A stretch of 64,000 nucleotides of DNA, taken from Candidatus Bathyarchaeia archaeon. GTDB lineage: Archaea; Thermoproteota; Bathyarchaeia; Bathyarchaeales; Bathycorpusculaceae. The position numbers and the translations under genes are program-made. This document shows, one piece after another, positions 1 to 64,000 of this stretch. The notes under the pieces were generated by a model. That model ran no database searches. It was not told where the DNA came from and saw only the letters and a list, made by a program, of their open reading frames with translations. How positions within the stretch are numbered: position 1 is the stretch's first letter; the number at the start of each line of letters is the position of its first letter. The stretch lies in the NCBI GenBank assembly GCA_049512075.1, contig JBEKXL010000005.1, forward strand, positions 1-64,000, in the 5' to 3' direction.

Positions 1-124
1 GACTCGCCCTTTTATTTGTAATGTCAGATGTAATTTTCATTGCAATAGTCAGGGACTAGGTAGTGTTGCCCGTGGTACAGAGCCAGAACGGTCAGGTCTG
101 GCAGGCTTGCTTCGCCGTTGCCGT

Positions 125-328
125 CTAGGTCGCGCGCGCAAAACCCCAAGCATCTTTCACAAGGACACGCAGTGCCGCCCCATTTTCAATCTCCTGCTTT
201 GCTGCTTCAACACGGGCTTCCCTAACAGTGATCTAAGTCTTTTAGAGTTTCTGGGTACGAACCTCAACGTATTCAGCCTTGAAACCTTGAACGGCAGTGT
301 TGATCACCTTGGCTAAAACATTTTTCAA
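125..328 (-). pseudogene. TldD/PmbA family N-terminal fragment with in-frame stops
   Basis: Manual translation from TTG at 328: MKNVLAKVINTAVQGFKAEYVEVRTQKL*KT*ITVREARVEAAKQEIENGAALRVLVKDAWGFARAT*. The 'EYxEVR...G.ALRVLV..AWGFA' pattern is typical of TldD N-termini; two internal stops; not in the ORF track. Confidence 0.7.
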
Positions 329-470
329 ATCTGCTCCGCTTCCAGTTCGAAACGTCTACTCTTGGAAGAATATTCATTAGGACTTATAAAAACTGTCAGC
401 GCCCGCACAGCTTACGAAAGGAAAAATAGTCATGTGCCCCGAGATGCGTGGCACATCAGATGGAACATGG

Positions 471-827
471 TTACGCTTTGTGCATAAACGTTTTCATTTG
501 AGCGACAAAACTAGCTTCGTCTTCAACCTTCTCAAGTTCCATTCTGCGGAGCAGGTTGCAGTCGGAATTTATGTCTTCGAGAATTTTTCTCTCAATGACG
601 TATGCGCCTGATCTTAGGAAGTCCTCAAGCCCCTGTGCGAACAGTTCAATCTTGTCGCTGATCTCACTGCGTTTCAAGGAATAGTTGTGTTCCATGTACC
701 TAAAGATCAGAATGGTCGCTTCTTTCCCGAAGACCTGGTTCAGGACCTTATCTATTATTGCTAGGACGGCATCATTATTGTTGGATGTTTGTTGTGTTAG
801 TATCTCCATCAGGTACCACAACATCAT
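471..827 (-). CDS. Small DUF3227/NitrOD-like helical signalling output domain protein
   Basis: IDKVLNQVFGKEATILIFRYMEHNYSLKRSEI...FAQGLEDFLRSGAYVIERKIL; visibly similar to the N-terminus of the histidine kinase at 30775-34629. Confidence 0.65.
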   Translation of the reverse strand: MMLWYLMEILTQQTSNNNDAVLAIIDKVLNQVFGKEATILIFRYMEHNYSLKRSEISDKIELFAQGLEDFLRSGAYVIERKILEDINSDCNLLRRMELEKVEDEASFVAQMKTFMHKA

Positions 828-901
828 CGTACATCGTGCGACTTAATAAGGCTTGTCGTAGACGCGTACATCACACATACAGATAAAGCACGGACCAAGG
901 C

Positions 902-2227
902 CTAAAAAGTGAAATCAGTAAGATTCAACTGTTGGACTCTTTTCGGCAAGGTTTTGTCATGCATCTGCTCATCAAGGACAAGTTGTCCATAAACGCCATC
1001 ATAGCCAGGCACGACCTTGGCCTTTCCATCTCGAACACGGACTATTGCCTCGGCCACCTGCTCCCCTGCAACCGAGCTCAGTTCGTCTCTCGAACGATCA
1101 ATCAGAACAGAGTACTCGTCCCCGAACTTTTCTATGAGCGGATTGTAAATGCCCCATACTTTCTCAGCGGATGGAGAATCAACACCTAATAGTGTGGCAA
1201 TGATTTCGGAGAGCGGAAGCAGACGCATGAACCCGGGGGTGCTTTCGGGCTTAAAATTCGCAGGGCGGTCAGCAAGCTCTTCAACGCGTTGCTCAACGCC
1301 TTTAGTGAGTTTTCTGCGGCAGACTGGGCAAATGTTCCCAAGCTTTGCTGCCTCCGGCGGAGAGAGCGACACATTGCAGTTCCTGTGGCCAGTCCAATGA
1401 TACTTGCCATAAGCCGGGTCTGTTTCTATCGTAAACTTGAAGCGTCCTGTGTCTTTTGATCGGATGGCACCCAGCACCTCGTCATAATCTGGCTTCTTTA
1501 GTTCGAAAACGTTTGCTTCTCTTCCGATGCGCCACGGCCAGAAACTGTGGCTGTCACTGTTTGAAACCAGCGTAAACTTGTCAAGGCTGCTCAGCCTCCA
1601 GTTCATAGGTGGATCTGATGAAAGACCGGTTTCCAAAGCGCAGATGTGCTTAGTCATGTCCTCGTAGCATTCTTCAACACTGTCGAAACCGCTGAAAGCA
1701 CCAAAGATGCTGAACCAGGGCGTCCATGCGTGAGCAGGGAAAACCATGTTTTCACCTGTAACTTCCATGACCTCCTCGACCAGATGTGCCGCGTTAACGT
1801 CCAAGGTTGGCCTTCCATCTGAAGCCAAATTTCCGTATTTTGCCAGCCTGTCATTAATTTGCGCTGCGGTTTCCAAGCTTGGCGTCAGAATAACATGATG
1901 AACTTTCTTAACCTCACTCTTGGCCGCAAAAACGGTGCTGACTTCGGTCGTAACCATGAACCGCACGGTCGAATTGTCACCTGAAACAGTTTTGTAGAGG
2001 TTCGTATCTGGTTCAGGAACCAACGTCTCACTCAGTTCTTCAAGCCACTTTGGATGTGTGAAATCCCCTGTGCCCACGATGTTTAAACCCTTAATCTTTG
2101 CAAAACGATTAATCTCCTTGACGCATATTCTTTCGCTCGTTGCCATGCTGTAACGGCTGTGCATGTGGAAGTCGGCTATTACCCTCAAGCGTCCCTTTGC
2201 CCCCGCATCTCTTGTCAGGTTCGACAT
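902..2227 (-). CDS. endoQ: Endonuclease Q family (PHP domain + Zn ribbon) DNA repair nuclease
   Basis: DFHMHSRYS, GTGDFTHP, PAHAWTPW, ETGLSSD, SNSDSHS, GKYHWTGHRNC...CPVC, PGYDGVYG motifs. Confidence 0.85.
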   Translation of the reverse strand: MSNLTRDAGAKGRLRVIADFHMHSRYSMATSERICVKEINRFAKIKGLNIVGTGDFTHPKWLEELSETLVPEPDTNLYKTVSGDNSTVRFMVTTEVSTVFAAKSEVKKVHHVILTPSLETAAQINDRLAKYGNLASDGRPTLDVNAAHLVEEVMEVTGENMVFPAHAWTPWFSIFGAFSGFDSVEECYEDMTKHICALETGLSSDPPMNWRLSSLDKFTLVSNSDSHSFWPWRIGREANVFELKKPDYDEVLGAIRSKDTGRFKFTIETDPAYGKYHWTGHRNCNVSLSPPEAAKLGNICPVCRRKLTKGVEQRVEELADRPANFKPESTPGFMRLLPLSEIIATLLGVDSPSAEKVWGIYNPLIEKFGDEYSVLIDRSRDELSSVAGEQVAEAIVRVRDGKAKVVPGYDGVYGQLVLDEQMHDKTLPKRVQQLNLTDFTF

Positions 2228-2360
2228 TATTAGGTTATCGCGAAATTTCTTGGTTGCGATTTGACTGCTTGAGGACTCTGCGCGAAGTGTAATAATGTTA
2301 CACCATCCTTAAATCAAAGCATTGACTAAGGGAAATCCACGAATTCTTAGAGGTGCAAAG

Positions 2361-2888
2361 TTGCCAACTAAGAAAGAACCCATCTGGATAGCCAGAGACC
2401 TGTCCAAGTGCAGCGGATGCAGAAAATGCGAAATAGCCTGCTCGCTTTCCCATGAGAATCGCATATGGCCCGATGCTTCCAGGGTGAGGGTCTTCATGCT
2501 CGTCCCAGGACTGGAATTTCCGCACCTGTGCGCTCAATGTGAAGACTATCCCTGCGTGAAATCATGTCCCGTGAAAGCCCTCTCAATAAGTGACAAGACA
2601 GGTGCGGTGCTGGTAGACAACAAGACTTGCATCGCCTGCGGACAGTGCATTGACGCCTGCCCAGGCAGGGTTCCTCACATGCACCCCAAAGAGAAGCACA
2701 TTGTAATCTGCGATTTATGCAACGGGAACCCTCAGTGTGTCAAGGTTTGTCAGGAAGGAAGTTGGAACGTTCTCAGAGTAGTTGAGAGAGGAGACGAGCC
2801 CTACAGGCTCTACGCGCGGAAACCGGACGAGATAACCAAGGATTTGGCTGCGAAAATTTATGGGGAAGCAGGAGGAGAATACCTGTGA
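2361..2888 (+). CDS. 4Fe-4S dicluster electron-transfer subunit (partner of the downstream AOR)
   Basis: Four Cys clusters (CSGCRKCEIAC, CAQCEDYPCVKSCP, CIACGQCIDACP, CDLC...CVKVC). GAGGTG precedes TTG at 2361; overlaps the AOR start (GTGA). Confidence 0.9.
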   Translation: MPTKKEPIWIARDLSKCSGCRKCEIACSLSHENRIWPDASRVRVFMLVPGLEFPHLCAQCEDYPCVKSCPVKALSISDKTGAVLVDNKTCIACGQCIDACPGRVPHMHPKEKHIVICDLCNGNPQCVKVCQEGSWNVLRVVERGDEPYRLYARKPDEITKDLAAKIYGEAGGEYL

Positions 2889-4756
2889 TACTTGGGTACG
2901 CAGGCAAGTTTCTCGACATTGATCTCTCGACCCAAGCTATCAAGGAAACAAAGTTCAGCGATGAAATCCTGAAGGATTATATGGGCGGCAGAGGACTGGC
3001 AACAAAGATTCTCTGGGACAGGTTGGGCGCCAAATGGGAAATTGTAGACCCGTTGGGACCTGAAAACCTGCTCCTCCTCCTGACAGGACCTCTCACAGGG
3101 TTCTATCCGGGAGGGAGAACGTGCGTGTCGGGCAAGTCTCCGCAGAGCAACGGTGTCGTAGGTTCCACCCTTTCCGGAGAATTCGGGGTTGAGTTAAGAT
3201 GCGCAGGGTATGACGGCATAATAGTATCAGGCGAATCGGAGAGACCAGTCTACCTGTTTCTCAAGGATTCCGATGTTGAATTGAGGAGCGCAAGCGATGT
3301 TTGGGGGAAGGATGGAAAGCAAACTGTTTCGGTGCTTACTAGGGAATGCAGAGGGCTTCTTGGGACGCGTTATCCAAAGTATGGCGAATGGAAGGAACCT
3401 GCAATGCTGTACGTAGGCCCGGCAGGAGAAAACAAGGTGCGGACAGCGGTTGTCTGTTCCAAATGGGCGCACGCTGCAGGGTATGGCGGCTACGGCGCGG
3501 TGATGGGTTCAAAAAAGCTTAAGGCGGTGGTTGCGAAGGGCACGGGGCCCTTGCCTGAAGTGGCGGACATCAAAAAGGTAAAAAGGCTCATAGACAAAGT
3601 GTGCAAAAACGTTTACGAAGGAGAATTGTGGAGACGCTGGGGAACCGGAGGCGGAGGGTACGAGTTTGGACACAAAACTAGCTCGGAACCAATACGCAAC
3701 TGGCAGGAAGAATGGCACGACGAGAAAGGGTATGGGGTTGACAAGTTTGAGAACAGGCTCTGGATGAAACCGTATTGGGGTGATTTCGGGTGTCCAACCA
3801 CCTGTCTGAAACTTGCAGTCGTGAAGACTGGAAAATTCAAGGGAGCAATAACCGACAATCCTGATTATGAAATGCAAGCGTATTTGGGTCCGAACCTGGG
3901 AATATTCGTACCCGAAGAAAACGTGTTTCTCGCTTCTCTGCTTGACGACCTGGGCTTGTGCGGCATACAGACGGGCAACGTCATGGGCTTTGCGGCTGAA
4001 CTCTTTCAAGAGAAAATATTGACCAAGAAAGACTTGGACGGCTTGGAACTCAAATGGGGGGACACTGAAGCTTTTGCAACCTTGGCTGAGAAAATTGCCT
4101 ACAAGGAAAACATTGGGGAAACGTTAGCTGAAGGAACGTACCGTGCGGCATTGAAGCTTGGAAAGCTAAAGAAAATGGATCTGCTGCCCTATGCAGTGCA
4201 ATCCAAGGGCATAAGCATCGGCGCCCATGGAATCCGTAGTGGGCAAGATTTCCCTGATATCATTTCCTACGCTTGCTCAGTACAATGCGGAGACCACACG
4301 TCCCTAGCGAGCCTCCCACTCGACGGAGGCGGAGAAACAATGCAAATATTTAACGATTCAGGAGTCTATTGCAACTTCAACAGTTTCGGCGTACCACGAA
4401 AAATCAGGTTCGACTTCTACAGAGCGGTCACGGGTCTGAGCCTCACGCGGGAAGAATGGTGTTTCACCAACGCCCTGAGAATATTGCAACTGCAAAGGAT
4501 AATGCTGCTCCTAGGCGGCCCAGACTTAACTTGGAACCCGAAAATCCACGATGACAATCCTCCAAAATTCTACAAACCCCTACCCACCGGACCTTACAAA
4601 GGAAAGGCTGCCGACAAAGCCGAGGTTGAAGAGTACAAACACAGGTATTACAAAGCGGTTGGCTGGGACAAGAACGGCATACCAACAGCGAAAATTCTAA
4701 GAAAACTCGGGCTCAAAGACGTTGAAAAAGCTTTGGAAAGAATAAGCTACGACTAG
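2885..4756 (+). CDS. Tungsten-containing aldehyde:ferredoxin oxidoreductase family
   Basis: GYAGKFLDIDLS, GGRGLA, KSPQS, GAVMGSKKLKAVV, PDYE, YYKAVGWDKNGIP. Confidence 0.92.
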   Translation: MILGYAGKFLDIDLSTQAIKETKFSDEILKDYMGGRGLATKILWDRLGAKWEIVDPLGPENLLLLLTGPLTGFYPGGRTCVSGKSPQSNGVVGSTLSGEFGVELRCAGYDGIIVSGESERPVYLFLKDSDVELRSASDVWGKDGKQTVSVLTRECRGLLGTRYPKYGEWKEPAMLYVGPAGENKVRTAVVCSKWAHAAGYGGYGAVMGSKKLKAVVAKGTGPLPEVADIKKVKRLIDKVCKNVYEGELWRRWGTGGGGYEFGHKTSSEPIRNWQEEWHDEKGYGVDKFENRLWMKPYWGDFGCPTTCLKLAVVKTGKFKGAITDNPDYEMQAYLGPNLGIFVPEENVFLASLLDDLGLCGIQTGNVMGFAAELFQEKILTKKDLDGLELKWGDTEAFATLAEKIAYKENIGETLAEGTYRAALKLGKLKKMDLLPYAVQSKGISIGAHGIRSGQDFPDIISYACSVQCGDHTSLASLPLDGGGETMQIFNDSGVYCNFNSFGVPRKIRFDFYRAVTGLSLTREEWCFTNALRILQLQRIMLLLGGPDLTWNPKIHDDNPPKFYKPLPTGPYKGKAADKAEVEEYKHRYYKAVGWDKNGIPTAKILRKLGLKDVEKALERISYD

Positions 4757-5955
4757 ACTATGTGAAGTTCTTTCCCGATTTTTTCGAAGGCGCCAATAGC
4801 GAAATCCACGTCTTTCCGCGTCAAAGCAGCGTTCATTATGGTCCGTATCCTTGCCTTGTCCCTAGAAACCATTGGAAACACGATAGGCAAAGCAAACACG
4901 CCCTCCTCGAATAGCCGTGCACTAAGCTTCTTAGCAACGCCACTCTCGCCCACTATTATGGGCGTAATAGGTGTTTGACTGTTTCCGGTGTCAAACCCTA
5001 GGCCCTTCATTGCCTTCTTGAAATACTTGGTGTGATCCCATAATGTCTTGACGTGTTGCGGTTCGCTCTCTAGAACGTCGATTGCTGCTATGCACGCGGC
5101 GGCAACTGCTGGCGGGTGTGATCCGCTGAGGAGCCAGGTTCGGGACTTGTTATAGGCAAAGTCGACTAGATCTTTGGAACCTGAAACGTGTCCGCCGACG
5201 ACACCGAAAGCCTTTGAGAAAGTGCCCATCTCCACGTGAACCTTATCTCGGCCGAGCTTGAAATGTGAAACGATGCCCCTGCCTCCTTCGCCGAGGACGC
5301 CTTCACCGTGGGCGTCATCAACGTAAACCATTGCACCGTGTTCCGCGCCAAGCTTGGCTATTTCGTCTAGAGATGCAATGTCACCATCCATAGAGAAGAC
5401 ACCGTCTGTGATTATCAAGATTCGCCTGTACGGCGGTGAATGCTTTTCTGCTTCTTCCAAGACGCGTTGCAGATCCTGCATGTCCGAATGCCTGTAAACT
5501 GCTCTTTCACCGTGGGCCAGTCGGACCCCATCGATTATGCTGCCGTGGTTAAGCTCGTCGCTTATTATCAAATCCTCTTTGCCAACCAACTGGGGAATCA
5601 AGCCTGCGTTTGCGGCAAAACCCGTCTGGTAGACCAGCGAAGCTTCTGCGTGCTTAAATTTCGCAAGCCGCTTCTCAAGCTCAATGTGAATATCCATCGT
5701 CCCGGCTATGGGACGAACAGAACCTGAACCAGCACCGTGAGTTTGAACTGCTTTTGTCGCAGCTTCTTTCAGTCGTGGGTGGTTGCTCAGGCCAAGGTAA
5801 TTGTTGGAGCAAAACATCAGAACCTTTTTTCCATCAACGTTGCACCATGGTGAACTTGGACCCTCAAGAACCCTTATTTTCCAGTCAAGCGCGTTCTTCA
5901 CCAGATCCTGATACTCTTCTCGCAAAAACGTCGTGGGGTCACGCATTTCCATCAT
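4753..5955 (-). CDS. kbl: Glycine C-acetyltransferase (2-amino-3-ketobutyrate CoA ligase)
   Basis: CSNNYLGL, SDELNHGSIIDG, DGVFSMDGD, DDAHG, GTFSKAFG (PLP Lys); adjacent to a threonine dehydrogenase. Confidence 0.85.
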   Translation of the reverse strand: MMEMRDPTTFLREEYQDLVKNALDWKIRVLEGPSSPWCNVDGKKVLMFCSNNYLGLSNHPRLKEAATKAVQTHGAGSGSVRPIAGTMDIHIELEKRLAKFKHAEASLVYQTGFAANAGLIPQLVGKEDLIISDELNHGSIIDGVRLAHGERAVYRHSDMQDLQRVLEEAEKHSPPYRRILIITDGVFSMDGDIASLDEIAKLGAEHGAMVYVDDAHGEGVLGEGGRGIVSHFKLGRDKVHVEMGTFSKAFGVVGGHVSGSKDLVDFAYNKSRTWLLSGSHPPAVAAACIAAIDVLESEPQHVKTLWDHTKYFKKAMKGLGFDTGNSQTPITPIIVGESGVAKKLSARLFEEGVFALPIVFPMVSRDKARIRTIMNAALTRKDVDFAIGAFEKIGKELHIV

Positions 5956-6016
5956 GCCTCTTTTTCCTAGTCTGGCACTCGTTCTCTTAACTCTTTCTGG
6001 CTAGACCAAGCGTTTC

Positions 6017-6994
6017 TCACAGTTTTCCTTCGGAGAAGCGTTTCGACAGTTTCTCTATCATGTCCTTCGTGATTGCGGCCAAATCGTACGTTGGTTTCCA
6101 GCCCCACTCTTTGCGAGCCACATTGTCGTCAATTGACATGGGCCAGGAATCCGCGATTTTCTGCCTGAAGTCAGGCTTGTATTCGCACCTGAACTCTGGA
6201 ATATGCTTCTTGATTTCGGCAGCAAGCTCGCCTGCTGAAAAACTGACTCCGGCCACGTTATAGCCATCGTGACGTTTAATCCGAGACGGGTCAGCTTCCA
6301 TCAAGCCTACGGTGGCCTTGATACAGTCTGGCATGTACATCATCGGCAGAGTCGTGTCCTCTCTCACAAAGCACGTGTAGTGCCTGTTCTTTATTGCCTC
6401 GTAGAAAATCGCCACAGCATAATCCGTCGTTCCGCCGCCCGGAAGGACCTCACTGCTTATGATGCCTGGGTATCTGATGCTTCGAACATCCACGCCGAAG
6501 CGGTGGAAATAGTAATTGCACAGAAGCTCACCGGCAACCTTAGTGACCCCGTACATTGTTCCGGGCATCAAGATGGTTTCCTGGGGAGTGTTAACCCGAG
6601 GGGCCGGCGGACTGAAAACCGCGATGGAACTCGGCCAAAACATCCTGGCCAACTGTTGCTCACTGGCAATTTCAAGCACATTAGAGAGACTTCCCATGTT
6701 CACGTTCCAGGCAAGCTGCGGGTTCTGCTCGCCAGTAGCTGAAAGGATTGCCGCTAGATGGTAGATCGTGTCGATATCATGCTTCTTCACAGCCTTTTCA
6801 ATGTCAGCCTTTTCATTCAAGTCCACGATTTCAAACGGGCCCGACTTGAGCAGATTGTCGCTGGGTTTCTTAGTGTGTCCTACCGCAACAACGTTGTCAC
6901 CGCCGTATCTTTTCCGCAACTCCAATGTTAACTCTGAACCAATCTGGCCAGTAGCGCCCGTAACCAGAATCTTCTGCATCCTTTTCGTCGGCAT
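6017..6994 (-). CDS. L-threonine 3-dehydrogenase (extended SDR type)
   Basis: TGATGQIGSEL, HLAAILSATGE, PSSIAVF, YGVTK, PGGGTTDYAV, RQKIADSWP. Start trimmed to MPTKRMQK. Confidence 0.85.
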   Translation of the reverse strand: MPTKRMQKILVTGATGQIGSELTLELRKRYGGDNVVAVGHTKKPSDNLLKSGPFEIVDLNEKADIEKAVKKHDIDTIYHLAAILSATGEQNPQLAWNVNMGSLSNVLEIASEQQLARMFWPSSIAVFSPPAPRVNTPQETILMPGTMYGVTKVAGELLCNYYFHRFGVDVRSIRYPGIISSEVLPGGGTTDYAVAIFYEAIKNRHYTCFVREDTTLPMMYMPDCIKATVGLMEADPSRIKRHDGYNVAGVSFSAGELAAEIKKHIPEFRCEYKPDFRQKIADSWPMSIDDNVARKEWGWKPTYDLAAITKDMIEKLSKRFSEGKL

Positions 6995-7191
6995 CTCACA
7001 ACCTCTTCTCTCTTCAGCAAGCGTTTGGAATTTTGGCATATAAGAATTTTCGAACGAAGACGCTGTTTTCACGTCACTCCCCATGCGTGGTCGTGCCCTT
7101 ATTCCGAATCTTGCACACATTTCCTCCGATCGTTTCAAAGTTTGTGAAAATGGTTTATACCCCGCGCAGCAAATTTTATCATCGATTAACG

Positions 7192-8310
7192 ATGAGGCTG
7201 GGTTTGATCGTAAACCCCATAGCAGGGATGGGTGGGAAAGTTGGTCTTAAAGGAACAGACAACGTTTTGCACGAAGCTCTGAATAGAGGTGCACGGCAGG
7301 TGGCGCCAACAAGAGCGAAAGAATTTCTTAAGAAGCTGAAGGAGAACTTGGCAGAAGCCAAGATTGAGCTTCTCACTTGTCCCGGAATCATGGGGGAAAA
7401 AGAAGCGGAAGCGGCAGATTTTCCAGTTAAGACTTTGACCATGAAGATTGGCAGGAGCACGTCTGCTGAGGATACGAAGTTGGCAGTGCAGCTTTTGATA
7501 GGTGCAAGCGTGGATTTGATAGTTTTTGTCGGAGGGGACGGTACAGCCAAGGATATTTTCGATGCACAGCGGGGCTGCGGAGAGCCGCCAGTTTTGGGTG
7601 TTCCCTCGGGGGTGAAGATGTACAGCGGCATTTTCGCGGTGAGCCCTGCAGACGCTGTGGACGTGGTCTTGGCTTTCGCGCAAAAGGAAGCGGAAATAGC
7701 CGAGTTTGAAATTGTGGACGCTGATGAAAAGGTTATCCGAAATGATTCCTTCGCCATGAAGCTTCATGGTTACATGAAGGGACCTTTTCTTCCTGCTCAC
7801 ATGCAGGGCAGTAAGCAGGCAAGCCCAGAAACAACGGACGAAAAGGACAATCAAACAGCAATTGCAATGTTCATAATTGAGGAAAAGCAGCCAGGAGCAA
7901 CTTGGATTTTTGGTCCAGGAACGACCGTCAAACGTGTTGCTGAACTGCTCGGCGTTGAAAAAACACTTCTTGGTGTGGACATCTACAGGGATGGCAGGGT
8001 GATTCTTGACGTAGATGAAGAACGAATCCTGAAAGATGTGAACAGCTGGCAGAGCACATGGATAGTTGTTTCGCCTATTGGGCACCAGGGAATAATCTTG
8101 GGAAGGGGAAACCAGCAGATAAGCCCAGAAATCATAAAGCGCGTCGGAAAGCAACGGATAGTAGTGTTAGCAACCAAGAGCAAGCTTCAAAATATCGAAG
8201 GAAAAGTCTTGAGGGTCGACACTGGCGATACGGATGCGGATAACATGTTGAGGGGATACATCAGAGTTGTAACTGATTATAGGGAATGGCGGCTCATGTC
8301 CGTCCAGTAA
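7192..8310 (+). CDS. ATP-NAD/AcoX kinase family protein
   Basis: NPIAGMGGKVGLKGTD, GGDGTA, GVKMYSG, GRGNQQIS, VDTGD. Confidence 0.85.
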   Translation: MRLGLIVNPIAGMGGKVGLKGTDNVLHEALNRGARQVAPTRAKEFLKKLKENLAEAKIELLTCPGIMGEKEAEAADFPVKTLTMKIGRSTSAEDTKLAVQLLIGASVDLIVFVGGDGTAKDIFDAQRGCGEPPVLGVPSGVKMYSGIFAVSPADAVDVVLAFAQKEAEIAEFEIVDADEKVIRNDSFAMKLHGYMKGPFLPAHMQGSKQASPETTDEKDNQTAIAMFIIEEKQPGATWIFGPGTTVKRVAELLGVEKTLLGVDIYRDGRVILDVDEERILKDVNSWQSTWIVVSPIGHQGIILGRGNQQISPEIIKRVGKQRIVVLATKSKLQNIEGKVLRVDTGDTDADNMLRGYIRVVTDYREWRLMSVQ

Positions 8311-8312
8311 CG

Positions 8313-9554
8313 TCATGCTCCAAATTTCTTTGTTTTCTCGAGCAAATCCATTAGAGTGTGCATTAAATCCGCGCCTTTTATTCTGTTTAAGTCTCCTCTG
8401 GCGCATGATCTTTCTCCAAACTCGGCGACTCCGTCCCTTCGAACGTACGGTCCGCTAATCACGACGGGAACAGGGTCTCCAACATGGTTCCCTGTCATGC
8501 ACGAAGTCGTGTGATCGGCAGTCACGGCCAAATAAGTTGAGTCTGAACTCACATGTTCAAGCATGAAGCGAAGCATCTCATCAATCTTTTGCACGACTTC
8601 AATCTTCAACTTGAAATTTCTATCATGGCTAGCAACATCAGTAGCTTTCACGTGTAGCAGCACAAAATCGTTGGTCTTTAGCGCTTCGACCGCCGCCTTT
8701 GCTTTGGCCATATAATCGGTTTGAACCGTGCCCGTGGCGCCTTTGACGTTAATCAACTTCATCCCAGCAATCTTGCAGACCCCGCGGATTAGGGGGACGG
8801 CGGCGATGCATGCGGCTTTGATTCCGTAGACTTCGGAAAGAGGAGCTATCTTCGGAATGGTGCCTGGGCCTCTGCACAGAATCATGTTTGCGACAGGCAG
8901 CTTGTGCTCAGCACGTTTCTTGTTGACTGGATGTTTCTTCAAAACCTTGTGAAACTCTCGCGTCAGCTCGTTGACAATCCTTGCCGTGCGCTTAGCTTCT
9001 GGAAGGTCGCTCAGAGACTTTGTTTCCAAAACAGGCTTCCCAGTTGTCTCTGGGTCCGAGTCACTGATGGCCGTTGAAAGACTGTGTCCGCGAATGACCA
9101 AGGCTGCACGATGCTGGACAGTGTTTTTGAAAAAGAACTCAACATTAAGAGACTTCTTGAGCTTGACCTTCTGCAGACTCTCAGCCAATTTGGCTGCATC
9201 CTCATTCGCTATTCTACCCGCCCTCCTGTCCAGAACCACAAAGTTCTGGTCTACCGTTGCAAAATTGCACCTGAACGCAACGTCCCCAGGCAGAACTTCC
9301 ACACCAGAACCTACAGCTTCTAGGGCACCTCTGCCAGAGTAGACTTTCAACGAGTCATATCCGAGCAAGGCTAGAGTGGCGGTGTCCGTTCCAGGAGGTA
9401 TCCCAGGGGCTATGGGATCCAGTATTCCACTGACCCCATTAGCGGCCAGCTGATTCAACGCTGGCCTACGGGCCGCTTCCAGAGGAGTTCTCCACTGCAA
9501 TTCCTTAATCGGCCTATCGGCCATTCCGTCTGCGATAACCAGAACTGCTCTCAA
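8313..9554 (-). CDS. apgM: 2,3-bisphosphoglycerate-independent phosphoglycerate mutase (archaeal type)
   Basis: IADGMADRP, TPLEAA, GRGALEA, DRRAGRI, HVKATDVASH, TADHTT, HVGDPVP. Confidence 0.88.
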   Translation of the reverse strand: MRAVLVIADGMADRPIKELQWRTPLEAARRPALNQLAANGVSGILDPIAPGIPPGTDTATLALLGYDSLKVYSGRGALEAVGSGVEVLPGDVAFRCNFATVDQNFVVLDRRAGRIANEDAAKLAESLQKVKLKKSLNVEFFFKNTVQHRAALVIRGHSLSTAISDSDPETTGKPVLETKSLSDLPEAKRTARIVNELTREFHKVLKKHPVNKKRAEHKLPVANMILCRGPGTIPKIAPLSEVYGIKAACIAAVPLIRGVCKIAGMKLINVKGATGTVQTDYMAKAKAAVEALKTNDFVLLHVKATDVASHDRNFKLKIEVVQKIDEMLRFMLEHVSSDSTYLAVTADHTTSCMTGNHVGDPVPVVISGPYVRRDGVAEFGERSCARGDLNRIKGADLMHTLMDLLEKTKKFGA

Positions 9555-9663
9555 ACTTGATCCACAGCTTGTCTCACGTCAGAACGCACTAAATCTTGGA
9601 TTGTTGCGGTTAAAACATTTGCGCATCCTATAGGTTGAAAAGTGAAGAAGAGATAGGCAAAGA

Positions 9664-9687
9664 GGTTCTGTCAATTCTTCGGGTCTT
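9664..9687 (+). repeat. Left terminal inverted repeat GGTTCTGTCAATTCTTCGGGTCTT
   Basis: Reverse complement of 10689-10712 is GGTTCTGTTAACTCTTCGGGTCTT (2 mismatches). Confidence 0.85.
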
Positions 9688-9727
9688 GCACGCATAAATG
9701 TTTGTCCATGTTGACCAAAGCGCGCGC

Positions 9728-10043
9728 GAATTTTTCGCTGTAAAGGAACCGAGAACACAGTACGTGAGAATACTAAACATCGGAGACCGCTCAAAACAAC
9801 ATGGTCGAAAGGCTTCATGGCACTATTAGACAGAGAAACAAGGTCATGAGAGGGCTCGATGATGTTGAAACAGCACAGACAATGATGGACGGCCTAAGAA
9901 TATACTACAATTTCCTGAGGCCCCATAGTGCTTTGAACGGAAAAACGCCAGCACAGAAGGCGAACATCGAGTCTGATGAAGCAAAATGGATGTCCCTGAT
10001 CAAGAAGGCAAGTCAACATCAGAGGTTTGAGACAAGGTCTTAA
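9728..10043 (+). pseudogene. DDE (IS6-like/rve) transposase C-terminal remnant, frameshifted
   Basis: EFFAVKEPRTQYVRILNIGDRS, then a frameshift near 9795, then NNMVERLHGTIRQRNKVMRGL...YYNFLRPHSALNGKTPAQ. N-terminal and most catalytic regions missing. Confidence 0.8.
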
Positions 10044-10057
10044 ACGGTACAGTTAGG

Positions 10058-10591
10058 TTAGCTGATTGTTATCTGTAAGGGTGTTGTTTCGATGGGTATA
10101 GAACCGATTTGTCCGACAATGTAGTATGTTCCTGAGACGGAAACGCCTCCCTGTCCCCAAGAAAGGTATGTAGTCCAGCTCTGTTTCGCATCAAGTGTTT
10201 CATAAATCCCCAAAGGTATACTCATTTCAAGAGGTCCTGGGTTCAGAGAGGGGTATATTGTGCTGTTCGTGCTGTTGTAAACCTGAAAGTCGAAACCACC
10301 CCCTTCTTCATCAAAAAAAACGCTAGCTGTCTGATTGCTGATGTTTGTGAGTGTCAGTGTTATGTTTACTGGTTCTCCACGAGTGTAATTGGTCTTTTCA
10401 AGCGTCATAGTAAGTTGGAACCCGTCATAAACTCCTTGTGCCGTCGGAAGCGTTTGTGAAGGACTCTTAGGTTTATATAGGTAGGTTAGAGCGAAGAATA
10501 TGCCGACTCCAATCAGCACGACAAGCGTTGAAAACAATATTATCTTCTTGAATATTGGCTTCAACTTGTTTACCCAAAAATACTGTAACAT
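10058..10591 (-). CDS. Membrane-anchored Ig-like (BsuPI-like) domain protein, IS cargo
   Basis: N-terminal TM helix, then LTMTLEKTNYTRGEPVNITLTLTNISNQ...GTYYIVG beta-sandwich with N-glycosylation sequons. Confidence 0.65.
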   Translation of the reverse strand: MLQYFWVNKLKPIFKKIILFSTLVVLIGVGIFFALTYLYKPKSPSQTLPTAQGVYDGFQLTMTLEKTNYTRGEPVNITLTLTNISNQTASVFFDEEGGGFDFQVYNSTNSTIYPSLNPGPLEMSIPLGIYETLDAKQSWTTYLSWGQGGVSVSGTYYIVGQIGSIPIETTPLQITIS

Positions 10592-10688
10592 GAGCGTCTC
10601 TTAAGTCTAATTGTTGGAACAGCATCGTTCTAATTTCTAGGACGTTACTAGTGAATAGAAAAAGCCCCGCGAGTTAACAAACTTCTTT

Positions 10689-10712
10689 AAGACCCGAAGA
10701 GTTAACAGAACC
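10689..10712 (-). repeat. Right terminal inverted repeat
   Basis: AAGACCCGAAGAGTTAACAGAACC; a partial second copy (CCCGCGAGTTAACA) lies at ~10666-10679. Confidence 0.85.
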
Positions 10713-10875
10713 GACAAAGAAAATGTTTAATAGGTTCTCTTAGTAATTTCCTAGAAAGTGGTTGAAAATGGGCGATTGCCTTCCGCAACGCTAGATTCTC
10801 ACAACATTTAGCCCATGTTAGGATTTGTTTTGCAAGAATTGTTTCAATCAGCAGAGGACGAAGGAAGAGATAGAA

Positions 10876-12318
10876 ATGTCAGATATGGGAATTACTGTTA
10901 AGAAAACTGAAGACTTCTCAGAGTGGTATGTCCAACTCGTTCTAAAATCCGAGTTAGCTGACTATGCCCCCGTCAAGGGGTGCATGATTTTCCGTGAGCA
11001 TTCTTACGCCATCTGGGAGAGGATTCAGGAAGCCTTCAACAGGAAGATAAAGGCAACAGGACACAAGAACGTGTACTTTCCACTTTTCATACCTGAAAGT
11101 TTCCTGAAGAAAGAGGCTGAACACTTCGAGGGATTTGTGCCGGAAGTTGCATGGGTCACGATGGGCGGCGAGACTCCGCTGGAGGAAAGGCTTGCCGTAA
11201 GACCGACTTCTGAAACAATCATCTACGCAACATTCGGAAAATGGATCAGGAGTTGGAGAGACCTACCGATCAAACTGAACCAGTGGTGCAGCGTCGTCAG
11301 GTGGGAAACCGAAGCCACCAGACTGTTCCTGCGTACAAGAGAGTTTCTCTGGCAAGAAGGACACACGGCCCACGCGACCAAAGAAGAAGCAGACCGAGAA
11401 GCCATGCAGATTTTGGAGGCCTACAAAGACATAATGGAGAATTATCTCGCTATCCCTGTGCTTGCCGGAAAGAAAACTGAAAAAGAGAAATTCGCTGGAG
11501 CTCTCTACACAATAGCACTTGAAGCCATGATGCCCGACGGAAAAGCACTGCAAATGGGGACCTCGCACAACCTCGGACAGCATTTCTCCAAGGTCTTCGA
11601 CATCAAGTTTCTGGACGAACAGGAAAAAGAACGCTATGTATGGCAAACATCATGGGGAATATCGACACGAATCATAGGTGCCGTGGTGATGGTCCACGGT
11701 GACGACAAAGGACTCGTACTGCCTCCAAGGATAGCCCCAGTGCAGGTTGTAATAGTTCCAATCCCATACAGAGACGCTGGCGCAGAACTGATACTGGCGA
11801 AAGCCCAGCAACTCTTTGAGGATCTGCTGAAGAAGGGGATAGAAGTAGTGTTGGACGACCGCCAAGAATACACTCCAGGCTGGAAATTCAACGCGTGGGA
11901 ACTGAAAGGCGTGCCGATAAGGATAGAGATTGGTCCTCGAGACCTGAAACAGAAGCAAGTGACGCTCGCCAGACGGGATACCCGTGAGAAAGTCGCCGTG
12001 AAAGAAGACGAGACAGTAACCGCAGTGACAGACATGCTTGAAGAAATTCAGAACGCCCTCCTAAAAAAAGCCAAAGGCTTTTTGGAGCAGAGCATCACCA
12101 CCGTAAGAACCTACGACGAGTTCAAGGAAGTTCTGAAGGAGAAAGGTGGGTTCATCAGGGCTTCGTGGTGCGGCGATTCCAAGTGTGAAGAGAAAATAAA
12201 GGAGGAGACAGGCGCTACGATCAGAGTGATATCAACAGAACAGAAGGAGCCTTTTTCAAAATGCGTGCACTGCGGTGAGAAGGCGAGCGAAGTTGTCTAC
12301 TTCGCCAGAGCATACTGA
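10876..12318 (+). CDS. proS: Proline--tRNA ligase (archaeal/eukaryotic type)
   Basis: DFSEWY, RPTSET, FLRTREFLWQEGHT, QMGTSHNLGQ, C-terminal Zn site and FARAY end. Confidence 0.97.
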   Translation: MSDMGITVKKTEDFSEWYVQLVLKSELADYAPVKGCMIFREHSYAIWERIQEAFNRKIKATGHKNVYFPLFIPESFLKKEAEHFEGFVPEVAWVTMGGETPLEERLAVRPTSETIIYATFGKWIRSWRDLPIKLNQWCSVVRWETEATRLFLRTREFLWQEGHTAHATKEEADREAMQILEAYKDIMENYLAIPVLAGKKTEKEKFAGALYTIALEAMMPDGKALQMGTSHNLGQHFSKVFDIKFLDEQEKERYVWQTSWGISTRIIGAVVMVHGDDKGLVLPPRIAPVQVVIVPIPYRDAGAELILAKAQQLFEDLLKKGIEVVLDDRQEYTPGWKFNAWELKGVPIRIEIGPRDLKQKQVTLARRDTREKVAVKEDETVTAVTDMLEEIQNALLKKAKGFLEQSITTVRTYDEFKEVLKEKGGFIRASWCGDSKCEEKIKEETGATIRVISTEQKEPFSKCVHCGEKASEVVYFARAY

Positions 12319-12356
12319 CAAAAATCCGCTTTCCTTCCGCAATTCCTTCACCGTGC

Positions 12357-14192
12357 CTACTCCGACAGTTTTACTCGTCCCCCAAGCTGGTTTGCAGCAT
12401 GCTCCAGACCGAGGTTCTTCAGTGTGGATTTTCTAGGTATTCCTCTTTCGTCCCAACCTCTCTTTCTATAGTACATTTGCAACATGTTGTCATATTTGTC
12501 TCTGTCGAGCTTTCTGCCTTTGAAGGCACCCTTGGTCAGCGGATCTTCAAACCATCTTGCAGGCGGAACGTCCATGTGACTACCCCACTTCTTACCGTAC
12601 TCCCTTATCCAAAAGGCCCGCGTCAGGTTGAACACTCTGTCTGCAACAGTGTTCAGGTTATCCCACGATATTTCCAGACCTGTTGCCGCGTGCAGAAACC
12701 TCAGGTACCATTCAAGCTCCAGGCCCACTTCAATCCATGGAAGCCGGCAGACAGTTAGGCACTCGAAGACTCCTCCGCGAATGCGTTGCAACTCGATGAC
12801 TTTGTCAACTTTCTGAGCGTTATAGCCTTCTCGACCGGCTTTGACTTCCCAGGATATCACCCACGCGTCTTTGTGATGGGCGCCGATGGAACAGGTTCCG
12901 TACGCCAAGGCCATAGCTGGCGCGGTGTGACAGTCGTAGGCTGAAACCTCCAGTCCTTTTACGTGCATGGCCCAACGGTCTGAGCCTCCGCCCACCGCTT
13001 CCGACGCAGACCGGACACCCTCAGCGAGTGCGTCGCCCAGCGGACCGCTTCTATAGGCGATGTCTTTTATCAACGCCTTGGTTGTCTTGAACCCGCCCCA
13101 CGGAATGTTCTGGTCAATTAGTCCCTTTTCAGAAGCCTCCATAGCGAAGGCAAGAACATTTCCCAGAGAAATCGTGTCCAAGCCATACTCGTCGGCAGCC
13201 CTGTTGAGAGCTGCAACCTTTTTCAGGTCGGCTAGGCCGATGTTTGAACCTAGCATCGCAACGTTTTCGTAGTCAAGCTCCGATTCCTTCCTGTCGGAAT
13301 CCTTCACAATGTTGCCGCAGGTCATGTTGCACTGGGGACAACCACGGTTTGAAACCTTGATTTTTTCCATGGCAAAGCCTCCGATGGTCTGTGCCTTGTC
13401 GAAAACGCCTTCTCTATAGTTGTATGTTGGGAGAACTGCGTTTTCTTGGCTCCATTCTATGGTGGTCATCGTGCCCTGTCGCTTCCAAAAAACATAGTTG
13501 GGTTTTGTCAAGACTTCTCGGTAGGCTTCGGCGCCCAGCTCCTGCATTTCTTTGGGATAGGCAGCCTGCAAATCATGTGAGCCTATGAAGACGACCGCTT
13601 TTAGTACTTTAGAACCCATAACAGCGCCCATTCCGGGTCGGCCACCTGCGCGGCCTTCTTGTGAAACAATCATTGCGAATTTCACAAGATTCTCTCCCGC
13701 TTGGCCGATACAAAGAATGCCGGCGGTGCGTCCGTAGATGCTGCTCAGTCTTTTCTCGGTTTCAAATGAGTTCAACTCCCACAGATCTTTTGCCTCAAGA
13801 AATTCAGCGGTTTCGTCTCGAACAACTAGAACGATCGGCTTCCTCGCTCTGCCCTCAACGATTACCGCGTCATAACCTGCCTTGCGCATCTGCACAGCGG
13901 CAAGGGTACCGATGTTTCCGTCTCCGTAGCCACTGGTTAAGGGACTTTTGGATGCCACGACGAGTTTGCCGCTGCTTGGCAGTGAAAAACCCGTCAACGG
14001 GCCAGCAGCAAAGACAAGCTTGTTCTCAGGCGAAAGCGGATCAACTCCGCGTCTGACTTCTTCCCAGAGAATTTTGGCCGCGAATCCTCGGCCACCGAGA
14101 AAGTCGCGAGCCACGCTTGCCCCGTAAGCTTCTGCGACTGCCTTGCCCTTGCTTAGATTTACGTGCAAGAACTTGCCAGTCCATCCGACCAT
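12357..14192 (-). CDS. Tungsten-containing aldehyde:ferredoxin oxidoreductase family
   Basis: GWTGKFLHVNLS, GGRGFAA, KSPLT, GRPGMGAVMGSK, DYEN, GLDTIS, HVKGLE, YYRKRGWDERGIP. Confidence 0.92.
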   Translation of the reverse strand: MVGWTGKFLHVNLSKGKAVAEAYGASVARDFLGGRGFAAKILWEEVRRGVDPLSPENKLVFAAGPLTGFSLPSSGKLVVASKSPLTSGYGDGNIGTLAAVQMRKAGYDAVIVEGRARKPIVLVVRDETAEFLEAKDLWELNSFETEKRLSSIYGRTAGILCIGQAGENLVKFAMIVSQEGRAGGRPGMGAVMGSKVLKAVVFIGSHDLQAAYPKEMQELGAEAYREVLTKPNYVFWKRQGTMTTIEWSQENAVLPTYNYREGVFDKAQTIGGFAMEKIKVSNRGCPQCNMTCGNIVKDSDRKESELDYENVAMLGSNIGLADLKKVAALNRAADEYGLDTISLGNVLAFAMEASEKGLIDQNIPWGGFKTTKALIKDIAYRSGPLGDALAEGVRSASEAVGGGSDRWAMHVKGLEVSAYDCHTAPAMALAYGTCSIGAHHKDAWVISWEVKAGREGYNAQKVDKVIELQRIRGGVFECLTVCRLPWIEVGLELEWYLRFLHAATGLEISWDNLNTVADRVFNLTRAFWIREYGKKWGSHMDVPPARWFEDPLTKGAFKGRKLDRDKYDNMLQMYYRKRGWDERGIPRKSTLKNLGLEHAANQLGGRVKLSE

Positions 14193-14266
14193 GCCGATAA
14201 CCAGCCCTAGAATGAGTGTATAGTTACTTCTGTCTGTAAGCAGATAAATCTACTTGTGCGTGAAAC

Positions 14267-15553
14267 CTATATTACCAGCCTTTCAGGTTCAACACTTCTT
14301 TTCTTCAGACCTAAGTCGCTCACTCGGAATTTTCTGTCTCCGTACAGAAGGGCGTATTCTTCGTCTTCGTAGAGTGCTGCTGCTATTCTTCCAATTGAAT
14401 CGGCCTTCAGTATGCCGCTCCCGCTTGCACCTCCGACGAGCATCATACCGTTTTCTTCGAAGATTATCGGTTGGCCATCGATACTGTTTATTTCGTACAA
14501 TCCGGCGAAGGCTGAGAAGGGTTGGCAGTCCGTAAACTGTGGGAAGTATTTTACCATGACTTGGTACAGGCCGTACCTGTAGTAGTTCTCTTCGGGCTCA
14601 GGTTCCTCCTCAATCTTGAACGCTCTCGGAAACTCGTCAGCGTACGCCAGCCATAAGGCATCCTCTTCAGGAGCGGGTCGAATGTAGGCTGTAGGTTTGG
14701 GAAGAATCGTGAACGGTAAGCATCCGGCGTTTGTGAACTCCTTTGACAACAACAGTTTTTTCAACCCCTCGGTTTTTGCTTTAATCGAGAAGACCTGCCG
14801 CTTCTTGGCCTTGATGAAGCATTCAATTCCCACCGGGTCCAGGAACTGTGAAGCCCAAGCCCCTGCTGCGATTATCGTCTTCTTGGCTTTTATCGGGCCT
14901 CTGCTGGTTTTAACCCCCGTTATTGTTGCGTCCTGCCAGAAGTACGGTTCACCAGGTATACCTAGAGGCTGACGGGGTTCAACAATTACTTCCTTAACGT
15001 CGGTGTTGAACTGAATCTTTCCTCCAAGCTTCAGAAACTCTGACTCGTAAAACTTCACGAGGGAGTCAACGTCGATTAGACCTGCTTTGGGAATCAATAT
15101 TCCCTTGTGAACATTTCCTAAACCCATCATTTTTGCTTCTTCGTCATCCGCAAAGGTTGTTCTCATCTCAAGCTTTCTGGCTAATTCAGCCTCGTCGTAT
15201 TCTTTGTATTCGAAGCCTTTGGCGCCCAGTTCCTTCAGGACGGGGAGCATTTTGCGATAGCCATCCTCGTCAAAAAACCACAAGTAGCCGGCCCACCGCA
15301 GCTTCAAATCAATGTGCAGTTCGCTCTGTACGTGTTTATAGAATTCTGCAGATGAATCGGCCAAGGCAAAGTTTGTCCGAGAGGCGAAGAGACAGCGAAA
15401 TGCGGCTGCGCTCTTCGCAGTGCTGCCTTGGCCCGCAGCACCTCTCTTGTCGATAACTAGGATTTTCAGGTCGGGGTTTCGGGTTTTCAGGTGATAGGCT
15501 GTTGCCAGACCTATGATTCCTGCGCCCACTGTGACTACATCATATTCTGCCAT
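14267..15553 (-). CDS. FAD-dependent oxidoreductase (DAO/sarcosine oxidase/proline dehydrogenase-like)
   Basis: VGAGIIGLATAY dinucleotide fold, GSTAKSAA, AAGAW, GASGSGILKAD. Confidence 0.85.
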   Translation of the reverse strand: MAEYDVVTVGAGIIGLATAYHLKTRNPDLKILVIDKRGAAGQGSTAKSAAAFRCLFASRTNFALADSSAEFYKHVQSELHIDLKLRWAGYLWFFDEDGYRKMLPVLKELGAKGFEYKEYDEAELARKLEMRTTFADDEEAKMMGLGNVHKGILIPKAGLIDVDSLVKFYESEFLKLGGKIQFNTDVKEVIVEPRQPLGIPGEPYFWQDATITGVKTSRGPIKAKKTIIAAGAWASQFLDPVGIECFIKAKKRQVFSIKAKTEGLKKLLLSKEFTNAGCLPFTILPKPTAYIRPAPEEDALWLAYADEFPRAFKIEEEPEPEENYYRYGLYQVMVKYFPQFTDCQPFSAFAGLYEINSIDGQPIIFEENGMMLVGGASGSGILKADSIGRIAAALYEDEEYALLYGDRKFRVSDLGLKKRSVEPERLVI

Positions 15554-15703
15554 GGCGCATCCCCAAACTTGGAAGCCAATTATGAAATAAGAGAAGATTT
15601 AAACTTAGCTCTCTTGACTGATTTAAGTTTACATTATAAGAGAACGCTTATCTACTTCCGAGAAATATGATTTACAGCATTACTGGAAATCGGAGGACAT
15701 AAT

Positions 15704-17359
15704 TTGCGGATACAAAAGGATTTTAGGGCGGTTTCGACTATTCTTGCCGTGTTGTTAATTCTTGCTGCAGCAATATTAGGTGGGCTTATTTCTTACATGT
15801 GGGCTATAGCGCCTTTCTTCGCAACTCCGAACAATGTGAGTCTATCCATTACGAGTGCCAATTTTCCCCTGTATCACGCAGATCACTTCGACGTGACAGT
15901 TCTGAACCCGTCCTATTCATCATCTGGAACGAACATTACCAGCATCTACGTCACAGTTGCCAATGAAACCAACCTGTTCAATGTAACGAACACCAATCCG
16001 GTACTTCCTGTATTTCTTGATCCCGGAGCATCTGTGACCATTCAGTGTAACTTCAATTGGGGCGCTTATGCGGGAGAAAACATCACCGTAAACGTGTCCC
16101 CTCAAAGCGGTAATGGGGCTACGCACACGGTTCAACCTGCATTTGTAGAATTAACAGACAACGCATACTTCAACGCTACGGACACCGTGGAATCCTTCCT
16201 TATGACCGTTCAAAACGACGCGAATTCAGCCATAAACTTGACGTTAACTGGCGTTTCAATTGACGGCGCAGCTGTTTCAGCTGTGAGCACTATTCTTCCA
16301 GAAGTTATCAATGTAAGTAACACTGTAAGTTTTACATGCTTCTACGATTGGCAAGGACACTCTGCGCCTGTCATCGTAGCTGAAACACAAGAAGGTTACA
16401 ATGCCCAGGTCACAGAACAGGTTAATGCATCCGCGCTCCTGCTGGTTGACAACGTTCAGTTTAGCGAAACAAATCCAGGCCTAATCAACGTCACGCTTCT
16501 TAACTCTCCAGGATCGACAACACCTGTCAACATAGCAAACATCACGATCGCACACGGCAACATCCCCGACGTGATCAACGGAACCCTTTCGAACCCGGCT
16601 CTTCCTTATCCTCTCAACGTGAATGCCAGCGTCACCCTCAACTGCGATTGGGACTGGGCCAACGAAAGCTACCGCAACATGACCCTTAGCGTAACAGCCT
16701 TCACCACTCAGGGCTTTGTTTCGCAAACCGCAACGTTCACAACCCCCGCGGAGGTTGCGGCGAGAGTGGACCAAACAGAATTTGACTTAGGCGACACTGG
16801 ACATTTCACGGTAAACGTAACAAACCTGCCCTATTCACTGCGGCAAATCAACGTAACTGAAATAGATTTCAACAATAACGCAATCAACATAAGCTCACCA
16901 TTGTTGGCCGCAAGCGGACAAGCTGCCTTTGTTTGCGAATTCAACTGGTCCAGCTTCGTCGGACAGAGCGCGAATATAACGGTCCATGCAACCTACGACG
17001 ATGGGAACAATTCTCTTCTTCTGCCCTTCCTAGCGAACGTGACATACTTCGAAATATCGAGCGTTTCATTCTCAGACTTTTCGCTTGGAAACCCATACAT
17101 GAACGTCACAGTCAGTAACAGCCAGTTCTCCAAAGCAAATGCGAACATCACCCAGATATTCATACAAACTGAAAACGGGACACAGACAATTGATGGAACG
17201 ATATCGTACCCTCAGATTAGCCCACAATACCCACTTGCTGCAGGAACCGAACAGACGATTACTTGTCCATGGAACTGGAGCCCCTATGCTGGCCAAGACG
17301 TAACCGTCATCGTTCAGACGGCGGACGGGTTCCAAGCATCAATAACGTTGAAAGTCTAG
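15704..17359 (+). CDS. Pilin/archaellin-like surface protein with class III signal peptide and five tandem Ig-like repeats
   Basis: FRA|VSTILAVLLIL hydrophobic N-terminus; five ~100-aa repeats ending in C-x-[FYW]-x-W; many N-x-S/T sequons. Confidence 0.7.
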   Translation: MRIQKDFRAVSTILAVLLILAAAILGGLISYMWAIAPFFATPNNVSLSITSANFPLYHADHFDVTVLNPSYSSSGTNITSIYVTVANETNLFNVTNTNPVLPVFLDPGASVTIQCNFNWGAYAGENITVNVSPQSGNGATHTVQPAFVELTDNAYFNATDTVESFLMTVQNDANSAINLTLTGVSIDGAAVSAVSTILPEVINVSNTVSFTCFYDWQGHSAPVIVAETQEGYNAQVTEQVNASALLLVDNVQFSETNPGLINVTLLNSPGSTTPVNIANITIAHGNIPDVINGTLSNPALPYPLNVNASVTLNCDWDWANESYRNMTLSVTAFTTQGFVSQTATFTTPAEVAARVDQTEFDLGDTGHFTVNVTNLPYSLRQINVTEIDFNNNAINISSPLLAASGQAAFVCEFNWSSFVGQSANITVHATYDDGNNSLLLPFLANVTYFEISSVSFSDFSLGNPYMNVTVSNSQFSKANANITQIFIQTENGTQTIDGTISYPQISPQYPLAAGTEQTITCPWNWSPYAGQDVTVIVQTADGFQASITLKV

Positions 17360-17399
17360 CAGACTTTCCACAATCTTTATTTCATTTTCAGACAAACCC

Positions 17400-18632
17400 T
17401 TGCCAAGGAAGTGGATGATCTTGACTAACGTGAAGACCACTGAAAGGGTGCGAACCATAGAGTATGCGATACGCGATGTCGTAATTCACGCAAGACAAGT
17501 TGCAAAGACTGGGAAGAAGATTTACTATTTGAACATAGGAGACCCTAACGCTTTTGATTTTGACACTCCGCAGCACATCAAGCAGGCATTGGTGAAGGCT
17601 GTCGAAGAGGGAGCCAACGCTTACTCTCCTTCCGAAGGATTGCCCGAGCTCAGAGAAGCAATCAGCAACAAGGAAAAAAGGGTCAACGGCGTTGAAGTCT
17701 CAGCCGAAGACGTAATTGTCACTTCGGGAATTTCAGAGGGTATCCAAATGGCAATGGCGGCCCTCATCGACTCAGGGGATGAAATTCTTCTTCCAGGACC
17801 GACATATCCGCCCTACATTTCCTACGCCAAATTCTTCAACGGAAAACCGGTAACGTACGAGACGGTCGAAGAAAACGGCTGGCAACCGAACATCGATGAT
17901 CTTAGACGCAAGATATCAAAAAAGACGTGCGGAATAGTGATTATCAATCCCAACAACCCTTGCGGTGCGCTTTATGAGGAAAAGGTAATTAGACAGATTC
18001 TGAACCTGGCGGGAGAGTACGACGTTCCGGTCTTGTCAGACGAAATCTATGATCAGTTAGTGTTCGAAAAGAGGTCTGTCAGCACGGCGCACATTGCAGG
18101 GGACGTTCCAGTGATAGGACTGAACGGTTTCTCCAAGGCATACCTTATGACGGGCTGGAGACTCGGTTATCTGTACTTCCACAGCCCTGATGGGCGGTTG
18201 CAAGAGTTTAAACAGTGTGTCGAAAAAGAAGCAAGGATAAGACTTTGCGCGAACACACCAGTTCAAAAGGCGGGAGTAGCTGCCTTGAACGGCCCGCAAG
18301 ATCACATCAAAGTGACTGTTGAAAAGCTCCGGCAAAGAAGTAAATACGCTTGGAAAAGACTGAATGAAATCCAAGGGATGAGCTGCGCCAGACCAGAAGC
18401 CGCGTTCTACGTTTTCCCCAAAATCGACGTTATAGGGTCAAAGTGGAAAACAGACATGGAGTTTGTGTTAGACCTTCTGAAAGAGACGGGTGTTCTTTTC
18501 GTGCACGGCTCAGGGTTTGACCCAGACTACGGTGCTGGTCACGTAAGGGGTGTCGTTCTTCCGCCGCTTGAGACGCTTGAGGAAGCTCTCGACAAAGTTG
18601 AAGGGTTCATGAAGAACAAAGGGCAGGATTGA
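17400..18632 (+). CDS. Class I/II PLP aminotransferase (alanine aminotransferase-like)
   Basis: EYAIRD, LNIGDP, INPNNPCG, SDEIYD, FSKAYLMTGWRLG. Confidence 0.9.
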   Translation: MPRKWMILTNVKTTERVRTIEYAIRDVVIHARQVAKTGKKIYYLNIGDPNAFDFDTPQHIKQALVKAVEEGANAYSPSEGLPELREAISNKEKRVNGVEVSAEDVIVTSGISEGIQMAMAALIDSGDEILLPGPTYPPYISYAKFFNGKPVTYETVEENGWQPNIDDLRRKISKKTCGIVIINPNNPCGALYEEKVIRQILNLAGEYDVPVLSDEIYDQLVFEKRSVSTAHIAGDVPVIGLNGFSKAYLMTGWRLGYLYFHSPDGRLQEFKQCVEKEARIRLCANTPVQKAGVAALNGPQDHIKVTVEKLRQRSKYAWKRLNEIQGMSCARPEAAFYVFPKIDVIGSKWKTDMEFVLDLLKETGVLFVHGSGFDPDYGAGHVRGVVLPPLETLEEALDKVEGFMKNKGQD

Positions 18633-18663
18633 GTCTATCGACCCGCACGCGCTTAAGCGTGAA

Positions 18664-18921
18664 CTAAATCAGTATACCTTGCTTGGGATCTGAAACCAGT
18701 TTCCAGAATTCTTCAATCAGCTTCTTGGTTATAGCGCGCGCTAACCGTAGAGCAGTCCGTGATCGAAAACTGAAACCTTTGCTTGTGACTTCGGATAATA
18801 TGCCCCATCGATGTAAACCTGCAGTTCTTTCTCCAACATTCTTCCCCCCAACACCCAGAAACTGGTCTATTAAAGCAAGGTTTGATATGCTTTTTGGATA
18901 AAAAAACTGGTTTTTGGTCAT
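18664..18921 (-). CDS. Hypothetical protein (possibly a fragment)
   Basis: ATG 2 nt after the thrS stop, fills the gap; no motif recognised. Confidence 0.35.
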
Positions 18922-18923
18922 TG

Positions 18924-20792
18924 CTAACCGTGGAATTGTGGTCTTTTTGATAGGTACTTTGGCAGTGGAAGTGCTTTGAAGGGTCTGTTAAGATTTGTTT
19001 TTTCGATTTCGCTCATCAACTGCTCAAGTTTCATGCTCTGCACTTTTCCCGCTGCCCTATCCCTTACCGGAATCATGCCGGAGTCAATTTCTCTTTTTCC
19101 CACTACGATTATGTAGGGGACCCACTCCATCTCGGCCTCGCGCACTTTTTTCTGCAGGGTCAATGCTCGATCATCAATGTCCACCCGCATGCAGTGCGCT
19201 TCCATTTCTTCAGCCATCTTTTCAACGTCCTTCAAGAAACCTTCCGATATCGGGATTATGCGGACTTGTGTCGGCGAGAGCCACAGCGGAAGCATAGGCG
19301 ACTTGCCGCGTTGCTGTTCCTTGTACGCTTTTTCAAGCAGCGCGTAAACGTCTCTTTCAATCGCTCCACTCGGGGAGCAGTGCAGAATTAGGGGGTGCTT
19401 TTTCTGGCCTTTTTCGTCGGTGTAGGTTATGTCGTATCTTTCAGCGTTTTCAACGTCAAGCTGGTCCGTTGAAAGAGCTGCAGCCTTGTTTTGATTGTCT
19501 ATGAAGTTGAAATCCCACTTAAGCACATAGTAGAAGAAGCGTTCGTTCCACATTTCAGCCAGAACCGGTCTGCCCGCCATTTTTGCTAATGAGGCGATGA
19601 ACTCTTTGTTTTCTTCGTAGAAGTCTTTGGTGAATCGCACTGCAATTTCATAATCCTTTTCGGATAGACCTATTTCTCCTAGGATTTGTATGCAGAGGTT
19701 GAACCTTGTCGCGTATTCTTCTTTTGCCTGCTCCAAGTCCGTGCAGAAGGCGTGGCAGTCGGGCATGCTGAAAGCTCTCAAACGTTTTAAGCCCACGAGT
19801 TCTCCGCTTTTTTCTCTTCTGAAACTGTAGCGGGTTAACTCGTAGACTTTCATGGGCATTTGTTTGTACGAGAACTGTGCGTCGTGAACCATCAAAAACT
19901 GTCCGAAACACGCGGCGAAACGCAGGAACAGTTCTTTGTCTTCTGACTTGAGTAGGTATTGTCTTGCGGGGAAACGATTCAGGTAATCTGCTAGGCTGGG
20001 GTGTTGGAAATCATACATAACCGGAGTCTCAACTTCCATGGCGCCGTACTCGTTCATCTTTTCAGTTACAAACTGTTCGAGCAGAGATTTGACAAGCCGT
20101 CCTTTGGGGTACCAGCGGATGTTGCCAGGGTCGCTTCCAAGTTCGTAGTCTGCGATTTCTAGTCTTTTCATCAAAGTCACGTGGGGCGGCATCTGCTGGC
20201 TTGCCCGAACCTTGGATATTTCATATTTTGCGAATTTCTCGAGATTTTCGTGGCCTTTGAAGTTGAAGTCTTCAACTGGAACGAGTTTTCCGTCTGGCTG
20301 GAGAATGTACCAGAAAGATTTGAGCTTTTCTTCAGCTTTGGCTGCTTCAGAAATCTTTTCTTCTTCCTTCTTCTCAGCTTTCGCGGGCAATATTACGCGG
20401 GACTGCTCGGCGAGAGGATGTCCTTTTATCGAAATTGTGAACTGCTTGTTCCAGCCGAAAGGTGCGCGGAATGTTTCTATGCCCTTCTTCTTCGCGTAAG
20501 CTTCCATGGCCTTTACATTTTTCAATGCCTCTGACGGTTTAGCCAGATTGCTGCTCAAGTGCGCATAGGGGTAAATCAAAATGCGGTTTATCTTTTGCTT
20601 TACAAGGAAGGTCTGAACCTCGTCGATGGCTCTCTGACCTACAGTCTTGTCGTCGCCTTCCTCCACCGCCGTGAACAACACGAGCAGTTCTTCTAAGCGA
20701 ACCTCTTTCTTTTCAGCCTCTTCAGCCATAGCAACCTCTTTCTTTACAGGTCTGTAGACGATGAAGTCTGAGTGCAACTGCAATATTCGCAT
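18924..20792 (-). CDS. thrS: Threonine--tRNA ligase with archaeal editing domain
   Basis: MRILQLHSD, YPYAHLSS, APFGWNK, FAACFGQF, RLRAFSMPDCH, HCSPSGAIER. Confidence 0.97.
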   Translation of the reverse strand: MRILQLHSDFIVYRPVKKEVAMAEEAEKKEVRLEELLVLFTAVEEGDDKTVGQRAIDEVQTFLVKQKINRILIYPYAHLSSNLAKPSEALKNVKAMEAYAKKKGIETFRAPFGWNKQFTISIKGHPLAEQSRVILPAKAEKKEEEKISEAAKAEEKLKSFWYILQPDGKLVPVEDFNFKGHENLEKFAKYEISKVRASQQMPPHVTLMKRLEIADYELGSDPGNIRWYPKGRLVKSLLEQFVTEKMNEYGAMEVETPVMYDFQHPSLADYLNRFPARQYLLKSEDKELFLRFAACFGQFLMVHDAQFSYKQMPMKVYELTRYSFRREKSGELVGLKRLRAFSMPDCHAFCTDLEQAKEEYATRFNLCIQILGEIGLSEKDYEIAVRFTKDFYEENKEFIASLAKMAGRPVLAEMWNERFFYYVLKWDFNFIDNQNKAAALSTDQLDVENAERYDITYTDEKGQKKHPLILHCSPSGAIERDVYALLEKAYKEQQRGKSPMLPLWLSPTQVRIIPISEGFLKDVEKMAEEMEAHCMRVDIDDRALTLQKKVREAEMEWVPYIIVVGKREIDSGMIPVRDRAAGKVQSMKLEQLMSEIEKTNLNRPFKALPLPKYLSKRPQFHG

Positions 20793-20812
20793 GGAACACG
20801 TGCCTCCCGATT

Positions 20813-21019
20813 CTAGGCGCTGTAGCGCCATTTCTCAAACTGCTTATCTTTCTTTGTCTTCTTCTTGTACTCTTTGTAATGTTCTTTGCAGAGGTAAGCC
20901 CGCTTCTCGTTGCCCACTTTGAGACTAGCAGCCTTTACCTTTTCACCTGAGAGTGAACGAACTGCTTCTCGCCCGCAGCCTGACACGCTGCACTTCGCGC
21001 CCTTATCAATGCGTCCCAC
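20813..21019 (-). CDS. Small basic Zn-binding archaeal hypothetical protein
   Basis: GTG start: MGRIDKGAKCSVSGC...YLCKEHYKEYKK; CxxxxC...CxxH ligands. Confidence 0.7.
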   Translation of the reverse strand: MGRIDKGAKCSVSGCGREAVRSLSGEKVKAASLKVGNEKRAYLCKEHYKEYKKKTKKDKQFEKWRYSA

Positions 21020-21295
21020 ATTTAACGCCTCAGCTTTGTCCGATGTTTGACGCATACAATACGCGTAATTCCTTAATCTCTTTTTCCGAAAGAAAATCCT
21101 CAGCTCGCATCCTAGACGAGGGACTTCAACCTGCTGGCTTTTCACGCGCGATGAATTTGAACCGGCGCCGCAATGAAGACGCCCCCATGGGCTTCTCTTT
21201 TTCTAGCTTTTGAATGCTTGAAATTCTTTCTTCTACAGGTCATCATCATTAGTAGTTTTTCGCCCTTGGTCTAATATGAAGCCAAAACTAATAGC

Positions 21296-23731
21296 TTGGA
21301 GTCCCATCATATATTGATTCGTGAGTCCAGTTTGGCTGCTCAAAGGAAAAGGTTAGTTCTTCCATTCTCTGCGATTGTAGACATGGACAAGCTTAAACTG
21401 GCTATTTTGATAAACGCAATCAACCCTAAGATTGGTGGAGTGCTCATAAGAGGGCCGAAAGGGTCAGGGAAAAGCACGATAGTTCGATCTTTGACAGATA
21501 TTCTTCCAAGAATAAGAGCCGTTAAGGGTTGTCCATTCAACTGTAGTCCTGACGACCCGTCTAACATGTGTCCATTATGCCTTGCAAAATACAAAAAGGA
21601 CGAAAAGGTGCCAGCTGAAGAGAGAGAAATGGTTGTTGTTGACCTGCCCCTTGGAGCCACGGAGGACAGAGTAATAGGAAGTCTGGACGTTGAGAAGGCA
21701 ATAAAGCAGGGGATAGAAGCGCTGGAACCTGGAATCCTATCAGAGGCAAATCAAAACATCCTTTACGTGGACGAAGTCAATCTGCTGCCAGACCATATAG
21801 CGGACGATTTATTGGACGCTGCAGCTACTGGATGGAACATAGTTGAAAGGGAAGGCGTTTCTGTAAGTCACCCGTCCCGCTTCATATTCATCGGAACCAT
21901 GAACCCAGAAGAAGGAGAACTAAGACCACAACTTCTTGATCGCTTCCCGCTGTCAGTTACTGTCGGAACCATAACGTCCATCGAGGACAGGGTCGAAGTT
22001 GTCAAGAGAACGATGGGGTTTGAAGCTGAACCTGAAAAGTTCTATGAAAAATACGTGCCGATGCAGGACGAACTGCGGAGAAGGATAGTTGAAGCAAGAA
22101 AAGTGCTGAACCGAATAGCTTTCTCAGAAGATATCCTCAAGAGTATTTCCAAAGCATGCTTAGATTTGAAAGTCGATGGTTTACGGCCTGATATCATTAT
22201 TGCTAAGGCTTCCGCAACCTTAGCGGCATTTGAAGGCAGAACAGAAGTCACCCCTAATGACATCTTGGTTGCTGCCGATCTCACTCTGAGTCATAGGACG
22301 AGGGAAGGCGGCTTCATAGAACCCGCGACCAGCCAAGAAATAAAGGAAACCTTCTCAGCATCTCTCAAGAGTGTCTTCCAGTTTGAGGAATCTGGCAGTG
22401 CGACGAAGAAACAACCGGAAAAGAAGCATGTGTTCAAAGGAAAAACCATGTTTTGGGTGAAAAAGGATGCTAAAGAACAGGAAGAAGAACGGGCAAACAA
22501 AGATAATGCTTCCACTAAAACCAACAATGTTTGGACAAAGATGCGCCTAGTCCTCAATAGGGTCCTTGGGGGCGTTATTTTCGGTATGGGAAGAAAGTTG
22601 AAGAAAAGCCCCGAGAATGCAACCGCAGCTGAAGGGCTGCTTAAGGGAACCAAAAAGCTGAGGGGGGAAGTCCTCGAAGAGAAGGTTGAGGCGAAAAAAG
22701 GCGGATCTGGAATTCCCACTGTTGGCAACGCGGCTAGCTCAAGTGTTTCCGAAGGTTATCCTATCATGACTGGGCCAGGGACGAAGGTCGTTTCGCCGTC
22801 CAAGTTCTATCTAAAAATGGGAGGAATCAAAACAAGAAGACGCGGCGCTCACATCGGAAGGCATGCCCAGGCAGTAACCGCGAGCCAAAGAGGCAGACCT
22901 TACGGTTGGGCGTTCCCTCACGGAAGGGCTTTAGACATACACATACCAGCCACGATCCGAGAAGCTTCGAGAAAGCAGAAGAGTCGCGAGAAACCCTCAG
23001 ATGTTGCATTAAGAATACTTGTTGAAGACCTGCGCGAAAAGTTAAGATATCATAAAGCTGCTCTAACGATGGTTTTCGTGGTTGATTTAAGCGGTTCTAT
23101 GCTTTTCAATCTCGGAGCTGTCAAAGAGGCGCTGCTTGGGCTTCATGGTGACGCTCATAGATACAGAGATCGCGTTGGAATAGTAGCGTTGAAGGATCTT
23201 GGCGCCGTTGTTGTTCAGCATCCCATAACAAACCTGAGGGTTGTAGCCAACAAGCTTGTCGGTTTGCGAGTGAGTGGCTACACACCACTTGCCACTGGAA
23301 TGTTAAAGGCTTGGGAGGTTTTGAAGGAGGCTGAACGACGAGATCCTTCGACCGTGCCTGTGATGGTAATCGTCACTGATGGCAGCGCGAATGTCCCTCT
23401 TAAAAAGAGTCTGGAGACTGGCGAGTTTCGTCGTATAGAGGAAGCTCGGGTAATCGTTAGAGAGTATGAAGATTTGGCTGTAAGGGATGTATTATCCGTC
23501 TCCAGAATGATAAAACGCGAAAGAATACACACGATAGTTGTGAACACCAACCCGCATGCTTACGGTCGTGAGACCTACGGATTCGAGGTGACACAACTTA
23601 TTGCTTCAAAAACCAACGGAACCCACCATGCTGTCGGCAGATTGGCGACGCAAAAGGAGATGGTTGAGAACATGCTTGAACACCTAAAAGAAGACCAGCA
23701 AATGATAGGAATCGAAGGCTTCCCAAACTGA
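21296..23731 (+). CDS. ChlI-like AAA+ ATPase fused to vWA domain (ChlD/CobT-like chelatase subunit)
   Basis: PFSAIV, GPKGSGKST Walker A, LYVDEVN Walker B, GTMNPEEGELRPQLLDRF; C-terminal DLSGSM MIDAS, TPLA, VTDG. Confidence 0.85.
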   Translation: MESHHILIRESSLAAQRKRLVLPFSAIVDMDKLKLAILINAINPKIGGVLIRGPKGSGKSTIVRSLTDILPRIRAVKGCPFNCSPDDPSNMCPLCLAKYKKDEKVPAEEREMVVVDLPLGATEDRVIGSLDVEKAIKQGIEALEPGILSEANQNILYVDEVNLLPDHIADDLLDAAATGWNIVEREGVSVSHPSRFIFIGTMNPEEGELRPQLLDRFPLSVTVGTITSIEDRVEVVKRTMGFEAEPEKFYEKYVPMQDELRRRIVEARKVLNRIAFSEDILKSISKACLDLKVDGLRPDIIIAKASATLAAFEGRTEVTPNDILVAADLTLSHRTREGGFIEPATSQEIKETFSASLKSVFQFEESGSATKKQPEKKHVFKGKTMFWVKKDAKEQEEERANKDNASTKTNNVWTKMRLVLNRVLGGVIFGMGRKLKKSPENATAAEGLLKGTKKLRGEVLEEKVEAKKGGSGIPTVGNAASSSVSEGYPIMTGPGTKVVSPSKFYLKMGGIKTRRRGAHIGRHAQAVTASQRGRPYGWAFPHGRALDIHIPATIREASRKQKSREKPSDVALRILVEDLREKLRYHKAALTMVFVVDLSGSMLFNLGAVKEALLGLHGDAHRYRDRVGIVALKDLGAVVVQHPITNLRVVANKLVGLRVSGYTPLATGMLKAWEVLKEAERRDPSTVPVMVIVTDGSANVPLKKSLETGEFRRIEEARVIVREYEDLAVRDVLSVSRMIKRERIHTIVVNTNPHAYGRETYGFEVTQLIASKTNGTHHAVGRLATQKEMVENMLEHLKEDQQMIGIEGFPN

Positions 23732-23909
23732 ACACTTATGAAATCTCTGCCTCAGAAGAAGGCTGCCCATTGAAACGTAAGAGAAATGAAAGAATGGGTC
23801 AGCTTCAAAAAGAACTCTTCCCCCTAGAATAAGCCTTGGTTAGAGCAGACCCAGGAGATCAATACTTTGCTTAAGAACTATGTTCTTGTTGGATTGCAAT
23901 AAGTGGGGT

Positions 23910-23923
23910 GAAAGAAAAAAGGG
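23910..23923 (-). terminator. Oligo(T) archaeal terminator
   Basis: CCCTTTTTTCTTTC immediately after the stop of the cohesin-domain gene. Confidence 0.5.
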
Positions 23924-24670
23924 TTATTGATTTGGTGTTTTTCTCGTTAATTTTCGTTTTATCACGATGAGAAACAGTGCTGCACATGCAAATGGCATCA
24001 AATAAGGCAATATTGCGGCCGATAGTCCGTGACCAGTGTTGTCCGACGTGCTTGAAGGAGAGGTTGCTGGCGGAGATATGGGTTCGCCGTAGCTTGCGCT
24101 GTAAAGCTGGGGGACGACCTCAACATAACCTGTTTCGCTGGAAGGTTGTGTGGTCATGAAATAGGTTCCGGCAGCAGTGCCGCCCCCGAAGTACTGGATC
24201 AGCTGTATCGATGAAGAGCCGTCTGAAATCACTGTGAAAGTGACTGTAAACAGAACAGCTCCTCCGTTTACGCCTGAAGCATCTAACGTGTCGCTACGAC
24301 TCGCTACGTAGTAGACCTGTCCATATGTTGGCCCGTTGTAGGTCAGGTTTGAGAATGCGTCGAAGATGATGGACTCGTTTTTAATGATAAAAGGAAACTG
24401 GAATACTGATGCGGGCGTTATGTCAACTAGTTTTAGTACCGTGGGATCATAGTGAATGTCTACTTGAACGGCATAAATGTCGGTGCAGTTTTCGGCTGAA
24501 ACGTTGACACTGAAGGAGTCGCCTATGGCAAGGTTTCCGGTTTGCGTCGGAAGAATTCTGATTGCAGTTTGTGGCTGCTCTTCGACGTTGACACTTCTTG
24601 CGATGTTTAATGCTGGCTGCACAAGTAATATGACGATAGCGAGGGATAGAAGCAAAGATTTCGTGTTCAT
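23924..24670 (-). CDS. Secreted cohesin-like domain protein with C-terminal membrane anchor
   Basis: Signal peptide; GDSFSVNV...IYAVQVDIHYDPTVL...GGAVLFTVTFTV; S/T/P linker; TM helix plus basic tail. Confidence 0.75.
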   Translation of the reverse strand: MNTKSLLLSLAIVILLVQPALNIARSVNVEEQPQTAIRILPTQTGNLAIGDSFSVNVSAENCTDIYAVQVDIHYDPTVLKLVDITPASVFQFPFIIKNESIIFDAFSNLTYNGPTYGQVYYVASRSDTLDASGVNGGAVLFTVTFTVISDGSSSIQLIQYFGGGTAAGTYFMTTQPSSETGYVEVVPQLYSASYGEPISPPATSPSSTSDNTGHGLSAAILPYLMPFACAALFLIVIKRKLTRKTPNQ

Positions 24671-24805
24671 TACCGACCCTCATGATACAGATGCTCGGTT
24701 TGGGATTTAAGCTTTTAGCTTTGTTACACCTCTATCGGTGTGAATTTATGACGAAGTTTTTATACCTGCCTACCCAGCTTCTATTAGCTGTGTCAAGGTG
24801 GAAAA

Positions 24806-25663
24806 GTGGAGGAAAGTGTCTACAATCTCCTTAGAGAGATGGGTTTAAGCCCCTACGAGATAGATGCCTTAATGGCTCTTCTATCCATAGGTTCGTCATC
24901 GGCAGTAGATGTACTCCCCTTGTGCAAAGTGCCGAGATCACGGATTTACCAGGTTCTCACCGACTTGGTTTCGAAGGGATTTGCCTCAATGAAGCCTGGA
25001 AAACCAACCGTTTATGAAGCTGTTCCACCGAGGGATGCATTCGGATACAGACTCTACATGCTAAGAACCGAGACCGACCGCAAGATCAAAGGCATGGAAA
25101 GTAAGGTTGAAAGCGTTATACCTGTTCTTGAAAAGATATCCAGATTGAAACCGAACAGGTCCATTGGACCAGAAGACATAGCATGGGTGTATTACAATGA
25201 GGAACGTTTCCGAAACAACATTACTGAGCTAATTCTCAATTGCAGTAAAAGCTTCAGATCATTCACTTCGGCGGCAAGTGGTATAAGTCGTCAAGACACA
25301 TACAGAAGTCGAATAGGCGCTATCTACGCGGCACTCGAAAAAGGTGTGGACGTGAAGCTAATTCAAACATTAGACAGTAGCGTGGATTTCGAATTGTATC
25401 TAGACTTTATTGGAAAGGGAGCCAAACATATGGTTCCAACAGTCGAACCCAAGGAATCATTTTGGATAATTGATGCCAACACCGTTGCCCTTCTTGTCAA
25501 AGATGAAAACGGAAGGTTCAGATACGGGTTAGTGGTACAAGATCCATTTATAAGTAGTTTGCTCAATCGATACTTCGAAGACCACTGGGAAAAATCGGTT
25601 CCAGCTGAAAAAGTCATCCAGCAACTTCAAATGGAGCGACCCAAAAGAAAACACCTGTCATAG
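24806..25663 (+). CDS. TrmB family transcriptional regulator
   Basis: LREMGLSPYE, VPRSRIYQVLTDLVSKG, KPTVYEAVPP; C-terminal effector domain. Confidence 0.88.
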   Translation: MEESVYNLLREMGLSPYEIDALMALLSIGSSSAVDVLPLCKVPRSRIYQVLTDLVSKGFASMKPGKPTVYEAVPPRDAFGYRLYMLRTETDRKIKGMESKVESVIPVLEKISRLKPNRSIGPEDIAWVYYNEERFRNNITELILNCSKSFRSFTSAASGISRQDTYRSRIGAIYAALEKGVDVKLIQTLDSSVDFELYLDFIGKGAKHMVPTVEPKESFWIIDANTVALLVKDENGRFRYGLVVQDPFISSLLNRYFEDHWEKSVPAEKVIQQLQMERPKRKHLS

Positions 25664-25750
25664 GGTTCACTATTTGGAGTATCGCCAGAAAATAATAATG
25701 CACTGCGAACTGTCGTACGCAAGTATTTGTTGAACATTCAAGTTTATCTT

Positions 25751-26659
25751 CTAAATTCCTTTTTCAGCCAACGTGCGTGCTCTTCGATAGATTTCCTCTT
25801 TGTCGCCGAATGATGTCGGGCCGATTCCCTCGACGACTAGCGAAGCAGCTGCAGAACCTACGTGTGAGCACCAGGCGCAATCTTCACCACGGGCGTATTC
25901 TGCTAGGAAAGCTCCGATGAAGGCGTCTCCGGCTCCGGTTGGGTCGACGAATTTCTCAGGTTTGTGGGCTGGGACTCTGTGGATCGTGTCTTCAACGGAA
26001 ACTAAGGCACCTTCCGCTCCTAGAGTGACGATGACTATTCTGACGCCTTGGCTGTGCACAGCTTTTATGGCTGAATCAACGTCGGATAGGCCCGTTAGGG
26101 TTTCGATTTCCCTCGGCGCAGACTTGAAAACGTCAATGAGGCCTAGGATGCGTCTGTCCCTTGGCTGTTTAAGTGTGACATTTCCGTTTTCGTCGAAATT
26201 TCGTACGAGTCCTTGCGGGTCAAGGGACATGACTTCTGTGCAGCTTCTCAGTTTCTCGGCCACCTCATGTGTGACTTCGCCGGCAATTGGTGCAAGGTGT
26301 ATGATCCTGGCTTTCAGAGGGTTAGGCAAGTCCTCGACACGAATAGGGGGCATCCTGTTCTTTGAGCAGAGTGTGCGGCTCGACAGGTCATTGTCGTATC
26401 TCAGTTCGAAGCGGGTGGTGAGCGCATTCTGCACGTCGGTCACTCCGGACAAATCTACGCCCTCTTGTTGGAGCCACCATTTGTAAGCTGCTGGGAAATC
26501 AGCACCGACTGTTGAGATGACTGATACTCTTGCGTCTAAATGCCTTGCCGCAAACGAGACGTAGGCGACCGAGCCGCCTAGAACGGTGAATGCGGTTTGT
26601 CGACTCGGCAGGAAAATTGAATCTATGCTGAAATGACCGACGGACACGATGTCAAACAA
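25751..26659 (-). CDS. PfkB family carbohydrate/nucleoside kinase
   Basis: LGGSVAY, DPQG, VTLGAEG, DPTGAGDAF. Confidence 0.9.
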   Translation of the reverse strand: MFDIVSVGHFSIDSIFLPSRQTAFTVLGGSVAYVSFAARHLDARVSVISTVGADFPAAYKWWLQQEGVDLSGVTDVQNALTTRFELRYDNDLSSRTLCSKNRMPPIRVEDLPNPLKARIIHLAPIAGEVTHEVAEKLRSCTEVMSLDPQGLVRNFDENGNVTLKQPRDRRILGLIDVFKSAPREIETLTGLSDVDSAIKAVHSQGVRIVIVTLGAEGALVSVEDTIHRVPAHKPEKFVDPTGAGDAFIGAFLAEYARGEDCAWCSHVGSAAASLVVEGIGPTSFGDKEEIYRRARTLAEKGI

Positions 26660-26701
26660 GTATGCTCCAAGCCTCTGTTGGAATATTGTGTTGAAGTAAA
26701 C

Positions 26702-27245
26702 TTAAAGCCAGCGGCGCGCTTTTTCTACTTCGCTTTTGCCGTTCTGAGCCCCAGGTTTCTTGTTGGGCATTCGCTTCCTTGATTTTTTCGCGCTCGTGCG
26801 TGCGAGTTTCAGTTTCAAATATTCACCTATCAGGATAGCGGCAGGGTAGTAAACCTCTTCCTCGGTCTGTGCGTGTAAGGTCAGTCTGTCGGCAAAGCGG
26901 ACGTACTTCAATTTCTTCTCTTTCCTTGCTGCAGTGACCAGTTCTTCCAGCAGAGCCATTATTTCTTCATGCTCCTTAAGCATCTGGTTGAGGTCTGTCT
27001 TCAGCTTGTCGGTCATCAGCAGAATGTCCTTCATGTCTGAGGTTACTTTGCCTTTTGACAGTGAAGGCAACAGCCCGAGTGGTGGCAAGGCGAAGTCTTC
27101 CTCTTTCACGAAATGTGGATGGACAACCCCTGCTAGCCTTTTCGCAGTTCTTCCCCGTTGCGTCACCTGCTGTCGTGGCTTTCCTCAGTTCCGCATGAAG
27201 CTCTTCATGCTCCTTCTCCATTGTCTTGGGAATCTTGTAATCCAT
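26702..27245 (-). pseudogene. Hemerythrin/HHE-domain protein split by a 1-nt frameshift
   Basis: MDYKIPKTMEKEHEELHAELRKATTAGDAT in one frame continues as RTAKRLAGVVHPHFVKEEDFALPPL...MLKEH...HAQTEEEVYYP in another; shift at the C4 run 27153-27156. Confidence 0.8.
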
Positions 27246-27298
27246 CGTTAAACTCTCTCCATATTTGTCAGATTCTGTTGATAGCTAGTGATGTAATT

Positions 27299-27454
27299 TC
27301 AGGGTCTCACACATTCGGCTTTCGGTCGATACGGCCGTTTTGAGGTTCTCTTCCGTTTATGGTAGGCGCATTCTTGGATTCGTATTACCATGTATCCGTT
27401 GTCCTGATATTTGCATCCGCAAGGCAGTGTTGTTATCTTTTCTTCCATGCTCAT
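27299..27454 (-). CDS. Putative 51-aa Cys/His-rich microprotein
   Basis: MSMEEKITTLPCGCKYQDNGYMVIRIQECAYHKRKRTSKRPYRPKAECVRP*. GGTG precedes the ATG; below the ORF-track length cutoff. Confidence 0.55.
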   Translation of the reverse strand: MSMEEKITTLPCGCKYQDNGYMVIRIQECAYHKRKRTSKRPYRPKAECVRP

Positions 27455-27532
27455 GCACCGTTTGTCAATGGTTCATGTAGTGTCGCACGTTGTCCTTCTC
27501 CCTTCTTGCTGTACGAGAGTGAGCCTACGTTT

Positions 27533-28519
27533 CTAGGGCATGAATCTCTTGTAGACGGGGTGTCCCCTGAACTGCAAGGTTGTTTCTGACTTTTCCACGG
27601 TTCCGCTGGGCAATCTCATGCAAAGAGAGTTGACGATTGCTCCTTCTGGGATGAATCGCACGCCGTCCAGCAGTTCGCCTTTCGTCACGCCTGAGGCGGC
27701 GAAGACAAGTTCGTTGCCTTTAGCCAACTCGTCTTGGCAATAGGTTCTGTCCACATCAACTCCTTCCGTCTTTAGTCTGTCCAGTCTTTTTGGATCGTCT
27801 TTCTTGTCTCTCCAGACCTTCACGAGCATGGTGCCGCCCAGAGTTTTGATGGCTGTGGCTGCAATAGTTGCCTCGGGTCCTGCGCCCGCACCTAAGAGGA
27901 GATCTACGCCTGAACTTGGTCTGCACGTGACGACTGCTCCTGCGATGTCGCCGTCTGGAATGAGGATGATTCGCACGCCTAGCTTTCTTAGGCAATGTAG
28001 AATCTCAATGTGCCTCTCACGCTCCAGCATTATGACCGTGAAGTTTTCAAGAGGCAAACCTTTTTCTCGAGCGACTGTGCGCACGATCTCTTCAATCGAC
28101 ATGTCTAAGGAAATCTTTCCAATCGCGTGGCGGTCAGTCGCCACTTTGAAGTAGTATCCATCGTCGGGGAGAACTTGGAAGCAGCCAGCGGGCGCACAGG
28201 CAAGCGCAGAGATGGCGTCTTTTCTACCTTTGGAGGCAGCGGTTGTGCCGTCCACTGGATCAACGACAAACTCGACTTTCGGGCCTTTGCCGGTTCCAAC
28301 CTTTTCTCTACGTGTGAATGCGGGAGCGTTGTCCTTAGGTCCCTCGCAGAGTATCACCTCACCCTCAACGTCTGTCTGAGCCAAGACCGCTCTTGAGAAT
28401 TCGACTGCATTCGAGTCTATCAAGTCCTCGTTACCTTGGCCGATATGCATCGCTGCTCCAACAGCCCCGGCGACGGTGATCCTGGTTAACGAAGGTGCCA
28501 AAGCTCTGAGAGTGACCAA
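27533..28519 (-). CDS. glpX: Class II fructose-1,6-bisphosphatase (GlpX family), divergent
   Basis: EGPKDNAP, VDPVDGT, ILIPDGDIAG, FAASGVTKGELLDGVRF. Confidence 0.82.
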   Translation of the reverse strand: MVTLRALAPSLTRITVAGAVGAAMHIGQGNEDLIDSNAVEFSRAVLAQTDVEGEVILCEGPKDNAPAFTRREKVGTGKGPKVEFVVDPVDGTTAASKGRKDAISALACAPAGCFQVLPDDGYYFKVATDRHAIGKISLDMSIEEIVRTVAREKGLPLENFTVIMLERERHIEILHCLRKLGVRIILIPDGDIAGAVVTCRPSSGVDLLLGAGAGPEATIAATAIKTLGGTMLVKVWRDKKDDPKRLDRLKTEGVDVDRTYCQDELAKGNELVFAASGVTKGELLDGVRFIPEGAIVNSLCMRLPSGTVEKSETTLQFRGHPVYKRFMP

Positions 28520-28684
28520 ACACTACGCCTCTCAAATCAGTTATGAAGCTTCAATACCTTTTCTAGCTTCTGGTCTATTTCCTTTGTGTATCAAACAGGC
28601 TCCCTAGTCTGCGTCGATTTGACTACATTGAATGAAAGCCTTGAAAGGTAGTGTTCAACATTATTTACGAGTTGGATCTAAATA

Positions 28685-29266
28685 GTGTTCGAGGCAGACG
28701 ACTTGTACGTTCACAGGTTCTTCGATGATGAAAAAGAAAGGAGAAAATGGCAAAACCCAGAAGCCATTCTGGTTGACGCGGGCGTTAAGCCCGGACTCAT
28801 ATTAGTGGACGTGGGCTGTGGGCACGGATTCTTTGCGCTTCCGGCCGCGAGGCTTGTGGGCAATGAAGGGAGAGTCTACGGTTTGGACGCTGATTCTGAG
28901 GCGATTGATAGGTTGAAGGAAAAAGCCGCGAAACAAAAACTGAGAAACCTCATCTTGGAAGTGGGAATGGCTGAACAAACCGTCCTCTGTGATTCATGCG
29001 CAGATATTGTTTTCTTCGGAATAGTCCTTCACGACTTCGCGGATACAAGCAAAGTCTTGTCAAACGCCAAGAAAATGCTCAAGCCCACTGGTCGACTTAT
29101 AGACCTTGACTGGAAAAAGGAACTCATGCAGTTAGGCCCACCCTTACGAATAAGATTCAACGAAAAGAAAGCCTCCAATCTCATCGAGAAAGCAGGCTTC
29201 AGAATAGATGAGGTAAAGGAAGAAGGACTCTACCACTACATGATAGTGGCAACGCCAAAGTCTTGA
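28685..29266 (+). CDS. Class I SAM-dependent methyltransferase
   Basis: VDVGCGHGFF motif I, VYGLD, LKPTGRL, DWKK...GPP. Confidence 0.85.
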   Translation: MFEADDLYVHRFFDDEKERRKWQNPEAILVDAGVKPGLILVDVGCGHGFFALPAARLVGNEGRVYGLDADSEAIDRLKEKAAKQKLRNLILEVGMAEQTVLCDSCADIVFFGIVLHDFADTSKVLSNAKKMLKPTGRLIDLDWKKELMQLGPPLRIRFNEKKASNLIEKAGFRIDEVKEEGLYHYMIVATPKS

Positions 29267-29609
29267 CCAAACCTGCCGGGACTCATCTAATCTCTAGGGA
29301 CTCAGCTTGGACAGAAAGGCAGAACTTCATTAACAGCACGCGATTCTGAACGACAGCCAATACGCAGAACTCACACTAGGCCAACACATAACTATCATAT
29401 TCCTGCTTCCAACAGCAAACCCAGCCCAAACCAGAACGTTCATACTCTGCCTCGAAGGCCACTACTACACCATACACCAATAATCAGGTCGCCAATGCCA
29501 ACTCATTCAGAAACATTGAAATTCGCAATACATACGCCCACCTTTGGCCTCGCTAAACACTCAAGTTGGCGCGTAAATCCGAATCGGAACACGGGTTTAC
29601 CAGTAGAAT

Positions 29610-29725
29610 TGGTGCTCCGGCCGGGATTTGGACCCGGGTCCGCGACTGTCTCCCAGTTTTCTGGTGTCGAGAGGCCGCTATACTTGGTCCTTTGACAAAG
29701 TTTGACCGGACTATACTACCGGAGC
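29610..29725 (-). tRNA. tRNA-Glu(CTC) with two introns and encoded CCA
   Basis: Spliced: GCTCCGGTAGTATAGTCCGGTCAAGTATAGCGGCCTCTCGAGTCGCGGACCCGGGTCCAAATCCCGGCCGGAGCACCA. Introns ~29684-29701 (D-loop) and ~29648-29667 (anticodon loop). Confidence 0.9.
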
Positions 29726-29750
29726 ATTGAAAGAGTGTTTTTTCTTAGAG

Positions 29751-29766
29751 ATAAATATCTTTTGAC
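29751..29766 (-). promoter_or_regulatory. BRE/TATA-like promoter of tRNA-Glu
   Basis: GTCAAAAGATATTTAT ~26-41 nt upstream of the mature tRNA 5' end. Confidence 0.55.
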
Positions 29767-29858
29767 ATGTCCAGGATCGCTGAACATGTCATGGAATAGT
29801 ATTCCATTTCGCTTTGTGGGGCAAGCATTATCTTACGTGCTCGGAAGATTCTGTTCGC

Positions 29859-30098
29859 TTATTCTCTGACTGGAGGTGGAATGGCAATCAGGGTTTCCGT
29901 TTCGCGCACGCCCTTGAGCCGTTGGATCTTCTCTATTATCTTTCCAAGATCCTCAATTTTGGGGAAACTCACCAAAGCCACAACGTCGAACTCCCCCGTC
30001 ACCGCATGTGCCGTTTTCACGCCTTCGATTTTGAGCGTGGACTCCGCGACGTTCCAGAGTGCGTTGGCCTCTGTACTCATGAGAATGTAAGCCTCCAA
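29859..30098 (-). CDS. Stand-alone Lrp/AsnC ligand-binding (RAM) domain protein
   Basis: AYILM...IEGVKTAHAVTGEFDVVA...IQRLKGVRETETLI. Confidence 0.85.
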   Translation of the reverse strand: MEAYILMSTEANALWNVAESTLKIEGVKTAHAVTGEFDVVALVSFPKIEDLGKIIEKIQRLKGVRETETLIAIPPPVRE

Positions 30099-30355
30099 AC
30101 TGGTTCCTCTGGCTGGCTATTTGTCAATCCATGTATAAAAGACTTCGAACGAGTGCAAACGCGCGAAATTGTATGGTTCGTAGAAATCCTGAAGAAGCAA
30201 TATGGTTCGTCCCATAGAGCCAGAAAGAGAAATTAACGTGCCCTAGTGCAGGAGCTGATTTGGCAAACATTCAAATGGGGAAGACATTTGGGGTAGTGTG
30301 AAGGGTGGAAACTAGCTGCCAGGTATCAGCAAAAGATGAATAATTAGAAGGGTTC

Positions 30356-30823
30356 TCACTGGGATGTCTTTGAAGCGTCTTCCATCTCCAGCTCTCTGAC
30401 TCTTGTTTCAATGAATTCAGTGACTCTATTTTGGTTGTATTCCTTTTCTTCCCGCTGTTTTTCCAGCTGCTCTTTGATTGTTTCCAGAATCTTTCCAATC
30501 TCAAAAGGCTTAAGCATATATCCGTCTGCCTTGTTGTTTACAGCCTCTATAGCGTTCTGGATGGATGGAAACCCTGTTATGATTATTTTTCGCATTCTAG
30601 GCACGGTTTCTTTGAATTTTGCGAGAAGCGTTACTCCTTCAATGTCTGGAAGGCGCACGTCAATCAACGCAAGGTTGTAGACTTTCATGTTAGATTTGTC
30701 AATAGCTTCTCTTCCATTTTCCGCCGTCTCAACAACGTATCCTTCGTCTTCCAGTATTGTTGACAAGATTTTTCTTATGCTTTCGTCATCGTCGACGACA
30801 AGGATTCTGGCACGTTCATCCAA
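30356..30823 (-). CDS. Response regulator receiver protein
   Basis: ILVVDDD, LIDVRLPD (phospho-Asp), ITG, YMLKPF; overlaps the kinase 3' end. Confidence 0.92.
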   Translation of the reverse strand: MDERARILVVDDDESIRKILSTILEDEGYVVETAENGREAIDKSNMKVYNLALIDVRLPDIEGVTLLAKFKETVPRMRKIIITGFPSIQNAIEAVNNKADGYMLKPFEIGKILETIKEQLEKQREEKEYNQNRVTEFIETRVRELEMEDASKTSQ

Positions 30824-33800
30824 ATTTCCTCACCCCCCTCAACTTTAGGCTCGATAGGAACGGTTATGGTGAAGGTTGTACCCTTCCCAACAGCGCTTTC
30901 GACAGAGATCTTGCCGCCGTGAGCTTCAACAACGCGCTTGCAGATTGGCAGACCGAAGCCCATTCCCTTAGCCTTAGTCGTGAAAAGTGGTCTCCACAGC
31001 TTGTCCAGCACCTGTTTCGACATTCCGATTCCAGTATCAGAAAAGGCAATCTGAACGTTGTTGTTGACTCTTCTGCTCTTTATCGTAAGTGTGCCGCCTA
31101 TGGGCATCGCGTCAAACGCATTCTTGATCATGTTGGCAAAGGTTCTTTTCATTTTGTCAATGTCGACCTCCATCCGCGGCTTTGTCCTGCTGAAGTTTAT
31201 CACTCGAATGTTCTCTGGGACCGTCACAAGTAACAAGGCTTCCCGCACTAGCGATCTTGGAGTGATCCCCACAAGTTCCAGCTTAATCTCTCTTGAGTAT
31301 TCCAGTAGGTCGTTTATGATTTTGTTCGAGTATTCTATATCCTTCTCAATAATCTCCAACATCTCGCTTGCTTTGGCATCCATTTTCTTGCTAAGCTTCA
31401 TCTTCAAATAGTAAGCAGCACCGGTGATACCGGTCAACGGATTGCGCAGGTCATGACCAATCATTGCGGCTAGTTCTCCTATCGCAGCAAGTCTTTCGGA
31501 CTTGAAAAGTTGTTGTTCCATTTGTTTACGTGCGGTTATGTCTTTCGTCATTGCCACAAATCCAATCGCTTTGCCAGAAGCGTCTTTGATGACTGTGGCA
31601 GAGAGCTCAGTGGGGAATTCACGACCGTCTTTGGTTACGAATGTATACTCAACATTCTTTATCGATCCTTGTTCAAACGTTTTCTTCATGTTCTCGGTGG
31701 CTTTCTGATGATCTTTGTTTGAAATCAGCATGAGGACGCTCTTTCCGATCAATTCCTTTTTCGCTGAATAACCGTGAGTTTTAACTGCCTGCTCGTTGCA
31801 TTCAATGATTTTCCCTTCCAGATCAGTTGCGGTGATGGCATCTGGCGAAGCAGCAAATATGCTTCTGAGTTTTTCTTCGCTTTCTTTCAGGTTTCTAGTT
31901 CTTTCTTTGACCTTTTCCTCCAGATGGTTTGCATATCCTTCAAGTTGTTTCTTGGCGTCGTTCAACTGCTGGATCAGTCTGGCGCTTTCTATTGCAACTG
32001 CAGCTTGATGAGCAAACAGTTCAAGTGGGGCAAGCGACTCTTTAGTCGGACGCCGTCCATTGGCTGGGTCGTCCATGCTCATTATGCCCACCACTTGACC
32101 GCTTGGCAACCGCAACGGAATGTACAACAAGTCGTCTGGGTTCCAATCAACTGTGTCTTTTTTGGGAACCTTGCTGGACAGTGCATACTTGAACTGTTGT
32201 CGGACGAGTGGATCGCTCCAGGGCAGATAATAAAATTCGCCCAGTCGGTAACATTCAAACATTGAGCTCAAACGTTTTCGCCACAGGTCTCCTGGTGCTT
32301 GGTGTCCCTTGAGGTACTGTTCTTCTTTTGGTGTTAAGCCTGCTGTCACGATGTCTGTGGTGTTTAGGTCTTCATCTCGCAGGGATATGACTACTCTTCT
32401 CCAGCCCTGTTCGCGAACTGCTTCGGCGACTGTCTTGAGTCGTTTGCGCATGTCCATGGTGCGCAACATTAACGCAGAGCTTTTCATCAGGCTTTCGAGT
32501 TTCTTGGAGATGCCCCGTTGCTTCTCCTCGTCTTCTTTCAACGTCTGTTCCATTCTTTTTCGTTCTGTGATGTCTCTGATTATGCCCACTGCTTGCCATT
32601 CGCCCTTCATTTGGAGGGCCGAGAGAGAAAGCTCTACGGGAAGTTCTTTTCCGTCTTTGTTCTTTGCTGCGAATTCTATCTTCTTTCCGACAAGGGAATA
32701 ATGGCCGGTTTTACTGAGCCCATCCAATGCTTTGTGGATGTCCTTGTGAAAGTGTTTGGGAACGATAAGTCTGAATAGGTCTTTGCCGCTTGCTTCCTCG
32801 TTTGTGTACCCAAAAATTCTTTGGGCTGCAGGATTCCAATACGAGATTTTTCCTTCAGCACCCACCAAGATTATCGCATCCATTGCAGAGGCACTTATCA
32901 CGCGGAATCTTTCCTCACTATCTCGCATTTGAGACAGTGCCTGGTTACGCTTTTCTTCAACGCCGATGGCTGAAGCCAGTAGCCCGATAATCTTCTTGTC
33001 CTCCTCGCTCGGGCTGAAATCCTCTTGGTAGACGAGGCACAGGGAACCGATGTATGATTCATCGAATTTTACCGCCATCCCGACGTATGTCTGCAGTTTG
33101 TAATGTGCAACGTTTGGATCTGTCTTGGCATACGATGTGTCCTGCAAGTTATTGATCACCGTAATGTTGTCTGCGCCCTGCCGAATCACGTCGTAGCAGA
33201 TATGTCCGTCGGGCTTGTCGACAGGATTATAGTCTGGAGGAGTGTTCCATCTTCCGACGGAACACAACATTCCTTGATCAAGCCGATTGTAGAGAGCGCA
33301 GGTTGCGCCTAAAAGCTCCCCACACAAAGCAACGATCCGGTTGATGTTCTCACCAGGGTCAGCTTTGAAACTTAGAAAACACCTGTTCAGCTTTTCCATT
33401 CGCTCTTCTGTTTTCTTGCGTTCAGTTACGTCACGGACGATACCCAATTCGCCTATGATTTTGCCTTTCTCAGTCTGAGGCTTGCTTGTGAATTCTCCAG
33501 TAAGGTATTCGCCAGATTTTGAACGGATACGCAGCTCATAGGGCGGGACAACTTCTCCGGCCAATGTCTTTTGAAAAGTCTCTATTGCAAGGGGCAGATC
33601 ATCGGGATGAATTATTGACATGAAAGATTTGCCTAGCCATTCGGAACGCTGCCAGCCTGTTATCGTCTCGAACGCGGGGTTCAATGAAGTGATGGTTCCG
33701 CCCTGGGCTGAAATTGTGTAGATTGCTTCCGGCGCAGTTTCGACAAGATTGCAGTAACGTTCTTCTCCTTCCTGAAGAGTTTCCTCTTTTTGCTGGCGCG

Positions 33801-34629
33801 GAGTCGGTTTCTCAAGTGTCACGCCAATGCAGTTGTTGTGAAGAGGAAAGACCTTGACTGAAAAGATGCTTCCGGATATACGTTCGTCGCCATAATGGAT
33901 TTCTCCTAGGTCTTTCGCCTTGCCGGACCGAACGACTTCAGCACATATTCTTGCAAACTCTGTGTCAAGCAGCTTGGGGAAGACTTCCGTCAAAGTTCTT
34001 CCTAGAACAGCTTTTTTCGGCAGTCCTGTGATCTGTTCAGCTGCAGGATTACTGAAAATCAGTCTAAGAGATCCCGTGTCATCTGGGTTTTCTAGGCTCC
34101 AAACATCCAAACCGATTTGCATGCTGTCGAGTATGCTTTCGCAAAGCCTGGCATAGCTTCTTGTCTCCTCGGAGTCGATTCCCTCTTCTGTGGCAACTTT
34201 GAAGCCAACGGTATTATCGGGAGAAGACTTCTCTGTCCTTATTTCTTCTTTTCTCGAATCGTCTTTCGTTTTTTCTTCTATCAAACTCATTTTCCACCTT
34301 AACTCGTTTATTCTATCTGAAAATTGAAAGCCCTCCTTCTCTTCATGATCAAGTCCAATCCTTTGGCAGAGATTCCTTATGATCAATTTCTCGATGACCA
34401 CCGCGGCTGAACCTAAAAGCCTCTCCAAACCAGCGGAAAACACGTCAGGATTCTTCAGTATGTCTTCTCGTTTCAACTGAAAGTTTTTCTCAAAAGAAGC
34501 ATAGATAACTTGAATACCTACTCCTTTGAAAACTTGCTCTAGCGTTTCGTCCATGACGGCGAGCAACATGGCATCCGATTTTCTGTTTGTTTTTCCAATT
34601 TTATTTTCAGATTTGGGGCGAAATGCCAT
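30775..34629 (-). CDS. Soluble multi-sensor histidine kinase (DUF3227-like, PAS, PAS, GAF, PAS, GAF, PAS, HisKA, HATPase)
   Basis: GHDLRNPL H-box; NAFDAM, DTGIGM, FTTKAKGMGFGL boxes; repeated RDxTxRK PAC ends; no TM segment seen. Confidence 0.93.
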   Translation of the reverse strand: MAFRPKSENKIGKTNRKSDAMLLAVMDETLEQVFKGVGIQVIYASFEKNFQLKREDILKNPDVFSAGLERLLGSAAVVIEKLIIRNLCQRIGLDHEEKEGFQFSDRINELRWKMSLIEEKTKDDSRKEEIRTEKSSPDNTVGFKVATEEGIDSEETRSYARLCESILDSMQIGLDVWSLENPDDTGSLRLIFSNPAAEQITGLPKKAVLGRTLTEVFPKLLDTEFARICAEVVRSGKAKDLGEIHYGDERISGSIFSVKVFPLHNNCIGVTLEKPTPRQQKEETLQEGEERYCNLVETAPEAIYTISAQGGTITSLNPAFETITGWQRSEWLGKSFMSIIHPDDLPLAIETFQKTLAGEVVPPYELRIRSKSGEYLTGEFTSKPQTEKGKIIGELGIVRDVTERKKTEERMEKLNRCFLSFKADPGENINRIVALCGELLGATCALYNRLDQGMLCSVGRWNTPPDYNPVDKPDGHICYDVIRQGADNITVINNLQDTSYAKTDPNVAHYKLQTYVGMAVKFDESYIGSLCLVYQEDFSPSEEDKKIIGLLASAIGVEEKRNQALSQMRDSEERFRVISASAMDAIILVGAEGKISYWNPAAQRIFGYTNEEASGKDLFRLIVPKHFHKDIHKALDGLSKTGHYSLVGKKIEFAAKNKDGKELPVELSLSALQMKGEWQAVGIIRDITERKRMEQTLKEDEEKQRGISKKLESLMKSSALMLRTMDMRKRLKTVAEAVREQGWRRVVISLRDEDLNTTDIVTAGLTPKEEQYLKGHQAPGDLWRKRLSSMFECYRLGEFYYLPWSDPLVRQQFKYALSSKVPKKDTVDWNPDDLLYIPLRLPSGQVVGIMSMDDPANGRRPTKESLAPLELFAHQAAVAIESARLIQQLNDAKKQLEGYANHLEEKVKERTRNLKESEEKLRSIFAASPDAITATDLEGKIIECNEQAVKTHGYSAKKELIGKSVLMLISNKDHQKATENMKKTFEQGSIKNVEYTFVTKDGREFPTELSATVIKDASGKAIGFVAMTKDITARKQMEQQLFKSERLAAIGELAAMIGHDLRNPLTGITGAAYYLKMKLSKKMDAKASEMLEIIEKDIEYSNKIINDLLEYSREIKLELVGITPRSLVREALLLVTVPENIRVINFSRTKPRMEVDIDKMKRTFANMIKNAFDAMPIGGTLTIKSRRVNNNVQIAFSDTGIGMSKQVLDKLWRPLFTTKAKGMGFGLPICKRVVEAHGGKISVESAVGKGTTFTITVPIEPKVEGGEEIWMNVPESLSSTMTKA

Positions 34630-34927
34630 GTTCTACCTCTCTACCATAGGAAACTTGCATGTTCAGGTTTCTGCTAGCAGACTCCCGGTTGGCAGTCAAA
34701 ATTGACTAGGCCTTATGATTTATCCATTATGAATTTCGAGTACGTATTACTCCTAACGTTGTCTTCGACCATTTTTTTTGATCGATAGATACCGTTATTC
34801 TGTGCTCTCAATCGACATACACATGCAGAATAAGTGCTGGCTCGAAGGTTGCCTTGGTTGGATACCTGTCGCACAGAGAAAAACGCGGAAAAAGTCTCAA
34901 AGCTAGGCCTGAGCGTTCGTCACCGAG

Positions 34928-34941
34928 ACGAGTATACTCGT
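34928..34941. promoter_or_regulatory. Perfect 14-bp palindrome ACGAGTATACTCGT, candidate operator
   Basis: In the ~520-bp intergenic region upstream of the kinase; ACGAGTATA recurs at 34996-35004. Confidence 0.4.
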
Positions 34942-35152
34942 TTGTCCAAGACCTAGTCTGCCTTATCATTCTCGTTTATGTTTTCTTGTTAGCATACGAG
35001 TATATCAAAACAAAATGCGCGCGCGAGTGATTATGGCCAGTGACTTGTATGCTTAAACAAGTTGGGAGCGATTGTTTAAAAAAGTGTACGTGATGCCTAA
35101 CAAGTAGAGAACCTACTCTAAGGTGTGGTGTGCTGTAACTCCATGCGTGCAA

Positions 35153-35365
35153 CTATTGCACAGTTGGTTCCTTCCACTTTTCTATTGTCAGCTTGTTCTC
35201 TCCGTGTTTGAAGTTTATCTTAACAGGAATCGAATCGGCTCCCCTCTTTGTCCTGGTGTATTCTTTGAACGGAAACATACTGTCCTCAGCCAAGTCCACG
35301 GGTAGGTAAAGCAAATATTTCCCGTCTTTCCTTCTGAACAAGCGTCCTCTTCCTTCGCTCACCAA
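35153..35365 (-). CDS. Small hypothetical protein (AbrB-like swapped-hairpin pattern)
   Basis: MVSEGRGRLFRRKDGKYLLYLPVDLAEDSMFPF; GAGGTG Shine-Dalgarno upstream. Confidence 0.65.
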   Translation of the reverse strand: MVSEGRGRLFRRKDGKYLLYLPVDLAEDSMFPFKEYTRTKRGADSIPVKINFKHGENKLTIEKWKEPTVQ

Positions 35366-35681
35366 ATTGTATCACCTCGATTAAATCCAAAGTTTAAGAG
35401 CTAACTCATAGGGAAGAGACTATTTAATCTTTGTTCTCAAATAATGCAAAAAGAACAGTGATTGTCTTCTCAGGTTCCCACAAAAGTGAATCACCTGTAA
35501 AAGATCACGCCAAAATCGATGACATAAACTGAACACAAACCGCGGGGTCGTGGGCGTTGTCACTCAAGGTCTTCCAAGCGAACAAGCAGTTTAGGCGACT
35601 ATCTTCTGTCTTCAGAGTATGTGCGGGCGCTGAGATTGACGATTTCTACGCAACCATCCTTATTCGTGTATATGCCCTTTC

Positions 35682-36827
35682 TCAGGTCTTTTCTTCAAAG
35701 AGCATGGCGGCTCTGCTCAGAATTTCCCTAATCTGCAGGTGTTGAGGGCAAAGCTCTTCACATTTGCCACATCTCACACATCTCTTAGCTTGGCTTTCAG
35801 GCGTGATGTGTTCCCAGTACTTGCGTTTTATCTCGTCGTCCTTATTCCTTACGTAGTATTCATTGTAAAGTGAGAATATTTCGGGCACGCTCACTCCTTC
35901 TGGGCAGGGCATGCAGTATCTGCAGCCTGTGCATCCGATGAAGCCTAGTCTCTTGTATTTGCGCTTGACTTGCCTGATGATGCTCAGTTCTTTGTCGGTG
36001 AGTATGTTGGCGCCTGATCTGTTTGCGCTGTCCAAGTTTTCTTTCACCTGTTGAATGGTGCTCATTCCGCTGAGGACAACAGAGACCTCAGGATGGTTCC
36101 AGACCCATTGAAGCGCCCACTCCGCCGGTGTTCTCTTGATACTGGCTTTGTTCCAAGATTCTTGGATCTCTTTGGGAGCTACAGTAGCCAGCCTTCCGCC
36201 GGCTATGGGTTCCATCACGACAACTGCCAAACCTTTGGAAGCGGCATAATTCAGCCCTTTTGTGCCAGCTTGGTACTGTTCGTCCATGTAGTTGTACTGG
36301 ATTTGGCAAAGTGTCCAACCGTCGTAGCCGTCTACGATTTTCTTGAAAGTGCTATACTCATCATGGAAACTGAAACCCAAGTGCTTGAACTTCCCTTCGT
36401 CCATCTTCTTCTCAGCCCACTTCAACACGTCCAACTCTTTGAGTTTCTGCCAGCCTTCTTTTCCAAGTCCGTGCAATAAGTAGAAATCCACGTAGTTCAG
36501 CCGGAGCCTCGAAAGCTGTTCATCCAAGTACTTATCCATGTCCTCTCGGGACTTGATAAGCCAAGACGGCATCTTCGTGGCCAATCTTGTTTTCTCACGG
36601 TATCCGTCTTGCAGCGCCTTTCCAACAATTCTTTCACTGTTTCCCCTGTGATAAGGATACGCCGTGTCCAGATAATTCACGCCGTGGTCGAGCGCATACC
36701 TGATCATCTTTAAAGCTTCGGGCTCGTTGATTTTCGAGGCATCTCCATCGACAATGGGCAGCCTCATCGCACCAAATCCCAGAGCCGAAGCTTTCCAGCC
36801 CAGCTTGCCAAACTTCCTGTACTTCAC
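35682..36827 (-). CDS. Aldo/keto reductase with C-terminal 4Fe-4S dicluster
   Basis: LGFGAMRLP, DTAYPYH, GFSFH, QIQYNY, VMEP; CTGCRYCMPCP and CVRCGKCEELCPQ. Confidence 0.9.
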   Translation of the reverse strand: MKYRKFGKLGWKASALGFGAMRLPIVDGDASKINEPEALKMIRYALDHGVNYLDTAYPYHRGNSERIVGKALQDGYREKTRLATKMPSWLIKSREDMDKYLDEQLSRLRLNYVDFYLLHGLGKEGWQKLKELDVLKWAEKKMDEGKFKHLGFSFHDEYSTFKKIVDGYDGWTLCQIQYNYMDEQYQAGTKGLNYAASKGLAVVVMEPIAGGRLATVAPKEIQESWNKASIKRTPAEWALQWVWNHPEVSVVLSGMSTIQQVKENLDSANRSGANILTDKELSIIRQVKRKYKRLGFIGCTGCRYCMPCPEGVSVPEIFSLYNEYYVRNKDDEIKRKYWEHITPESQAKRCVRCGKCEELCPQHLQIREILSRAAMLFEEKT

Positions 36828-36916
36828 GAAGGTCCCTTCATCTGGTCGGATTACCCAAAGACGAGTCTGCTTATAGGTATTCTGGGTTGGCTTCTGATGC
36901 GGATATCCTGCGTGTG

Positions 36917-37277
36917 CTACGATCTCCTTGTTTCTTTTCTCTTTCTGAAGACAATCATTATCGGGCTTACGAAAGCCTTTCTTTCTTCGTCAGTGGTCGT
37001 CCGATAGTCCGTGAATCTGTCCTCTGAATACCTGGTGAAGGTGGTGAGAGTTGAATGTGGTTTATGCGAGCGCACGTCAGACCTGTTTGAAAGGTACGTT
37101 GAAACTGTGTACCTTCTTTTTTCTCCGAGGAGTCCAAACCTTTTCGCTGGTCGTTCCACTCTTCAGGGTAAAGCCTGTTAGCGTTTCAATTAAGTCCCTT
37201 ACCGTGAATGCTTCTTTCGGTTTGCTTTTGATGGTCTCCTCAATCTTGCTTTCTTCGATAAGCGGTTTTGACGTCAT
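36917..37277 (-). pseudogene. Hypothetical protein disrupted by about two frameshifts
   Basis: Three frames join into one protein-like sequence: MTSKPLIEESKIEETIKSKPKEAFTVRDLIETL / NRLYPEEW / RPAKRFGLLGEKRRYTVSTYLSNR...; shifts near 37180 and 37155. Confidence 0.55.
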
Positions 37278-37324
37278 TCTAACGGTCATCGACCAGTTCA
37301 GACTGCTTGTGTGCGCCTCATTTC

Positions 37325-37678
37325 TTAGATGCTCGATTGCAGTAGGAGGATGGCTTTCGCTAGGTCTCCTTGGCATTCTTCCAGAGCTTTTCTCGCTTCT
37401 TCCAAGCTTTTTCCTGTTTGGTCCGCTACAAGCCTGACGTCTTCTTCAGCTACGCCTGACGGTTTGCGCTCTGCCGCTTTCTCGGTGATTTTTCCACCTG
37501 TCACCTGAAAAATTTTCTGTCCCTGCATTTCAAGCATTGCAACTTCAGGCTCTTCTATGGTGATCTCTCTGCTGCTCGTTTTGATGATGACTTGCTCAAC
37601 ATCTGTCACCGCATCCATGTTCAGGCCCATACGTTGCATCATGCGCTTTGCTTCTCGAGGATTCACACGCCTGTGCAT
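37325..37678 (-). CDS. nac: Nascent polypeptide-associated complex protein
   Basis: RMMQRMGLNM, VIIKT, QGQKIFQV; UBA-like EEDVRLVADQTG...GDLAKAIL. Confidence 0.93.
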   Translation of the reverse strand: MHRRVNPREAKRMMQRMGLNMDAVTDVEQVIIKTSSREITIEEPEVAMLEMQGQKIFQVTGGKITEKAAERKPSGVAEEDVRLVADQTGKSLEEARKALEECQGDLAKAILLLQSSI

Positions 37679-37724
37679 AGTCTCACTCTACCTGCGTAAC
37701 ATTTGCAATTCAAACTTCATATAC

Positions 37725-38210
37725 TTAACCTTCCTCAAGACATCCACGCCGAACTTTCACGGCGACGCCGCGCTTAAAGGCCTTCATTTCTTGACCCGAA
37801 AGAACAGCCCGCCCTACTGCCAAGATATTGCCCTCTTCGTCAAGCACGATGATTTCGTCTTTGGCGCGAACCTCGTCATCAGCTCTCACGACGTGTGCAG
37901 CAAAAACGTCGCCACCTTCAGCTATGAACTTCGCGACATCGCTCCGGACAGCGACAAAACATTTTGCAGGTTGCCTGCCGTGAACAACTCTCCTAGCTCC
38001 GTCAATGCTCAAGGAGAAGAAGCCGTCTGTCGGGCGCATGGTTCCAAGTCGTTTACCCTCTAGGTAGACGTAGCGGATTCGGCCTGTGTTCCTTGAGAAA
38101 ACGATTTTCACGTTTTCGGGAAAAAGTGCCGCGCCCACTCCTTTACCGAACTGATAATCTGCAACGCTTCTGATCCTTCTCAAGGCATCTTCCAAGCAGG
38201 TCACCAGCAA
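37725..38210 (-). CDS. PUA-domain RNA-binding protein (arcTGT C-terminal-like)
   Basis: IRSVADYQFGKG, TGRIR, VFAAHV, AVGRAVLSGQEM...GVAVKVRRG. Confidence 0.85.
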   Translation of the reverse strand: MLVTCLEDALRRIRSVADYQFGKGVGAALFPENVKIVFSRNTGRIRYVYLEGKRLGTMRPTDGFFSLSIDGARRVVHGRQPAKCFVAVRSDVAKFIAEGGDVFAAHVVRADDEVRAKDEIIVLDEEGNILAVGRAVLSGQEMKAFKRGVAVKVRRGCLEEG

Positions 38211-38265
38211 AGGCCAAATTCTGTTTCGACAACTATAAACACCACTAATAATAAAAGCAGTTCAG

Positions 38266-38820
38266 GTGGATGGGCAATTGCGATGTGAAGTCTGTGGACG
38301 CAGAATCAACGGAAAACCCTTCAAAGTCATCATTGAAGGGGCAAAGCTGACGGTGTGCAGTGAATGCTCCAAACTCGGAGAAATATACTACGAGGAACCT
38401 AAGCAGAGAGTCGCAAGTCCACGGCTTGGGACGACGCCAAGGCCTTTGATAATTCAGACCAAGAAACCGCAGGCTCCGAAGGTGGACACAAGCTTGGAAC
38501 TCGTGGAGAATTTCGACCTAAAAATAAGGCAGGCCAGAGAGAAACTCGGGCTATCTCACGAGGAATTGGGCAAGAAAATAAGTGAGAAAGTGTCGCTTCT
38601 CCGGAAAATTGAAACTGGAAAGATGACGCCTGACAACAGACTTGCAACGATGCTCGAGCACGCTTTGAAAATCAAGCTGATAGTTCCAGCCAAAGAAGAA
38701 AAAGTTCCGCAGGCCAAGCTGGCCAGAGCTTCAGGTCGCGACCTGACCCTTGGAGACCTGATTCAGATGGACAAGAAGGGCAGTGAGAAGGAGGATACTG
38801 CTGGACGAAGGCAATCATAG
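38266..38820 (+). CDS. mbf1: Multiprotein bridging factor aMBF1
   Basis: CEVCG...VCSEC Zn ribbon; HTH IRQAREKLGLSHEELG...KIETGK; TLGD. Confidence 0.92.
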   Translation: MDGQLRCEVCGRRINGKPFKVIIEGAKLTVCSECSKLGEIYYEEPKQRVASPRLGTTPRPLIIQTKKPQAPKVDTSLELVENFDLKIRQAREKLGLSHEELGKKISEKVSLLRKIETGKMTPDNRLATMLEHALKIKLIVPAKEEKVPQAKLARASGRDLTLGDLIQMDKKGSEKEDTAGRRQS

Positions 38821-40067
38821 TTCAACGTCGTCAACAATACGAACCGAACGGCCTCGACGAACTTGAGAGTCTGGCTGAATCGGCAGGCTACACGATTGTG
38901 GGCAGGCTGGAACAGATCAGACAGGCAGACGCGCGCTACCAGATAGGCTCTGGAAAGGTGGAAGAACTCGCCGAACTTGTGAAGCAAAAAGACGCTGAGA
39001 AAGTGATTTTCGACAATCTGCTAAGGCCGCTTCAGTCCTACAACTTGGCAAAAGCCACAGGCGTCGAAATCATTGACCGTTTTCAGCTGATACTAGAAAT
39101 CTTTACCAAGAGAGCCACTACTGCTGAGGCGCAGATGCAGATCAAACTCGCAAGTCTTCGGTACGATTTGACCCAGGCCAAGGAGAGAGTGCGCCTAGCC
39201 ACGAAGGGAGAACAGCCAGGTTTCATGGGGCTCGGAGCCTATGAAGTCGACGTCTACTATGAGAGTGTCAAGAGAGAAGTTCACGCTATACGCAGAAAGC
39301 TTAAAAAAATCCGGGCAAAGAGGGTCTTGCACCGCCAAAGAAGGGAAGAACTGGGGTTTACGTCAATTTCACTGGCAGGATACACGAAGGCCGGAAAAAG
39401 TTCACTGTTCAACGCCCTTGCGGAAGAGACGGTTCCCGTGGACGCTGCTCTGTTCACGACGCTTTCCACGACGACGCGGCTTGTAACATTCTCCAAGAAA
39501 GAGTTTCTCTTAACCGACACAGTCGGCTTCATAGATCGCCTGCCGTTAACTCTGATAGAGGCGTTCCACTCAACGCTTGAAGAAACAATCTACTCTGACT
39601 TGATACTCTTGTTGGTGGACGCGGGTGAATCGATGACCGCTATTGAAAAGAAACTTGGGACATGCTTGGAAACGATAGACCGCATAGGAGCCTCAGGCGT
39701 ACCCATGATTACGGTGTTGAACAAGATTGACCTGATGCCGGAAACCGAAGTTCAGCAGAAGATAAAAAAACTGGAGGAAAGGGCAACGACCCTTGTTCCG
39801 ATATCCGCGTTGTACAAAACCAATCTTGAACAGCTGAAACAGGAGATATTGAAGATACTGAAGAACTACGTCAGGGCAACCTTCACCATACCAGTGACTG
39901 ACAAGACGATGCGGTTTATGGCGTGGCTTTTCGAAAACGCTGACGTTCAGAAAGCGGATTACAACGAAAGCTCTGTACGTGTGGTTTTCGAAGCAGCTCC
40001 CACGTTTGCGGAGAAGGTCAGAAGCCGAGTGAAAACAGAATTCAACAGGAAGGTCGAGAAAATCTGA
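38805..40067 (+). CDS. hflX: GTPase HflX
   Basis: ELESLAESAGY, IGSGK, LILEIF, GYTKAGKSSLFN, FTTL, DTVGFI, NKID. Conserved N-terminus extends upstream of the GTG at 38898 to a non-canonical ACG at 38805. Confidence 0.92.
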   Translation, partial: TKAIIVQRRQQYEPNGLDELESLAESAGYTIVGRLEQIRQADARYQIGSGKVEELAELVKQKDAEKVIFDNLLRPLQSYNLAKATGVEIIDRFQLILEIFTKRATTAEAQMQIKLASLRYDLTQAKERVRLATKGEQPGFMGLGAYEVDVYYESVKREVHAIRRKLKKIRAKRVLHRQRREELGFTSISLAGYTKAGKSSLFNALAEETVPVDAALFTTLSTTTRLVTFSKKEFLLTDTVGFIDRLPLTLIEAFHSTLEETIYSDLILLLVDAGESMTAIEKKLGTCLETIDRIGASGVPMITVLNKIDLMPETEVQQKIKKLEERATTLVPISALYKTNLEQLKQEILKILKNYVRATFTIPVTDKTMRFMAWLFENADVQKADYNESSVRVVFEAAPTFAEKVRSRVKTEFNRKVEKI

Positions 40068-40093
40068 AAAGAGAAGCTGCGCCTGAAATCGTT

Positions 40094-40684
40094 GTGTTAA
40101 GGTGGGGTCACCGGCCGACCAGAGACGCAAGGCTCACGACGCACGTTGCCCTCGTAGCCCGCGCCCTAGGAGCTTCTGGGATTATCTTGTCAGACACGGA
40201 AGACCGAAAAATCAAAGACACGATAAACGAGGTCACCCGAAGCTGGGGCGGTACCTTCTTTTTCGAAATGGGAATCCCTTGGAGAAAAGCTGTAAGTGAC
40301 TGGAAAACCCGAAACGGCGTAGTTGTCCATTTGACAGCATACGGAGAAAACGTTGAAACTACGGATGTGCTAAACCGCATTAGAGATTCTGGAAAGAACA
40401 TTTTGGTCATCGTTGGAAGCCAAAAAGTCCCTGGCGAATTCTTTTCGGAAGCCGTTTCAGACTTTAACGTGGCAGTTGGGAACCAGCCGCACTCGGAATG
40501 TGCAAGCGTGGCGGTTTTCCTTGACCGCCTCTTCAAAGGAGAGGAATTGGCTAAGAGCTTTCAGAATGCAAATGTGAAAATCATCCCCCAACGGAGAGGA
40601 AAAAAAGTCGTGACGGAGAAAAACCGTGAAACCGGCTCTCCCGTAAAGAGCTTTAAATCAAACCTTGCAAAATATATAATATAG
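40094..40684 (+). CDS. trm56: tRNA (cytidine(56)-2'-O)-methyltransferase
   Basis: LRWGHRP..D.RLTTHVAL.ARA.GA, VHLTAYG, VGSQKVP, NQPHSE; true start may be slightly upstream. Confidence 0.93.
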   Translation: MLRWGHRPTRDARLTTHVALVARALGASGIILSDTEDRKIKDTINEVTRSWGGTFFFEMGIPWRKAVSDWKTRNGVVVHLTAYGENVETTDVLNRIRDSGKNILVIVGSQKVPGEFFSEAVSDFNVAVGNQPHSECASVAVFLDRLFKGEELAKSFQNANVKIIPQRRGKKVVTEKNRETGSPVKSFKSNLAKYII

Positions 40685-40719
40685 AGAACAGTGCTGAGTA
40701 CTGGAAGCAAAGGGTTGTT

Positions 40720-41232
40720 ATGTTATCTAACATAGATGATGCAACGCTGCTTAAAGTTGCTGAGGCGTTGGGAGAAGAAGACGCGGTCAAACTAATTGAC
40801 ATTCTGAAGAACTCGAATGAAATAACGGACGACGAGATTGCAACCAAGACAGGCATAAGATTGAACTCTGTTCGAAAAATCCTCTACAAACTGTACGACC
40901 ACTCTCTTGTAAGCCTTAGACGCACGCGCGATCCGAAGACCGGGTGGTTCATATTTCACTGGAGGCTGCAGCCCGATCAGCTTGAGGGTTTCATACTCAG
41001 CCAGAAACGTCGAGTGCTTGAGAAACTTGACATTCGACTGGAGTACGAAAAAAACCATGATTTCTACTATTGTTACACGCCGGGTTGCAGGCGAATCCCC
41101 TTCGAAGAGGCGGTGGAACTCGTTTTCCGATGTCCAACATGTGGAAAACCGTTGATGCATTACAACAACGAGAAAATTCTTGAATCACTGACCAAGAAGG
41201 TCGAAATCCTAAGGAAGGAGCTTGGTGAGTGA
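40720..41232 (+). CDS. tfe: Transcription factor E alpha
   Basis: TDDEIA...LNSVRKILYKL, TGWFIFHW, FYYC...FEEA....FRCPTCG. Confidence 0.95.
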   Translation: MLSNIDDATLLKVAEALGEEDAVKLIDILKNSNEITDDEIATKTGIRLNSVRKILYKLYDHSLVSLRRTRDPKTGWFIFHWRLQPDQLEGFILSQKRRVLEKLDIRLEYEKNHDFYYCYTPGCRRIPFEEAVELVFRCPTCGKPLMHYNNEKILESLTKKVEILRKELGE

Positions 41233-41764
41233 AAAACTCCCAACGAGAGAACAAGCGTTGGGGTTTCTCAAAGTGAGTGGTTGCCGCGAGAACGTCATAA
41301 GGCACGTTGAAGCGGTTTCTGCGCTTGCGGTTGAAATAGCAGAAGCCTGTAGGAAAAAAGGATACGACGTTGACGTACACCTTGTTGAAATTGGAGGGCT
41401 CCTGCACGACATTGGACGCGCTAAAACTCACAGCGTACACCACGCAGTCTTGGGAGCAGACATTGCAAGATCCCTTGGTCTGCCCGAACCTGTCGTATCG
41501 ATAATCAAGAGGCATGTTGGTGGAGGAATAACAGCAAGAGAAGCTCGAAAACTCGGATGGCCAAGAGACATTTACGTTCCGTTAATACTTGAAGAAAAAA
41601 TAGTTTCTTACGCGGACAAGCTAATCGAAGGTTCGAGGCGAGTGCCGATAGAGGTGACCATAGAAGAGCTTTCCAGAGAACTGCCGGTGTCCGCTATCCA
41701 AAGACTATGGAAACTGCATGAAGAAATGTTAATCTTGGTCGGCGACTGCGAATGCCTACCGTAA
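41222..41764 (+). CDS. HD-domain metal-dependent phosphohydrolase (TIGR00295-like)
   Basis: LLHDIGR, HAVLG, RHVGGGI, EEKIVSYADKL. Confidence 0.88.
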   Translation: MVSEKLPTREQALGFLKVSGCRENVIRHVEAVSALAVEIAEACRKKGYDVDVHLVEIGGLLHDIGRAKTHSVHHAVLGADIARSLGLPEPVVSIIKRHVGGGITAREARKLGWPRDIYVPLILEEKIVSYADKLIEGSRRVPIEVTIEELSRELPVSAIQRLWKLHEEMLILVGDCECLP

Positions 41765-42537
41765 CGTTGTTCGCAAAAGCATACAACAATCGTCGACTGG
41801 ACAACTTTGACAAGAATCTAAAGTCTACGCTGGAAGGCCTTAAGGTTGAAGTCAAAACCTGCGGAGCAACCGCTCGCGGGTGGATTCAAATATCGGTTTC
41901 TGGAGAGGACGAAAATGTGGCTCTGCGCTACCTGGACGACAGAATAGGACTATGCCCGGCCAGCTTGGACAACATCAACAGATTCTCAACAATCAAAGGC
42001 CGCATAACAAATTTAGACAAAAGCAGAAATGAACTGCGCGTCGACATGGGAGTTTTTTCTCCAAGCATCTATGATGCAGTAATCCCGTTGGCACGCTTAC
42101 AAGCTCAGCTCGTCGATGGAAGAAAGATCTCCTTGAAGGAAATTGTTGAACTGTTCGGCTTCTGTGAGAACCTGCCCTTCACAGTGAAAATCGACAGCGT
42201 CGACAGAGACAAGAGTCTCATTGAGGCCGAAGTCGCGGAGAAGCAGCGAAGGCAGTACATAGCGTGGACAGAGTCGCTGCTTGACAGACTGTTTATCTTG
42301 GGAACATCTCTGAGCGGGATTGAGTTGGCGGTAGAAGAGGCGGGGTTCAACCGCGATGTGGTCAACATCGAACCGCTGGGGGGGTTTGAGTATGCAGTTG
42401 TGTGCAAACTCGGAACCGACGCGGTTGGGTTAATTCCGAGGATTGGCAAGAACCTGAGAAACGCAAGCCTGGCAGTGTTCAGTCCGAGGAGGATTTTCAC
42501 TTTCTTTGGAAACAAGTTGCCATTGCCTATCTCCTAG
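41752..42537 (+). CDS. DUF2110 family protein
   Basis: Conserved position after tfe and the HD gene; DRL...RDVVNIEPLG..E..VVCKLGTDAVGLIPRIG. Confidence 0.75.
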   Translation: MPTVTLFAKAYNNRRLDNFDKNLKSTLEGLKVEVKTCGATARGWIQISVSGEDENVALRYLDDRIGLCPASLDNINRFSTIKGRITNLDKSRNELRVDMGVFSPSIYDAVIPLARLQAQLVDGRKISLKEIVELFGFCENLPFTVKIDSVDRDKSLIEAEVAEKQRRQYIAWTESLLDRLFILGTSLSGIELAVEEAGFNRDVVNIEPLGGFEYAVVCKLGTDAVGLIPRIGKNLRNASLAVFSPRRIFTFFGNKLPLPIS

Positions 42538-43456
42538 AGACAAGATAGACGCCCGCGAAGATCAGGAAGGCTCCTGCGACAGTGAACAGCGTGATTTCCT
42601 TGCCCTCGCCAACGAAAATTGTTGCGAAAAGCACGGTTATCAGCGGCTCTCCGAACATGAACGAGCTGGTCACTGAAGCTTTAACTTGGTTCATCACACG
42701 GAACCATATGAAATACCCCAGAATAGAGCAGACGAAAGCTAAGTAAAGAATTGCTGACCACTCGTTGATGCTCATGGCAAAGGCTTCGTGAAGAGAGTTT
42801 TCTGCCAGAGAGAAGGGAACCAGACAAAGTCCTCCCAGTATGTTAACATAAGCCACGACGAGAAATGGATCATACTTTTCCATGATTCTCTTCCCCATCA
42901 AGCTATAGGCGGCCCACATGAGTGGCGTGAAAAGCAAGATTGAGCTTCCAAGCAGGAAGTTGCCGCTGCTTCCCTGCATGCTCAAAGCGCCGCCTGTGAT
43001 CACAGCAAAGGTTCCTACCGCGGCAATTCCTATGCCAAGGACATTTTTCCCCATCAACTGTTCTTTGAACATTCGAGCTGAAAAAACGCTGATGAGAATC
43101 GGTGAGAGAAGACAAACCAAAATCGCTGCGATTGAAGCGCTGGCCATCTGTATTCCCGTGTATTGTGCGGCGAAGAAGAATGTAACACCCGTTAAGGCGA
43201 GGAACAAGAATTTCAGAAAATCTCTTCCTTCAATAAGAACCGTGTAATCACGGTTTCTGCTCTTGTTTAGAACAAGAGCTACGATGAAGATCCCCCCAGC
43301 AATGAGAAACCTGAAGGTAGCTATGGCGATAGGGGTCAACCCTTCCCCAAGTGTGGCTTTCACAACTACGAACGAGCTGCCCCAAAATGTGATCAGACAC
43401 AGCATCAGAACAGTGTTAAGAGGACTGATCGTTCTGGTTGCCATGCAATCTAGCAT
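42527..43456 (-). CDS. EamA/DMT family transporter
   Basis: FWGSSFVVVK, TFRFLIA, about 10 TM helices, EPL. Confidence 0.9.
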   Translation of the reverse strand: MLDCMATRTISPLNTVLMLCLITFWGSSFVVVKATLGEGLTPIAIATFRFLIAGGIFIVALVLNKSRNRDYTVLIEGRDFLKFLFLALTGVTFFFAAQYTGIQMASASIAAILVCLLSPILISVFSARMFKEQLMGKNVLGIGIAAVGTFAVITGGALSMQGSSGNFLLGSSILLFTPLMWAAYSLMGKRIMEKYDPFLVVAYVNILGGLCLVPFSLAENSLHEAFAMSINEWSAILYLAFVCSILGYFIWFRVMNQVKASVTSSFMFGEPLITVLFATIFVGEGKEITLFTVAGAFLIFAGVYLVSRR

Positions 43457-43561
43457 TCTTGCTCCGCTTAGTAAAGGATTCTATTGAGAAAATCGAAAAA
43501 GGCGCGCTTTGCTTGCAGTGGCTGCAAAGCCTATTCTTTGGAAACTCTCAAGGCTTTGTGC

Positions 43562-44458
43562 TCAGGCGGGTGGATTCATTTCCTTCAGCAGGTTTTCAAG
43601 GGTCTTCCTTCCTTCCCTGTCCAATGGCAATGCTGGTTTTCGAGGGTAGCCTCCTGCTAGTCCCTGCAGCCTCATAGCCTCTTTTATTGCTGCGATTTGA
43701 TTGAAACGTTTCACAAGTACCTCGTTTGCGAAGGATATGCAGTTTTGCAGTCTGCTTGCTTCTTCGTATCGCCTGTTCTTGAAAGCCTCGTATAAGTGGC
43801 TGCACAGGGCGGGGAACACGTTTCCGACCGCTAGCACTGCGCCTCTCCCCCCTGTTAGCAGCGTGGACAGCGCTACGTCAGCCGTTCCAGCCAGAACTGA
43901 AATTTTGTCACCTGTTAACCTCACGGTTTCCGTTATCGTGCCGATGTTTCCGCTGCTGTCTTTGATGCCGATTATCCTTTCGTTTTCCGCCGCGAGTTCT
44001 TGAATCTGGGGTGGTTCTAAAGAGACGCCGGTGAACTTGGGAACGTTGTAGACGACGATGGGAATGTCGACAGCTTCTGAGACTGTTCGATAGTGTTCGT
44101 GGATTTCCTTGTTTGACAGTTTAAAGTAGAACGGTGTTACTACAAGTGCGGCGTCGACGCCGAGATCACCCGCGTCCTTGGTGAAGGTGACCGTCTCTTG
44201 GGTGCTCATGCTGCCCGTGCCAGCAATCACGGGAACCTTTCCATTAACCTCATCCAAGATGGTCTCAATCACCTTTATCCTCTCTTGCCTAGAAAGGTAA
44301 GGGGCTTCACCGTTGCTGCCACACGGCGCCAACCCCGAGACTCCGCCTTCCAACCAAAATCCCACGCACGCCCTGAGCGCCTTAACGTCAAGTCGACCCA
44401 TACGTGTGAACGGTGTGACGCTGGGGACAAACATTCCATCAAGGACGAGCCTAGGCAT
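43562..44458 (-). CDS. DapA/NAL family aldolase (DHDPS-like)
   Basis: VTPF, GSNGE, YNVPKFTG, GIKDSSG (Schiff-base Lys). Confidence 0.85.
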   Translation of the reverse strand: MPRLVLDGMFVPSVTPFTRMGRLDVKALRACVGFWLEGGVSGLAPCGSNGEAPYLSRQERIKVIETILDEVNGKVPVIAGTGSMSTQETVTFTKDAGDLGVDAALVVTPFYFKLSNKEIHEHYRTVSEAVDIPIVVYNVPKFTGVSLEPPQIQELAAENERIIGIKDSSGNIGTITETVRLTGDKISVLAGTADVALSTLLTGGRGAVLAVGNVFPALCSHLYEAFKNRRYEEASRLQNCISFANEVLVKRFNQIAAIKEAMRLQGLAGGYPRKPALPLDREGRKTLENLLKEMNPPA

Positions 44459-44637
44459 ACTCTTTCTACTCAGAACCTAACATTTAAAAATTGTCATATA
44501 CGCCTACAACCATAGCGCACACCAAACCCAGCGTGCCATGTGATGCTAAATCTGTCTTGGTTACGTGAATAGAACAGTTTTGTAGGCGTATTTTATGACG
44601 TCAAGGTGTCGGAGAGGCTGGCACTAAATATTAATTC

Positions 44638-46008
44638 TTGAAGATTCCAATTCTATGGAGCAATGGAGTAAGTAAATCAGTGAAATCATTAATCGTCAAA
44701 GGAAAATATGTCTTAACGCTGGACAGAGAGTACAGAACAATCCAACAGGGAGCCGTTTTCGTAGAAGGCGACAAAATTCTGGACGTTGGACCTGCAAAAA
44801 AAATCGAAAGCTCTTACAGCGCTGATGAAATCATTGATGCTAAAGAATGCGTAGTGATGCCGGGACTGATTTGCAGCCACAATCACATGTACGGCGTTCT
44901 TTCGCACGGCATACCCGTTTCCCAGACAACGTCAACTTTCATAGCCTTTCTGAAGAAGTTCTGGTGGCCCCGCATTGAAAATGCTTTGAACAAAGAACAG
45001 ATAAGCGCCGCTGCTTCTATGTCCTCAATTCAAATGGTGAAAACGGGAACAACGTGTTGCGCCGACGTTTTGGAGGCTCCAAACTCGATTCCAGGAGCTC
45101 TGGAGGTTGAGGCTCAAGCGACTGAAATGGTAGGTTTGCGTTCCGTGCTGAGCTTCGAGGCCACTGAAAGAATAAGCGAAGAGAACGGGTGGAAGGGGGC
45201 TGAAGAAAACCTCAACTTCATAAAAATGTATAACAGAAAAAACGATTCATTGACAAAGGGTATGTTTTGCACGCACACCACGTTCACTTGTAGCCCGCAG
45301 TTTCTGAGGAAGGTGAGAGACCTCGCCAACGAATATCCGACAGGAATACACCTTCACTTGGAAGAAGGCGCCTATGAATCAAAGTATTGCCTCACGAAGT
45401 ATGGGAAACTTCCGGTTGAGCTTTACGAAAAAATAGGTTTCCTAGGCTCCGACGTTCTGGCATCTCAATGCGTGCACACGCTTCCAAAAGAAATCAAACT
45501 ATTACGGAAACACGATGTCAAGATTTCGCACATGCCTCTAAGCAACTGTGAAGTCGGCGGTGGCATAGCGCCTGTTCCAAGTTTTCTGCAAGCGGGTCTT
45601 ACAGTCGGACTTGGAACGGACGGATATATCCAAGACATGTTTGAAGTGATGCGAGTCGCATTCCTCATACATAAAGGAAACCTCCAAGACGCCAGCGTCA
45701 TGCCTGCCGAAGCTGTTATTAGAATGGCCACAGTTGACGCTGCAAAAGCGATCCGCATGGAAAACCTCGTGGGCTCAATAACCCCCAAAAAACAAGCCGA
45801 CATCATAACGGTAGACTTGGAATCTCCAACGCCAGTAACAGCGGAAAACCTGATTCCACAACTCGTCGTCTTTGGCGAGGGGAAAATGGTTCAGGATGTC
45901 CTGATAAACGGCAAGAAAATAATGAGAAACAGAAAAATACTCACCATGAATGAAGATATGGCAAGGACGAAGTGTAGAGAAGCTGCAGAGAGTCTGTGGA
46001 ATACCTGA
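44638..46008 (+). CDS. SsnA-like amidohydrolase (chlorohydrolase/deaminase family)
   Basis: PGLICSHNHMYG, FLKKFWW, HLHLEEG, QCVH, GLGTDG. Confidence 0.82.
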   Translation: MKIPILWSNGVSKSVKSLIVKGKYVLTLDREYRTIQQGAVFVEGDKILDVGPAKKIESSYSADEIIDAKECVVMPGLICSHNHMYGVLSHGIPVSQTTSTFIAFLKKFWWPRIENALNKEQISAAASMSSIQMVKTGTTCCADVLEAPNSIPGALEVEAQATEMVGLRSVLSFEATERISEENGWKGAEENLNFIKMYNRKNDSLTKGMFCTHTTFTCSPQFLRKVRDLANEYPTGIHLHLEEGAYESKYCLTKYGKLPVELYEKIGFLGSDVLASQCVHTLPKEIKLLRKHDVKISHMPLSNCEVGGGIAPVPSFLQAGLTVGLGTDGYIQDMFEVMRVAFLIHKGNLQDASVMPAEAVIRMATVDAAKAIRMENLVGSITPKKQADIITVDLESPTPVTAENLIPQLVVFGEGKMVQDVLINGKKIMRNRKILTMNEDMARTKCREAAESLWNT

Positions 46009-47120
46009 TTGAGCGAATGGTGATGGTAAGAACGGTTCGAACGTCACTTTCATTGTGCGGAGTAAGTTTGTCAAACCCTCTGATTCTCGCCGCGGGACCG
46101 TACGGACGCGACGGCAAGACCTTGGAACGCGCGGTGAGGGCAGGTTTTGGCGCAGTTACGACAAAAACGATTAGGCTTGTTGCGGCCAGAAACCCTTTCC
46201 CTAACATGGCCCGGATAGGCAGGGACGCGCTGATTAACGCTGAGAAATGGTCTGACCTTCCTCTTCAAACGTGGGTTACGCACGAGATACCTGCGGTGAA
46301 GCATCTTGGGGTGCCGGTGATCGCCAGCATCGGGTTCACAGAGAAAGAAGCTGGAAAAATCGCTCCGCTGGTTGAAGAGGCTGGCGCTGACTTCATCGAA
46401 ACTGTCACTTACGACGCGGATCAGGTTTTGCCGACGGTTAAAGCCGCCAAGTCCGGAGCGAAAGTTCCTGTGATAGCTAAGGTAAGCGCGAATTGGCCGG
46501 ATTTCCTGAGAATAGCGGTCAAAGCTGAGAAGTTTGGTGCCGACGCCGTTTCAGCGATAGACTCTGTGGGTCCCGTGTTGGCGATAGATGTTGAAACTGG
46601 AAAACCCTTTCTTGGCAATGCGAACGGCGAAGGATGGCTTTCCGGGTCCGCTATTCACCCAATGGCCGTGAGATGCGTTGCCGAAATAGCCAAGCGAGTG
46701 AAGATACCAGTAATAGGTATAGGCGGGATTTCAAACAGTCAAGACGCTGTTGAGATGATGATGGCAGGCGCCCATTGTGTTGAACTGTGCACCGCCCCCG
46801 TCCTCCATGGACTGCAAATCGTCAATCGCATAAAGAACGAGCTTGTCGAATTCATGGAACTGAAGGGCTACAAGTCCATTCAGGAGCTGCGCGGAATCAC
46901 GCTAAAACATCTGGAGAAACAGAAAGAAGAAAGCAAGAGAAGACTACATCCACAGATCGATCGTGAAGCCTGCACTTCATGCGGACTTTGCGCAAATCTC
47001 TGTCCATATCAGGCATTGGCTTTGAGCGAGGGAAAAGTAATCTCATACAAATTAGACTGTCTCAGCTGCGGTCTATGCTATTCCGTTTGTCCTCGGCACG
47101 CCATAAAACTCAGGAGCTGA
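45996..47120 (+). CDS. Dihydroorotate/dihydropyrimidine dehydrogenase-like FMN protein with 2x[4Fe-4S]
   Basis: NPLILAAGP, GAVTTKT, VPVIAK, GWLSG, IGIGGI; CTSCGLCANLCP and CLSCGLCYSVCP. Confidence 0.82.
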   Translation: MEYLIERMVMVRTVRTSLSLCGVSLSNPLILAAGPYGRDGKTLERAVRAGFGAVTTKTIRLVAARNPFPNMARIGRDALINAEKWSDLPLQTWVTHEIPAVKHLGVPVIASIGFTEKEAGKIAPLVEEAGADFIETVTYDADQVLPTVKAAKSGAKVPVIAKVSANWPDFLRIAVKAEKFGADAVSAIDSVGPVLAIDVETGKPFLGNANGEGWLSGSAIHPMAVRCVAEIAKRVKIPVIGIGGISNSQDAVEMMMAGAHCVELCTAPVLHGLQIVNRIKNELVEFMELKGYKSIQELRGITLKHLEKQKEESKRRLHPQIDREACTSCGLCANLCPYQALALSEGKVISYKLDCLSCGLCYSVCPRHAIKLRS

Positions 47121-49066
47121 ACCGCATCACACTCAAATACAAGGGGTACATGGGGAAAATCCTCCGAATAGATTTGACGGCAAGAAGGATACACAAGCAA
47201 GACTTACGGAATGAGGATGCCGAGAAGTTTCTAGGCGGCACAGGGTTCTGCACGAACATTCTTTACGATGAGACTGGCCCAGAAACGAACCCCCTTGGAC
47301 CAGAAAACCGCCTAATATTCGCAGTCGGCCCCCTATCAGCCACAACGTGGCCAGAGTCAGGAAGATACGAAGTTGGCGGCAAGAGTCCGCTCACCAACAT
47401 TCTTGGAGGAGCAAATTCTGGAGGAAGCTTCGGACCTGAAATGAAACGGGTCGGCTACGACGCCATTATTTTCCAAGGTCGTGCGTCCAAACCGGTCTAC
47501 GTCTACATAGAAGATGGAGAGGTCAAGATATTAGACGCAAGAAACCTTTGGGGAAAAGACACTGAGGAAACCATGACAATAATAAGCCAAGACCATGGTC
47601 AGAAAACTCAAGTAGCTTGCATAGGCCAAGGTGGAGAGAACCTTGTGCGTTACGCGGGAATAGTCACGGACCGTTTCCGCCTTGCAGCTCGGTCGGGCTT
47701 GGGGGCAGTCATGGGTTCCAAGAATCTGAAAGCCCTCGCTTTGAAAGGAAGTCTTCGTGTAGAAGTTGCGGACCCAGAGCGTTTCACTGAGCTTGTCGCC
47801 GAGGCAGATAAGAGAATCAAAGCAGACCCTTTTGTGCCCGAAGTCAGAAAGTACGGTACGACGATTCTTGTCGGAGCAATGAACGAGATCGGAAGGTTTC
47901 CGACCAGGAACTTCCAGACAGGAGTTTTTCCCGCGGCTGACAAGATCAGTGGCGAAGTGCTTGTTGAGAAATATAAAATAGCGGACAAGGCATGCTTCGG
48001 TTGCAGGCTTGCATGCAAGAACGTCATCAGAGTCAAGAAAGGCCGCTTCAAGGGAATGACACTGGATCATCCCGAATACGAAACGATATGTGCCTTCGGA
48101 GGCCGAATCGGAAACGACGATCTCGATTCGATAATTGAGGCGCACGTTCTCTGCAACCTCTACGGCATCGACACCATTTCAACCGGCGGCGTAATAGCGT
48201 TCATGATGGAACTATACGAGAAAAGAATAATCAGCGAAGCAGACACAGGAGGCATTGCTTTCAGGTGGGGAGACAAAGACCTGGCTCTGGACCTGATACG
48301 CAAGATCGCATACCGAGAGGGCATAGGCGACCTTCTGGCCGAGGGAACCAAGAGAGTTGCAGAGCGGCTTGATCGCGGTGCGGAAAAATACGCCATGCAC
48401 GTTAAAGGAATGGACATTCCCGCTCAGGATGGCAGAGCACAGAAATCGATGGGGCTGGCACACGCAGTCTCCACAAGAGGGGCAGATCATCTGCGCGCCT
48501 CGGCTTTTCTGGACGAAATAGGTTTTGAAGAGGCTGTGAAGAAACGTTTTGGCAAACGCTATCTGCCCGAAATGGCAAACAGGCTGGACGAAACATACAA
48601 GGGAGTGATGGTTAAGGAGTGTGAAGACTTTGCAGCCGTCGTGAGCTCGCTAGGTCTCTGCTTGACTGGAGGGTATGCGTACCCGCCAATCTTCTATTTC
48701 AAGGATCTCGCAGAAGCCGTCAGAGCCGCAACAGGGATGGAAGCCACTGAGAAATTCTTGCGGACAGCCGGAGAACGCATAGTCAATCTCCAGAGAGCAT
48801 ACAACATTCGCGAAGGCTTGTCTCGGAAAGACGATAAACTGCCGGCGAGGTTTACCGAAGAACCGAGTCCGGACGGGCCGTGCAAGGGACAAAAAGTGAA
48901 ACTCGAAATGATGCTGGACGAGTATTATCAGACACGCGGATGGGACGTCAAAACTGGTCTAATCCCCCGAGAGAAACTGGAACAACTCAACCTGAAGAAC
49001 GTTGCAGACGATCTTGGCAGAAGGGGGAAGCTTCCAATGAGGAATAGGAAAACTCATGGTGGGTAG
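47117..49066 (+). CDS. Tungsten-containing aldehyde:ferredoxin oxidoreductase family
   Basis: GYMGKILRIDL, KSPLT, ARSGLGAVMGSK, CFGCRLAC, PEYET, HVKGMD, RGADH. Start uncertain (CTG 47117 or ATG 47150). Confidence 0.92.
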   Translation: MNRITLKYKGYMGKILRIDLTARRIHKQDLRNEDAEKFLGGTGFCTNILYDETGPETNPLGPENRLIFAVGPLSATTWPESGRYEVGGKSPLTNILGGANSGGSFGPEMKRVGYDAIIFQGRASKPVYVYIEDGEVKILDARNLWGKDTEETMTIISQDHGQKTQVACIGQGGENLVRYAGIVTDRFRLAARSGLGAVMGSKNLKALALKGSLRVEVADPERFTELVAEADKRIKADPFVPEVRKYGTTILVGAMNEIGRFPTRNFQTGVFPAADKISGEVLVEKYKIADKACFGCRLACKNVIRVKKGRFKGMTLDHPEYETICAFGGRIGNDDLDSIIEAHVLCNLYGIDTISTGGVIAFMMELYEKRIISEADTGGIAFRWGDKDLALDLIRKIAYREGIGDLLAEGTKRVAERLDRGAEKYAMHVKGMDIPAQDGRAQKSMGLAHAVSTRGADHLRASAFLDEIGFEEAVKKRFGKRYLPEMANRLDETYKGVMVKECEDFAAVVSSLGLCLTGGYAYPPIFYFKDLAEAVRAATGMEATEKFLRTAGERIVNLQRAYNIREGLSRKDDKLPARFTEEPSPDGPCKGQKVKLEMMLDEYYQTRGWDVKTGLIPREKLEQLNLKNVADDLGRRGKLPMRNRKTHGG

Positions 49067-50916
49067 GCGTTGCAGGCTTTCAGCCCGAGTTCTTTGAGCT
49101 TTTCTTTTCGGGGGGTTCCCTGCTTGGACCATCCCCTAAGACGGTAGTATTTCGAGAGCATCCTGTCCAGTTCGACTGTGCTTCCTTCGAGTGGTTCTTT
49201 GAGGAACCTCTGGGGTAGCTGATCGTCCTTTCGAGAGAACCCCTCTCGTACGTTGAAGCATCGTTCCAGGTTGACGATTCTTTCTCCACAGTTCAAGAGT
49301 TCTTCTTCGGTGAAATTCTCTCCTGTCAACGCTGTGAGGGCTTTTGCAAAATCTGAAGGCATGAAAACGTAGGTTTCGGTCGTGGTGAATTTGCAGACGC
49401 CTAAGGCGTCCGTGATTGCGCAATAGTTTTCAGTGAAAACTACAATTTCAGGCTTGTACGTTGGGTTCCTCGTGTCCAAGATCTTTTCCAAAGGCTTTCG
49501 GGGGAAGAGCTGCTTCGCAACTTCCGTTTTTCGTGCAGAGTCAATCGTTGGCAGAGCGTAGAGGTGATCTGCACCGCGGTTAGATACGGCGTGGCCCAAG
49601 CCGAAGGCTTTCAGAGTTCTCGACTCCTGTCTCGGTATCTCCATTCTCTTAACGTGCATCGCAAACCTGCTTGCCTGTCCGCCTATTCTCTCAGATGCTC
49701 TCGCCGTGCCTTCCGCCAAGACATCGCCGAATCCCTTGCGATGGGCAATCATCCGGATGAGTTCCAGCGTGCTTTCAGCGTTACCCCATTCTAGGGGGAG
49801 TCCCGTTTCCTCCTTGGATATCAAACCCTTTTCGTAGAGTTCCATCGCGAAGGACACTGTCACGCCGGTTGAGATGGTGTCCAACCCCAGTTCATTGCAA
49901 AGCTGGTTGGCCTTCATGATCACGCTGAAATCTGCAATCCAGCACATCGGCCCGAAAGAGTCTATGCTTTCGTACTCTGGTCTCGAGCCCTCCAGAGGCG
50001 CGTATTTCCCTTCCGTGACTCTTGCGTATGCTCGACAGTGGATGGGACATGAGTAACATGTTTCTGGTTTGAGGAAATATCTCTCCCTTATCGTTTCTCC
50101 TGAAATCTGTTCAGCCCATGGAAACCTGGCGATCTGATGGTTCTTGGCTGGAAGGTCTCCTGTCTCATTCTTCGTGGCAATAAGCCACGGCGTGCCATAA
50201 TTGCACAGGCCTTTCAGTTGTGGGTTCTGAGGAGACCAGCTTTTGAGAGCAGCCGTGCATAACTCGCGGAATTTTTCAGGATATGCGGCCTCAACCTTGT
50301 CTTTTCCGGTCACTGCCACTGCTTTCAAGTTTTTGGAACCCATAACCGCTCCCAGTCCACATCTGCCAGCTACTCTGTCCCTGTCGGTTATGATTGAGGC
50401 TATTCGAACCAAGTTCTCGCCCGCCGGTCCTATGCAGGCAACACGGCACTTACCTATTTCTTCCTGAACTGCCTTTATCGCCTCGCTCGTTGTCCTCCCC
50501 CAGATGTGTGCGGCTGACTTCAACGTCGCAGTTTCGTTTTCAACGTGCAGATACGCGGGGTTTCTTGCTTTTCCTGATATGTGTATCAGGTCGTACCCAG
50601 CGAATTTCAGCTCTGGACCGAAGTAACCGCCAGCATGGGCGTACCCTAAACCGTTTGTGAGTGGCGATTTTGCTGCCACTGTTATTCTTGAAGAAGTCGG
50701 CCACATGGTTCCAGCTAGTGGTCCTGCGGAAAAGAGCAGGATGTTTTCAGGTGAAAACGGGTCTGTTTTTTCTTTCAGCTCTTCGAAAAGGTAGTACGAA
50801 GTTAGGCCACGTCCACCCAAGAACTTCTTCAGCATTGGCTTTTCAAGGCTATATTTTTGAACTTCGCCTGAAGTCAAGTCTACGTTTAGTGCTTTTCCCG
50901 TCCAACCGGATGTCAC
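49054..50916 (-). CDS. Tungsten-containing aldehyde:ferredoxin oxidoreductase family
   Basis: GWTGKALNVDL, GGRGL, KSPLT, GRCGLGAVMGSK, CYSCPIHC, PEYES, RGADH. Confidence 0.92.
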   Translation of the reverse strand: MTSGWTGKALNVDLTSGEVQKYSLEKPMLKKFLGGRGLTSYYLFEELKEKTDPFSPENILLFSAGPLAGTMWPTSSRITVAAKSPLTNGLGYAHAGGYFGPELKFAGYDLIHISGKARNPAYLHVENETATLKSAAHIWGRTTSEAIKAVQEEIGKCRVACIGPAGENLVRIASIITDRDRVAGRCGLGAVMGSKNLKAVAVTGKDKVEAAYPEKFRELCTAALKSWSPQNPQLKGLCNYGTPWLIATKNETGDLPAKNHQIARFPWAEQISGETIRERYFLKPETCYSCPIHCRAYARVTEGKYAPLEGSRPEYESIDSFGPMCWIADFSVIMKANQLCNELGLDTISTGVTVSFAMELYEKGLISKEETGLPLEWGNAESTLELIRMIAHRKGFGDVLAEGTARASERIGGQASRFAMHVKRMEIPRQESRTLKAFGLGHAVSNRGADHLYALPTIDSARKTEVAKQLFPRKPLEKILDTRNPTYKPEIVVFTENYCAITDALGVCKFTTTETYVFMPSDFAKALTALTGENFTEEELLNCGERIVNLERCFNVREGFSRKDDQLPQRFLKEPLEGSTVELDRMLSKYYRLRGWSKQGTPRKEKLKELGLKACNAYPP

Positions 50917-51010
50917 GATTGTTGATACTCCCGAACGTGTTATTTATCAATGCGTTTTGCCAGAGATAAGTTTGCTTACGGAAAAAGGCAAAATGCCGGC
51001 TTTCAATATA

Positions 51011-52027
51011 CTAGGTTTTGAAGGATGAAATGATGTCCGTCCCAGCTGACGTTATCCCTTTTTTCCCATCAGGCATAACGAAGATCATCTGTGTCACTCC
51101 AGCTTTGAAGAATTCTTCAACTCTTCCGAGACATTTGTTGGGCTTCCCAGCCACCGAAAACTCATCTATCATTTCATCCGTCATCAAGCCCATCGCTTCA
51201 GCGTCCATTCCTTTCTGCAAGGCTTCTCGAATAGATGCTACACGTTCTATCTTAGTGCCCAATGCCTCATGCACTGAATTCGCGGTGAAAGCAGTCATAA
51301 AAGTGGCCAAATGTCTCACTCTCTTCCTAGCCTCAGAGTCATTCTCGGCGATGGCAAAAGGGAGAATGTTGCCCACGTCTATTTCATCCATGCTCCTCCC
51401 CGCCTTTGAGGCCCCTTCCTCAATTGTTTTCAACGCGTTCTCAATGTAATGAAAAGGCGTGTTCAATAGAGAACCGTCAGCCAATTCGCCGACCATCTGC
51501 ATAAACTTGGGGCTTCTGGCTGCCAGATAAACTGGAACCTTGGTCTTCGGATGAAAAGAAAGATGAACGCCGTTTGCCTTTATCATTTCTCCATCATAGT
51601 CCACAGTTTCGCCAGCCAATACCCGATTCATAACGTTGATACCCTCCCGAACTGTGGCTAAAGGTTTCTCCCACATCTTTATTCCCAACGGTCTGAGAGG
51701 CATTTCTCCTCCGGGCCCCAAACCGACGACAACGCGTCCATTCGCCATTTCCTCGAGCGTGGATGCAAAGACGGCTAAGAGCGCCGGATGTTTCGTGTAG
51801 AAGTTGCATATGCCCGTTCCAATCTTAATCTCGGATGTTTTGAGAGCCACGGTTGTCATGTTTACAATAACGTCCCTGCAAAGAGGCGAAGGATTCTCGT
51901 CCGCAATCCAAACGTGTTTGAAACCATGCGTTTCAGCTGCCTTGGCCAGTTTCGCCGTGTCCAAGGCGGGAGCGAAACCAGCGAGGTTCAGTCCAAAAGT
52001 TCTTGTGCGAGCCATGTTTGTCTTCAC
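51011..52027 (-). CDS. LLM-family (likely F420-dependent) reductase, Mer-like
   Basis: AETHGFKHVWIADE, IGTGICNFYTKHPA, GLGPGG, VPVYLAA..PK....GELADG. Confidence 0.8.
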   Translation of the reverse strand: MKTNMARTRTFGLNLAGFAPALDTAKLAKAAETHGFKHVWIADENPSPLCRDVIVNMTTVALKTSEIKIGTGICNFYTKHPALLAVFASTLEEMANGRVVVGLGPGGEMPLRPLGIKMWEKPLATVREGINVMNRVLAGETVDYDGEMIKANGVHLSFHPKTKVPVYLAARSPKFMQMVGELADGSLLNTPFHYIENALKTIEEGASKAGRSMDEIDVGNILPFAIAENDSEARKRVRHLATFMTAFTANSVHEALGTKIERVASIREALQKGMDAEAMGLMTDEMIDEFSVAGKPNKCLGRVEEFFKAGVTQMIFVMPDGKKGITSAGTDIISSFKT

Positions 52028-52076
52028 CTGTCTAAATGCTTAAGTCGGCACTCAGAAATATTAAAATGGTGGAAAA

Positions 52077-53042
52077 ATGCTGAGCGTCAATAAATCAGCT
52101 GCTTCGATTTGTAAGAAGATGCTGGATGAACCTGAGAAACTGAACATCAAATGCACCCGTTTCAAGAGTGGAGCATACTTGATTGACACCGGAAACAAAG
52201 CCACAGGGGGAATACAGGCAGGCTTGTATGTGACCAAGATATGCTTAGGAGGCGTGGGAAACGTATCGTTAACGTCGATGGATTTGGAAGAAATATCACT
52301 TCCAGCTGTAATGGTCTCAACAGATTTTCCGATTCTTTGTCTCCTGTGTCAAGCATCAGGTGGCTACCGAGAGGCGATGGAAGGCTGGATCAACTTCAAC
52401 GTCGGCTCGTACAATGCCATTGCGAGTGGACCGGCAAGAGCGTTGGTTCACGAACCCAAGAAACTGTTTGAAATGATTCCGTACCTGGACTCAGCTGAAG
52501 AAGCGGTGGTAGTCCTTCAATCGGAGCAGTATCCGAATGAGGAGGCTGCTGATTTGCTGGCAGAAAAATGTGGGGTCAACCCGGAGAATCTATATTTGGT
52601 TCTTGCTCCGCTTTCAAGCATGTCTGGACTCATTCAGGTGACCGGAAGGAGCGTTGAAAACGCGATGGTGAAGCTGCACACTCTTGGCTATGATGGGAAC
52701 AGCGTGGAAAACGCGTGCGGAATTGCGCCATTGCCTCCGCTGAAATCGACGCGGATGGTACCGGATGATATGCTTTCGTACGGGAGCATCGTCCACCTTT
52801 ACGTAATGCCTGATGAAGGAAGGGATTTGGAGCAAATCGCCTACAAGATGCCTTCAAGGACGTCAAAGTGTTACGGTCGATCTTTTTCAGATTTGATAAA
52901 GGAACATGGTGGGCTGAGGGGAATAGACCTTGATCTCTTTGCTCCCGCGGAGGTCTATGTTAACGACTTGTCAACTGGCGAACTGTACCACTCTGGCAGC
53001 GTCAACAGCACGTTGATCAAGACCATGGCAGGTCTTGGCTGA
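52077..53042 (+). CDS. mch: Methenyl-H4MPT cyclohydrolase-like protein, paralogue 1
   Basis: MLSVNKSA, ICLGG, ASGPARAL, QVTGRSVE, YGRSF, LFAPAEVYVNDLSTG. Confidence 0.85.
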   Translation: MLSVNKSAASICKKMLDEPEKLNIKCTRFKSGAYLIDTGNKATGGIQAGLYVTKICLGGVGNVSLTSMDLEEISLPAVMVSTDFPILCLLCQASGGYREAMEGWINFNVGSYNAIASGPARALVHEPKKLFEMIPYLDSAEEAVVVLQSEQYPNEEAADLLAEKCGVNPENLYLVLAPLSSMSGLIQVTGRSVENAMVKLHTLGYDGNSVENACGIAPLPPLKSTRMVPDDMLSYGSIVHLYVMPDEGRDLEQIAYKMPSRTSKCYGRSFSDLIKEHGGLRGIDLDLFAPAEVYVNDLSTGELYHSGSVNSTLIKTMAGLG

Positions 53043-53142
53043 ACTGGCCAGGCAACTGACCTTGCAATCGTTGCATATGGGAAGTGAACCGATCTTTTTA
53101 ATACACGACTGTCCAAGAAGGTTTGGGAACGCGATTAAGACT

Positions 53143-54636
53143 ATGCGGTCATCGTCCTGCCTGCTTGGCGTAGACATCGGAACAGAAGGCTGCAAAGCAA
53201 TAGTGTTTAACCTCAGGGGCGAATCTCTCGCGCGATCGTACCAACAGTATTCAATCACGATTCCTCAGTCTTCATGGGCGGAGCAAGACCCTCAACTGTG
53301 GTGGAAGGCTGTAAGAAAAAGCGTGGCAGATGTAGTCAAACAAACTTCCAATCGTCGAGGAGAAATTGCATGCGTCACCGTTTCGGGTCAATCTCCAGTT
53401 TTGGTTCCAGTTGACAGACGCGGCAATGCGTTAATGAATGCCCTCATCTGGATGGACCGGCGTGCGGTTGAGCAGTCCAAGACGATGGCCGAGACTGTTG
53501 GGATCACGGATGACGCTTCTATGAACTTGCCGAAAGCTATTTGGGTTAAAGAAAACAGGCCGCAGATTTTCCAGGAGACCTACAAGTTTCTTCAAACAAC
53601 GGACTTCATCGAATTCAAGTTGACAGGCAACTTTGTCACCGATTGGCTTAACGCAGGCACCTTTCACTTCGATTATCGCAGGCATGAGTGGCCCACTGGC
53701 CTCTTGAACCAGCTTGAAATATCAGTCGAGAAACTCCCAAAGGTTTTGCGCTCTTCAGAAATTGTCGGCACTGTGACTGATGTGGCCGCTCGTGAAACTG
53801 GTCTTAAGAAGGGCACACCAGTGGCGGCGGGTGGAATCGACGCCTATTTAGCCATAATAGGCGCAAACGCATTGACCGTGGGCTCAGCATGTGAGATAAC
53901 AGGAAGCTCCACGTGCCTGATGGTTCCTTCAAGACAGGATGTTCATGATCCTGAGAAGAGAGTGCAGTGTGAAAAGTTTCCACTATTGCCCAATTTCTGG
54001 ATCACATGGGGAACGATGTCTTCAACTGGGGCTTCTCTGAGATGGTTCCGAGACAACGTCGAACCCCAAGCATCCTACCAAGACTTGGACGCCGAAGCTG
54101 AAAAAGCACCCCCAGGATCCGGCGGGCTCATCTTTCTACCTTACCTAATGGGAGAGCGAAGCCCGTTATGGGACCCATACGCCAGAGGGGTCTTCATAGG
54201 CTTATCATTAAATCATTCTCGCAAGCATCTGATAAGGGCCGTGCTTGAAGGGTGCGCGTTCGGCATAAGACACAACTTGCAAATAATCGAGCAGTTGGGT
54301 GCGAAGGTAGATGAGATCAGAAGTTGTGGCGGAGCTGCAAAGAGCAGGTTCTTTGGACAAATCAAGGCTGACGTAACCGGGAAGACAGTGGTTATTCCGC
54401 GGGAAATCGAAGCCTCCGCTCTTGGCGCGGCCATACTCGCATCGGTCGGCGCAGGATTCTATCCAAATCTGAGAAAGGCCGCTGAAAACATGGCGCACAC
54501 AAAATGCAGAATCAACCCTCGAGAAAGCCTCTTTGAGAAATACGACTTCTCGTTCCGAATGTACAAAGACGCCTATCTACATTTGAAAAAGTACTTCAAA
54601 CGCTACTATTCCTCTGGAAACGCAGTTTCGAACTGA
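53143..54636 (+). CDS. FGGY family carbohydrate kinase (xylulokinase-like)
   Basis: GVDIGT, WAEQDP, WMDRR, GGID, FLPYLMGERSP, EGCAF, GGAAKS. Confidence 0.9.
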   Translation: MRSSSCLLGVDIGTEGCKAIVFNLRGESLARSYQQYSITIPQSSWAEQDPQLWWKAVRKSVADVVKQTSNRRGEIACVTVSGQSPVLVPVDRRGNALMNALIWMDRRAVEQSKTMAETVGITDDASMNLPKAIWVKENRPQIFQETYKFLQTTDFIEFKLTGNFVTDWLNAGTFHFDYRRHEWPTGLLNQLEISVEKLPKVLRSSEIVGTVTDVAARETGLKKGTPVAAGGIDAYLAIIGANALTVGSACEITGSSTCLMVPSRQDVHDPEKRVQCEKFPLLPNFWITWGTMSSTGASLRWFRDNVEPQASYQDLDAEAEKAPPGSGGLIFLPYLMGERSPLWDPYARGVFIGLSLNHSRKHLIRAVLEGCAFGIRHNLQIIEQLGAKVDEIRSCGGAAKSRFFGQIKADVTGKTVVIPREIEASALGAAILASVGAGFYPNLRKAAENMAHTKCRINPRESLFEKYDFSFRMYKDAYLHLKKYFKRYYSSGNAVSN

Positions 54637-54644
54637 CGGAGGGC

Positions 54645-55640
54645 ATGAACATAAATCCCGAAGGATTCGTTAAAGACCTCGAAAACTCTCAAGAAATTCC
54701 TGACCACATCAAACGGCCGAACATCGTAGTTGTCGGCAGCCTACACATGGACTTGACGATCAAGGCCAAGACAATCCCCCGTCTAGGTGAGACAGTGCTC
54801 GGTGACGAGTTCAAGATGTCCCCCGGAGGAAAAGGGGCGAATCAAGCTGTAGCCGCAGCAAAACTGGGGGGAAACGTCACATTAATCGGCAGAGTCGGAA
54901 CTGAGGCTTTCGGAACTGACCTGATAAGAAATACTGGACAGCACCGGATAAACACGAAGTTTATCGTACAAGACAAAGAAACACAGACAGGGCTAGCGTT
55001 GATAATGGTTGACCAGAACGGCAACAACATTATCGCCGTTGCTCCAGGCGCAGATCTGAGGTGCAGCAAAGAAGACATTGACCACGCTGATTCAGTCATA
55101 AAGTCCGCTGACATTTTTCTCGCACAATTAGAAACACCTTTCCCGGTTGTTCAACACGCTATCCAGAAAGCCTTTCAATTCAGAGTCAAGGTGATTTTGA
55201 ATCCGTCTCCAGCTCACAGACTGCCTGAATCTCTACTCAAGAAAGTGTTCGTACTGACTCCGAATGAAAGTGAGGCAGAGAAACTGAGCGGTATTAACAT
55301 AACGGGTTTAAACTCTGCAAAAGAGGCGATCACAGAAATCTTGAAAAAAGGTACCGAAAACATCGTTCTCACGATGGGAAAAGAAGGAGCCCTAGTCGGA
55401 GCAAAAGGAGAAATAGTCCACGTCAAGAGTCCCAAAGTAAACCCGGTGGACACCACCGGTGCGGGAGACGCTTTCTGTGGCGCGTTGGCAGTGGCGATAT
55501 CTTCAGGAGAAAACTTGGAAAAAGCAGTAGTCTACGCGAACTGTGCAGGAGCTTTGGCCACGACCAAGATAGGAGCTCAAGAAGCCTTGCCCACGCGAGA
55601 AGAACTTGAAAGATTCATGAGAAGAAAGGGTCTCGTCTAA
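54645..55640 (+). CDS. rbsK: Ribokinase
   Basis: VVGSLHMD, GGKGANQA, NPSPA, TPNESE, DTTGAGDAF, GAQ. Confidence 0.88.
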   Translation: MNINPEGFVKDLENSQEIPDHIKRPNIVVVGSLHMDLTIKAKTIPRLGETVLGDEFKMSPGGKGANQAVAAAKLGGNVTLIGRVGTEAFGTDLIRNTGQHRINTKFIVQDKETQTGLALIMVDQNGNNIIAVAPGADLRCSKEDIDHADSVIKSADIFLAQLETPFPVVQHAIQKAFQFRVKVILNPSPAHRLPESLLKKVFVLTPNESEAEKLSGINITGLNSAKEAITEILKKGTENIVLTMGKEGALVGAKGEIVHVKSPKVNPVDTTGAGDAFCGALAVAISSGENLEKAVVYANCAGALATTKIGAQEALPTREELERFMRRKGLV

Positions 55641-55753
55641 GCTGTCGATTTTGCGCCCTTTTTGCGCCAGAAACCCCGATTCGACGACCACGGCGTGCCG
55701 CCTAACAGGATATATACCTTCATGTTTATTGTTATGCGCGAGAGGCAAGGGAC

Positions 55754-56782
55754 TTGAAGACAGCGGTATACTATGGGCCTCGAGATGTGAGAATTGAAGA
55801 AAAAGAAGTCCCAGAAATCGGTGACAAAGAATTATTGGTTAAGGTCCATGTTTGCGGCGTCTGTGGGACAGATGTTAAAACGGTCCTGAGAGGGCATCCT
55901 CTGATTAAACCTCCAGCGGTTCTTGGGCACGAAATTGCAGGCGATATCATCAGGATAGGAAAAGATGTCACGGAGCACAGAATAGGCGAGCGCGTCGTCG
56001 TCGCCCCGTATGTTCCGGACGGCACATGCTACTACTGCCTGCGTGGGCGATACACGTTGTGCACTGGGCTTTATGAAGAATCACCTACACCGGGCGGGTT
56101 TGCTGAATTCGTAAAGGTGCCGCCTAACATTGTGAAGAAAGGAACGCTTGAAATTCCGAACACAGTTTCATACGAGGAAGCGGCTCTCACCGAGCCTTTG
56201 GCGTGTTGTCTTCACGGAATCGAAGAATGCCACGTTGGTGTAGGCGACTGCGTTGCGATCGTCGGCGACGGCCCAATAGGCCTGATGCATTTGCAGCTGG
56301 CAAAAGTCAAGGGAGCGACGAAGATAATCCTGAGCGGGCAGCTGAATGACCGATTAACGTTGGCGGAGGAACTTGGCGCAAGCGTGACGGTCAACGAAAC
56401 CGAGGAAAACCCTGTCAAAAAGGTTATGGACGAAACGAACAACCGAGGGGGGGATGTGGTCATTGTTGCTGTAGGCAGTGTGGCAGCGGTGGACCAAGGC
56501 CTGAAACTGGTCAGAAAGGGAGGGATAGTGAATCTCTTCGGTGGATTTCCTGGCCAGTCAGAACTCAAGCTTGACCCCAACTTAATTCATTATTCGGAAG
56601 TCACAGTAACAGGAACCTTCGGGTTCTCACACATCAATTTTGCTAGGGCTCTTCAACTGATAAGCACAAGAAGCGTTAAAATGAATAAGCTAATAACACA
56701 CAGGTTCAAACTCGATGAAGTCCTGACAGCCATAGACGTGTTAGCAGATCGCAAAGGGCTTAAAGCCGTTGTGACAATTTAG
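55754..56782 (+). CDS. Zn-dependent polyol (sorbitol/iditol-type) dehydrogenase
   Basis: CGTD, GHE, DGTCYYC..G...LC structural Zn site, EPLAC, GDGPIG. Confidence 0.88.
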   Translation: MKTAVYYGPRDVRIEEKEVPEIGDKELLVKVHVCGVCGTDVKTVLRGHPLIKPPAVLGHEIAGDIIRIGKDVTEHRIGERVVVAPYVPDGTCYYCLRGRYTLCTGLYEESPTPGGFAEFVKVPPNIVKKGTLEIPNTVSYEEAALTEPLACCLHGIEECHVGVGDCVAIVGDGPIGLMHLQLAKVKGATKIILSGQLNDRLTLAEELGASVTVNETEENPVKKVMDETNNRGGDVVIVAVGSVAAVDQGLKLVRKGGIVNLFGGFPGQSELKLDPNLIHYSEVTVTGTFGFSHINFARALQLISTRSVKMNKLITHRFKLDEVLTAIDVLADRKGLKAVVTI

Positions 56783-56786
56783 CTCA

Positions 56787-57596
56787 ATGAAAAAAGAAGG
56801 GAATAACGTGTCTCAAGTTGGCAAAATCCTTCGAATGGGCCGAATATTCGATGAGAAAACCAACAGAACGCTTATTGTAGCTATGGACCACGGCCTGTTC
56901 ATGGGGCCCGTGAAGGGGCTGGAAAAACCCCTCGAAGTCGCCAGAAAAGCGTTGAAAAGTGGTGCAAACGCTCTGGTAGTCACCCCCGGTGTATGCCGTT
57001 TGATCGCTGGAGAAGTAAGAGGCAAGGCCGGAATCATACTTCGAATTGACGGGGCAACCACGGCGTATGGGCCTGATTTTTTTGACGTCCGCAGAATTGC
57101 CAGCGTCAAAGACGCTGCAAGAATGGGTGCAGATGCCGTTATCGCCATGGGATACATGGGAACTCTGAAAGAGAATGAAACCCTGGCAAACCTCAGTCTC
57201 ATCGCCCGTGAATGCGAAGAATTCGGCGTGCCACTCGTGGCAGAGATGATCCCCGTTCAATGTGAAAAAATCAAAGATCCGTACGACGCCGAAATCGTCA
57301 GTCTCGCGGCCCGCGTGGGGGCTGAAATCGGAGCGGACTTGATCAAGACTCACTACACTGGAACTGAAGGCACCTTCAGAGAAGTTGTCAAGGGTTGTCC
57401 GGTGCCCATAGTCATCGCTGGGGGCCCAAAGATGAAAACCGCAGAACAAGCGCTGAAAGTGGCGAAGGAGGCCGTCAACGCGGGAGCAGTCGGAGTGGCT
57501 TTCGGGCGCAACGTGTGGCAGCATGAGAACCCAGAGGCTATGACAAAAGCGATAGCCAAGGTTGTGCATGGAAAAGCTCGATCCAAGAGGCTCTGA
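56787..57596 (+). CDS. Class I aldolase (DhnA/LsrF/ADH-synthase family)
   Basis: AMDHG, GADLIKTHYTG, IAGGPK, GRNVWQ. Confidence 0.88.
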   Translation: MKKEGNNVSQVGKILRMGRIFDEKTNRTLIVAMDHGLFMGPVKGLEKPLEVARKALKSGANALVVTPGVCRLIAGEVRGKAGIILRIDGATTAYGPDFFDVRRIASVKDAARMGADAVIAMGYMGTLKENETLANLSLIARECEEFGVPLVAEMIPVQCEKIKDPYDAEIVSLAARVGAEIGADLIKTHYTGTEGTFREVVKGCPVPIVIAGGPKMKTAEQALKVAKEAVNAGAVGVAFGRNVWQHENPEAMTKAIAKVVHGKARSKRL

Positions 57597-57676
57597 AAGG
57601 GTTTGTAGAAAGAACAGCAGAGTGCCAGGTCGTCTCGGAGCGGGAAGCCAGTCTTGCAAGTCCGTGCGCTCGCTTT

Positions 57677-59161
57677 CTATTTTATGGGTTTTTCGGCTAG
57701 GCAGTATTTGCATCTGCTCGGCATCAGTTTTGCTGAAGGACATTGTTTGCAGTAGAAGAATGGAAGGTAAGGCTTTTGCGGTTCCAAGGCGATGAGTTCA
57801 GTGCCGTACAGGCATATCATGGGATCACTGTACAGGTGAAAAGGGTCGTCTGCAAACCGAAGCAATCCACTGAAACGTGCCGTGATGGGACATTCTGGCC
57901 ATGAGTATCTCTGCGGATTCTTCAAGACTTCATTGTCATCTATGGGCTGAAGGTCGATTTTGACGCCGTGAATTTGACCGCCCAGACCAGTCGGAGGCTT
58001 CTCAATCAAGTGTTCTCCCTGAGATAGGAAGCTGACGAATTCATCGTTCATGCATTCATACTCGAACTTTTTAGGATTTTCGAGAAGTAGGTTGAAGTAT
58101 CTTCTCATGAACAGGTCGTTCACCATTTCCGACGTGAACCCGTCAAGCCGCATTATGTGTGCAGCTCCGGCGGCTGTTACCTCCCACGTTGGTATTTCTG
58201 AAGGGTTGCCGAGCTTTCCGTTCTTTTCCGCTCTTTTGATTGTGCTTTCATAGGCTTCTGTCAGGCTCTCAAGGATGGCCATTTCAATGTCGCCCTTGCA
58301 TAGGTTGTAAGTGGTTTGAGAGACGTGGTGGAAGTCTCCGGCAGCCCAGAATGGAATCAAGCTGAGGTTTGCGTAGTGTACGCCTGCCTCAGCAGCCTTA
58401 ACGGTTGCATCGAAAATTCGGTCCTTAAACATCGTCATGCATTTCTCGTAGTCGAAGGATTTTTGTCCCGTTTCTTTCATTAGCTGAACTTGCGTTGCGA
58501 TTGGGTTTAGCCACATTTCTTTCATTCTTTCTTTCTCAGCCTCAGCCGCTTTGTGGACATCGTTGGTGTCCGCTAGTACGGTGAGAAACTTTGAACCGAA
58601 CATTACGCTGTAACTGGTGTTGCGTGCCGCCGATACCGCGTTGATGAAAGCCCATTTGTACTCAGTTTTCATCGGAAGGTTGTCAATGATTCTTCTGAGC
58701 AGGTTTGAGAATGAGCCGGGAGTGGCCACATAATCTGCAATCCACGACGGCCCATAGCGACCGCAAAACCGGGCCAGAACTTCCTCCGTGATCAAGTCGG
58801 TGGACTTGTCAACAGCTTCGGCGACCTTTAAGGAGGCGCGCTTGAAATCTCGGTCGAACTCGTACAGGATTTCAAAAACCGCCGTCGTCTGATAGTGTTC
58901 CAGCCAAGGCTCATCTTCAGGACGCACATAGTCCGTGAGGCTGCTGATAACATCGTACGCGGCCTTCGCTGAAACCGAATAGAGGTCAAAAACGTCCTTC
59001 GACTGTTTCCCGCAGGGGACAAAGCGCTCCTTCGCATGAAGCATCGGCTGCCAATCACTTACCTTAAACCGTCCACCACGCTCCTTTTTGACTGTGTCCA
59101 CCCATGCCTTCTGGATGCTCAAGATTTCATCCGCGATTTTTTCAGCCAATTTACCTCTCAT
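57677..59161 (-). CDS. DUF2193-like protein
   Basis: RFCGRYGPSWIADYVATPGSFSN, GDFHHVSQTTYNLCK, PQRYSWPECPITARFS.L.RFAD, C-terminal CKQC...CKYC. Confidence 0.7.
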   Translation of the reverse strand: MRGKLAEKIADEILSIQKAWVDTVKKERGGRFKVSDWQPMLHAKERFVPCGKQSKDVFDLYSVSAKAAYDVISSLTDYVRPEDEPWLEHYQTTAVFEILYEFDRDFKRASLKVAEAVDKSTDLITEEVLARFCGRYGPSWIADYVATPGSFSNLLRRIIDNLPMKTEYKWAFINAVSAARNTSYSVMFGSKFLTVLADTNDVHKAAEAEKERMKEMWLNPIATQVQLMKETGQKSFDYEKCMTMFKDRIFDATVKAAEAGVHYANLSLIPFWAAGDFHHVSQTTYNLCKGDIEMAILESLTEAYESTIKRAEKNGKLGNPSEIPTWEVTAAGAAHIMRLDGFTSEMVNDLFMRRYFNLLLENPKKFEYECMNDEFVSFLSQGEHLIEKPPTGLGGQIHGVKIDLQPIDDNEVLKNPQRYSWPECPITARFSGLLRFADDPFHLYSDPMICLYGTELIALEPQKPYLPFFYCKQCPSAKLMPSRCKYCLAEKPIK

Positions 59162-59335
59162 AGGCGAACCTCGTTTCAAACTCAGCCCTCTATCTACACG
59201 CGCGTCTTCACGCGTGTTTGAATTGCGTCTGTGATCCTTCATAAATATTGTCATACATCAAACACACTCTTCCGATAGGCTCAGAACGGCATTCTCTGAG
59301 TTGAAAAAGTATTATTAGTGACTCATTAACCTTGG

Positions 59336-60127
59336 ATGAGGCTGGAGGGATTCTCGGTGCGTCAAGGAGAACTAAGGGGCAGCGTGGCCTTGGTTACCGG
59401 AGCTGGGTCTGGGATTGGACGTGCCATTGCTGTTCTTTTCGCTTGTGAAGCTGCGAAAGTGGCTGTTGCTGATGTGAGTGAAGGTGACGGAAAGAATACA
59501 GTCGAGCTCATCAAGAAAGAGGGTGGGGACGCGATTTTTGTCCAAGGAGACGTATCCAAGTCTACTAGTGTCAAGAGAATGGTCGAAGCAACTGTTGAAA
59601 AATACGGGAAGCTTAACGTACTCGTTAACAATGCGGGAGTCGAATCCACAGGCTCTGTCGTGGAGGTTACGGAGGAGAACTGGGACAAGGTCATCGATAT
59701 CAACTTGAAAGGCACTTTTCTCTGCTCAAAGTACTGCGCGCCAAGAATAATTGAAAGTGGGGGCGGTGCGATTATCAACATTGCCTCAGTGCTGGGTCTG
59801 GTAGGTTCTAAAGGTGAAGCTGCTTATTGCGCCTCAAAGGGGGGCATGATATCGCTTACGAGAGCCATGGCATTGGATTTCGCTTCCGAGAATGTCCGTG
59901 TGAACTGCATCTGTCCAGGCTCTGTCCTCACTCCGACGTTTAAACGAGTGATGATTGCTTCAGGAGACTATGACATCGCATTTGCCCGAAACCTGGAAAA
60001 GATACCGCTTAGACGCGTCGCAGCTCCTGAAGAAATCGCCCAAGCAGCACTGTTCTTGGCGTCGGAGAAATCTTCCTATATGACTGGAGCCGCCTTGGTA
60101 ATGGATGGCGGGTGGTCAACATCTTAG
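59336..60127 (+). CDS. Short-chain dehydrogenase/reductase
   Basis: TGAGSGIG, NNAG, YCASK, VNCICPG, DGG. Confidence 0.92.
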   Translation: MRLEGFSVRQGELRGSVALVTGAGSGIGRAIAVLFACEAAKVAVADVSEGDGKNTVELIKKEGGDAIFVQGDVSKSTSVKRMVEATVEKYGKLNVLVNNAGVESTGSVVEVTEENWDKVIDINLKGTFLCSKYCAPRIIESGGGAIINIASVLGLVGSKGEAAYCASKGGMISLTRAMALDFASENVRVNCICPGSVLTPTFKRVMIASGDYDIAFARNLEKIPLRRVAAPEEIAQAALFLASEKSSYMTGAALVMDGGWSTS

Positions 60128-60144
60128 GCAAAAGGTGAAGTCAC

Positions 60145-61239
60145 TTAGAAAATGGTTTTCTCAGTCGCTTTGTCAAAAATGTGAATACGCTGGTCGTTAA
60201 ACTTCACAAAGACTTTTTCTCCTTCTTCGAATCTGAAGAGAGGATCAACTTTTGCTGTGATTATGGATGACCCGATTTCTAGGCTTGCGTATCCGGTGTC
60301 TCCGAAATGTTGGAAAAGCCAGACTTTGGCTTCAACTGCGCCTTTGGACTGTTCTTTGTTCACGTAAACGTGTTCGGGTCTGATGCCCATCACTGCGTCG
60401 CGCTCAGTGAACTTTTTCTCTTTCATTGAGTCTCTGCTGCTTTCAGAGATTTCCATTTGGAACGCGCCAGTTTCCACGTATGGCTCACCGTTCTTTTCCA
60501 ATAAGTGGCAATCAACGAAATTCATGACTGGTATGCCCACGAACGTAGCGACGAACTTGTTGATTGGGTGATCGTAAATGTTCAGCGGCTTGTCAATTTG
60601 ATGCAGCAAACCGTCCTTCATAACGGCTATTCTGTCAGCAAGCACCATTGCTTCAGCCTGGTCATGAGTGACATAAACCGTGGTCGTTTTCAGCCTTTCG
60701 TGCAGCTTCTTCAATTCGCCTCTCATCTTGATTCTCAGGATCGCGTCTATGTTTGAAAGTGGCTCGTCCAAAAGGTAGATGGAAGGCTTCCTGATTGCCG
60801 CCCTGGCTAAAGCGACACGTTGTCTTTGTCCTCCGCTGAGTTGGCCAGGCCTGCGTTCCATGAGGTCACCAATCTGAAGTAGATCCGCCGTTTCCTGGGC
60901 TCTCTTCTTAATCTCTTCTTTCGGAACATTTGTGACTTGGAGGCATAGAGTGATGTTGTCATAAACTGACATGTGTGGATAAAGAGCATAGTCCTGGAAA
61001 ACCATGGCAACTTTTCGTTCCTTCGGTTCAAGGTCAGTCACCCGTTTTTCATCAAAGAAGATGTCTCCGCTCGTCGGTTGCTCTAGTCCTGCAATCATCC
61101 TGAGGGTCGTTGTTTTACCGCATCCAGAAGGTCCAAGCAGAACAAGGAACTCGCCGTCCTCTATCTCAAGGTTCAACTCGTCGACAGCCTTCACTTTCTT
61201 GAAGTGTTTGCAGAGATCCTTAAGGGTTATTTTTACCAA
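60145..61239 (-). CDS. Sugar ABC transporter ATP-binding protein (MalK/MsmX type)
   Basis: GPSGCGKTT, VFQDYALYPH, LSGGQRQR, DEPLSN, VTHDQ, TOBE domain. Confidence 0.93.
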   Translation of the reverse strand: MVKITLKDLCKHFKKVKAVDELNLEIEDGEFLVLLGPSGCGKTTTLRMIAGLEQPTSGDIFFDEKRVTDLEPKERKVAMVFQDYALYPHMSVYDNITLCLQVTNVPKEEIKKRAQETADLLQIGDLMERRPGQLSGGQRQRVALARAAIRKPSIYLLDEPLSNIDAILRIKMRGELKKLHERLKTTTVYVTHDQAEAMVLADRIAVMKDGLLHQIDKPLNIYDHPINKFVATFVGIPVMNFVDCHLLEKNGEPYVETGAFQMEISESSRDSMKEKKFTERDAVMGIRPEHVYVNKEQSKGAVEAKVWLFQHFGDTGYASLEIGSSIITAKVDPLFRFEEGEKVFVKFNDQRIHIFDKATEKTIF

Positions 61240-61293
61240 CTATTTTCACACGTTGTTTAGCTTTTGTTGGTAACCATGATTCTTTTCTGTTTC

Positions 61294-62301
61294 TTAAGGT
61301 TTGCCCATGACATTGTGAACCCGCGGATTCTGTGCTTTGCTCAGTCTGAGGCATTTTCTTATCGTTAAGGGATTCACTTTGCCGGCCTCACATATTTCCC
61401 CTGTCTTCAGGTTGTTTATCATAACCTGGGCTGGTCGAAAGATACCGGGGTAGCCGGGGATTTTCCTGAAATCGTTTTTTGCATGTTTCAGCAATTCTGA
61501 AAAGGTTTTTCCATAGATAGGGGTGGACTCAAACACTAGTTCCTTCGCAAGTCTGTGTATGTCTTCATTGTCTGGCTCTATGGTCATGTACACTGTTCCA
61601 CCATAGCAAAGGAAATCATCTGGAAACGTCTTCATCTCGTCCGATGGACAGACGGGAACTATCGGAGCTGTTCCAACCATTTGTCTGACTTTTCTCACAT
61701 CATAGTGGAGAATTTCCCACATTGTGAATGTAACATCCTCTATTGCTCGGCCTGCAATCTGGGTCGCGCCTGCGATGCTTCGTAGGGGAGTAATGAGCAT
61801 GAACAAGGACGCAGGATCAATATTGCATTCCACAGCGATTCTTTTGGACAACTGCACGGAAGGCAGGTCGTCCATTTGAAGTACTATCACGCCGACCCTG
61901 GAATCGTCATTAACATCCAGCATGTCAAAGAGTTCCTTAGGCTTCTGCGCCAGAACTCTTGCAGGACCAGAGGCAATTGAGGTTGTTTCTTTCTGTTTAA
62001 GCAAGGGATAGCCCGCTTGGACGCCCAAAGTAGCAATAGCAGGCGAGTCTGTCATTACTGTTGCTGCGGGGAGTATCAGGTCTCCGAGTTGTACCATGGT
62101 CAACGATGCCTTGCCAAGTCCACCGAGACAGATCTCGATGATCAGCCTGCCAACTTCAAACCCTCCTCGTGCATGGACTCCACAATCCAATATGGTGGCT
62201 CCACTGTCCGACATTGTGACTACTACACCGAACTTCTCGGGGCACTCCAGAATTCCGTTAACTATCCTGAAAGAAATTTCATTCACTTTTATTCTAGGCA
62301 T
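61294..62301 (-). CDS. mch: Methenyl-H4MPT cyclohydrolase-like protein, paralogue 2
   Basis: IKVNE, GATILDCGV, EICLGGLG, ASGPARVL, QIAGRAIE, YGKTF, PAQVMINNLKTG. Confidence 0.85.
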   Translation of the reverse strand: MPRIKVNEISFRIVNGILECPEKFGVVVTMSDSGATILDCGVHARGGFEVGRLIIEICLGGLGKASLTMVQLGDLILPAATVMTDSPAIATLGVQAGYPLLKQKETTSIASGPARVLAQKPKELFDMLDVNDDSRVGVIVLQMDDLPSVQLSKRIAVECNIDPASLFMLITPLRSIAGATQIAGRAIEDVTFTMWEILHYDVRKVRQMVGTAPIVPVCPSDEMKTFPDDFLCYGGTVYMTIEPDNEDIHRLAKELVFESTPIYGKTFSELLKHAKNDFRKIPGYPGIFRPAQVMINNLKTGEICEAGKVNPLTIRKCLRLSKAQNPRVHNVMGKP

Positions 62302-62311
62302 GTTGAATTCA

Positions 62312-63274
62312 TCAGGTTTCTTGCGCGTACTTGGGATCGGAGGTCTCATGCGAGTTTTCAACGAGTTCTCGCAGGTATATCTTGTTTTTCCCCCAGAGAC
62401 CTCCTTGGTTGAAGCTGCTTATTCCTGTTATTCCTTGTATTCTTGTGATCGTGTCCAAGGAGACTCTCAAGCCCTTTTTCACGGTTTCCAGGTCTAGACT
62501 CCAGACCAGATACTCAATAACAGTGTTGACTCCTAGAGGAACTCTAGTTTCCGCGATCCTGTTACGGATAGTCGGGCACAAGAAAGTCGTGCTTGTCGCT
62601 TTTTCGTTTGTGTAATTAACGCCTCCAATTTTCGCTCCATTCAAACCTCCAAACGGGTGCATCACAAAGGCTCCATCAACCTCATCTTGAACCCTCTCGG
62701 CTGCGGCTCTGGTTGCCAATAGAGCGCAAGAAATGTCCTGACAGAAGAGTTCAAACGCACCATCAAAACTTGTGGTTAATCCAAAGGATTTCTCGACTAT
62801 CGATTCGCCACTCATCACTGGAATGCGGTATATTTTTCTTCCTTCGAGCTGGTCTTCCGTCTCGTAGCCGTCGCCCCAGCGCCTGACCGTTTCGCCCGAG
62901 TTCGTTGTAGCAAGTGTTTTTCTTTTCGGGACTGCGTTGAAAACTGCAACTGTAGGCATGTGTGGAGTTTGGCAGAGCATGTTGGTGAATGCGTCTTCAA
63001 ACATTTTCCTTCCGTCTTCAGTTTCAATGCTCATGCTTCTATTTCCTCGCAGAAGGACAAGGAAGCCTGGTCTCCTATCAGGGGTTTTCGTTGGCGATAC
63101 AGAGTTGCCCAGAAAGCCTTCGATCGGCGAGAAGGTTATGATTCCCCTGCACAGTCGTTGAGCGTTGGCCAGCGCAGCTTCTCTTGTGAGGCTGGTTACG
63201 AGGATTTCGGAGGATATTATTTCGCTGGATTCTATGTAAGTGTCTTCGATGTCCACGCCATTGATCTTCAGCAT
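62312..63274 (-). CDS. ftr: Formylmethanofuran:H4MPT formyltransferase-like protein, divergent
   Basis: KINGVDIEDTY, TPDRRPG, WGDGYE, RIPVMSGE, LCPTI, VIEYLV, FNQGGLWGKNKIYL. Confidence 0.8.
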   Translation of the reverse strand: MLKINGVDIEDTYIESSEIISSEILVTSLTREAALANAQRLCRGIITFSPIEGFLGNSVSPTKTPDRRPGFLVLLRGNRSMSIETEDGRKMFEDAFTNMLCQTPHMPTVAVFNAVPKRKTLATTNSGETVRRWGDGYETEDQLEGRKIYRIPVMSGESIVEKSFGLTTSFDGAFELFCQDISCALLATRAAAERVQDEVDGAFVMHPFGGLNGAKIGGVNYTNEKATSTTFLCPTIRNRIAETRVPLGVNTVIEYLVWSLDLETVKKGLRVSLDTITRIQGITGISSFNQGGLWGKNKIYLRELVENSHETSDPKYAQET

Positions 63275-63309
63275 CAGATTGCAGGTCCGTGGTGGTTGGT
63301 GCTCACGTT

Positions 63310-64000
63310 TTACCAAGGATTGCTCATGAGTCTTCCAATAATGTCTTTGTGAACTCTGCCAGCCTTGTGCATCCTTCCTGTCCTAGTGTCGCTTATAGCG
63401 AACTCTCCAATTATGAAACCAAGTCCTTCTTTGGCGAGCTTGTGCAAATCCAACGTCGGATCGATGTACTTCTTTTCTTCCACTGCCATGTGATAGAATG
63501 ATGTGCCGAAGGTGTTCGGATAGTTCTCTATTACTGATTCCTTAACCATCGTCCCGAAATCCTCTCCTTCTTCTGAACGAACCCAACAGTGAACTGTACC
63601 GCCATATCTGATCATGTCATCGGGCCAGCTGCAAGGTTGCTGCAGAGCTTTCGGCGAAACCGGCGAAATCGGTGTGGTTCCCATAACGTTCTCTATGCGA
63701 CGATAAGGAATCTTGTAATATTCAGTGAGTCGCCAGAACATGTCTTCCACACCCCGCGAGGAGGTTTGAGTGGTTCCCGTTATGCTGTCTGTGGGAATGA
63801 CAACCAAGTATAGATTTTTCGGGTCGATTCTGCACCTCTTTGCGATGATTTTTGAGAATTCTTCATCTGGAAGACCGTCCATGCGTGAACGTGTTTGGAC
63901 CAAGAGGACCGCGTTGTCAGGGTGAGGATCTTCGTAGGGCCATTTCTCAAATATCTTGGCTGGTTCTTGAGCTATAGCCTTCGCCGGTCCTGATATCCAG
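63310..64000 (-). CDS. mch: Methenyl-H4MPT cyclohydrolase-like protein, paralogue 3 (5'-truncated by window edge)
   Basis: Frame is open to the window end: WISGPAKAIAQEPAKIFE...QTSSRGVE...PDDMIRYGG...FGTSF...SDTRTG. Confidence 0.8.
   Translation of the reverse strand, partial: WISGPAKAIAQEPAKIFEKWPYEDPHPDNAVLLVQTRSRMDGLPDEEFSKIIAKRCRIDPKNLYLVVIPTDSITGTTQTSSRGVEDMFWRLTEYYKIPYRRIENVMGTTPISPVSPKALQQPCSWPDDMIRYGGTVHCWVRSEEGEDFGTMVKESVIENYPNTFGTSFYHMAVEEKKYIDPTLDLHKLAKEGLGFIIGEFAISDTRTGRMHKAGRVHKDIIGRLMSNPW

Follow-up and report, generated by a model that had tools for sequence, protein, structure and literature searches.

A catabolic island in a Bathyarchaeion joins non-canonical Mch-, Ftr- and Mer-like proteins to genes of predicted sugar and heterocycle breakdown

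Introduction

Three paralogues of the methenyl-H4MPT cyclohydrolase (Mch) family, a divergent formyltransferase-family protein (FtrL) and a Mer-like protein (MerL) are encoded among sugar and heterocycle genes in the 64,000-nucleotide stretch of Bathyarchaeial DNA analysed here (the window). The question is whether these genes are part of ordinary C1 metabolism or of a separate catabolic pathway. A preliminary description of this DNA favoured an uncharacterised pathway for an imported sugar-linked N-heterocycle, or alternatively for a formaldehyde-releasing sugar. The source genome is a 99.8%-complete Bathyarchaeia MAG, and housekeeping copies were sought in the rest of it.

Results

Gene content and extent of the island

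Gene families were assigned with Pfam and NCBIfam models, and the gene set named in the preliminary description was recovered in full, each gene in its place. The start of AORa was refined from the translation.

43562..44458, minus strand: DHDPS/DapA-family lyase, probable left island edge (Pfam DHDPS, 257 bits)
44638..46008, plus: SsnA-like amidohydrolase, cog0402-type, TRZ/ATZ/SsnA group (Amidohydro_1, 180 bits)
45996..47120, plus: DHO_dh/PreA-like flavoprotein with C-terminal 2x[4Fe-4S] domain, UacX-like (PF01180 and Fer4 families)
~47150..49066, plus: AORa, tungsten-type aldehyde:ferredoxin oxidoreductase family (AFOR_N 258, AFOR_C 457 bits)
49054..50916, minus: AORb, second AOR family protein (AFOR_N and AFOR_C)
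51011..52027, minus: MerL, Mer-like F420-type LLM oxidoreductase, divergent pair with Mch1 (TIGR03555 259, under the 348.7 cut-off)
52077..53042, plus: Mch1, non-canonical Mch-family protein (PF02289, 291 bits)
53035..54636, plus: FGGY pentulose kinase, XylB-like (FGGY_N and FGGY_C)
54645..55640, plus: ribokinase (TIGR02152 335.9, over the 299.65 cut-off)
55754..56782, plus: Zn-dependent (MDR) polyol/alcohol dehydrogenase (ADH_N and ADH_zinc_N)
56787..57596, plus: DeoC/DhnA-type class I aldolase (PF01791, 167 bits)
57677..59254, minus: DUF2193 protein, all-alpha, with C-terminal Cys motif (PF09959, 442 bits)
59336..60127, plus: SDR (adh_short_C2, 229 bits)
60145..61239, minus: MalK/UgpC-type ABC ATPase with TOBE/OB tail (ABC_tran, TOBE_2, OB_MalK)
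61294..62361, minus: Mch2, non-canonical Mch-family protein (PF02289, 273 bits)
62312..63316, minus: FtrL, divergent formyltransferase-family protein (FTR 75, FTR_C 73 bits)
63310..64383 of the contig, minus: Mch3, Mch-family protein with the greatest divergence, 5' part past the window end (PF02289, 198 bits full-length)
66322-69537 of the contig, past the window end: predicted binding protein and two permeases, partners of the MalK-type ATPase

The island had been delimited as 44638-64000, but it starts earlier and ends ~6.6 kb past the window: it covers ~43.5-64.0 kb of the window and runs on to contig position ~70.6 kb, ~27 kb in total. Its left edge is probably marked by the DHDPS-family gene, which exceeds the TIGR00674 dapA cut-off (218.5 against 206.15) and has an 84% orthologue at the equivalent edge in the congener G003; what it does in the island is uncertain. 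As had been claimed, Mch1 heads a single co-directional run with the FGGY kinase, ribokinase, Zn-dehydrogenase and aldolase genes, and Mch3, FtrL, Mch2 and MalK share one direction, their reading frames overlapping or abutting, with that of Mch2 overlapping the end of FtrL. No Hps, Phi or glycoside hydrolase was found among the island genes, nor any nucleoside phosphorylase/hydrolase, Xdh-type hydroxylase, HyuA, YgeW, YgeX or YgeY; the island lacks any substrate-specific marker.

Sugar, transport and heterocycle genes

The FGGY kinase scored just below the TIGR01312 XylB cut-off (377.9 against 380.25) and has a 42-43% orthologue in Hadesarchaea-like loci. The Zn-dehydrogenase reached no NCBIfam equivalog cut-off; its orthologues (33-37%) occur in Bipolaricaulota operons and in the loci L048 and L050. 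The aldolase belongs to subfamily PRK07226 (270, cut-off 241), with orthologues of 39-42% in Bipolaricaulota operons. A ribokinase in the Bipolaricaulota operon likewise exceeds the TIGR02152 cut-off (307.8). A 56% orthologue of the SDR lies immediately after FtrL in L048 and L050. The MalK-type ATPase scored 424 with the UgpC model, just below the cut-off of 432. The closest solved relatives of the binding protein bind xylo-, arabino- or chitin-oligosaccharides and include no nucleoside binders, these matches being weak (<=110 bits).

The best NCBIfam models for the SsnA-like protein were those of SsnA, with 346 and 330 bits (cut-offs 444 and 455), and among solved structures the protein is closest to MTA/SAH deaminase and 8-oxoguanine deaminase. 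Its 42% orthologue adjoins PreA-like and AOR genes in Bipolaricaulota, and this orthologue scores no better with the SsnA model than with chlorohydrolase models. The PreA-like frame overlaps the SsnA-like gene; its product reached 204 with the PreA model (cut-off 335) and is closest to DHOD B and DPD among solved structures. The adjacent pair resembles a published system in which UacX, a PF01180 enzyme, is coupled to SsnA, so that a purine is dearomatised reductively and its ring hydrolysed. The genes of UacX and SsnA co-localise there, and in some Chloroflexota an F420-type enzyme of the luciferase family stands in place of UacX (PMC12507026).

AORa and AORb are 45% identical. Orthologues of AORa (47%) lie within a Bipolaricaulota block AORb-AORa-SsnA-PreA, and those of AORb (42-45%) were found in Bipolaricaulota and L058. 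The DUF2193 gene, single-copy in the genome, has a 44-45% orthologue directly after FtrL in Hadesarchaea-type loci. No fold in the PDB matched the AF2 model of its product (pLDDT 88, pTM 0.87) at E <= 0.001. C502, C505 and C518 are nearly invariant, and the C-terminal Cys motif is a [4Fe-4S] site in a characterised homologue, the M. voltae protein having such a cluster bound (PMC12375889).

The C1-type proteins and their housekeeping counterparts

Other contigs of the genome carry canonical C1 genes: C18 has fwdD-B-A-C and after it an mch that is cut by the contig end, C22 a canonical Ftr (388 bits) and C2 a second Ftr. The preliminary description had noted no fwd or mtd in the window; tblastn detected no fwd on the whole island contig, and F420-Mtd (PF01993) is absent from the entire genome. 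Its expectation that such C1 genes are single-copy held for Mch, with one match in 48 of the 51 relatives that have any (60 searched), and failed for Ftr, which is normally two-copy in this order. The full-length housekeeping Mch of the relatives score 357-425 bits with PF02289; extra copies of 195-291 bits are limited, among the 60 relatives, to G000, G002 and G003, which belong to a single genus.

Mch1 and Mch2 exceed the NCBIfam Mch equivalog cut-off, while Mch3 does not (TIGR03120 191, cut-off 228.8), and just 3 of 1.84 billion library representatives are above 40% identity to Mch3. The identity of Mch1 to canonical Bathyarchaeial Mch is 34-39%. Trees placed the island copies of both Mch and Ftr outside the canonical clades. 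In the Mch tree the 50 canonical rows lie on one side of a branch with an SH-aLRT of 94, below 95 and for a non-canonical group defined after the first tree, and the island paralogues fall outside in at least three deep lineages. Mch1 forms its own clade (4 rows, support 100). The sister of the Mch2 clade (6 rows; support for the pairing 87) is a clade of 15 rows, itself supported at 100, in which every FtrL-linked Mch-like protein of Bipolaricaulota falls. A tree joining the Bathyarchaeial paralogues with canonical Bathyarchaeial Mch was rejected by the AU test (delta lnL 440, p = 0.00035); thus a recent Bathyarchaeial duplication is rejected as their origin. The R..E pair, aligned to that of M. 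kandleri Mch and retained even in Mch3, is kept in all Mch clades together with 19-26 of the 29 canonical conserved columns, Mch2 having 26 with the pair included. N229 is replaced by D in all five non-canonical clades.

FtrL is 30% identical to the canonical Ftr of the same genome and remains far under the NCBIfam cut-offs (160-166 against 292-297). Its clade of 35 rows has an SH-aLRT of 100 and a stem of 1.05. It retains 31-32 of 49 conserved Ftr columns, and the Glu aligned with E245 of M. kandleri Ftr is invariant; this Glu and the Mch R..E pair are taken to be the catalytic residues, which are retained here. An FtrL orthologue was present in one of the 60 relatives and in none of 300 other Bathyarchaeia sampled across the class.

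No second good Mer match exists in the genome, so the search for canonical copies, positive for mch and ftr, left MerL as the only gene of its type. MerL is closer to true Mer than to FGD among solved structures (212 vs 68 bits). Since it is under both NCBIfam Mer cut-offs (PRK02271 256.5, cut-off 276, besides TIGR03555) and has orthologues in only two of the 60 relatives, G002 (96%) and G003 (84%), it is no housekeeping gene. CofE is present in the genome, therefore F420 is a plausible MerL cofactor.

Conservation of the island in archaea and bacteria

Synteny was followed by tblastn with 22 island proteins, and the co-location proved to be conserved in congeners, distant metagenome contigs, a Hadesarchaea MAG and Bipolaricaulota. 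The full gene order is preserved in L037, L038, L043, L047 and G003. L048 and L050, the Hadesarchaea-type loci L039 and L054-56, and also L057, L058 and L040 have the set in a smaller or rearranged version. The island of G003 is without FtrL and Mch2, so part of the function can do without these two.

In Hadesarchaea-like contigs and in Bipolaricaulota a set of FtrL, an Mch-like protein and a TRZ/ATZ-type amidohydrolase recurs with ribokinase, Zn-dehydrogenase, aldolase and ABC permeases, joined in some loci by AOR-AOR-SsnA-PreA. The FtrL profile matched 13 of 121 Bipolaricaulota genomes. All nine loci compared there contain FtrL, directly followed by an Mch-like gene in six (one further contig ends at FtrL); the Zn-dehydrogenase and both permeases are present in eight, the amidohydrolase Amh2 in six, DeoC in five, and an RbsK-type kinase and the AORb-AORa-SsnA(-PreA) block in three each. 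Wherever Bathyarchaeial, Hadesarchaea-type or Bipolaricaulota loci hold both, Amh2 is at most two genes from FtrL. The operon of G172 adds a LacI regulator, a binding protein, a metallophosphoesterase, an ADP-ribosylglycohydrolase and a ribokinase over the equivalog cut-off. In these bacteria the module is independent of the methanogenic branch: in five of five checked the FtrL neighbour is the one MCH match, and FwdA stays under the cut-off (29 bits at best), whereas all four examined for Fhs have it. In L050, FtrL-SDR-Mch3 adjoins PRPP-synthetase-like, IF-2B-family and RuBisCO-large genes, which we take to be the archaeal nucleoside pentose-bisphosphate route.

Discussion

The island is an accessory catabolic functional unit of a peat Bathyarchaeion rather than a chance neighbourhood. 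The same gene combination in unrelated bacteria suggests an undescribed pathway for the breakdown of ribose-linked nitrogen heterocycles. We see about an even chance that it serves to break down a ribosylated N-heterocycle taken up by the cell, for which a purine nucleoside is the likeliest candidate. The preliminary proposal of a sugar-linked N-heterocycle is supported in part, by the non-canonical copies, the synteny, the importer completed beyond 64 kb by the predicted binding protein and permeases, and the UacX/SsnA precedent (PMC12507026); the substrate itself is a candidate. Neither of the two outcomes named there as overturning the idea was obtained, canonical copies being present elsewhere and the co-location being conserved, although MerL is the lone gene of its type.

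Substrate, direction of flux, carrier and individual enzyme steps we infer from the gene families and their context. A CUT1-type ABC system, consisting of the binding protein, the two permeases and the MalK-type ATPase, would import a ribose-containing N-heterocycle, a purine nucleoside or something closely related being the likeliest. The sugar part would be freed as ribose and related pentuloses or pentitols, to be processed by the ribokinase, the XylB-like kinase, the Zn- and SDR-dehydrogenases and the DhnA-type aldolase. Two cog0402-type amidohydrolases may deaminate or ring-open the base, and the UacX/PreA-like Fe-S flavoprotein, coupled to the SsnA-like hydrolase, would dearomatise it reductively, in agreement with the reductive purine pathway already described. 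The two tungsten AORs probably yield reduced ferredoxin from the oxidation of pathway aldehydes.

Formate-level ring carbons would emerge as N-formyl or formimino groups, which FtrL might pass to a pterin carrier (for the archaeon H4MPT, for bacteria possibly tetrahydrofolate) for cyclisation to the methenyl form by the adjacent Mch-like proteins. The formiminotransferase-cyclodeaminase of clostridial purine and histidine fermentation shares the logic of this proposed step. In this genus MerL and Mch1 may prolong the C1 branch to the methyl level and acetyl-CoA.

The canonical residues, almost all of them retained, and the invariant FtrL-Mch adjacency fit such carrier-bound C1 work at least as well as an opening of rings in the substrate. 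In the latter case, the mechanism of the preliminary description, the Mch-like proteins would hydrolyse cyclic amidine or amidinium rings to N-formyl products, for instance at C8 in the imidazole or C2 in the pyrimidine ring of a (reduced) purine, or in an N-alkylated imidazolium. FtrL would then take off the formyl group, either transferring or hydrolysing it, and no Mch-like substrate would be pterin-bound. IMP cyclohydrolase with AICAR transformylase, and GTP cyclohydrolase III with ArfB, are chemical analogues. The module-bearing bacteria, with no FwdA or second Mch and with the folate-type Fhs, therefore miss the classical H4MPT/MFR context, which favours this chemistry, as do the three or four separate Mch lineages in one island, suited to several amidine carbons, the N to D exchange and the 18 of 49 conserved columns altered in FtrL. 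We nevertheless regard it as unlikely: the conservation in Mch2 and the ubiquitous R..E pair exceed the expectation for a switch to a much smaller substrate, FtrL followed by Mch parallels two successive canonical steps, and Mch, Ftr and Mer are unrelated folds whose sole common ligand is H4MPT, so that a retained pterin carrier is more parsimonious.

H4MPT is a ligand of all three families, and F420 is one of Mer as well; the scaffold-binding proteins might thus dismantle necromass methanopterin/H4MPT, F420, flavin or folate-like pterins taken up from the habitat, peat as inferred from L037 (97% orthologue). Methanopterin contains ribitol and ribose, which would suit the pentitol-type dehydrogenase pair, the pentulokinase and the ribokinase; the cog0402 family includes pterin deaminases, and phosphoesterases are found in the Hadesarchaea-type and bacterial versions of the island. 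Such scavenging is quite improbable, however, because extracellular reduced pterins would oxidise and lose their C1 units, leaving the C1 enzymes superfluous. The ADP-ribosylglycohydrolase and true ribokinase favour an N-ribosyl bond over a C-linked ribityl chain, and none of the genes was recognisable as acting on the aminobenzoate or hydroxyglutarate parts.

The oligosaccharide-binding relatives of the binding protein, the LacI-type regulator placed first in a bacterial operon, the XylB-like kinase, both dehydrogenases and the aldolase would also agree with breakdown of a pentose, pentitol or oligosaccharide only, where the C1 paralogues clear formaldehyde or formate and the amidohydrolase and PreA genes serve an unrelated neighbouring function. 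This we hold to be very doubtful: Hps, Phi and glycoside hydrolases are missing from the island and Mtd from the genome, and since both Fae genes of the genome lie on contigs other than that of the island, the formaldehyde-releasing sugar considered earlier gains nothing. Nor are the heterocycle enzymes bystanders, because Amh2 stays close to FtrL and the SsnA-PreA-AOR block lies inside the same bacterial operon.

That ordinary Wood-Ljungdahl methyl-branch genes or housekeeping isoenzymes stand beside sugar operons by chance, as the lone MerL and the scores of Mch1 and Mch2 might suggest, is extremely improbable, being contradicted by the canonical fwd-mch operon and Ftr genes elsewhere, the lack of the island copies in 58-59 of 60 relatives, their place outside the canonical clade and the cross-domain synteny, which includes bacteria without Fwd.

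Gene content of the island

The island lies on contig C5 (133.8 kb), whose first 64 kb are the window, in the Bathyarchaeial genome G000, a 99.8%-complete assembly of 86 contigs with 2.73 Mb in total. Genes were called from Pfam and NCBIfam scans, and each of the genes that the preliminary description had named from the sequence was found at its place. The DHDPS-family gene is probably the left edge of the island, and past the other end unrelated lipoate-ligase and 2-oxoacid-dehydrogenase genes follow.

Genes of the island (contig coordinates, strand where recorded, assignment)
43562-44458, DHDPS-family gene, candidate left edge
44638-46008, +, SsnA-like amidohydrolase
45996-47120, +, DHO_dh/PreA-like protein with two 4Fe-4S motifs, its frame overlapping the SsnA-like gene
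about 47150-49066, +, AORa, AOR family
49054-50916, -, AORb, AOR family
51011-52027, -, MerL, Mer-like LLM protein
52077-53042, +, Mch1 (PF02289)
53035-54636, +, XylB-like FGGY kinase
54645-55640, +, ribokinase (336 bits, cut-off 299.65)
55754-56782, +, Zn-ADH
56787-57596, +, DhnA/DeoC-type aldolase
57677-59254, -, DUF2193 (PF09959)
59336-60127, +, SDR
60145-61239, -, MalK/UgpC-type ATPase
61294-62361, -, Mch2 (PF02289)
62312-63316, -, FtrL, divergent Ftr-like protein (PF01913 and PF02741)
63310-64383, -, Mch3 (PF02289), running past the window end
beyond 64 kb, divergent from Mch3, Amh2, TRZ/ATZ/DadD-type amidohydrolase
66322-67626, SBP_bac_1 binding protein
66322-69537, the binding protein together with two BPD_transp_1 permeases
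beyond 64 kb, M19-family amidohydrolase

One co-directional run is made up of Mch1, the FGGY kinase, the ribokinase, the Zn-ADH and the aldolase, MerL and Mch1 being divergently paired, and a second run consists of Mch3, FtrL, Mch2 and MalK, the frames of which overlap or abut. A transporter had been predicted beyond 64 kb, and the SBP_bac_1 protein and the two BPD_transp_1 permeases present there make up, with the MalK-type ATPase and its TOBE/OB tail, a complete CUT1 importer set. The closest solved relatives of the binding protein bind pentose or chitin oligosaccharides; since these weak matches are oligosaccharide binders, they give no pointer to nucleosides. The window was scanned from 30 to 64 kb for a tRNA gene as integration site, and none was found.

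Two more AOR-family genes are present in the window at 2894-4741 (+) and 12366-14186 (-), with 28-36% identity to the island AORs, and at least seven AOR-family loci were detected in the genome by tblastn. About 7 kb upstream of the island (35682-36827, -) an aldo/keto reductase is fused to a C-terminal 4Fe-4S dicluster domain, and 30775-34629 (-) is occupied by an open reading frame of 1284 aa, which exceeds all others of that part of the window by a wide margin.

Housekeeping C1 genes of the genome

Four Mch matches were found in the genome, three of them in the island; the fourth, with which contig C18 begins, is a fragment and comes directly after fwdD-fwdB-fwdA-fwdC (FwdA 814, FwdB 551 and FwdC 255 bits). 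The Ftr matches were three, namely a canonical copy on contig C22 (388 bits), a second type on contig C2 (349 bits) and FtrL, and the fwd genes were confined to contigs C18 and C60 as judged by tblastn. Canonical copies are thus located outside the island, the fwd-linked Mch on C18 and the Ftr on C22, and the island Mch and Ftr copies are not the ordinary C1 genes of the organism.

The only good Mer-type match in the genome is MerL. It is below both Mer cut-offs (259.3 bits against 348.7 for TIGR03555, 256.5 against 276 for PRK02271), yet among solved proteins it comes closest to true Mer (212 bits, compared with 68 bits for FGD). The F420-dependent Mtd (PF01993) was not found in this 99.8%-complete genome, and two Fae and three or four CofE genes are all situated outside the island. 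No beta-RFAP synthase (TIGR00144) scored over the cut-off in the bacterial or the Hadesarchaea MAGs, nor in G000 (23 bits), despite the clear H4MPT-type enzymes of the latter, so this marker gives no information on H4MPT biosynthesis.

Family membership and phylogeny of the island Mch and Ftr proteins

All three island Mch proteins pass the PF02289 cut-off of 25 bits (Mch1 291, Mch2 273, Mch3 198 bits). On the TIGR03120 equivalog model, which has a cut-off of 228.8, Mch1 (283) and Mch2 (262) pass and Mch3 (191) fails. Identity is 30-35% among the three and 27-39% between them and the canonical Bathyarchaeial Mch. With Mch3 as query, 1.84 billion representatives yielded 533 family members at E <= 0.001, of which only three exceeded 40% identity.

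In a FastTree phylogeny of 162 rows, all 25 Mch rows from the window and the FtrL loci and 21 library rows were placed on one side and all 21 housekeeping copies on the other, among them the C18 fragment, which grouped with the canonical Mch of the congeners. A mixture-model IQ-TREE of 93 rows placed the 50 canonical rows on one side of a branch (SH-aLRT 94), outside of which the island Mch were distributed over at least three deep lineages.

Non-canonical Mch clades in the IQ-TREE phylogeny
Mch2 clade, 6 rows, support 91
sister of the Mch2 clade, joined to it at support 87 and holding all bacterial Mch-like proteins, 15 rows, support 100
Mch3 clade and its sister rows, 7 + 4 rows, support 98-99
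Mch1 clade, 4 rows, support 100

Uniting the Bathyarchaeial paralogues with the canonical Bathyarchaeial Mch was rejected by the AU test (delta lnL 440, p = 0.00035), the formal p-value being weakened because the groups were named after viewing the first tree, and the trees being quick searches without bootstraps. A recent lineage-specific duplication of Mch was rejected on this test.

Over 115 canonical rows, 29 Mch columns reach a conservation of 85% or more; the paralogue clades keep 19-26 of them, including the Arg/Glu pair, and an Asn to Asp change is common to all five non-canonical clades. R183 and E186 of Methanopyrus kandleri Mch (1qlm), which we take to be the catalytic pair, are kept in the Mch3 alignment; over the five non-canonical clades these columns hold Glu in 100% and Arg in 67-100% of the rows.

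FtrL contains both Pfam domains of the family (75 and 73 bits) and scores 160.0 and 165.6 on TIGR03119 and NF002554, below the cut-offs of 292.6 and 297, whereas the canonical Ftr of the same genome reaches 371 and 388. The FtrL clade in a quick IQ-TREE (35 rows, SH-aLRT 100, stem 1.05) stood apart from 16 canonical Ftr rows, and it retains 31-32 of the 49 conserved Ftr columns. Glu268 of FtrL aligns with E245 of M. kandleri Ftr, presumably the catalytic Glu; this position was Glu in 12 of the 12 rows of the first alignment and in every Bathyarchaeial or distant FtrL row. A complex prediction for FtrL with Mch2 scored 0.02, which speaks neither way.

The island proteins share their Pfam folds with canonical archaeal Mch (PF02289) and Ftr (PF01913 and PF02741), the Arg and Glu of Mch and the Glu of Ftr can be aligned, and the genes are neighbours just as the canonical Mch and Ftr steps are consecutive. 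Unlike the canonical proteins, however, the island copies form separate clades with scores far below the housekeeping ones, they are found among sugar and amidohydrolase genes and are missing from nearly all relatives.

Loci L027, L029 and L030 of genomes G021, G024 and G004 made up yet another divergent Ftr clade, the third (3 rows, SH-aLRT 100, stem 1.22), which therefore occurs also in a congener without the island. Long Mch-containing library proteins were inspected as candidate Ftr-Mch fusions, and none has an Ftr domain: P0101 carries no second Pfam domain, P0035 (601 aa) has a canonical-scoring Mch domain and an N-terminal region with a weak FwdC-type GXGXG match (28.9 bits, under the cut-off of 32.5), and in P0122 (636 aa) a canonical-scoring Mch domain is fused to an N-terminal ATP-grasp domain. 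The frames of 598-683 aa around the bacterial Mch-like genes are likewise no fusions, just long open frames overlapping FtrL in another frame.

Distribution and synteny

Mch was matched in 51 of 60 relatives of the same order, 48 of these with a single match, and the full-length housekeeping copies scored 357-425 bits. Apart from G000 itself, its congeners G002 and G003 were the sole genomes with extra copies (Mch1 type 288-291, Mch2 type 273-274, Mch3 type 195-198 bits). MerL orthologues were also limited to G002 (96%) and G003 (84%) among the 60 relatives, each paired with Mch1, the next best match being 36% identical, and of the 61 genomes searched, a number that includes G000, 39 gave no Mer-type match at 1e-30. 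A true FtrL orthologue was found in one of the 60 relatives (G002, 97%) and in none of a class-wide sample of 300 other Bathyarchaeia, where the profile gave 608 bits for G000 and 189-202 bits for six canonical Ftr. The congener G003 keeps the island order minus FtrL, Mch2 and the aldolase. At the thresholds used, the congener G004 had a single canonical Mch, no MerL match and no Ftr match above 32% identity; in G001, which is only 77% complete, there was no Mch and no MerL match, and the best Ftr match was 34% identical. Since among these relatives the extra Mch, MerL and FtrL are confined to a few congeners, the island is accessory.

The strongest evidence is the synteny across lineages, for which 22 island proteins were compared by tblastn with the loci retrieved by the FtrL profile. 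In four loci with FtrL 74-97% identical (L037, L038, L043, L047) the entire gene order is kept. In L048 and L050 (FtrL 57-58% identical) the order is permease, permease, FtrL, SDR, Mch3 and then Zn-ADH, which is followed by the aldolase in L048; next to this set L050 also has PRPP-synthetase-like, IF-2B-family and RuBisCO-large genes. The loci with 39% identical FtrL, one contig of a Hadesarchaea MAG and three metagenome contigs, have a set comprising an Mch3-type gene, an MFS transporter, Amh2, FtrL, DUF2193, a PfkB kinase, an ADP-ribosylglycohydrolase, FGGY, a phosphoesterase, MalK, Mch and M19.

The arrangement extends to bacteria. Among 121 sampled Bipolaricaulota genomes 13 gave an FtrL-profile match (FtrL about 28-37% identical), and of the nine loci fetched all contain FtrL and eight have the Zn-ADH and two permeases upstream of it; contamination as the origin of these matches was rejected on the number of genomes and the recurrence of this arrangement. 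In the exception, L107, only an RbsK-type kinase and a distant AOR accompany FtrL. A Mch2-type gene follows FtrL in six of the nine, Amh2 is present in six, DeoC in five and an RbsK-type kinase in three. In three of nine an AORb-AORa-SsnA(-PreA) block comes after FtrL or FtrL-Mch, one of them ending at the contig edge. The AOR and SsnA-PreA pairs move together as a single block; the SsnA-like and PF01180 flavoprotein pair is also present in L058, L102 and L109. The complete operon of the Bipolaricaulota genome G172 starts with a LacI regulator, DeoC, a metallophosphoesterase, a binding protein, a small molybdopterin-oxidoreductase-like protein and Zn-ADH, continues with two permeases, a DAGK-like kinase, FtrL, a Mch-like protein, Amh2 and a GlcD-like FAD oxidase, and ends with a CCG/Fe-S protein, an ADP-ribosylglycohydrolase and a ribokinase over the equivalog cut-off.

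In five of five module-bearing Bipolaricaulota tested the one Mch-family match was the neighbour of FtrL (132-176 bits), and no FwdA was found in the five (best 29 bits, cut-off 393). Fwd, which provides the formyl-MFR donor of canonical Ftr, is present in G000 (C18, C60). Formate-tetrahydrofolate ligase was present in four of four tested. Because these bacteria have the FtrL-linked Mch as their sole Mch, no FwdA, which again differs from the canonical setting, and the ligase, the FtrL-Mch pair would appear to work outside the classical MFR/H4MPT methyl branch.

Proposed function

The proposal of the preliminary description, a catabolic island built on repurposed C1 enzymes, is partly supported. 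Its gene content is confirmed, and it withstands the results that would have overturned it: the Mch and Ftr copies are neither the only ones of the genome nor members of the canonical clades, and their co-location is conserved from archaea to Bipolaricaulota. The roles it assigned to individual enzymes are putative. The island is best seen as a catabolic gene cluster partly built from new subfamilies of known C1 enzymes, and chance juxtaposition of its genes is effectively excluded.

The gene content points to a ribosylated N-heterocycle as substrate, since a true ribokinase is found in both domains, an ADP-ribosylglycohydrolase and phosphoesterases in two lineages, and two amidohydrolases of the cog0402 type belong to the set. 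The nearest solved relatives of these two are adenosine-type and 8-oxoguanine deaminases and chlorohydrolases. The SsnA-like protein is under the SsnA cut-offs (345.9 against 444 and 330.5 against 455.5), SsnA models ranking top narrowly above chlorohydrolase models, and the adjoining flavoprotein has PF01180 and two 4Fe-4S motifs. The scanned island genes include no Xdh-type hydroxylase and no hydantoinase, and neither a carbamoyltransferase nor an M20 peptidase nor a diaminopropionate lyase is among them. Since Xdh-type and ureido-processing enzymes are missing and Mch-like and Ftr-like proteins stand in their place, a substrate would fit in which the carbons of the ring are C-H amidines, at the level of formate and not of urea.

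[quoted passage not shown] According to the same part, UacX (PF01180) or YgfK dearomatises 2,8-dioxopurine only if coupled to ring hydrolysis by SsnA, the genes of the flavoenzyme and SsnA co-localise, and some Chloroflexota carry an F420-type luciferase-family enzyme instead (PMC12507026). The island resembles this pathway in its SsnA-type amidohydrolase overlapping a PF01180 Fe-S flavoprotein frame and resembles the Chloroflexota version in the F420-type luciferase-family enzyme near the pair (PMC12507026). It differs in having no Xdh-type or ureido-processing enzymes, in the SsnA-like protein being under the cut-off and in the Mch-like and Ftr-like proteins that it has instead. The AOR pair could supply reduced ferredoxin.

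For the two C1-type proteins we favour a transfer-then-cyclise pair, in which FtrL and then Mch would act on a pterin carrier much as formiminotransferase-cyclodeaminase does, because the genes are adjacent in the canonical step order, most conserved residues are kept and three unrelated H4MPT-binding folds occur together. In clostridial purine fermentation and histidine degradation, formiminotransferase-cyclodeaminase passes a ring C1 unit to a pterin carrier and converts it to the methenyl form, saving carbon and energy. The proposed logic would be the same, the protein families are unrelated, and in the archaeon the carrier would be H4MPT. A further related system is Fhc of methylotrophic bacteria, where the Ftr homologue FhcD works with an amidohydrolase-superfamily subunit and requires FwdA-, FwdB- and FwdC-like subunits. 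FtrL matches the FhcD structure 6s6y at 80 bits; unlike in Fhc, no such subunits were found beside it.

The live rival, put forward in the preliminary description, is that the Mch-like proteins open amidine rings of the substrate itself. Cofactor scavenging is less likely, and so is a sugar-only reading. A more far-reaching proposal, which we consider rather unlikely, is that the non-canonical Mch and Ftr are the core of an unknown anaerobic degradation of purines (nucleosides) without a molybdenum hydroxylase: the C2 and C8 amidine carbons would be stripped by Mch-type cyclohydrolases and an Ftr-type transformylase after ferredoxin-driven reductive dearomatisation and sent as formyl or methenyl groups to the Wood-Ljungdahl pool, on H4MPT in archaea and on folate in Bipolaricaulota.

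If true, this would be a third solution for anaerobic purine breakdown besides the oxidative and the Xdh-dependent reductive routes, and enzymes of the Mch and Ftr families would for the first time have a physiological role other than in MFR/H4MPT C1 metabolism, in bacteria without Fwd. Subsurface and peat heterotrophs would then feed nucleoside ring carbons straight to acetogenesis, and nucleic-acid necromass would be coupled to it. A literature search gave no account that ties Mch or Ftr paralogues to the catabolism of nucleosides or heterocycles, in a coverage thin for subscription journals and so no proof of novelty. Mch, Ftr and Mer are used as metagenome markers of methanogenesis, methanotrophy and the archaeal Wood-Ljungdahl pathway. 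Since deep separate Mch and Ftr lineages accompany sugar and N-heterocycle genes, also in bacteria without formyl-methanofuran dehydrogenase, counting Mch and Ftr as C1 markers can mislead metabolic reconstructions of Bathyarchaeia, Hadesarchaea and Bipolaricaulota. The module is compact, conserved and made of soluble enzymes, thus the hypothesis is open to heterologous expression.

The DUF2193 protein

The DUF2193 gene (PF09959, 442 bits) is present in a single copy in the genome and is tied to the module because it directly follows FtrL in the Hadesarchaea-type loci. Its AlphaFold model is all-alpha and confident (pLDDT 88, pTM 0.87). A Foldseek comparison with the PDB gave 0 matches at E <= 0.001, the best being membrane transporters at a TM of about 0.1, judged meaningless, and the ESM Atlas search gave no usable match. 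Over 19 sequences hardly any variation is seen at C502, C505 and C518 of the C-terminal Cys motif. The DUF2193 protein of Methanococcus voltae is reported to bind one [4Fe-4S] cluster by its C-terminal Cys motif (PMC12375889). By analogy, the island protein, with the same Pfam family, an all-alpha prediction and the conserved motif, may bind a cluster too. The methanogen genes adjoin MIP/aquaporin-type channel genes (PMC12375889), whereas here the gene lies inside a catabolic island, and this gives a confident fold without a solved relative a concrete metabolic context.

Other C1-related genes

The second Ftr of the genome (C2:178290-182617, locus L016) scores 349 bits on PRK02114, but 244 on TIGR03119 (cut-off 292.6). 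The three genes that share its co-directional run encode a kinase of the PfkB family, a 360-aa protein with no annotation and a glycinamide-ribonucleotide synthetase of PurD-like type, which scores 260 bits against a cut-off of 288. Two Ftr matches are present in most relatives, and an Ftr paralogue tied to purine-type chemistry may be a lineage-wide feature. FwdB and FwdD each have a further copy on the short contig C60 (47-1776), 68% and 54% identical respectively, which suggests a second formyl-methanofuran dehydrogenase isoenzyme. At C10:37570-39021 one of the two Fae matches has directly upstream of it a DHDPS-family paralogue, 40% identical to the gene at the island edge, and the position of this Fae match within a 505-aa open frame suggests a fusion protein.

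Follow-up and report, generated by a model that had tools for sequence, protein, structure and literature searches.

Three neighbouring genes in the window (the whole 64,000-nucleotide stretch of archaeal DNA analysed here) encode an SsnA-type amidohydrolase, a DHOD-like Fe-S flavoprotein and an enzyme of the AOR family, and the question they raise is whether an archaeon carries its own version of the oxygen-free purine degradation described in bacteria and, if so, what the AOR does there. The enzymes with which gut bacteria open the ring of purines (uric acid) without oxygen were solved in 2025 (Li et al. 2025; Liu et al. 2025). As described by Li et al. (2025), in the 2,8-dioxopurine pathway an SsnA–reductase pair carries out reduction of the purine ring followed by its opening; YgfK and SsnA act on 2,8-dioxopurine only jointly, and in C. 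difficile the YgfK step falls to UacX, a DHO_dh protein and ferredoxin-type stand-in for YgfK, whose role was assigned from homology and context and for which reduced ferredoxin was suggested as electron donor. Both E. coli YgfK (DOPOR) and C. difficile UacX are described as reductases of 2,8-dioxopurine (Li et al. 2025; Liu et al. 2025). E. coli SsnA (b2879) is the ring-opening amidohydrolase of this reductive uric acid / 2,8-dioxopurine pathway; the ring hydroxyl step is carried out in bacteria by molybdenum/selenium enzymes of the XDH family (XDH, XdhD/DOPDH), and C. sporogenes requires two distinct hydroxylases, XDH and DOPDH.

The window's list of open reading frames gives three frames on the plus strand (44638-46008, 45996-47120 and 46979-49066), which the first-pass annotation took for three overlapping genes; this holds for the longest frames only. 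The first frame opens at TTG 44638, but its start is most likely GTG 44680, because the SsnA profiles begin at residue 18 of the frame and a GGAG lies 12-15 bases upstream of this codon. Gene 2 may start at GTG 45996, overlapping gene 1 by 13 bases, or at ATG 46017/46023, after a gap of 8-14 bases. In the third frame AFOR_N begins at residue 59 and a GGGG(T) is found 4-9 bases upstream of ATG 47150, which therefore marks the AOR start, 29 bases past the TGA of gene 2 (47118-47120) and in the same direction. The set drawn earlier as a triad was also incomplete, since a second AOR gene, convergent with the first and overlapping its end by 13 bases, and genes further down the contig probably belong to it as well (Table 1).

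Table 1. Genes at the locus and the evidence on which each assignment rests.
Feature	Positions	Strand	Evidence
SsnA-type amidohydrolase (gene 1, P0001)	44680..46008	+	Pfam, NCBIfam, E. coli SsnA alignment, tree
UacX-like Fe-S flavoprotein (gene 2, P0002), type T1	45996..47120	+	Pfam, alignment, AlphaFold2, tree
AOR-family pterin enzyme, clade A, 638 aa	47150..49066	+	Pfam, 1aor alignment, tree
Second AOR-family gene, clade B; probable further module member	49054..50916	-	Pfam, tree
Luciferase-like (Mer-like, F420-type) oxidoreductase; module membership uncertain	51011..52027	-	NCBIfam
Mch gene	52077-53042		adjoins luciferase-like gene

P0001 matches Pfam Amidohydro_1 (180 bits) and carries the metal/catalytic set HxH, HxHxxE, H and GTDG. 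The SsnA-type motifs CSHNHxY and LKxxWW, noticed in the first pass, are present in the translation as GLICSHNHMY and LKKFWW and align with CSHNHFY and LKNLWW of E. coli SsnA, which also shares HxHxxE and GTDG and is 28% identical (E 1e-50). The best NCBIfam models are those of SsnA, NF005540 (346 bits, cut-off 444) and TIGR03314 (330 bits, cut-off 455.5); both P0001 and P0002 score under every NCBIfam cut-off. In the tree P0001 falls inside a 39-row clade (SH-aLRT 99) that includes E. coli SsnA, and we assign both proteins to one amidohydrolase subfamily; the archaeal protein differs in being the first branch of a sister subclade of 15 rows (SsnA-1), whose partner reductases are of the same type as P0002. 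In both organisms the ssnA-type gene adjoins a reductase gene.

P0002 combines a DHOD/DPD-type FMN barrel with a C-terminal 2x[4Fe-4S] ferredoxin domain, as in PreA and DPD (Pfam DHO_dh and 4Fe-4S dicluster (Fer4) domains, 116 bits). Aligned with PreA-like and DHOD-B-like proteins, gene 2 and its relatives show a gap of about 23 columns that removes the ELNxSCPN...G loop with the catalytic Cys that DPD/PydA, PreA and DHOD B possess; GADFIETVTYDADQV is found in gene 2, and the string SAIDSV is present, with AIDS at the xINT position (NT replaced by DS), so that both readings of the first pass held. The FMN-site Lys and Gly residues and the eight ferredoxin Cys are conserved. The AlphaFold2 model (pLDDT 94.4) finds its best fold matches in pig DPD, domains IV-V (TM-score 0.83-0.87 on query), and reaches about 0.69-0.70 against the class 1B DHOD B of L. 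lactis. The protein scores below the cut-offs of both PreA (204, cut-off 335) and PyrD (181, cut-off 269), and a canonical PyrD is encoded elsewhere in the genome (contig 9:259-1107); the lost loop and the changed Asn positions fit the non-pyrimidine substrate proposed earlier. By tree P0002 belongs to a clade of DHOD-like Fe-S proteins without the Cys loop, as the first branch of an 18-row clade (SH-aLRT 99) of type T1, defined by the motifs NAEKWSD, IE(L/T)-V(S/T)Y and AIDSxGP. Its match to E. coli YgfK reaches only E 0.002, although it shares with YgfK and UacX the DHO_dh-type FMN domain, the Fe-S clusters and the place beside ssnA, and with UacX, as that protein is described by Li et al. 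(2025), the lack of an FAD/NAD(P)H domain. The earlier link to the SsnA/YgfK clusters is borne out by four loci that encode a T1-type DHOD-like domain as a fusion with a YgfK/GltD-like module, and by the naming of UacX in the literature (Li et al. 2025).

Our census covered 52 related bacterial and archaeal loci. Of these, 42 contain an SsnA-like gene, which in 23 cases lies no more than 400 bases from the reductase gene, and the loci also carry genes for the XDH Mo subunit (26), YgeY (22), hydantoinase (15), carbamoyltransferase (14), xanthine permease (8), YgeX (8) and carbamate kinase (7). Such neighbours, common to the UacX and YgfK pathway, uphold the earlier link of SsnA and YgfK to anaerobic purine degradation, and we consider it quite probable that the P0001/P0002 pair reduces and hydrolyses an oxopurine.

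Both AOR genes encode the AFOR_N/AFOR_C architecture (258 and 457 bits in clade A, 259 and 443 bits in clade B) of P. furiosus AOR (1aor) and the solved tungsten AORs (8c0z, 9g7j, 9mqx, 9q1t and FOR 1b25). The best solved relative of the clade A enzyme is 1aor (487 bits, with many paralogues equally close), and it retains the counterparts of E313, of H448 and of the four Cys that bind the [4Fe-4S] cluster, the numbering agreeing with our alignment. The label 'tungsten AOR' is right as to the family, while the metal cannot be read from sequence. The clade A enzyme differs from the solved ones directly before the catalytic His, where it has Asp (RGADH in place of RGxCH); at this position the five solved family members in our alignment carry Cys or His, and the Asp occurs in 23 of 23 AORs of three linked clades, with the common motif RG(A/G)DH.

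The tree places the clade A enzyme in an 11-row clade (SH-aLRT 99), eight rows of which come from loci with UacX/SsnA genes, and the clade B enzyme in an 8-row clade (SH-aLRT 99) together with AORs from SsnA-UacX operons in Spirochaetales (L002, L003, L021), in L020 and in a Chloroflexota locus (L024). Genes of the two clades are neighbours also in L024 and in contig 35 of G254. All linked AORs form three clades inside one 28-row clade (SH-aLRT 97), and for the 23 other AORs in the tree no SsnA/UacX-type neighbours were found in the flanking DNA examined. An AOR gene is present in 9 of the 52 related loci, and AOR-containing operons of this kind occur in the window's own class as well as in Spirochaetales, Chloroflexota, Hadarchaeum and Heimdallarchaeota. 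The gene orders are SsnA-UacX-AOR (L003, L021), Fdx-AOR-MoaD-SsnA-UacX (L036), SsnA-fused reductase-AOR-HyuA-XDH (L020), AOR-UacX (L129) and UacX-MoaD-AOR-HyuA-Fdx (L127), with further AOR-linked loci in L126, L130, L132 and L173. That the AORs belong to the pathway is, in our judgement, likely.

The AOR occupies a gene-cluster place corresponding to that of XdhD-YgfM, DOPDH (XdhAC) and clostridial XDH, Mo(/Se) hydroxylases whose product is 2,8-dioxopurine, and the chemistry of these enzymes may be formally analogous to acid/aldehyde interconversion; the protein families are unrelated, however, and a functional equivalence would be hypothetical. XDH is found in 1 of 9 loci with an AOR and in 25 of the 43 without one (Fisher p = 0.024, with the caveat that related genomes are not independent). 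No XDH-family gene (PF02738 match) was found in the window's own genome, which is 99.76% complete, and neither was YgeX or YgeY. A hydantoinase-like amidohydrolase, two carbamoyltransferases, a carbamate kinase and two PLP enzymes are encoded 30-39 kb further along the same contig. The suggestion made in the first-pass annotation, a W-AOR in place of xanthine dehydrogenase or as electron donor, is consistent with the recurrence of AORs in these operons, with the sharing of only one locus in 52 by AOR and XDH (L020), and with the genome lacking XDH; it is left unsettled by XDH-family genes elsewhere in 8 of 13 AOR-linked genomes tested and by AORs that in identity and motif (not by tree) come closest to clade A and occur in at least eight further loci without SsnA/UacX. 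The window holds two linked AOR paralogues, and two is also the number of hydroxylases needed by C. sporogenes.

The reading that best accounts for the homology, gene order, conservation and absence of XDH-family genes observed here is an archaeal reductive purine module, in which an SsnA/UacX-like pair would work with AORs as (de)hydroxylases; we give it a probability of about 45%. The substrate, direction, metal and AOR chemistry in this scheme are what we infer. Electrons would pass through the two [4Fe-4S] clusters of P0002 to FMN and reduce an oxopurine of the 2,8-dioxopurine kind, and P0001 would hydrolyse the resulting cyclic amidine at once, pulling an unfavourable reduction forward. 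Both AORs, most likely ferredoxin-linked, would add or remove ring hydroxyls (xanthine/urate to 2,8-dioxopurine), a role that taken by itself we hold only tentatively, and the hydantoinase, carbamoyltransferase, carbamate kinase and PLP set of the contig would supply the lower pathway. AOR-type enzymes where bacteria have a molybdenum XDH relative suggest a new candidate job for the AOR family; the literature searched held no mention of an AOR role in the purine pathway.

An unlikely but still serious alternative is that the AOR is an electron-input module, oxidising an aldehyde or other donor and feeding the [4Fe-4S] clusters of the UacX-like protein directly or through a HydN-like polyferredoxin. 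UacX-type proteins lack the FAD/NAD(P)H domain of YgfK, with reduced ferredoxin as their suggested donor (Li et al. 2025), the E313/H448 and cluster Cys counterparts of true aldehyde oxidoreductases are kept, the AOR and reductase genes are often direct neighbours (separated by 20-44 bases in the window, L021, L126 and L129), and in other loci HydN-like (poly)ferredoxin and MoaD-like genes accompany it, as in known multi-subunit AORs. However, neither the pathway nor the clusters contain an evident step that produces an aldehyde, the AORs sitting in purine-type operons, which sets them apart from the solved tungsten enzymes. L020 keeps its AOR although the reductase there already has a fused GltD-type NAD(P)H module, which speaks against the AOR being a mere electron donor, and some clade-A-like AORs (by identity and motif, not by tree) adjoin other amidohydrolases without any UacX.

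It is improbable that the pair is purine-type and the AORs unrelated neighbours, ordinary aldehyde oxidoreductases in an archaeon that ferments peptides or aldehydes and has many such genes. These archaea are rich in AOR genes (seven in the window's own genome, four of them in the window, and 23 matches in G254), and some chance adjacency is therefore expected; the linkage is confined to a minority of the related loci, clade-A-like AORs occur apart from SsnA/UacX, and the clade B gene of G076 adjoins indolepyruvate oxidoreductase (IorAB) genes, which suggests a classic aldehyde role. Yet the adjacency recurs in distant, AOR-poor lineages, with the AOR gene placed within the operon among pathway genes (L003, L020, L021, L036), and the linked AORs share the RG(A/G)DH motif and keep to their three clades.

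The remaining alternative, just as improbable, is that the pair acts on another heterocycle (such as a different isomer of oxopurine, a pterin or a modified base), T1/SsnA-1 being a separate specificity class. The subtypes co-vary in separate clades, SsnA-1 with T1 and SsnA-2, which includes E. coli SsnA, with T2, and the substrate-side motif is AIDS in T1 and INS in T2. Clostridium and Paraclostridium loci with UacY have the T2 type; C. difficile UacX, compared by description and not by sequence, is probably also T2, judged by gene order, and the window's T1 may therefore prefer another substrate. The missing YgeX, YgeY and XDH genes point the same way, and Mch and Ftr paralogues near the locus hint at pterin-type or C1 chemistry. 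Against this, T1 loci share the pathway genes of T2 loci (8 XDH, 8 YgeY, 5 HyuA and 5 carbamoyltransferase among 17), and the fusions to the YgfK-like module involve the T1 type.

On the minus strand the luciferase-like gene precedes that of the second AOR on its upstream side, and its product scores below cut-off against TIGR03555 Mer (259 bits, cut-off 349) and NF002619 (256.5 bits, cut-off 276). It may simply be Mer, because it adjoins the Mch gene. A luciferase-family F420 enzyme is described in SsnA neighbourhoods of Chloroflexota (Li et al. 2025), and homologues of the window's gene adjoin AOR genes in L159 and L143 and, in L033, are found at a distance of 2.4 kb from a UacX-like gene.

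The hydrolase, flavoprotein and AOR genes (genes 1 to 3) run in the same direction and are closely packed, and every motif string quoted in the first-pass annotation was found in the translations of their three open reading frames (ORFs). That annotation had described three overlapping genes; the three co-directional ORFs are real, but genes 2 and 3 overlap only as ORFs, since gene 3 probably starts at an internal ATG, a start supported by a G-rich ribosome-binding site at that position and by an AFOR_N domain that begins at ORF residue 59. The window is archaeal by its gene neighbours TFE, aTrm56 and Mch, recognized with Pfam and NCBIfam, and the top named homologue of gene 2 belongs to a Candidatus Bathyarchaeota archaeon (69% identity). 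When sequencing runs were searched with the stretch, the matches listed were 20 DNA runs, all metagenomes from peat, wetland or sediment, and none was an RNA run. A scan of 44300-52200 for sigma-70 promoters and intrinsic terminators, a method not made for archaea, found 6 and 8 sites versus 6.1 and 8.9 in shuffled sequences.

Positions of the genes discussed (window numbering; those marked contig 5 lie beyond the window)
Feature	Position	Strand	Domain or remark
Gene 1, SsnA-type amidohydrolase (P0001)	ORF 44638-46008; likely GTG 44680-46008	+	Pfam Amidohydro_1
Gene 2, UacX-like Fe-S flavoprotein (P0002)	45996 or ATG 46017/46023 to 47120	+	Pfam DHO_dh and 4Fe-4S dicluster domains
Gene 3, AOR1	ORF 46979-49066; likely ATG 47150-49066	+	Pfam AFOR_N and AFOR_C
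Second AOR gene, AOR2	49054-50916	-	Converges on gene 3
Luciferase-like, Mer-like gene	51011-52027	-	Upstream of AOR2
Further AOR-family gene	2322-4756	+	Outside the linked clades
Further AOR-family gene	12357-15553	-	Outside the linked clades
Mch paralogue (methenyl-H4MPT cyclohydrolase family)	52077-53042	+
Mch paralogue	61294-62361	-
Mch paralogue	63310-63999	-
Ftr-like gene	62312-63316	-
XylB-like kinase and ribokinase	53035-55640	+	Ribokinase TIGR02152, 336 bits vs 300
Second SsnA-like amidohydrolase	contig 5:64506-65897
Carbamate kinase homologue	contig 5:74880-75830
OTC-type carbamoyltransferase, first	contig 5:75944-77035
Two PLP enzymes	contig 5:77110-79862		One is ThrC-like
OTC-type carbamoyltransferase, second	contig 5:79934-80995
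Hydantoinase-like amidohydrolase	contig 5:82194-83579 or 82230-83564		368 bits vs cut-off 393

For P0001, the product of gene 1, the best NCBIfam models are two SsnA models, both below their cut-offs (NF005540, 346 bits vs 444; TIGR03314, 330 vs 455.5). Its alignment with E. coli SsnA (28% identity) brings together CSHNHxY, LKxxWW, HxHxxE, a conserved His and GTDG in both proteins. The SsnA assignment of the first-pass annotation was upheld by a tree of 49 rows, where P0001 groups with E. coli SsnA inside a 39-row clade (SH-aLRT 99), and E. coli GuaD, the other amidohydrolases of these loci and the second amidohydrolase of the same genome fall outside it. Within this clade P0001 branches off first in a subclade of 15 rows, SsnA-1, and E. 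coli SsnA belongs to the sister group, SsnA-2.

The product of gene 2, P0002, scores below the NCBIfam cut-offs for both PreA (204 vs 335) and PyrD (181 vs 269). An alignment with 22 relatives confirmed the loss of the catalytic Cys loop that had been read from the sequence: approximately 23 columns, with the ELNxSCPN loop of PreA and DHOD B, are absent from gene 2 and 14 others, and the xINT substrate-binding motif reads AIDS, with NT changed to DS. Conservation extends to the Lys and Gly residues of the FMN site and to the full set of eight ferredoxin Cys, and the protein has the UacX-type architecture, a DHO_dh FMN domain with [4Fe-4S] clusters and without an FAD/NAD(P)H domain. The closest fold to its AlphaFold2 model (pLDDT 94.4) is that of pig dihydropyrimidine dehydrogenase, domains IV-V, with a TM-score of 0.83-0.87 (query). 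A housekeeping PyrD role is ruled out, because a separate, canonical PyrD is found on contig 9 of the genome (264 bits; genome of 2.73 Mb, 99.76% complete), so gene 2 is a paralogue with another job. Direct homology to E. coli YgfK was rejected too, the match reaching merely E 0.002.

In a reductase tree of 58 rows, P0002 branches off first in T1, a clade of 18 rows (SH-aLRT 99). The neighbouring clade, T2 (25 rows), carries the motif ELSTHY and contains proteins of Clostridium, Paraclostridium, Desulfurococcales and Heimdallarchaeota; forms that retain the Cys loop branch closer to PreA. The subtypes are paired, T1 with SsnA-1 and T2 with SsnA-2, and both types have the same pathway genes around them. 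The loci that contain UacY, a gene also present in C. difficile, are T2, and C. difficile UacX (UniProt Q181U4) is probably T2 as well, to judge from its gene order UacY-SsnA-x-UacX-HyuA, as in the Paraclostridium locus L012. Four fused forms lie within T1 (L016, L020, L038 and L058, approximately 830-870 aa), in which the domain lacking the Cys loop forms the N-terminal part and a GltD/YgfK-like NAD(P)H module follows; such proteins stand between UacX and E. coli YgfK. Both Cys-less types have a Tyr right after the shortened loop (P0002 residues 137-139), in VSY in T1 and THY in T2, and one might speculate from the alignment that it substitutes for the lost Cys as proton donor.

A scan with one genome per species yielded 80 loci, 52 of which were taken as the family (L001-L051 and L058); the other 28 matched over approximately 300 residues only, like ordinary PyrD, and were left out. 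Forty-two of the 52 contain an SsnA-like gene, which in 23 loci lies no more than 400 bases from the flavoprotein gene, and five of the ten loci without one had less than 350 bases of upstream DNA to search. When all neighbours were clustered and representatives named by NCBIfam, the genes found across the 52 loci were those for an XDH-type Mo subunit (26 loci), YgeY (22), D-hydantoinase (15), carbamoyltransferase (14), XdhB (9), xanthine permease (8), diaminopropionate ammonia-lyase, YgeX (8), carbamate kinase, Rid and a ThrC-like PLP enzyme (7 each), and BMP-type ABC transporters are recurrent. The reductive uric acid (2,8-dioxopurine) pathway is encoded by this set of genes. The context agrees with UacX-type membership of P0002, whose gene adjoins ssnA in the window and has purine-catabolic neighbours in related loci. 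According to the available text of Li et al. (2025, Life Metab), XdhD makes 2,8-dioxopurine from urate, conversion of 2,8-dioxopurine takes place solely when YgfK and SsnA are both present, and in C. difficile YgfK is replaced by the DHO_dh-type UacX, which is probably ferredoxin-dependent. The same pathway is described in the accessible part of Liu et al. (2025), where two selenium-dependent Mo hydroxylases, XDH and DOPDH, were required in C. sporogenes. The pair formed by P0001 and P0002 appears to be a new, archaeal representative of a known kind of enzyme pair, and would reduce and then open an oxopurine of the 2,8-dioxopurine kind; that the substrate is some other heterocycle seems improbable to us.

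AOR1 is a member of the AOR family, with both AFOR domains, four [4Fe-4S] Cys and the catalytic Glu and His; these residues align with the cluster Cys of P. furiosus AOR and with its E313 and H448. Since sequence cannot tell W from Mo, "tungsten" is used here as a family label only. Clustering found an AOR gene in 8 of the 52 family loci, and tblastn a ninth (L023). The gene orders include SsnA-UacX-AOR (L003, L021), Fdx-AOR-MoaD-SsnA-UacX (L036), Fdx-AOR-x-UacX-YgeY (L045) and SsnA-fused reductase-AOR-HyuA-XDH (L020). Only in L020 do XDH and AOR occur together, that is in 1 of 9 AOR loci versus XDH in 25 of 43 others (Fisher p = 0.024, with related genomes that are not independent). Among 301 sampled genomes of the class to which the window belongs, only six (the source genome, G254, G057, G064, G076 and G185) match P0002 over its full length with an E-value no higher than 1e-75; four more have weaker full-length matches and the others match merely as PyrD. 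Four of these relatives carry UacX-like genes with AOR, HydN-like ferredoxin, MoaD/ThiS-like, SsnA-like and hydantoinase genes (L126, L127, L129, L130, L132 and L173). An AOR gene beside SsnA or UacX genes, as in the triad proposed in the first pass, recurs both in bacterial loci and in own-class relatives.

A tree of 46 AORs was built from the window, the seven copies of its genome, five relatives and the bacterial loci. All linked AORs, meaning those encoded in loci with UacX or SsnA genes, fall into three clades within one 28-row clade (SH-aLRT 97): clade A (11 rows, AOR1 included, 8 in UacX/SsnA loci), clade B (8 rows, AOR2 included, 6 in such loci) and clade C (4 rows, all in such loci). 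None of the other 23 AORs has a UacX or SsnA neighbour, within a search span of only ±1.5 kb for most. Clade A and clade B genes lie side by side in the window, on contig 35 of G254 and in L024. At the catalytic His, RG(A/G)DH is found in 23 of 23 genes of clades A-C, and RGADH also in 4 of the 23 other AORs; the five solved AOR-family enzymes that we aligned have RGxCH, or IGAHH in FOR, and none of them shares with AOR1 the residue that precedes this His. No residue could be found that at least 85% of the linked AORs have and no more than 20% of the others do, RG(A/G)DH alone being notable. Of the two further AOR-family genes in the window, one is preceded by a 4Fe-4S protein gene and the other adjoins a DAO-type FAD oxidoreductase gene.

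Taking these observations together, the most likely reading, to which we would give a probability of about 45%, is that the pair reduces and opens an oxopurine and that the AORs act as ferredoxin-linked ring (de)hydroxylases within the same pathway. Formally, the AOR step would resemble the interconversion of acid and aldehyde, here at a C=N carbon, a parallel of the kind that also connects aldehyde oxidase with xanthine oxidase. A more specific proposal, which we hold only tentatively and regard as rather doubtful, is that the RG(A/G)DH AORs are ferredoxin-linked purine hydroxylases or dehydroxylases, a tungsten-type counterpart of the Mo/Se XDH family, with the two paralogues of the window serving the XDH and DOPDH steps. 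If so, archaea, some Spirochaetes and Chloroflexota would have an XDH-free purine fermentation via 2,8-dioxopurine to carbamoyl phosphate and ATP. The suggestion that AOR takes the place of XDH is consistent with the source genome (99.76% complete), where the XDH-family profile PF02738 has no match, as it has none in G254, G057, G185, G076 and the genome of L018; however, its strong form, replacement at genome level, is rejected because PF02738 matches were obtained in 10 of 16 genomes that carry UacX; of the 13 genomes among these with a linked AOR, 8 have such a match.

Among the alternatives, the likeliest has the AOR feeding electrons to the reductase, which we judge unlikely; the idea is weakened by L020 and by AOR-amidohydrolase pairs that lack UacX. 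An RGADH-motif AOR occurs with an Amidohydro_3 hydrolase in four of five loci of one archaeal family (L178, L179, L180 and L183, of genomes G164, G128, G289 and G236); these AORs are most like clade A and were not placed in the tree. All five loci of that family have BMP-ABC, ABC permease, MFS or amino-acid-permease transporter genes. That AOR1 is an unrelated neighbour is less credible still, given the recurrence of the linkage; on its side, AOR genes are abundant in these archaea, G254 having 23 AOR-family matches in approximately 1.5 Mb, and the link is not exclusive. A class-wide search with AOR1 found more genes at 46-55% identity, with SsnA and UacX absent within approximately 8 kb in 8 of 8 loci examined, and the clade B gene of G076 adjoins indolepyruvate oxidoreductase genes. 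The UacX-like genes of G254 number at least five and are spread over different contigs.

As far as the available text of Li et al. (2025) and Liu et al. (2025) goes, the route by which purines (uric acid) are degraded anaerobically was worked out as late as 2025, and for bacteria alone, where every addition or removal of a ring hydroxyl is assigned to XDH-family Mo hydroxylases, which in clostridia also use selenium. The accessible text of the Li et al. preprint has no mention of tungsten, aldehyde ferredoxin, AOR or archaea, that of the Liu et al. preprint none of tungsten, aldehyde ferredoxin or archaea, and that of the Life Metab version none of tungsten or archaea. Our literature search found no paper that mentions both ssnA and aldehyde ferredoxin oxidoreductase, and none that mentions both tungsten and dioxopurine; papers naming AOR, purine, tungsten and xanthine dehydrogenase together were, by their available text, general reviews. 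Against the papers searched, the pair is new for archaea, here of peat and sediment, and its wiring to AOR-family enzymes is a new version of a known pathway. If the AORs do carry out ring (de)hydroxylation, a much-studied family of tungsten enzymes would gain a new class of reaction, and it would be explained how such archaea ferment the purines of nucleic acids; if they merely feed electrons, it would still be a new pathway variant. With few enzymes and known, obtainable substrates, the idea is directly testable.

Regarding the lower pathway, the source genome has no match to YgeX, no XDH-family dehydroxylase (XdhD/DOPDH) of the bacterial pathway, and its best YgeY score is 77 against a cut-off of 321.5. 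Contig 5 carries, beyond the window, genes for a carbamate kinase homologue, two carbamoyltransferases, two PLP enzymes and a hydantoinase-like protein; the second carbamoyltransferase may stand in place of YgeY and a PLP enzyme in place of YgeX. A ThrC-like PLP enzyme also adjoins UacX in Desulfurococcales loci. The cluster, at positions 10880-19579 of L133 (contig 5:64001-84000), also holds DUF1611 and is preceded by 2-oxoacid dehydrogenase E1/E2 and lipoate ligase genes.

The second SsnA-like amidohydrolase gene comes straight after two of the three Mch genes and the Ftr-like gene. The Mer-like gene has homologues that adjoin AOR genes, in L143 and, at 43% identity, in L159; in L033 a homologue and a UacX-like gene are 2.4 kb apart; an F420-type luciferase-family enzyme occurs in SsnA neighbourhoods of Chloroflexota, according to the accessible text of Li et al. 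(2025). Just downstream in the window are the XylB-like kinase and ribokinase genes, which, with the recurrent BMP-type (nucleoside-type) ABC transporters, hint at nucleosides as the feed.

Follow-up and report, generated by a model that had tools for sequence, protein, structure and literature searches.

Why would an archaeon of the Bathyarchaeia that encodes a canonical methenyl-H4MPT cyclohydrolase (Mch, EC 3.5.4.27) carry three further Mch-like genes in one genomic island, and on what could their products act? The genes lie towards the end of the window, i.e. the whole 64,000-nucleotide stretch of contig C5 that was analysed. The genome is denoted G000, and other genomes compared with it are labelled G002, G003, G004, G110, G278 and G350. 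Peat is the source habitat of the archaeon.

Three Mch-like genes beside a canonical copy

Open reading frames with translations and profile searches gave three Mch-like proteins in the window, all intact: MchA, MchB and MchC (Table 1). The PF02289 score of MchC is 198.4 bits at full length and 115.4 bits for the part inside the window (63310-63999). Orthologues of about 323 aa suggest that the true start of MchB may lie near 62301 (MPRIKVNE). A single metatranscriptome contig of 216 nt maps to 61570-61785 within this gene, which is a weak hint. As stated in the initial annotation, the copies differ strongly from each other, with identities of 35% (MchA-MchB), 30% (MchA-MchC) and about 32% (MchB-MchC), MchC being the most divergent. 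The fourth Mch of G000 is canonical, contains GSQYAGW and is located on another contig, C18. Its neighbours there, identified by eye, are formylmethanofuran dehydrogenase genes.

Table 1. Genes of the island with strand and profile evidence (positions in the window unless preceded by C5).
Feature	Position	Strand	Size, profile evidence, remarks
SsnA-like amidohydrolase	44638..46008	+	NF005540 345.9 bits, below cut-off 444
PreA/dihydroorotate-dehydrogenase-like reductase with ferredoxin domain	45996..47120	+	Pfam DHO_dh and Fer4; PreA model 204 bits, below cut-off
AOR-family (aldehyde:ferredoxin oxidoreductase-type) protein 1	46979..49066	+	AFOR_N, AFOR_C
AOR-family protein 2	49054..50916	-	AFOR_N, AFOR_C
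Mer-like F420-type LLM oxidoreductase	51011..52027	-	TIGR03555 259.3 bits, below cut-off 348.7
MchA, DD-type Mch-like	52077..53042	+	321 aa; PF02289 291.4 bits, E 1e-86; TIGR03120 283.4 bits, above cut-off 228.8
FGGY (xylulokinase-like) sugar kinase	53035..54636	+	TIGR01312 377.9 bits, cut-off 380.25
PfkB ribokinase-type kinase	54645..55640	+	TIGR02152 335.9 bits, above cut-off 299.65
Zn-dependent alcohol/polyol dehydrogenase	55754..56782	+	profile match
DhnA/DeoC-type class I aldolase	56787..57596	+	PF01791; NF005556 270.4 bits, above cut-off 241
DUF2193 protein, Cys-rich C-terminus	57677..59254	-	PF09959 441.8 bits; no match in NCBIfam profile search
Short-chain dehydrogenase	59336..60127	+	kept in G002, G003
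MalK-type ABC ATPase	60145..61239	-	adjoins MchB or MchC in G002, G003, G350 too
MchB, DD-type Mch-like	61294..62361	-	355 aa as listed; PF02289 272.7 bits, E 5.2e-81; TIGR03120 262.5 bits, cut-off 228.8
Ftr-like protein	62312..63316	-	Pfam FTR 74.6 bits, FTR_C 72.6 bits; NCBIfam 165.6 bits, below cut-off 297
MchC, DD-type Mch-like	63310..64000, on to C5:64383	-	357 aa in full; runs past window end
ABC importer binding protein and two permeases	C5:66322-69537		outside window

The claimed SGPA(R/K) element is present in all three translations (SGPARA, SGPARV and SGPAKA in MchA, MchB and MchC, respectively), together with the Q-x-x-x-R-x-x-E segment (QVTGRSVE, QIAGRAIE, QTSSRGVE). In place of canonical (T/S)-N-D they show x-D-D (MVPDDMLSYGS, TFPDDFLCYGG, SWPDDMIRYGG). 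The S-Q-x-A-G-W element is missing and reads, as described earlier, CQASGG in MchA and VQAGYP in MchB. The motifs taken as usual for Mch are real: N-D occurs in 95 of the 96 canonical homologues listed, mainly as M-G/A-R-T/S-N-D (40 patterns listed), in agreement with PDB chains 1qlm (AMGRTNDCILYGG) and 4fio (AMGKTNDAVLFGG). Alignment with these chains sets the window proteins apart by D-D and by loss of A-G-W, and D-D was absent from every canonical Mch examined.

Among orthologues, the 'PDD' signature of the initial annotation needs to be reworded. P-D-D occurs in all three window proteins, but the proline varies, with W-A/M/S-D-D in C-type and V-D-D in two A-type orthologues; the constant change is N to D, and one A-type sequence has P-E-D. 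Similarly, the catalytic R-x-x-E is kept in all three, but over 25 DD-type representatives Arg and Gln are each conserved to 84%, compared to 100% for Glu, SGP and the second Asp. Canonical and DD-type enzymes thus have SGP, the Q-x-x-x-R-x-x-E segment and the second Asp of N-D in common. Only two canonical elements are replaced in all 25 representatives: G-R-T-N-D, in which the Gly of M-G-R is lost and the second Asp stays, and A-G-W, which is lost or replaced by insertions and is kept in 87-90% of canonical enzymes. Judged by the conserved residues, DD-type proteins would retain hydrolytic chemistry, and conservation likewise suggests that T-N-D and A-G-W may be placed in the active-site pocket.

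The AF2 model of MchA (pLDDT 91.9) exhibits the canonical fold, with a Foldseek TM score of 0.91 to 1qlm and 0.88-0.92 across 1qlm, 4fio and 4gvq, at 34-38% identity to these enzymes. Loop 95-97 in the A-G-W region is modelled with low confidence.

An old division of the Mch superfamily

In a tree of 109 rows the A, B, C and canonical groups each form one side of a branch with a support of 99-100. The DD-type division comprises 25 of the 144 representative clusters of the superfamily; on the 144-row tree the DD label corresponds to a single change (support 90), and after masking of the motif columns the full set of 25 DD rows groups together, joined by one N-D row, with 96% support. By sequence, MchA, MchB and MchC are three separate old orthologue groups within this larger division and not recent paralogues. 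Orthologues number 24 for MchA and are labelled P0053-P0078 for MchB and P0027-P0052 for MchC. Values of dN/dS for the Mch-like genes range from 0.02 to 0.31; for MchC compared to G002 the value is 0.02. It is very probable that the three genes are intact, are under purifying selection, belong to an old DD-type division and do not encode the housekeeping cyclohydrolase, which is found elsewhere in the genome. The proposal of a distinct Mch subfamily accordingly stands with respect to distinctness and a non-housekeeping nature, but not as one subfamily.

Canonical Mch (about 400 bits) occurs once per genome in most of 40 relatives, and the low-scoring A, B and C types occur among these only in G000, G002 and G003. 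By source labels, the DD-type extends beyond Bathyarchaeia to Asgard archaea and bacteria, the latter assigned by the labels of metagenome-assembled genomes (MAGs): three proteins from Bipolaricaulota and one from an Oscillospiraceae MAG. To our knowledge, H4MPT is expected in neither of these bacterial groups.

A recurring module with Ftr-like and Mer-like partners

Searching for the variant and its neighbourhoods revealed a recurring gene module. It contains an importer, the Ftr-like protein, deaminase-type and SsnA-type amidohydrolases, a PreA-like reductase, two AOR-family proteins, a pentose kinase, a dehydrogenase and an aldolase. The same neighbour genes are found in G002, G003, G350 and G278, and 17 metagenome loci from the most distant DD clade were compared. 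The Ftr-like gene, tightly packed between MchC and MchB, shares 26-30% identity with both ordinary Ftr copies of G000 and 33-37% with the Ftr-like genes that adjoin DD-type Mch in the metagenome loci, where such a gene lies directly upstream of DD-type Mch in 11 of the 13 loci with enough upstream DNA. The Mer-like gene is divergent from MchA with 49 bp in between and is the only Mer homologue found in G000. Its orthologues occur among the 40 relatives only in G002 and G003 and also adjoin MchA in G350; a Mer-like gene adjoins DD-type Mch in the archaeal islands of G000, G002, G003 and G350, and the arrangement recurs in G110.

Amidohyd2-like genes are present in 13 of the 17 loci, the AOR pair in seven, and a PreA-like gene adjoining an SsnA-like one in five (L052, L054, L057, L059, L060). 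SsnA-like orthologues with 40-43% identity occur in these five and in L058 (partial). In G350, a 77% identical orthologue of AOR-family protein 2 adjoins the genes for MchA and the Mer-like protein. MchA heads a same-strand run of FGGY kinase, PfkB kinase, Zn-dependent dehydrogenase and aldolase genes. The FGGY kinase follows MchA also in G002, G003 and G350, three genomes that keep the DUF2193 protein as well; PfkB homologues occur in L047, L050 and L062, dehydrogenase homologues upstream of permeases in L047, L052, L054, L056 (partial), L057 and L062, and aldolase homologues in L047 and L054. 2-Oxoacid dehydrogenase genes were noticed near the island of G000.

We regard it as likely that DD-type Mch and the Ftr-like protein are fixed parts of a catabolic module recurring in archaea and, by source labels, bacteria. 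Since the three proteins belong to an old, unstudied branch and to a cluster for nitrogen-compound breakdown shared with bacteria, their function is probably not that of the housekeeping enzyme.

Cyclic formamidines as candidate substrates

Our tentative proposal, which we hold to be possible rather than probable, is that DD-type proteins act as hydrolases on cyclic formamidines that arise as intermediates in a pathway for a purine-like N-heterocycle. With the retained Glu/Arg machinery, water would be added at the N-CH=N carbon of a cyclic formamidine, in an imidazoline- or imidazole-type ring arising from reductive degradation of purine-like N-heterocycles or nucleosides without a molybdenum hydroxylase. 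From the resulting N-formyl intermediate the Ftr-like enzyme would take the formyl group to a C1 carrier, in this archaeon H4MPT or methanofuran, and thereby into the Wood-Ljungdahl route. A changed substrate pocket would show in the replacement of N by D and in the missing A-G-W. The paralogues would serve different intermediates (e.g. C2-type and C8-type carbons) and not form one heterotrimer; action on successive intermediates is plausible.

Several observations point towards purines or nucleosides. The best models for the Amidohyd2 proteins are TRZ/ATZ, 5'-deoxyadenosine-deaminase and 8-oxoguanine-deaminase, all below cut-off. Locus L047 additionally holds a secreted metallophosphoesterase, an ADP-ribosylglycohydrolase-family gene and the PfkB kinase, and L059 a xanthine-dehydrogenase-family enzyme. 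The domain search found no XDH-type Mo domain in G000, which also favours the purine-like reading. In the bacterial 2,8-dioxopurine pathway, according to a preprint (bioRxiv 10.1101/2025.04.24.650524), a reductase and SsnA act before a five-membered N-C-N ring is opened hydrolytically (HyuA) and the C1 unit passed on (YgeW). The module likewise has SsnA-like and reductase genes, and the hydantoinase and carbamoyltransferase steps would resemble in logic those proposed for the Mch-like and Ftr-like proteins. The protein families are unrelated, however, and the carbon there is at urea level and leaves as carbamoyl phosphate, whereas formate level is proposed here. Against cyclic formamidines count the island of G000, which is without recognisable nucleoside hydrolase or phosphorylase and lacks the ARH-like and GlcD-like genes of bacterial-type loci, and the carbamoyltransferases further downstream, which are of ornithine or N-acetylornithine type and not YgeW. 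The expected lack of H4MPT in the bacterial hosts speaks for cyclic formamidines, but these hosts were assigned from MAG labels.

A pterin-bound substrate in the same catabolic setting fits the retention of almost all canonical conserved residues, the second Asp included, equally well. DD-type Mch would then be a cyclodeaminase/cyclohydrolase converting N5-formimino-pterin into methenyl-pterin and ammonia, after the Ftr-like protein has loaded H4MPT, or tetrahydrofolate in bacteria, with the formimino or formyl group of a breakdown product (e.g. a formimino-amino acid); the role of the extra carboxylate would lie with the charged formimino group or with the departing ammonia. Elsewhere, the three families to which the Ftr-like, Mer-like and Mch proteins belong are known from H4MPT chemistry alone, which argues for this alternative and against free formamidines. 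Glutamate formimidoyltransferase (TIGR02024, 356-364 bits), HutI and HutU are present in G000, G002 and G003, and the FTCD_C domain was not found in six genomes searched, including these three, so that the cyclodeaminase step has no assigned enzyme there. In folate formiminotransferase-cyclodeaminase (FTCD) a transferase precedes a methenyl-pterin-making enzyme, which is the order of Ftr-like and Mch-like genes in the 11 loci, a functional analogy only, as the sequences are unrelated. Formiminoglycine as end product of the classical clostridial purine route, given in the same preprint (bioRxiv 10.1101/2025.04.24.650524), also speaks for this alternative. On the other hand, the formimidoyltransferase was not found in the DD-type carriers G350, G110 (74% complete) and G278 (84% complete), the hut genes are on a contig other than that of the island, A-G-W is lost, and the literature searched shows no link of formimino groups to H4MPT enzymes. 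We consider this alternative less probable than cyclic formamidine hydrolysis, at perhaps one chance in a few.

Rather improbable is uptake with salvage or breakdown of a methanopterin-like or folate-like cofactor itself, in which the H4MPT-enzyme paralogues would handle an imported, C1-loaded head group and the kinases, polyol dehydrogenase, aldolase and hydroxy-acid/2-oxoacid dehydrogenases would break down the tail of ribitol, ribose and hydroxyglutarate. It would account for three H4MPT-enzyme families beside an importer, the pentose/polyol genes co-directional with MchA, the nearby 2-oxoacid dehydrogenase genes, the GlcD/GlcF-type oxidoreductase in G350 and bacterial loci, the two ECF-type transporter sets adjoining the MchC-type gene of G110 (assigned by eye) and the ECF S-component in L059 (Pfam match). 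For beta-RFAP synthase, the scores in G000, G002, G004, G350 and G110 stay below cut-off (17-23 bits), while four control genomes matched; as G004 lacks the island, this result does not discriminate. The explanation leaves the SsnA-like, PreA-like and AOR proteins without a role and is pure pattern matching with the structure of methanopterin.

The least probable explanation is that of isofunctional isoenzymes, or heterotrimeric subunits, acting on ordinary methenyl-H4MPT: canonical Mch is a homotrimer, and MchA and MchB exceed the NCBIfam equivalog cut-off, but the replacement of two highly conserved elements in 25 of 25 representatives, the age and separate conservation of the copies and the labelled bacterial hosts stand against it. 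The obligate heterotrimer considered in the initial annotation is unlikely, since G003 has retained MchC despite a nonsense codon in its MchA, and neither MchB nor an Ftr-like gene was detected in the cluster of this genome; G350 has its A-group gene apart from those of B and C, on a separate contig, and bacterial-type loci have one or two DD-type copies each. Mch1/Mch2 paralogues in ANME archaea would favour isoenzymes, and the Mch2, Ftr2 and Mer2 paralogues of ANME/Archaeoglobus-type archaea, described as pathway enzymes with a relationship to Archaeoglobus Mch (PMC9012536), show that enzymes of the H4MPT pathway can have divergent second copies with a still unexplained role. The A. fulgidus Mch chain in the PDB, unlike the DD-type, contains canonical S-T-N-D.

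Motifs and genomic context of the three Mch-like proteins

All three reading frames claimed in the initial annotation are present and open in the window DNA, and the motif strings quoted there were found in the translations of MchA, MchB and MchC (SGPAR/K; QVTGRSVE, QIAGRAIE and QTSSRGVE; MVPDDMLSYGS, TFPDDFLCYGG and SWPDDMIRYGG). The strong mutual divergence of the copies could likewise be confirmed, with pairwise identities of 30–35%. Full-length matches to PF02289 were obtained with 291.4 (MchA), 272.7 (MchB) and 198.4 bits (MchC; cut-off 25). MchA (283.4 bits) and MchB (262.5 bits) also exceed the cut-off of the equivalog model TIGR03120 (228.8 bits), whereas MchC, scanned in its window-truncated form, stays below it with 111.2 bits. 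The AlphaFold model of MchA (pLDDT 91.9) is confident except for the replaced loop at residues 95–97, and the Foldseek comparison with 1qlm, 4fio, 4gvq and 4gvr gave TM values of 0.88–0.92, corresponding to the two-domain Mch fold. A search of the ESM Atlas returned generic Mch clusters only. With regard to the FTCD cyclodeaminase family (PF04961), proteins of the DD type, the division of the Mch superfamily with D-D in place of the canonical N-D, match PF02289 only. One 216-nt contig from a peat RNA library lies on MchB, with DNA carry-over being possible; two soil metatranscriptome runs yielded no matching contig, a result that does not argue for a lack of expression.

Coordinates of the genes and gene groups discussed (plain numbers refer to the window, C5 to its contig, L to extracted loci)
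Feature	Position	Strand	Remark
MchA	52077-53042	+	321 aa, open frame
MchB	61294-62361	-	355 aa, open frame
MchC	C5:63310-64383	-	357 aa, past window end, complete on contig
Ftr-like gene	62312-63316	-	
Mer-like gene	51011-52027		
DUF2193 gene	57677-59254	-	525 aa
Downstream stretch	C5:74880-83579 (L005:10880-19579)		
Canonical Mch, source genome	C18:2-325	-	contig end, first 108 residues
hut-type cluster, source genome	C13:29397-33533 (L046:4397-8533)		
MchA of genus-mate G003	C1, L041:18598-19602	-	in-frame TAA
Extra Mch copy of G350	C12, L037:5956-7938		

In a column-by-column comparison of 25 DD-type with 105 canonical rows, the DD type keeps nearly all canonical conserved positions, among them the N-terminal Asp, several Gly, the SGP element and the second Asp of the motif (100%). 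The Q-x-x-x-R-x-x-E segment had been described as kept, which is correct for MchA, MchB and MchC; across the 25 DD representatives Glu is invariant (100%), but Arg, like Gln, reaches only 84%. Structural work on the A. fulgidus enzyme is reported to assign catalytic roles to this Glu and Arg. Of the proposed PDD signature, the exchange of Asn for Asp stands in all three proteins, but the proline varies among orthologues: Thr is replaced by Pro in 88% of the DD rows, C-type orthologues carry Ala, Met or Ser at the proline position and one A-type orthologue reads Glu-Asp. The Gly of M-G-R is found in 0 of the 25 DD-type rows compared to 91% of the 105 canonical ones. S-Q-x-A-G-W is replaced by CQASGG in MchA and VQAGYP in MchB, as noted before, and also in MchC (SMYVWVGVIPPP); its Ala is retained in 24% of DD rows vs 87% of canonical rows and its Trp in 16% vs 90%. 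Judging from conservation, the G-R-(T/S)-N-D and A-G-W elements probably line the substrate pocket. The DD type can be regarded as a natural experiment in which a very conserved active site was retuned by the Asn-to-Asp exchange plus one loop.

The source genome (2.73 Mb, 86 contigs) holds only four PF02289 matches. The fourth is the beginning of a canonical Mch with an intact GSQYAGW, cut by the end of its contig, and the remainder is absent from the assembly; judged by eye, the adjoining ORFs may encode subunits of formylmethanofuran dehydrogenase. An Mch match is present in 35 of 40 relatives, in most cases one canonical copy with about 355–425 bits against PF02289 where whole, and the three low-scoring types are confined to two genus-mates, G002 with all of them and G003 with A and C. 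C-type orthologues were found in three of 400 further genomes sampled across the class (G350, G110 and G278, from three different families), and source labels of the close homologues are Bathyarchaeia. Comparison with G002 gave dN/dS values of 0.11 (A), 0.31 (B), 0.02 (C) and 0.17 (Ftr-like gene), that with G003 0.15 (A) and 0.06 (C). MchA, MchB and MchC are separate from the housekeeping enzyme and form a distinct branch under selection with a conserved catalytic-type framework. DNA near-identical to positions 61294-64000 occurs in metagenome runs of 17 studies labelled as peat, wetland, soil, sediment or freshwater, five of these runs being a possible source of the assembly.

Phylogeny of the DD type

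In a collection of 5.8 billion proteins, about 25 orthologues each were found for A, B and C, with a lower limit of about 50–60% identity, beyond which canonical Mch follows at about 40%. A tree of 109 rows places A (21 rows), B (24), C (27) and canonical Mch (37) each on one side of a branch with support of 99–100, leaving the branching order of A, B and canonical Mch unsettled. A profile search against 1.84 billion cluster representatives yielded 1525 proteins of the Mch superfamily at E<=1e-3 and 285 at E<=1e-30. The near-full-length sequences among the best 150, together with reference rows, amounted to 144 rows with 25 D-D, 105 N-D and 14 other motifs, a ratio that overstates the share of the DD type because the profile was made from DD-type sequences. 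On the tree of these 144 rows the D-D label needs a single change (support 90). A further tree was calculated with the motif and loop columns masked, using 72 rows (all 25 DD, a random 42 of the 105 N-D and 5 of the 14 others); here 25/25 DD rows group together with one aberrant N-D row, P0220, with a support of 96%. A, B and C are three old groups within one division.

An extra island-type Mch copy with the aberrant motif M-G-M-A-N-D (cluster P0177) was observed in G350, where it adjoins its own Ftr-like gene and an Amidohyd2-like gene. P0220, the N-D row that falls in the DD-type clade once the motif columns are masked, is related to P0177.

A recurrent gene neighbourhood

MchC, the Ftr-like gene and MchB are packed together on the minus strand, flanked by genes for a MalK-type ATPase, a binding protein, two permeases, an M19 peptidase and the deaminase-type amidohydrolase Amidohyd2, whose best matches are chlorohydrolase, 5'-deoxyadenosine-deaminase and 8-oxoguanine-deaminase models, all under cut-off. 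Both lobes of the Ftr-like protein are recognized by Pfam above cut-off (FTR 74.6 and FTR_C 72.6 bits); the NCBIfam scores are 165.6 vs a cut-off of 297 and 160 vs 292.6, and the identity to the two ordinary Ftr copies of the source genome is 26–30%. MchA comes first in a series of co-directional xylulokinase-like, ribokinase-type, Zn-dehydrogenase and class I aldolase genes, and upstream of it are found a Mer-like gene, two AOR-family genes, a PreA-like reductase gene and an SsnA-like amidohydrolase gene. The Mer-like protein scores below cut-off (TIGR03555, 259.3 vs 348.7; NF002619, 256.5 vs 276), with Mer nevertheless being by far its best LLM model. It is the sole Mer homologue in the source genome, and since orthologues occur only in G002 and G003 among the 40 relatives, the gene is assigned to the island. 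Both blocks are present in G350 at 50–80% identity and partly in G278.

The source labels of the most distant DD clade name three Bipolaricaulota and one Oscillospiraceae MAG protein, the bacterial assignment being that of the MAG labels; Asgard MAGs are among the members of another DD clade. Scanning metagenome contigs with an alignment of the most distant clade gave 17 loci. An Ftr-like gene, 32–37% identical to the island copy, immediately precedes the Mch-like gene in 11 of the 17, with four loci having upstream DNA too short to judge, and two (L059 and L060) carry a PreA-like gene at this place plus a second Mch-like gene. Amidohyd2-like genes were found in 13/17 loci, the AOR pair in 7/17, permeases and Zn-dehydrogenase in 6/17 (L047, L052, L054, L056, L057, L062), SsnA-like and PreA-like genes in 5/17 (a partial SsnA-like gene ends a sixth, L058), PfkB in 3/17 and aldolase in 2/17. 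Locus L047 additionally encodes a LacI-type regulator, a secreted metallophosphoesterase, a DAGK/NAD-kinase-type kinase, a GlcD/GlcF-type oxidoreductase (also present in G350) and an ADP-ribosylglycohydrolase-family protein, and L059 a xanthine-dehydrogenase-family enzyme and an ECF S-component. DD-type genes are stably tied to Ftr-like, PreA-like and AOR genes, both amidohydrolase types, an importer and pentose genes. Since these neighbours are shared across lineages, much of the window from about 44.6 kb to its end represents one recurrent catabolic module, comprising the SsnA-like, PreA-like and AOR genes, the MchA run and the MchC/Ftr-like/MchB block.

Beside the sugar genes of the MchA run, also in G002, G003 and G350, there is a DUF2193 protein with a Cys-rich C-terminus that gave no match to NCBIfam models. 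Downstream of the island a further stretch of the contig encodes a carbamate kinase, two ornithine/N-acetylornithine-type carbamoyltransferases, two PLP enzymes, a DgcN-like DUF1611 protein and a dihydropyrimidinase/allantoinase-like amidohydrolase. This set would lead from ureido compounds via carbamoyl-phosphate to ATP and may or may not be part of the island pathway. Direct orthology to the E. coli ygeW/ygeX/hyuA cluster found no support: the top-scoring models are ornithine- or N-acetylornithine-type for the carbamoyltransferases, and the PLP enzymes match threonine-synthase-like and CysK-like ones.

Possible function and competing explanations

We infer that the module degrades a purine-like N-heterocycle or a nucleoside. 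This reading is based on the deaminase family of Amidohyd2, on the combination of SsnA and a reductase, known from the 2,8-dioxopurine pathway of bacteria (bioRxiv 10.1101/2025.04.24.650524), on the nucleotidase-like, glycohydrolase-like and ribokinase-type genes, on the xanthine-dehydrogenase-family neighbour in L059 and on the source genome, in which no XDH-type Mo domain was found. Because ring C-H amidine carbons resemble the methenyl carbon of methenyl-H4MPT, we propose that DD-type enzymes would open C-H amidine rings to N-formyl products, from which the Ftr-like enzyme would then take off the formyl group. Such a sequence of ring opening and deformylation appears quite possible, if somewhat short of probable. 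The steps proposed here for the Mch-like and Ftr-like proteins would parallel those of hydantoinase and carbamoyltransferase in the bacterial pathway. Only tentatively, and with considerable doubt, we suggest that the Mch-like and Ftr-like proteins constitute an unrecognised anaerobic purine-type route without Mo/Se hydroxylase, passing formate-level carbons as formyl units to a C1 carrier in uncultured archaea (Bathyarchaeia, Asgard) and methanopterin-free bacteria. If true, two families believed to be bound to H4MPT chemistry would have a second, carrier-independent life.

According to the main rival explanation the pterin stays the substrate, and a formimino or formyl group would be transferred to H4MPT or folate before cyclodeamination. 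In favour of this, the canonical residues are almost all retained in the DD type, a Mer-like partner is present, and the genus has a formimidoyltransferase, the same one in G002 and G003 as in the source genome, with no cyclodeaminase domain found; FTCD_C (PF04961) gave no match in the source genome, G002, G003, G350, G110 and G278. In the three genomes of the genus, the step after formimino transfer is therefore left without an assigned enzyme. However, the formimidoyltransferase was not found in G350, G110 and G278, and we regard this explanation as unlikely. For the same reason, a histidine link was rejected as a family-wide explanation and is kept only within the pterin alternative. Salvage of pterin cofactors, as another use of the Mch-like proteins, is improbable.

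The initial annotation also considered a heterotrimer of MchA, MchB and MchC, and the gene content speaks against such an obligate unit. MchA of G003 contains an in-frame TAA where others have Gln (GGV*AGLY), due to either a pseudogene or a sequencing error; MchC is intact there, MchB and the Ftr-like gene are missing from the cluster and no close Ftr-like orthologue was found genome-wide. In G350, the A group is located on contig C19 and the B and C groups, together with the aberrant N-D-type copy and a total of three Ftr-like genes, on C12. G110 has an A-type, a C-type and a further DD-type copy, the last overlapping a Mer-like gene by four bases. As the Mch complement differs between genomes in this way, the obligate A/B/C form was rejected as unlikely. 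An isofunctional or heterotrimeric Mch is improbable.

Preferring the heterocycle reading, we see a real chance that the DD-type branch marks a new pathway. Literature searches on Mch paralogues in Bathyarchaeia, on Mch-like and Ftr-like proteins and on formimino groups with tetrahydromethanopterin returned no account of the branch, with supplementary trees possibly including such sequences. The nearest precedent is the Mch1/Mch2 discussion for ANME archaea (PMC9012536), and a Bathy-6 preprint gives one Mch and two Ftr. DD-type proteins are named methenyltetrahydromethanopterin cyclohydrolase or hypothetical in the databases, and Mch and Ftr homologues in MAGs are routine markers of a methanopterin-dependent Wood-Ljungdahl or methanogenesis pathway. 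Should the DD-type branch have another function, such naming would inflate the number of C1-pathway genes counted for Bathyarchaeia, for Asgard archaea and for some bacteria. The module is a concrete, testable candidate for the use of N-rich heterocycles by abundant anaerobes of peat and sediment.

The formimidoyltransferase of the source genome is part of a hut-type cluster, which encodes a glutamate formimidoyltransferase (TIGR02024, 361 bits), an imidazolonepropionase and a urocanate hydratase. The first committed step to methanopterin is catalysed by beta-RFAP synthase (TIGR00144), which reaches only 17–23 bits in the source genome, G002, G004 (a genome without the island), G350 and G110, with four control archaea scoring above cut-off. 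The FolD C-terminal domain likewise gave no match in the same five genomes, and despite the sub-cut-off beta-RFAP synthase all of them encode Mch and Ftr.
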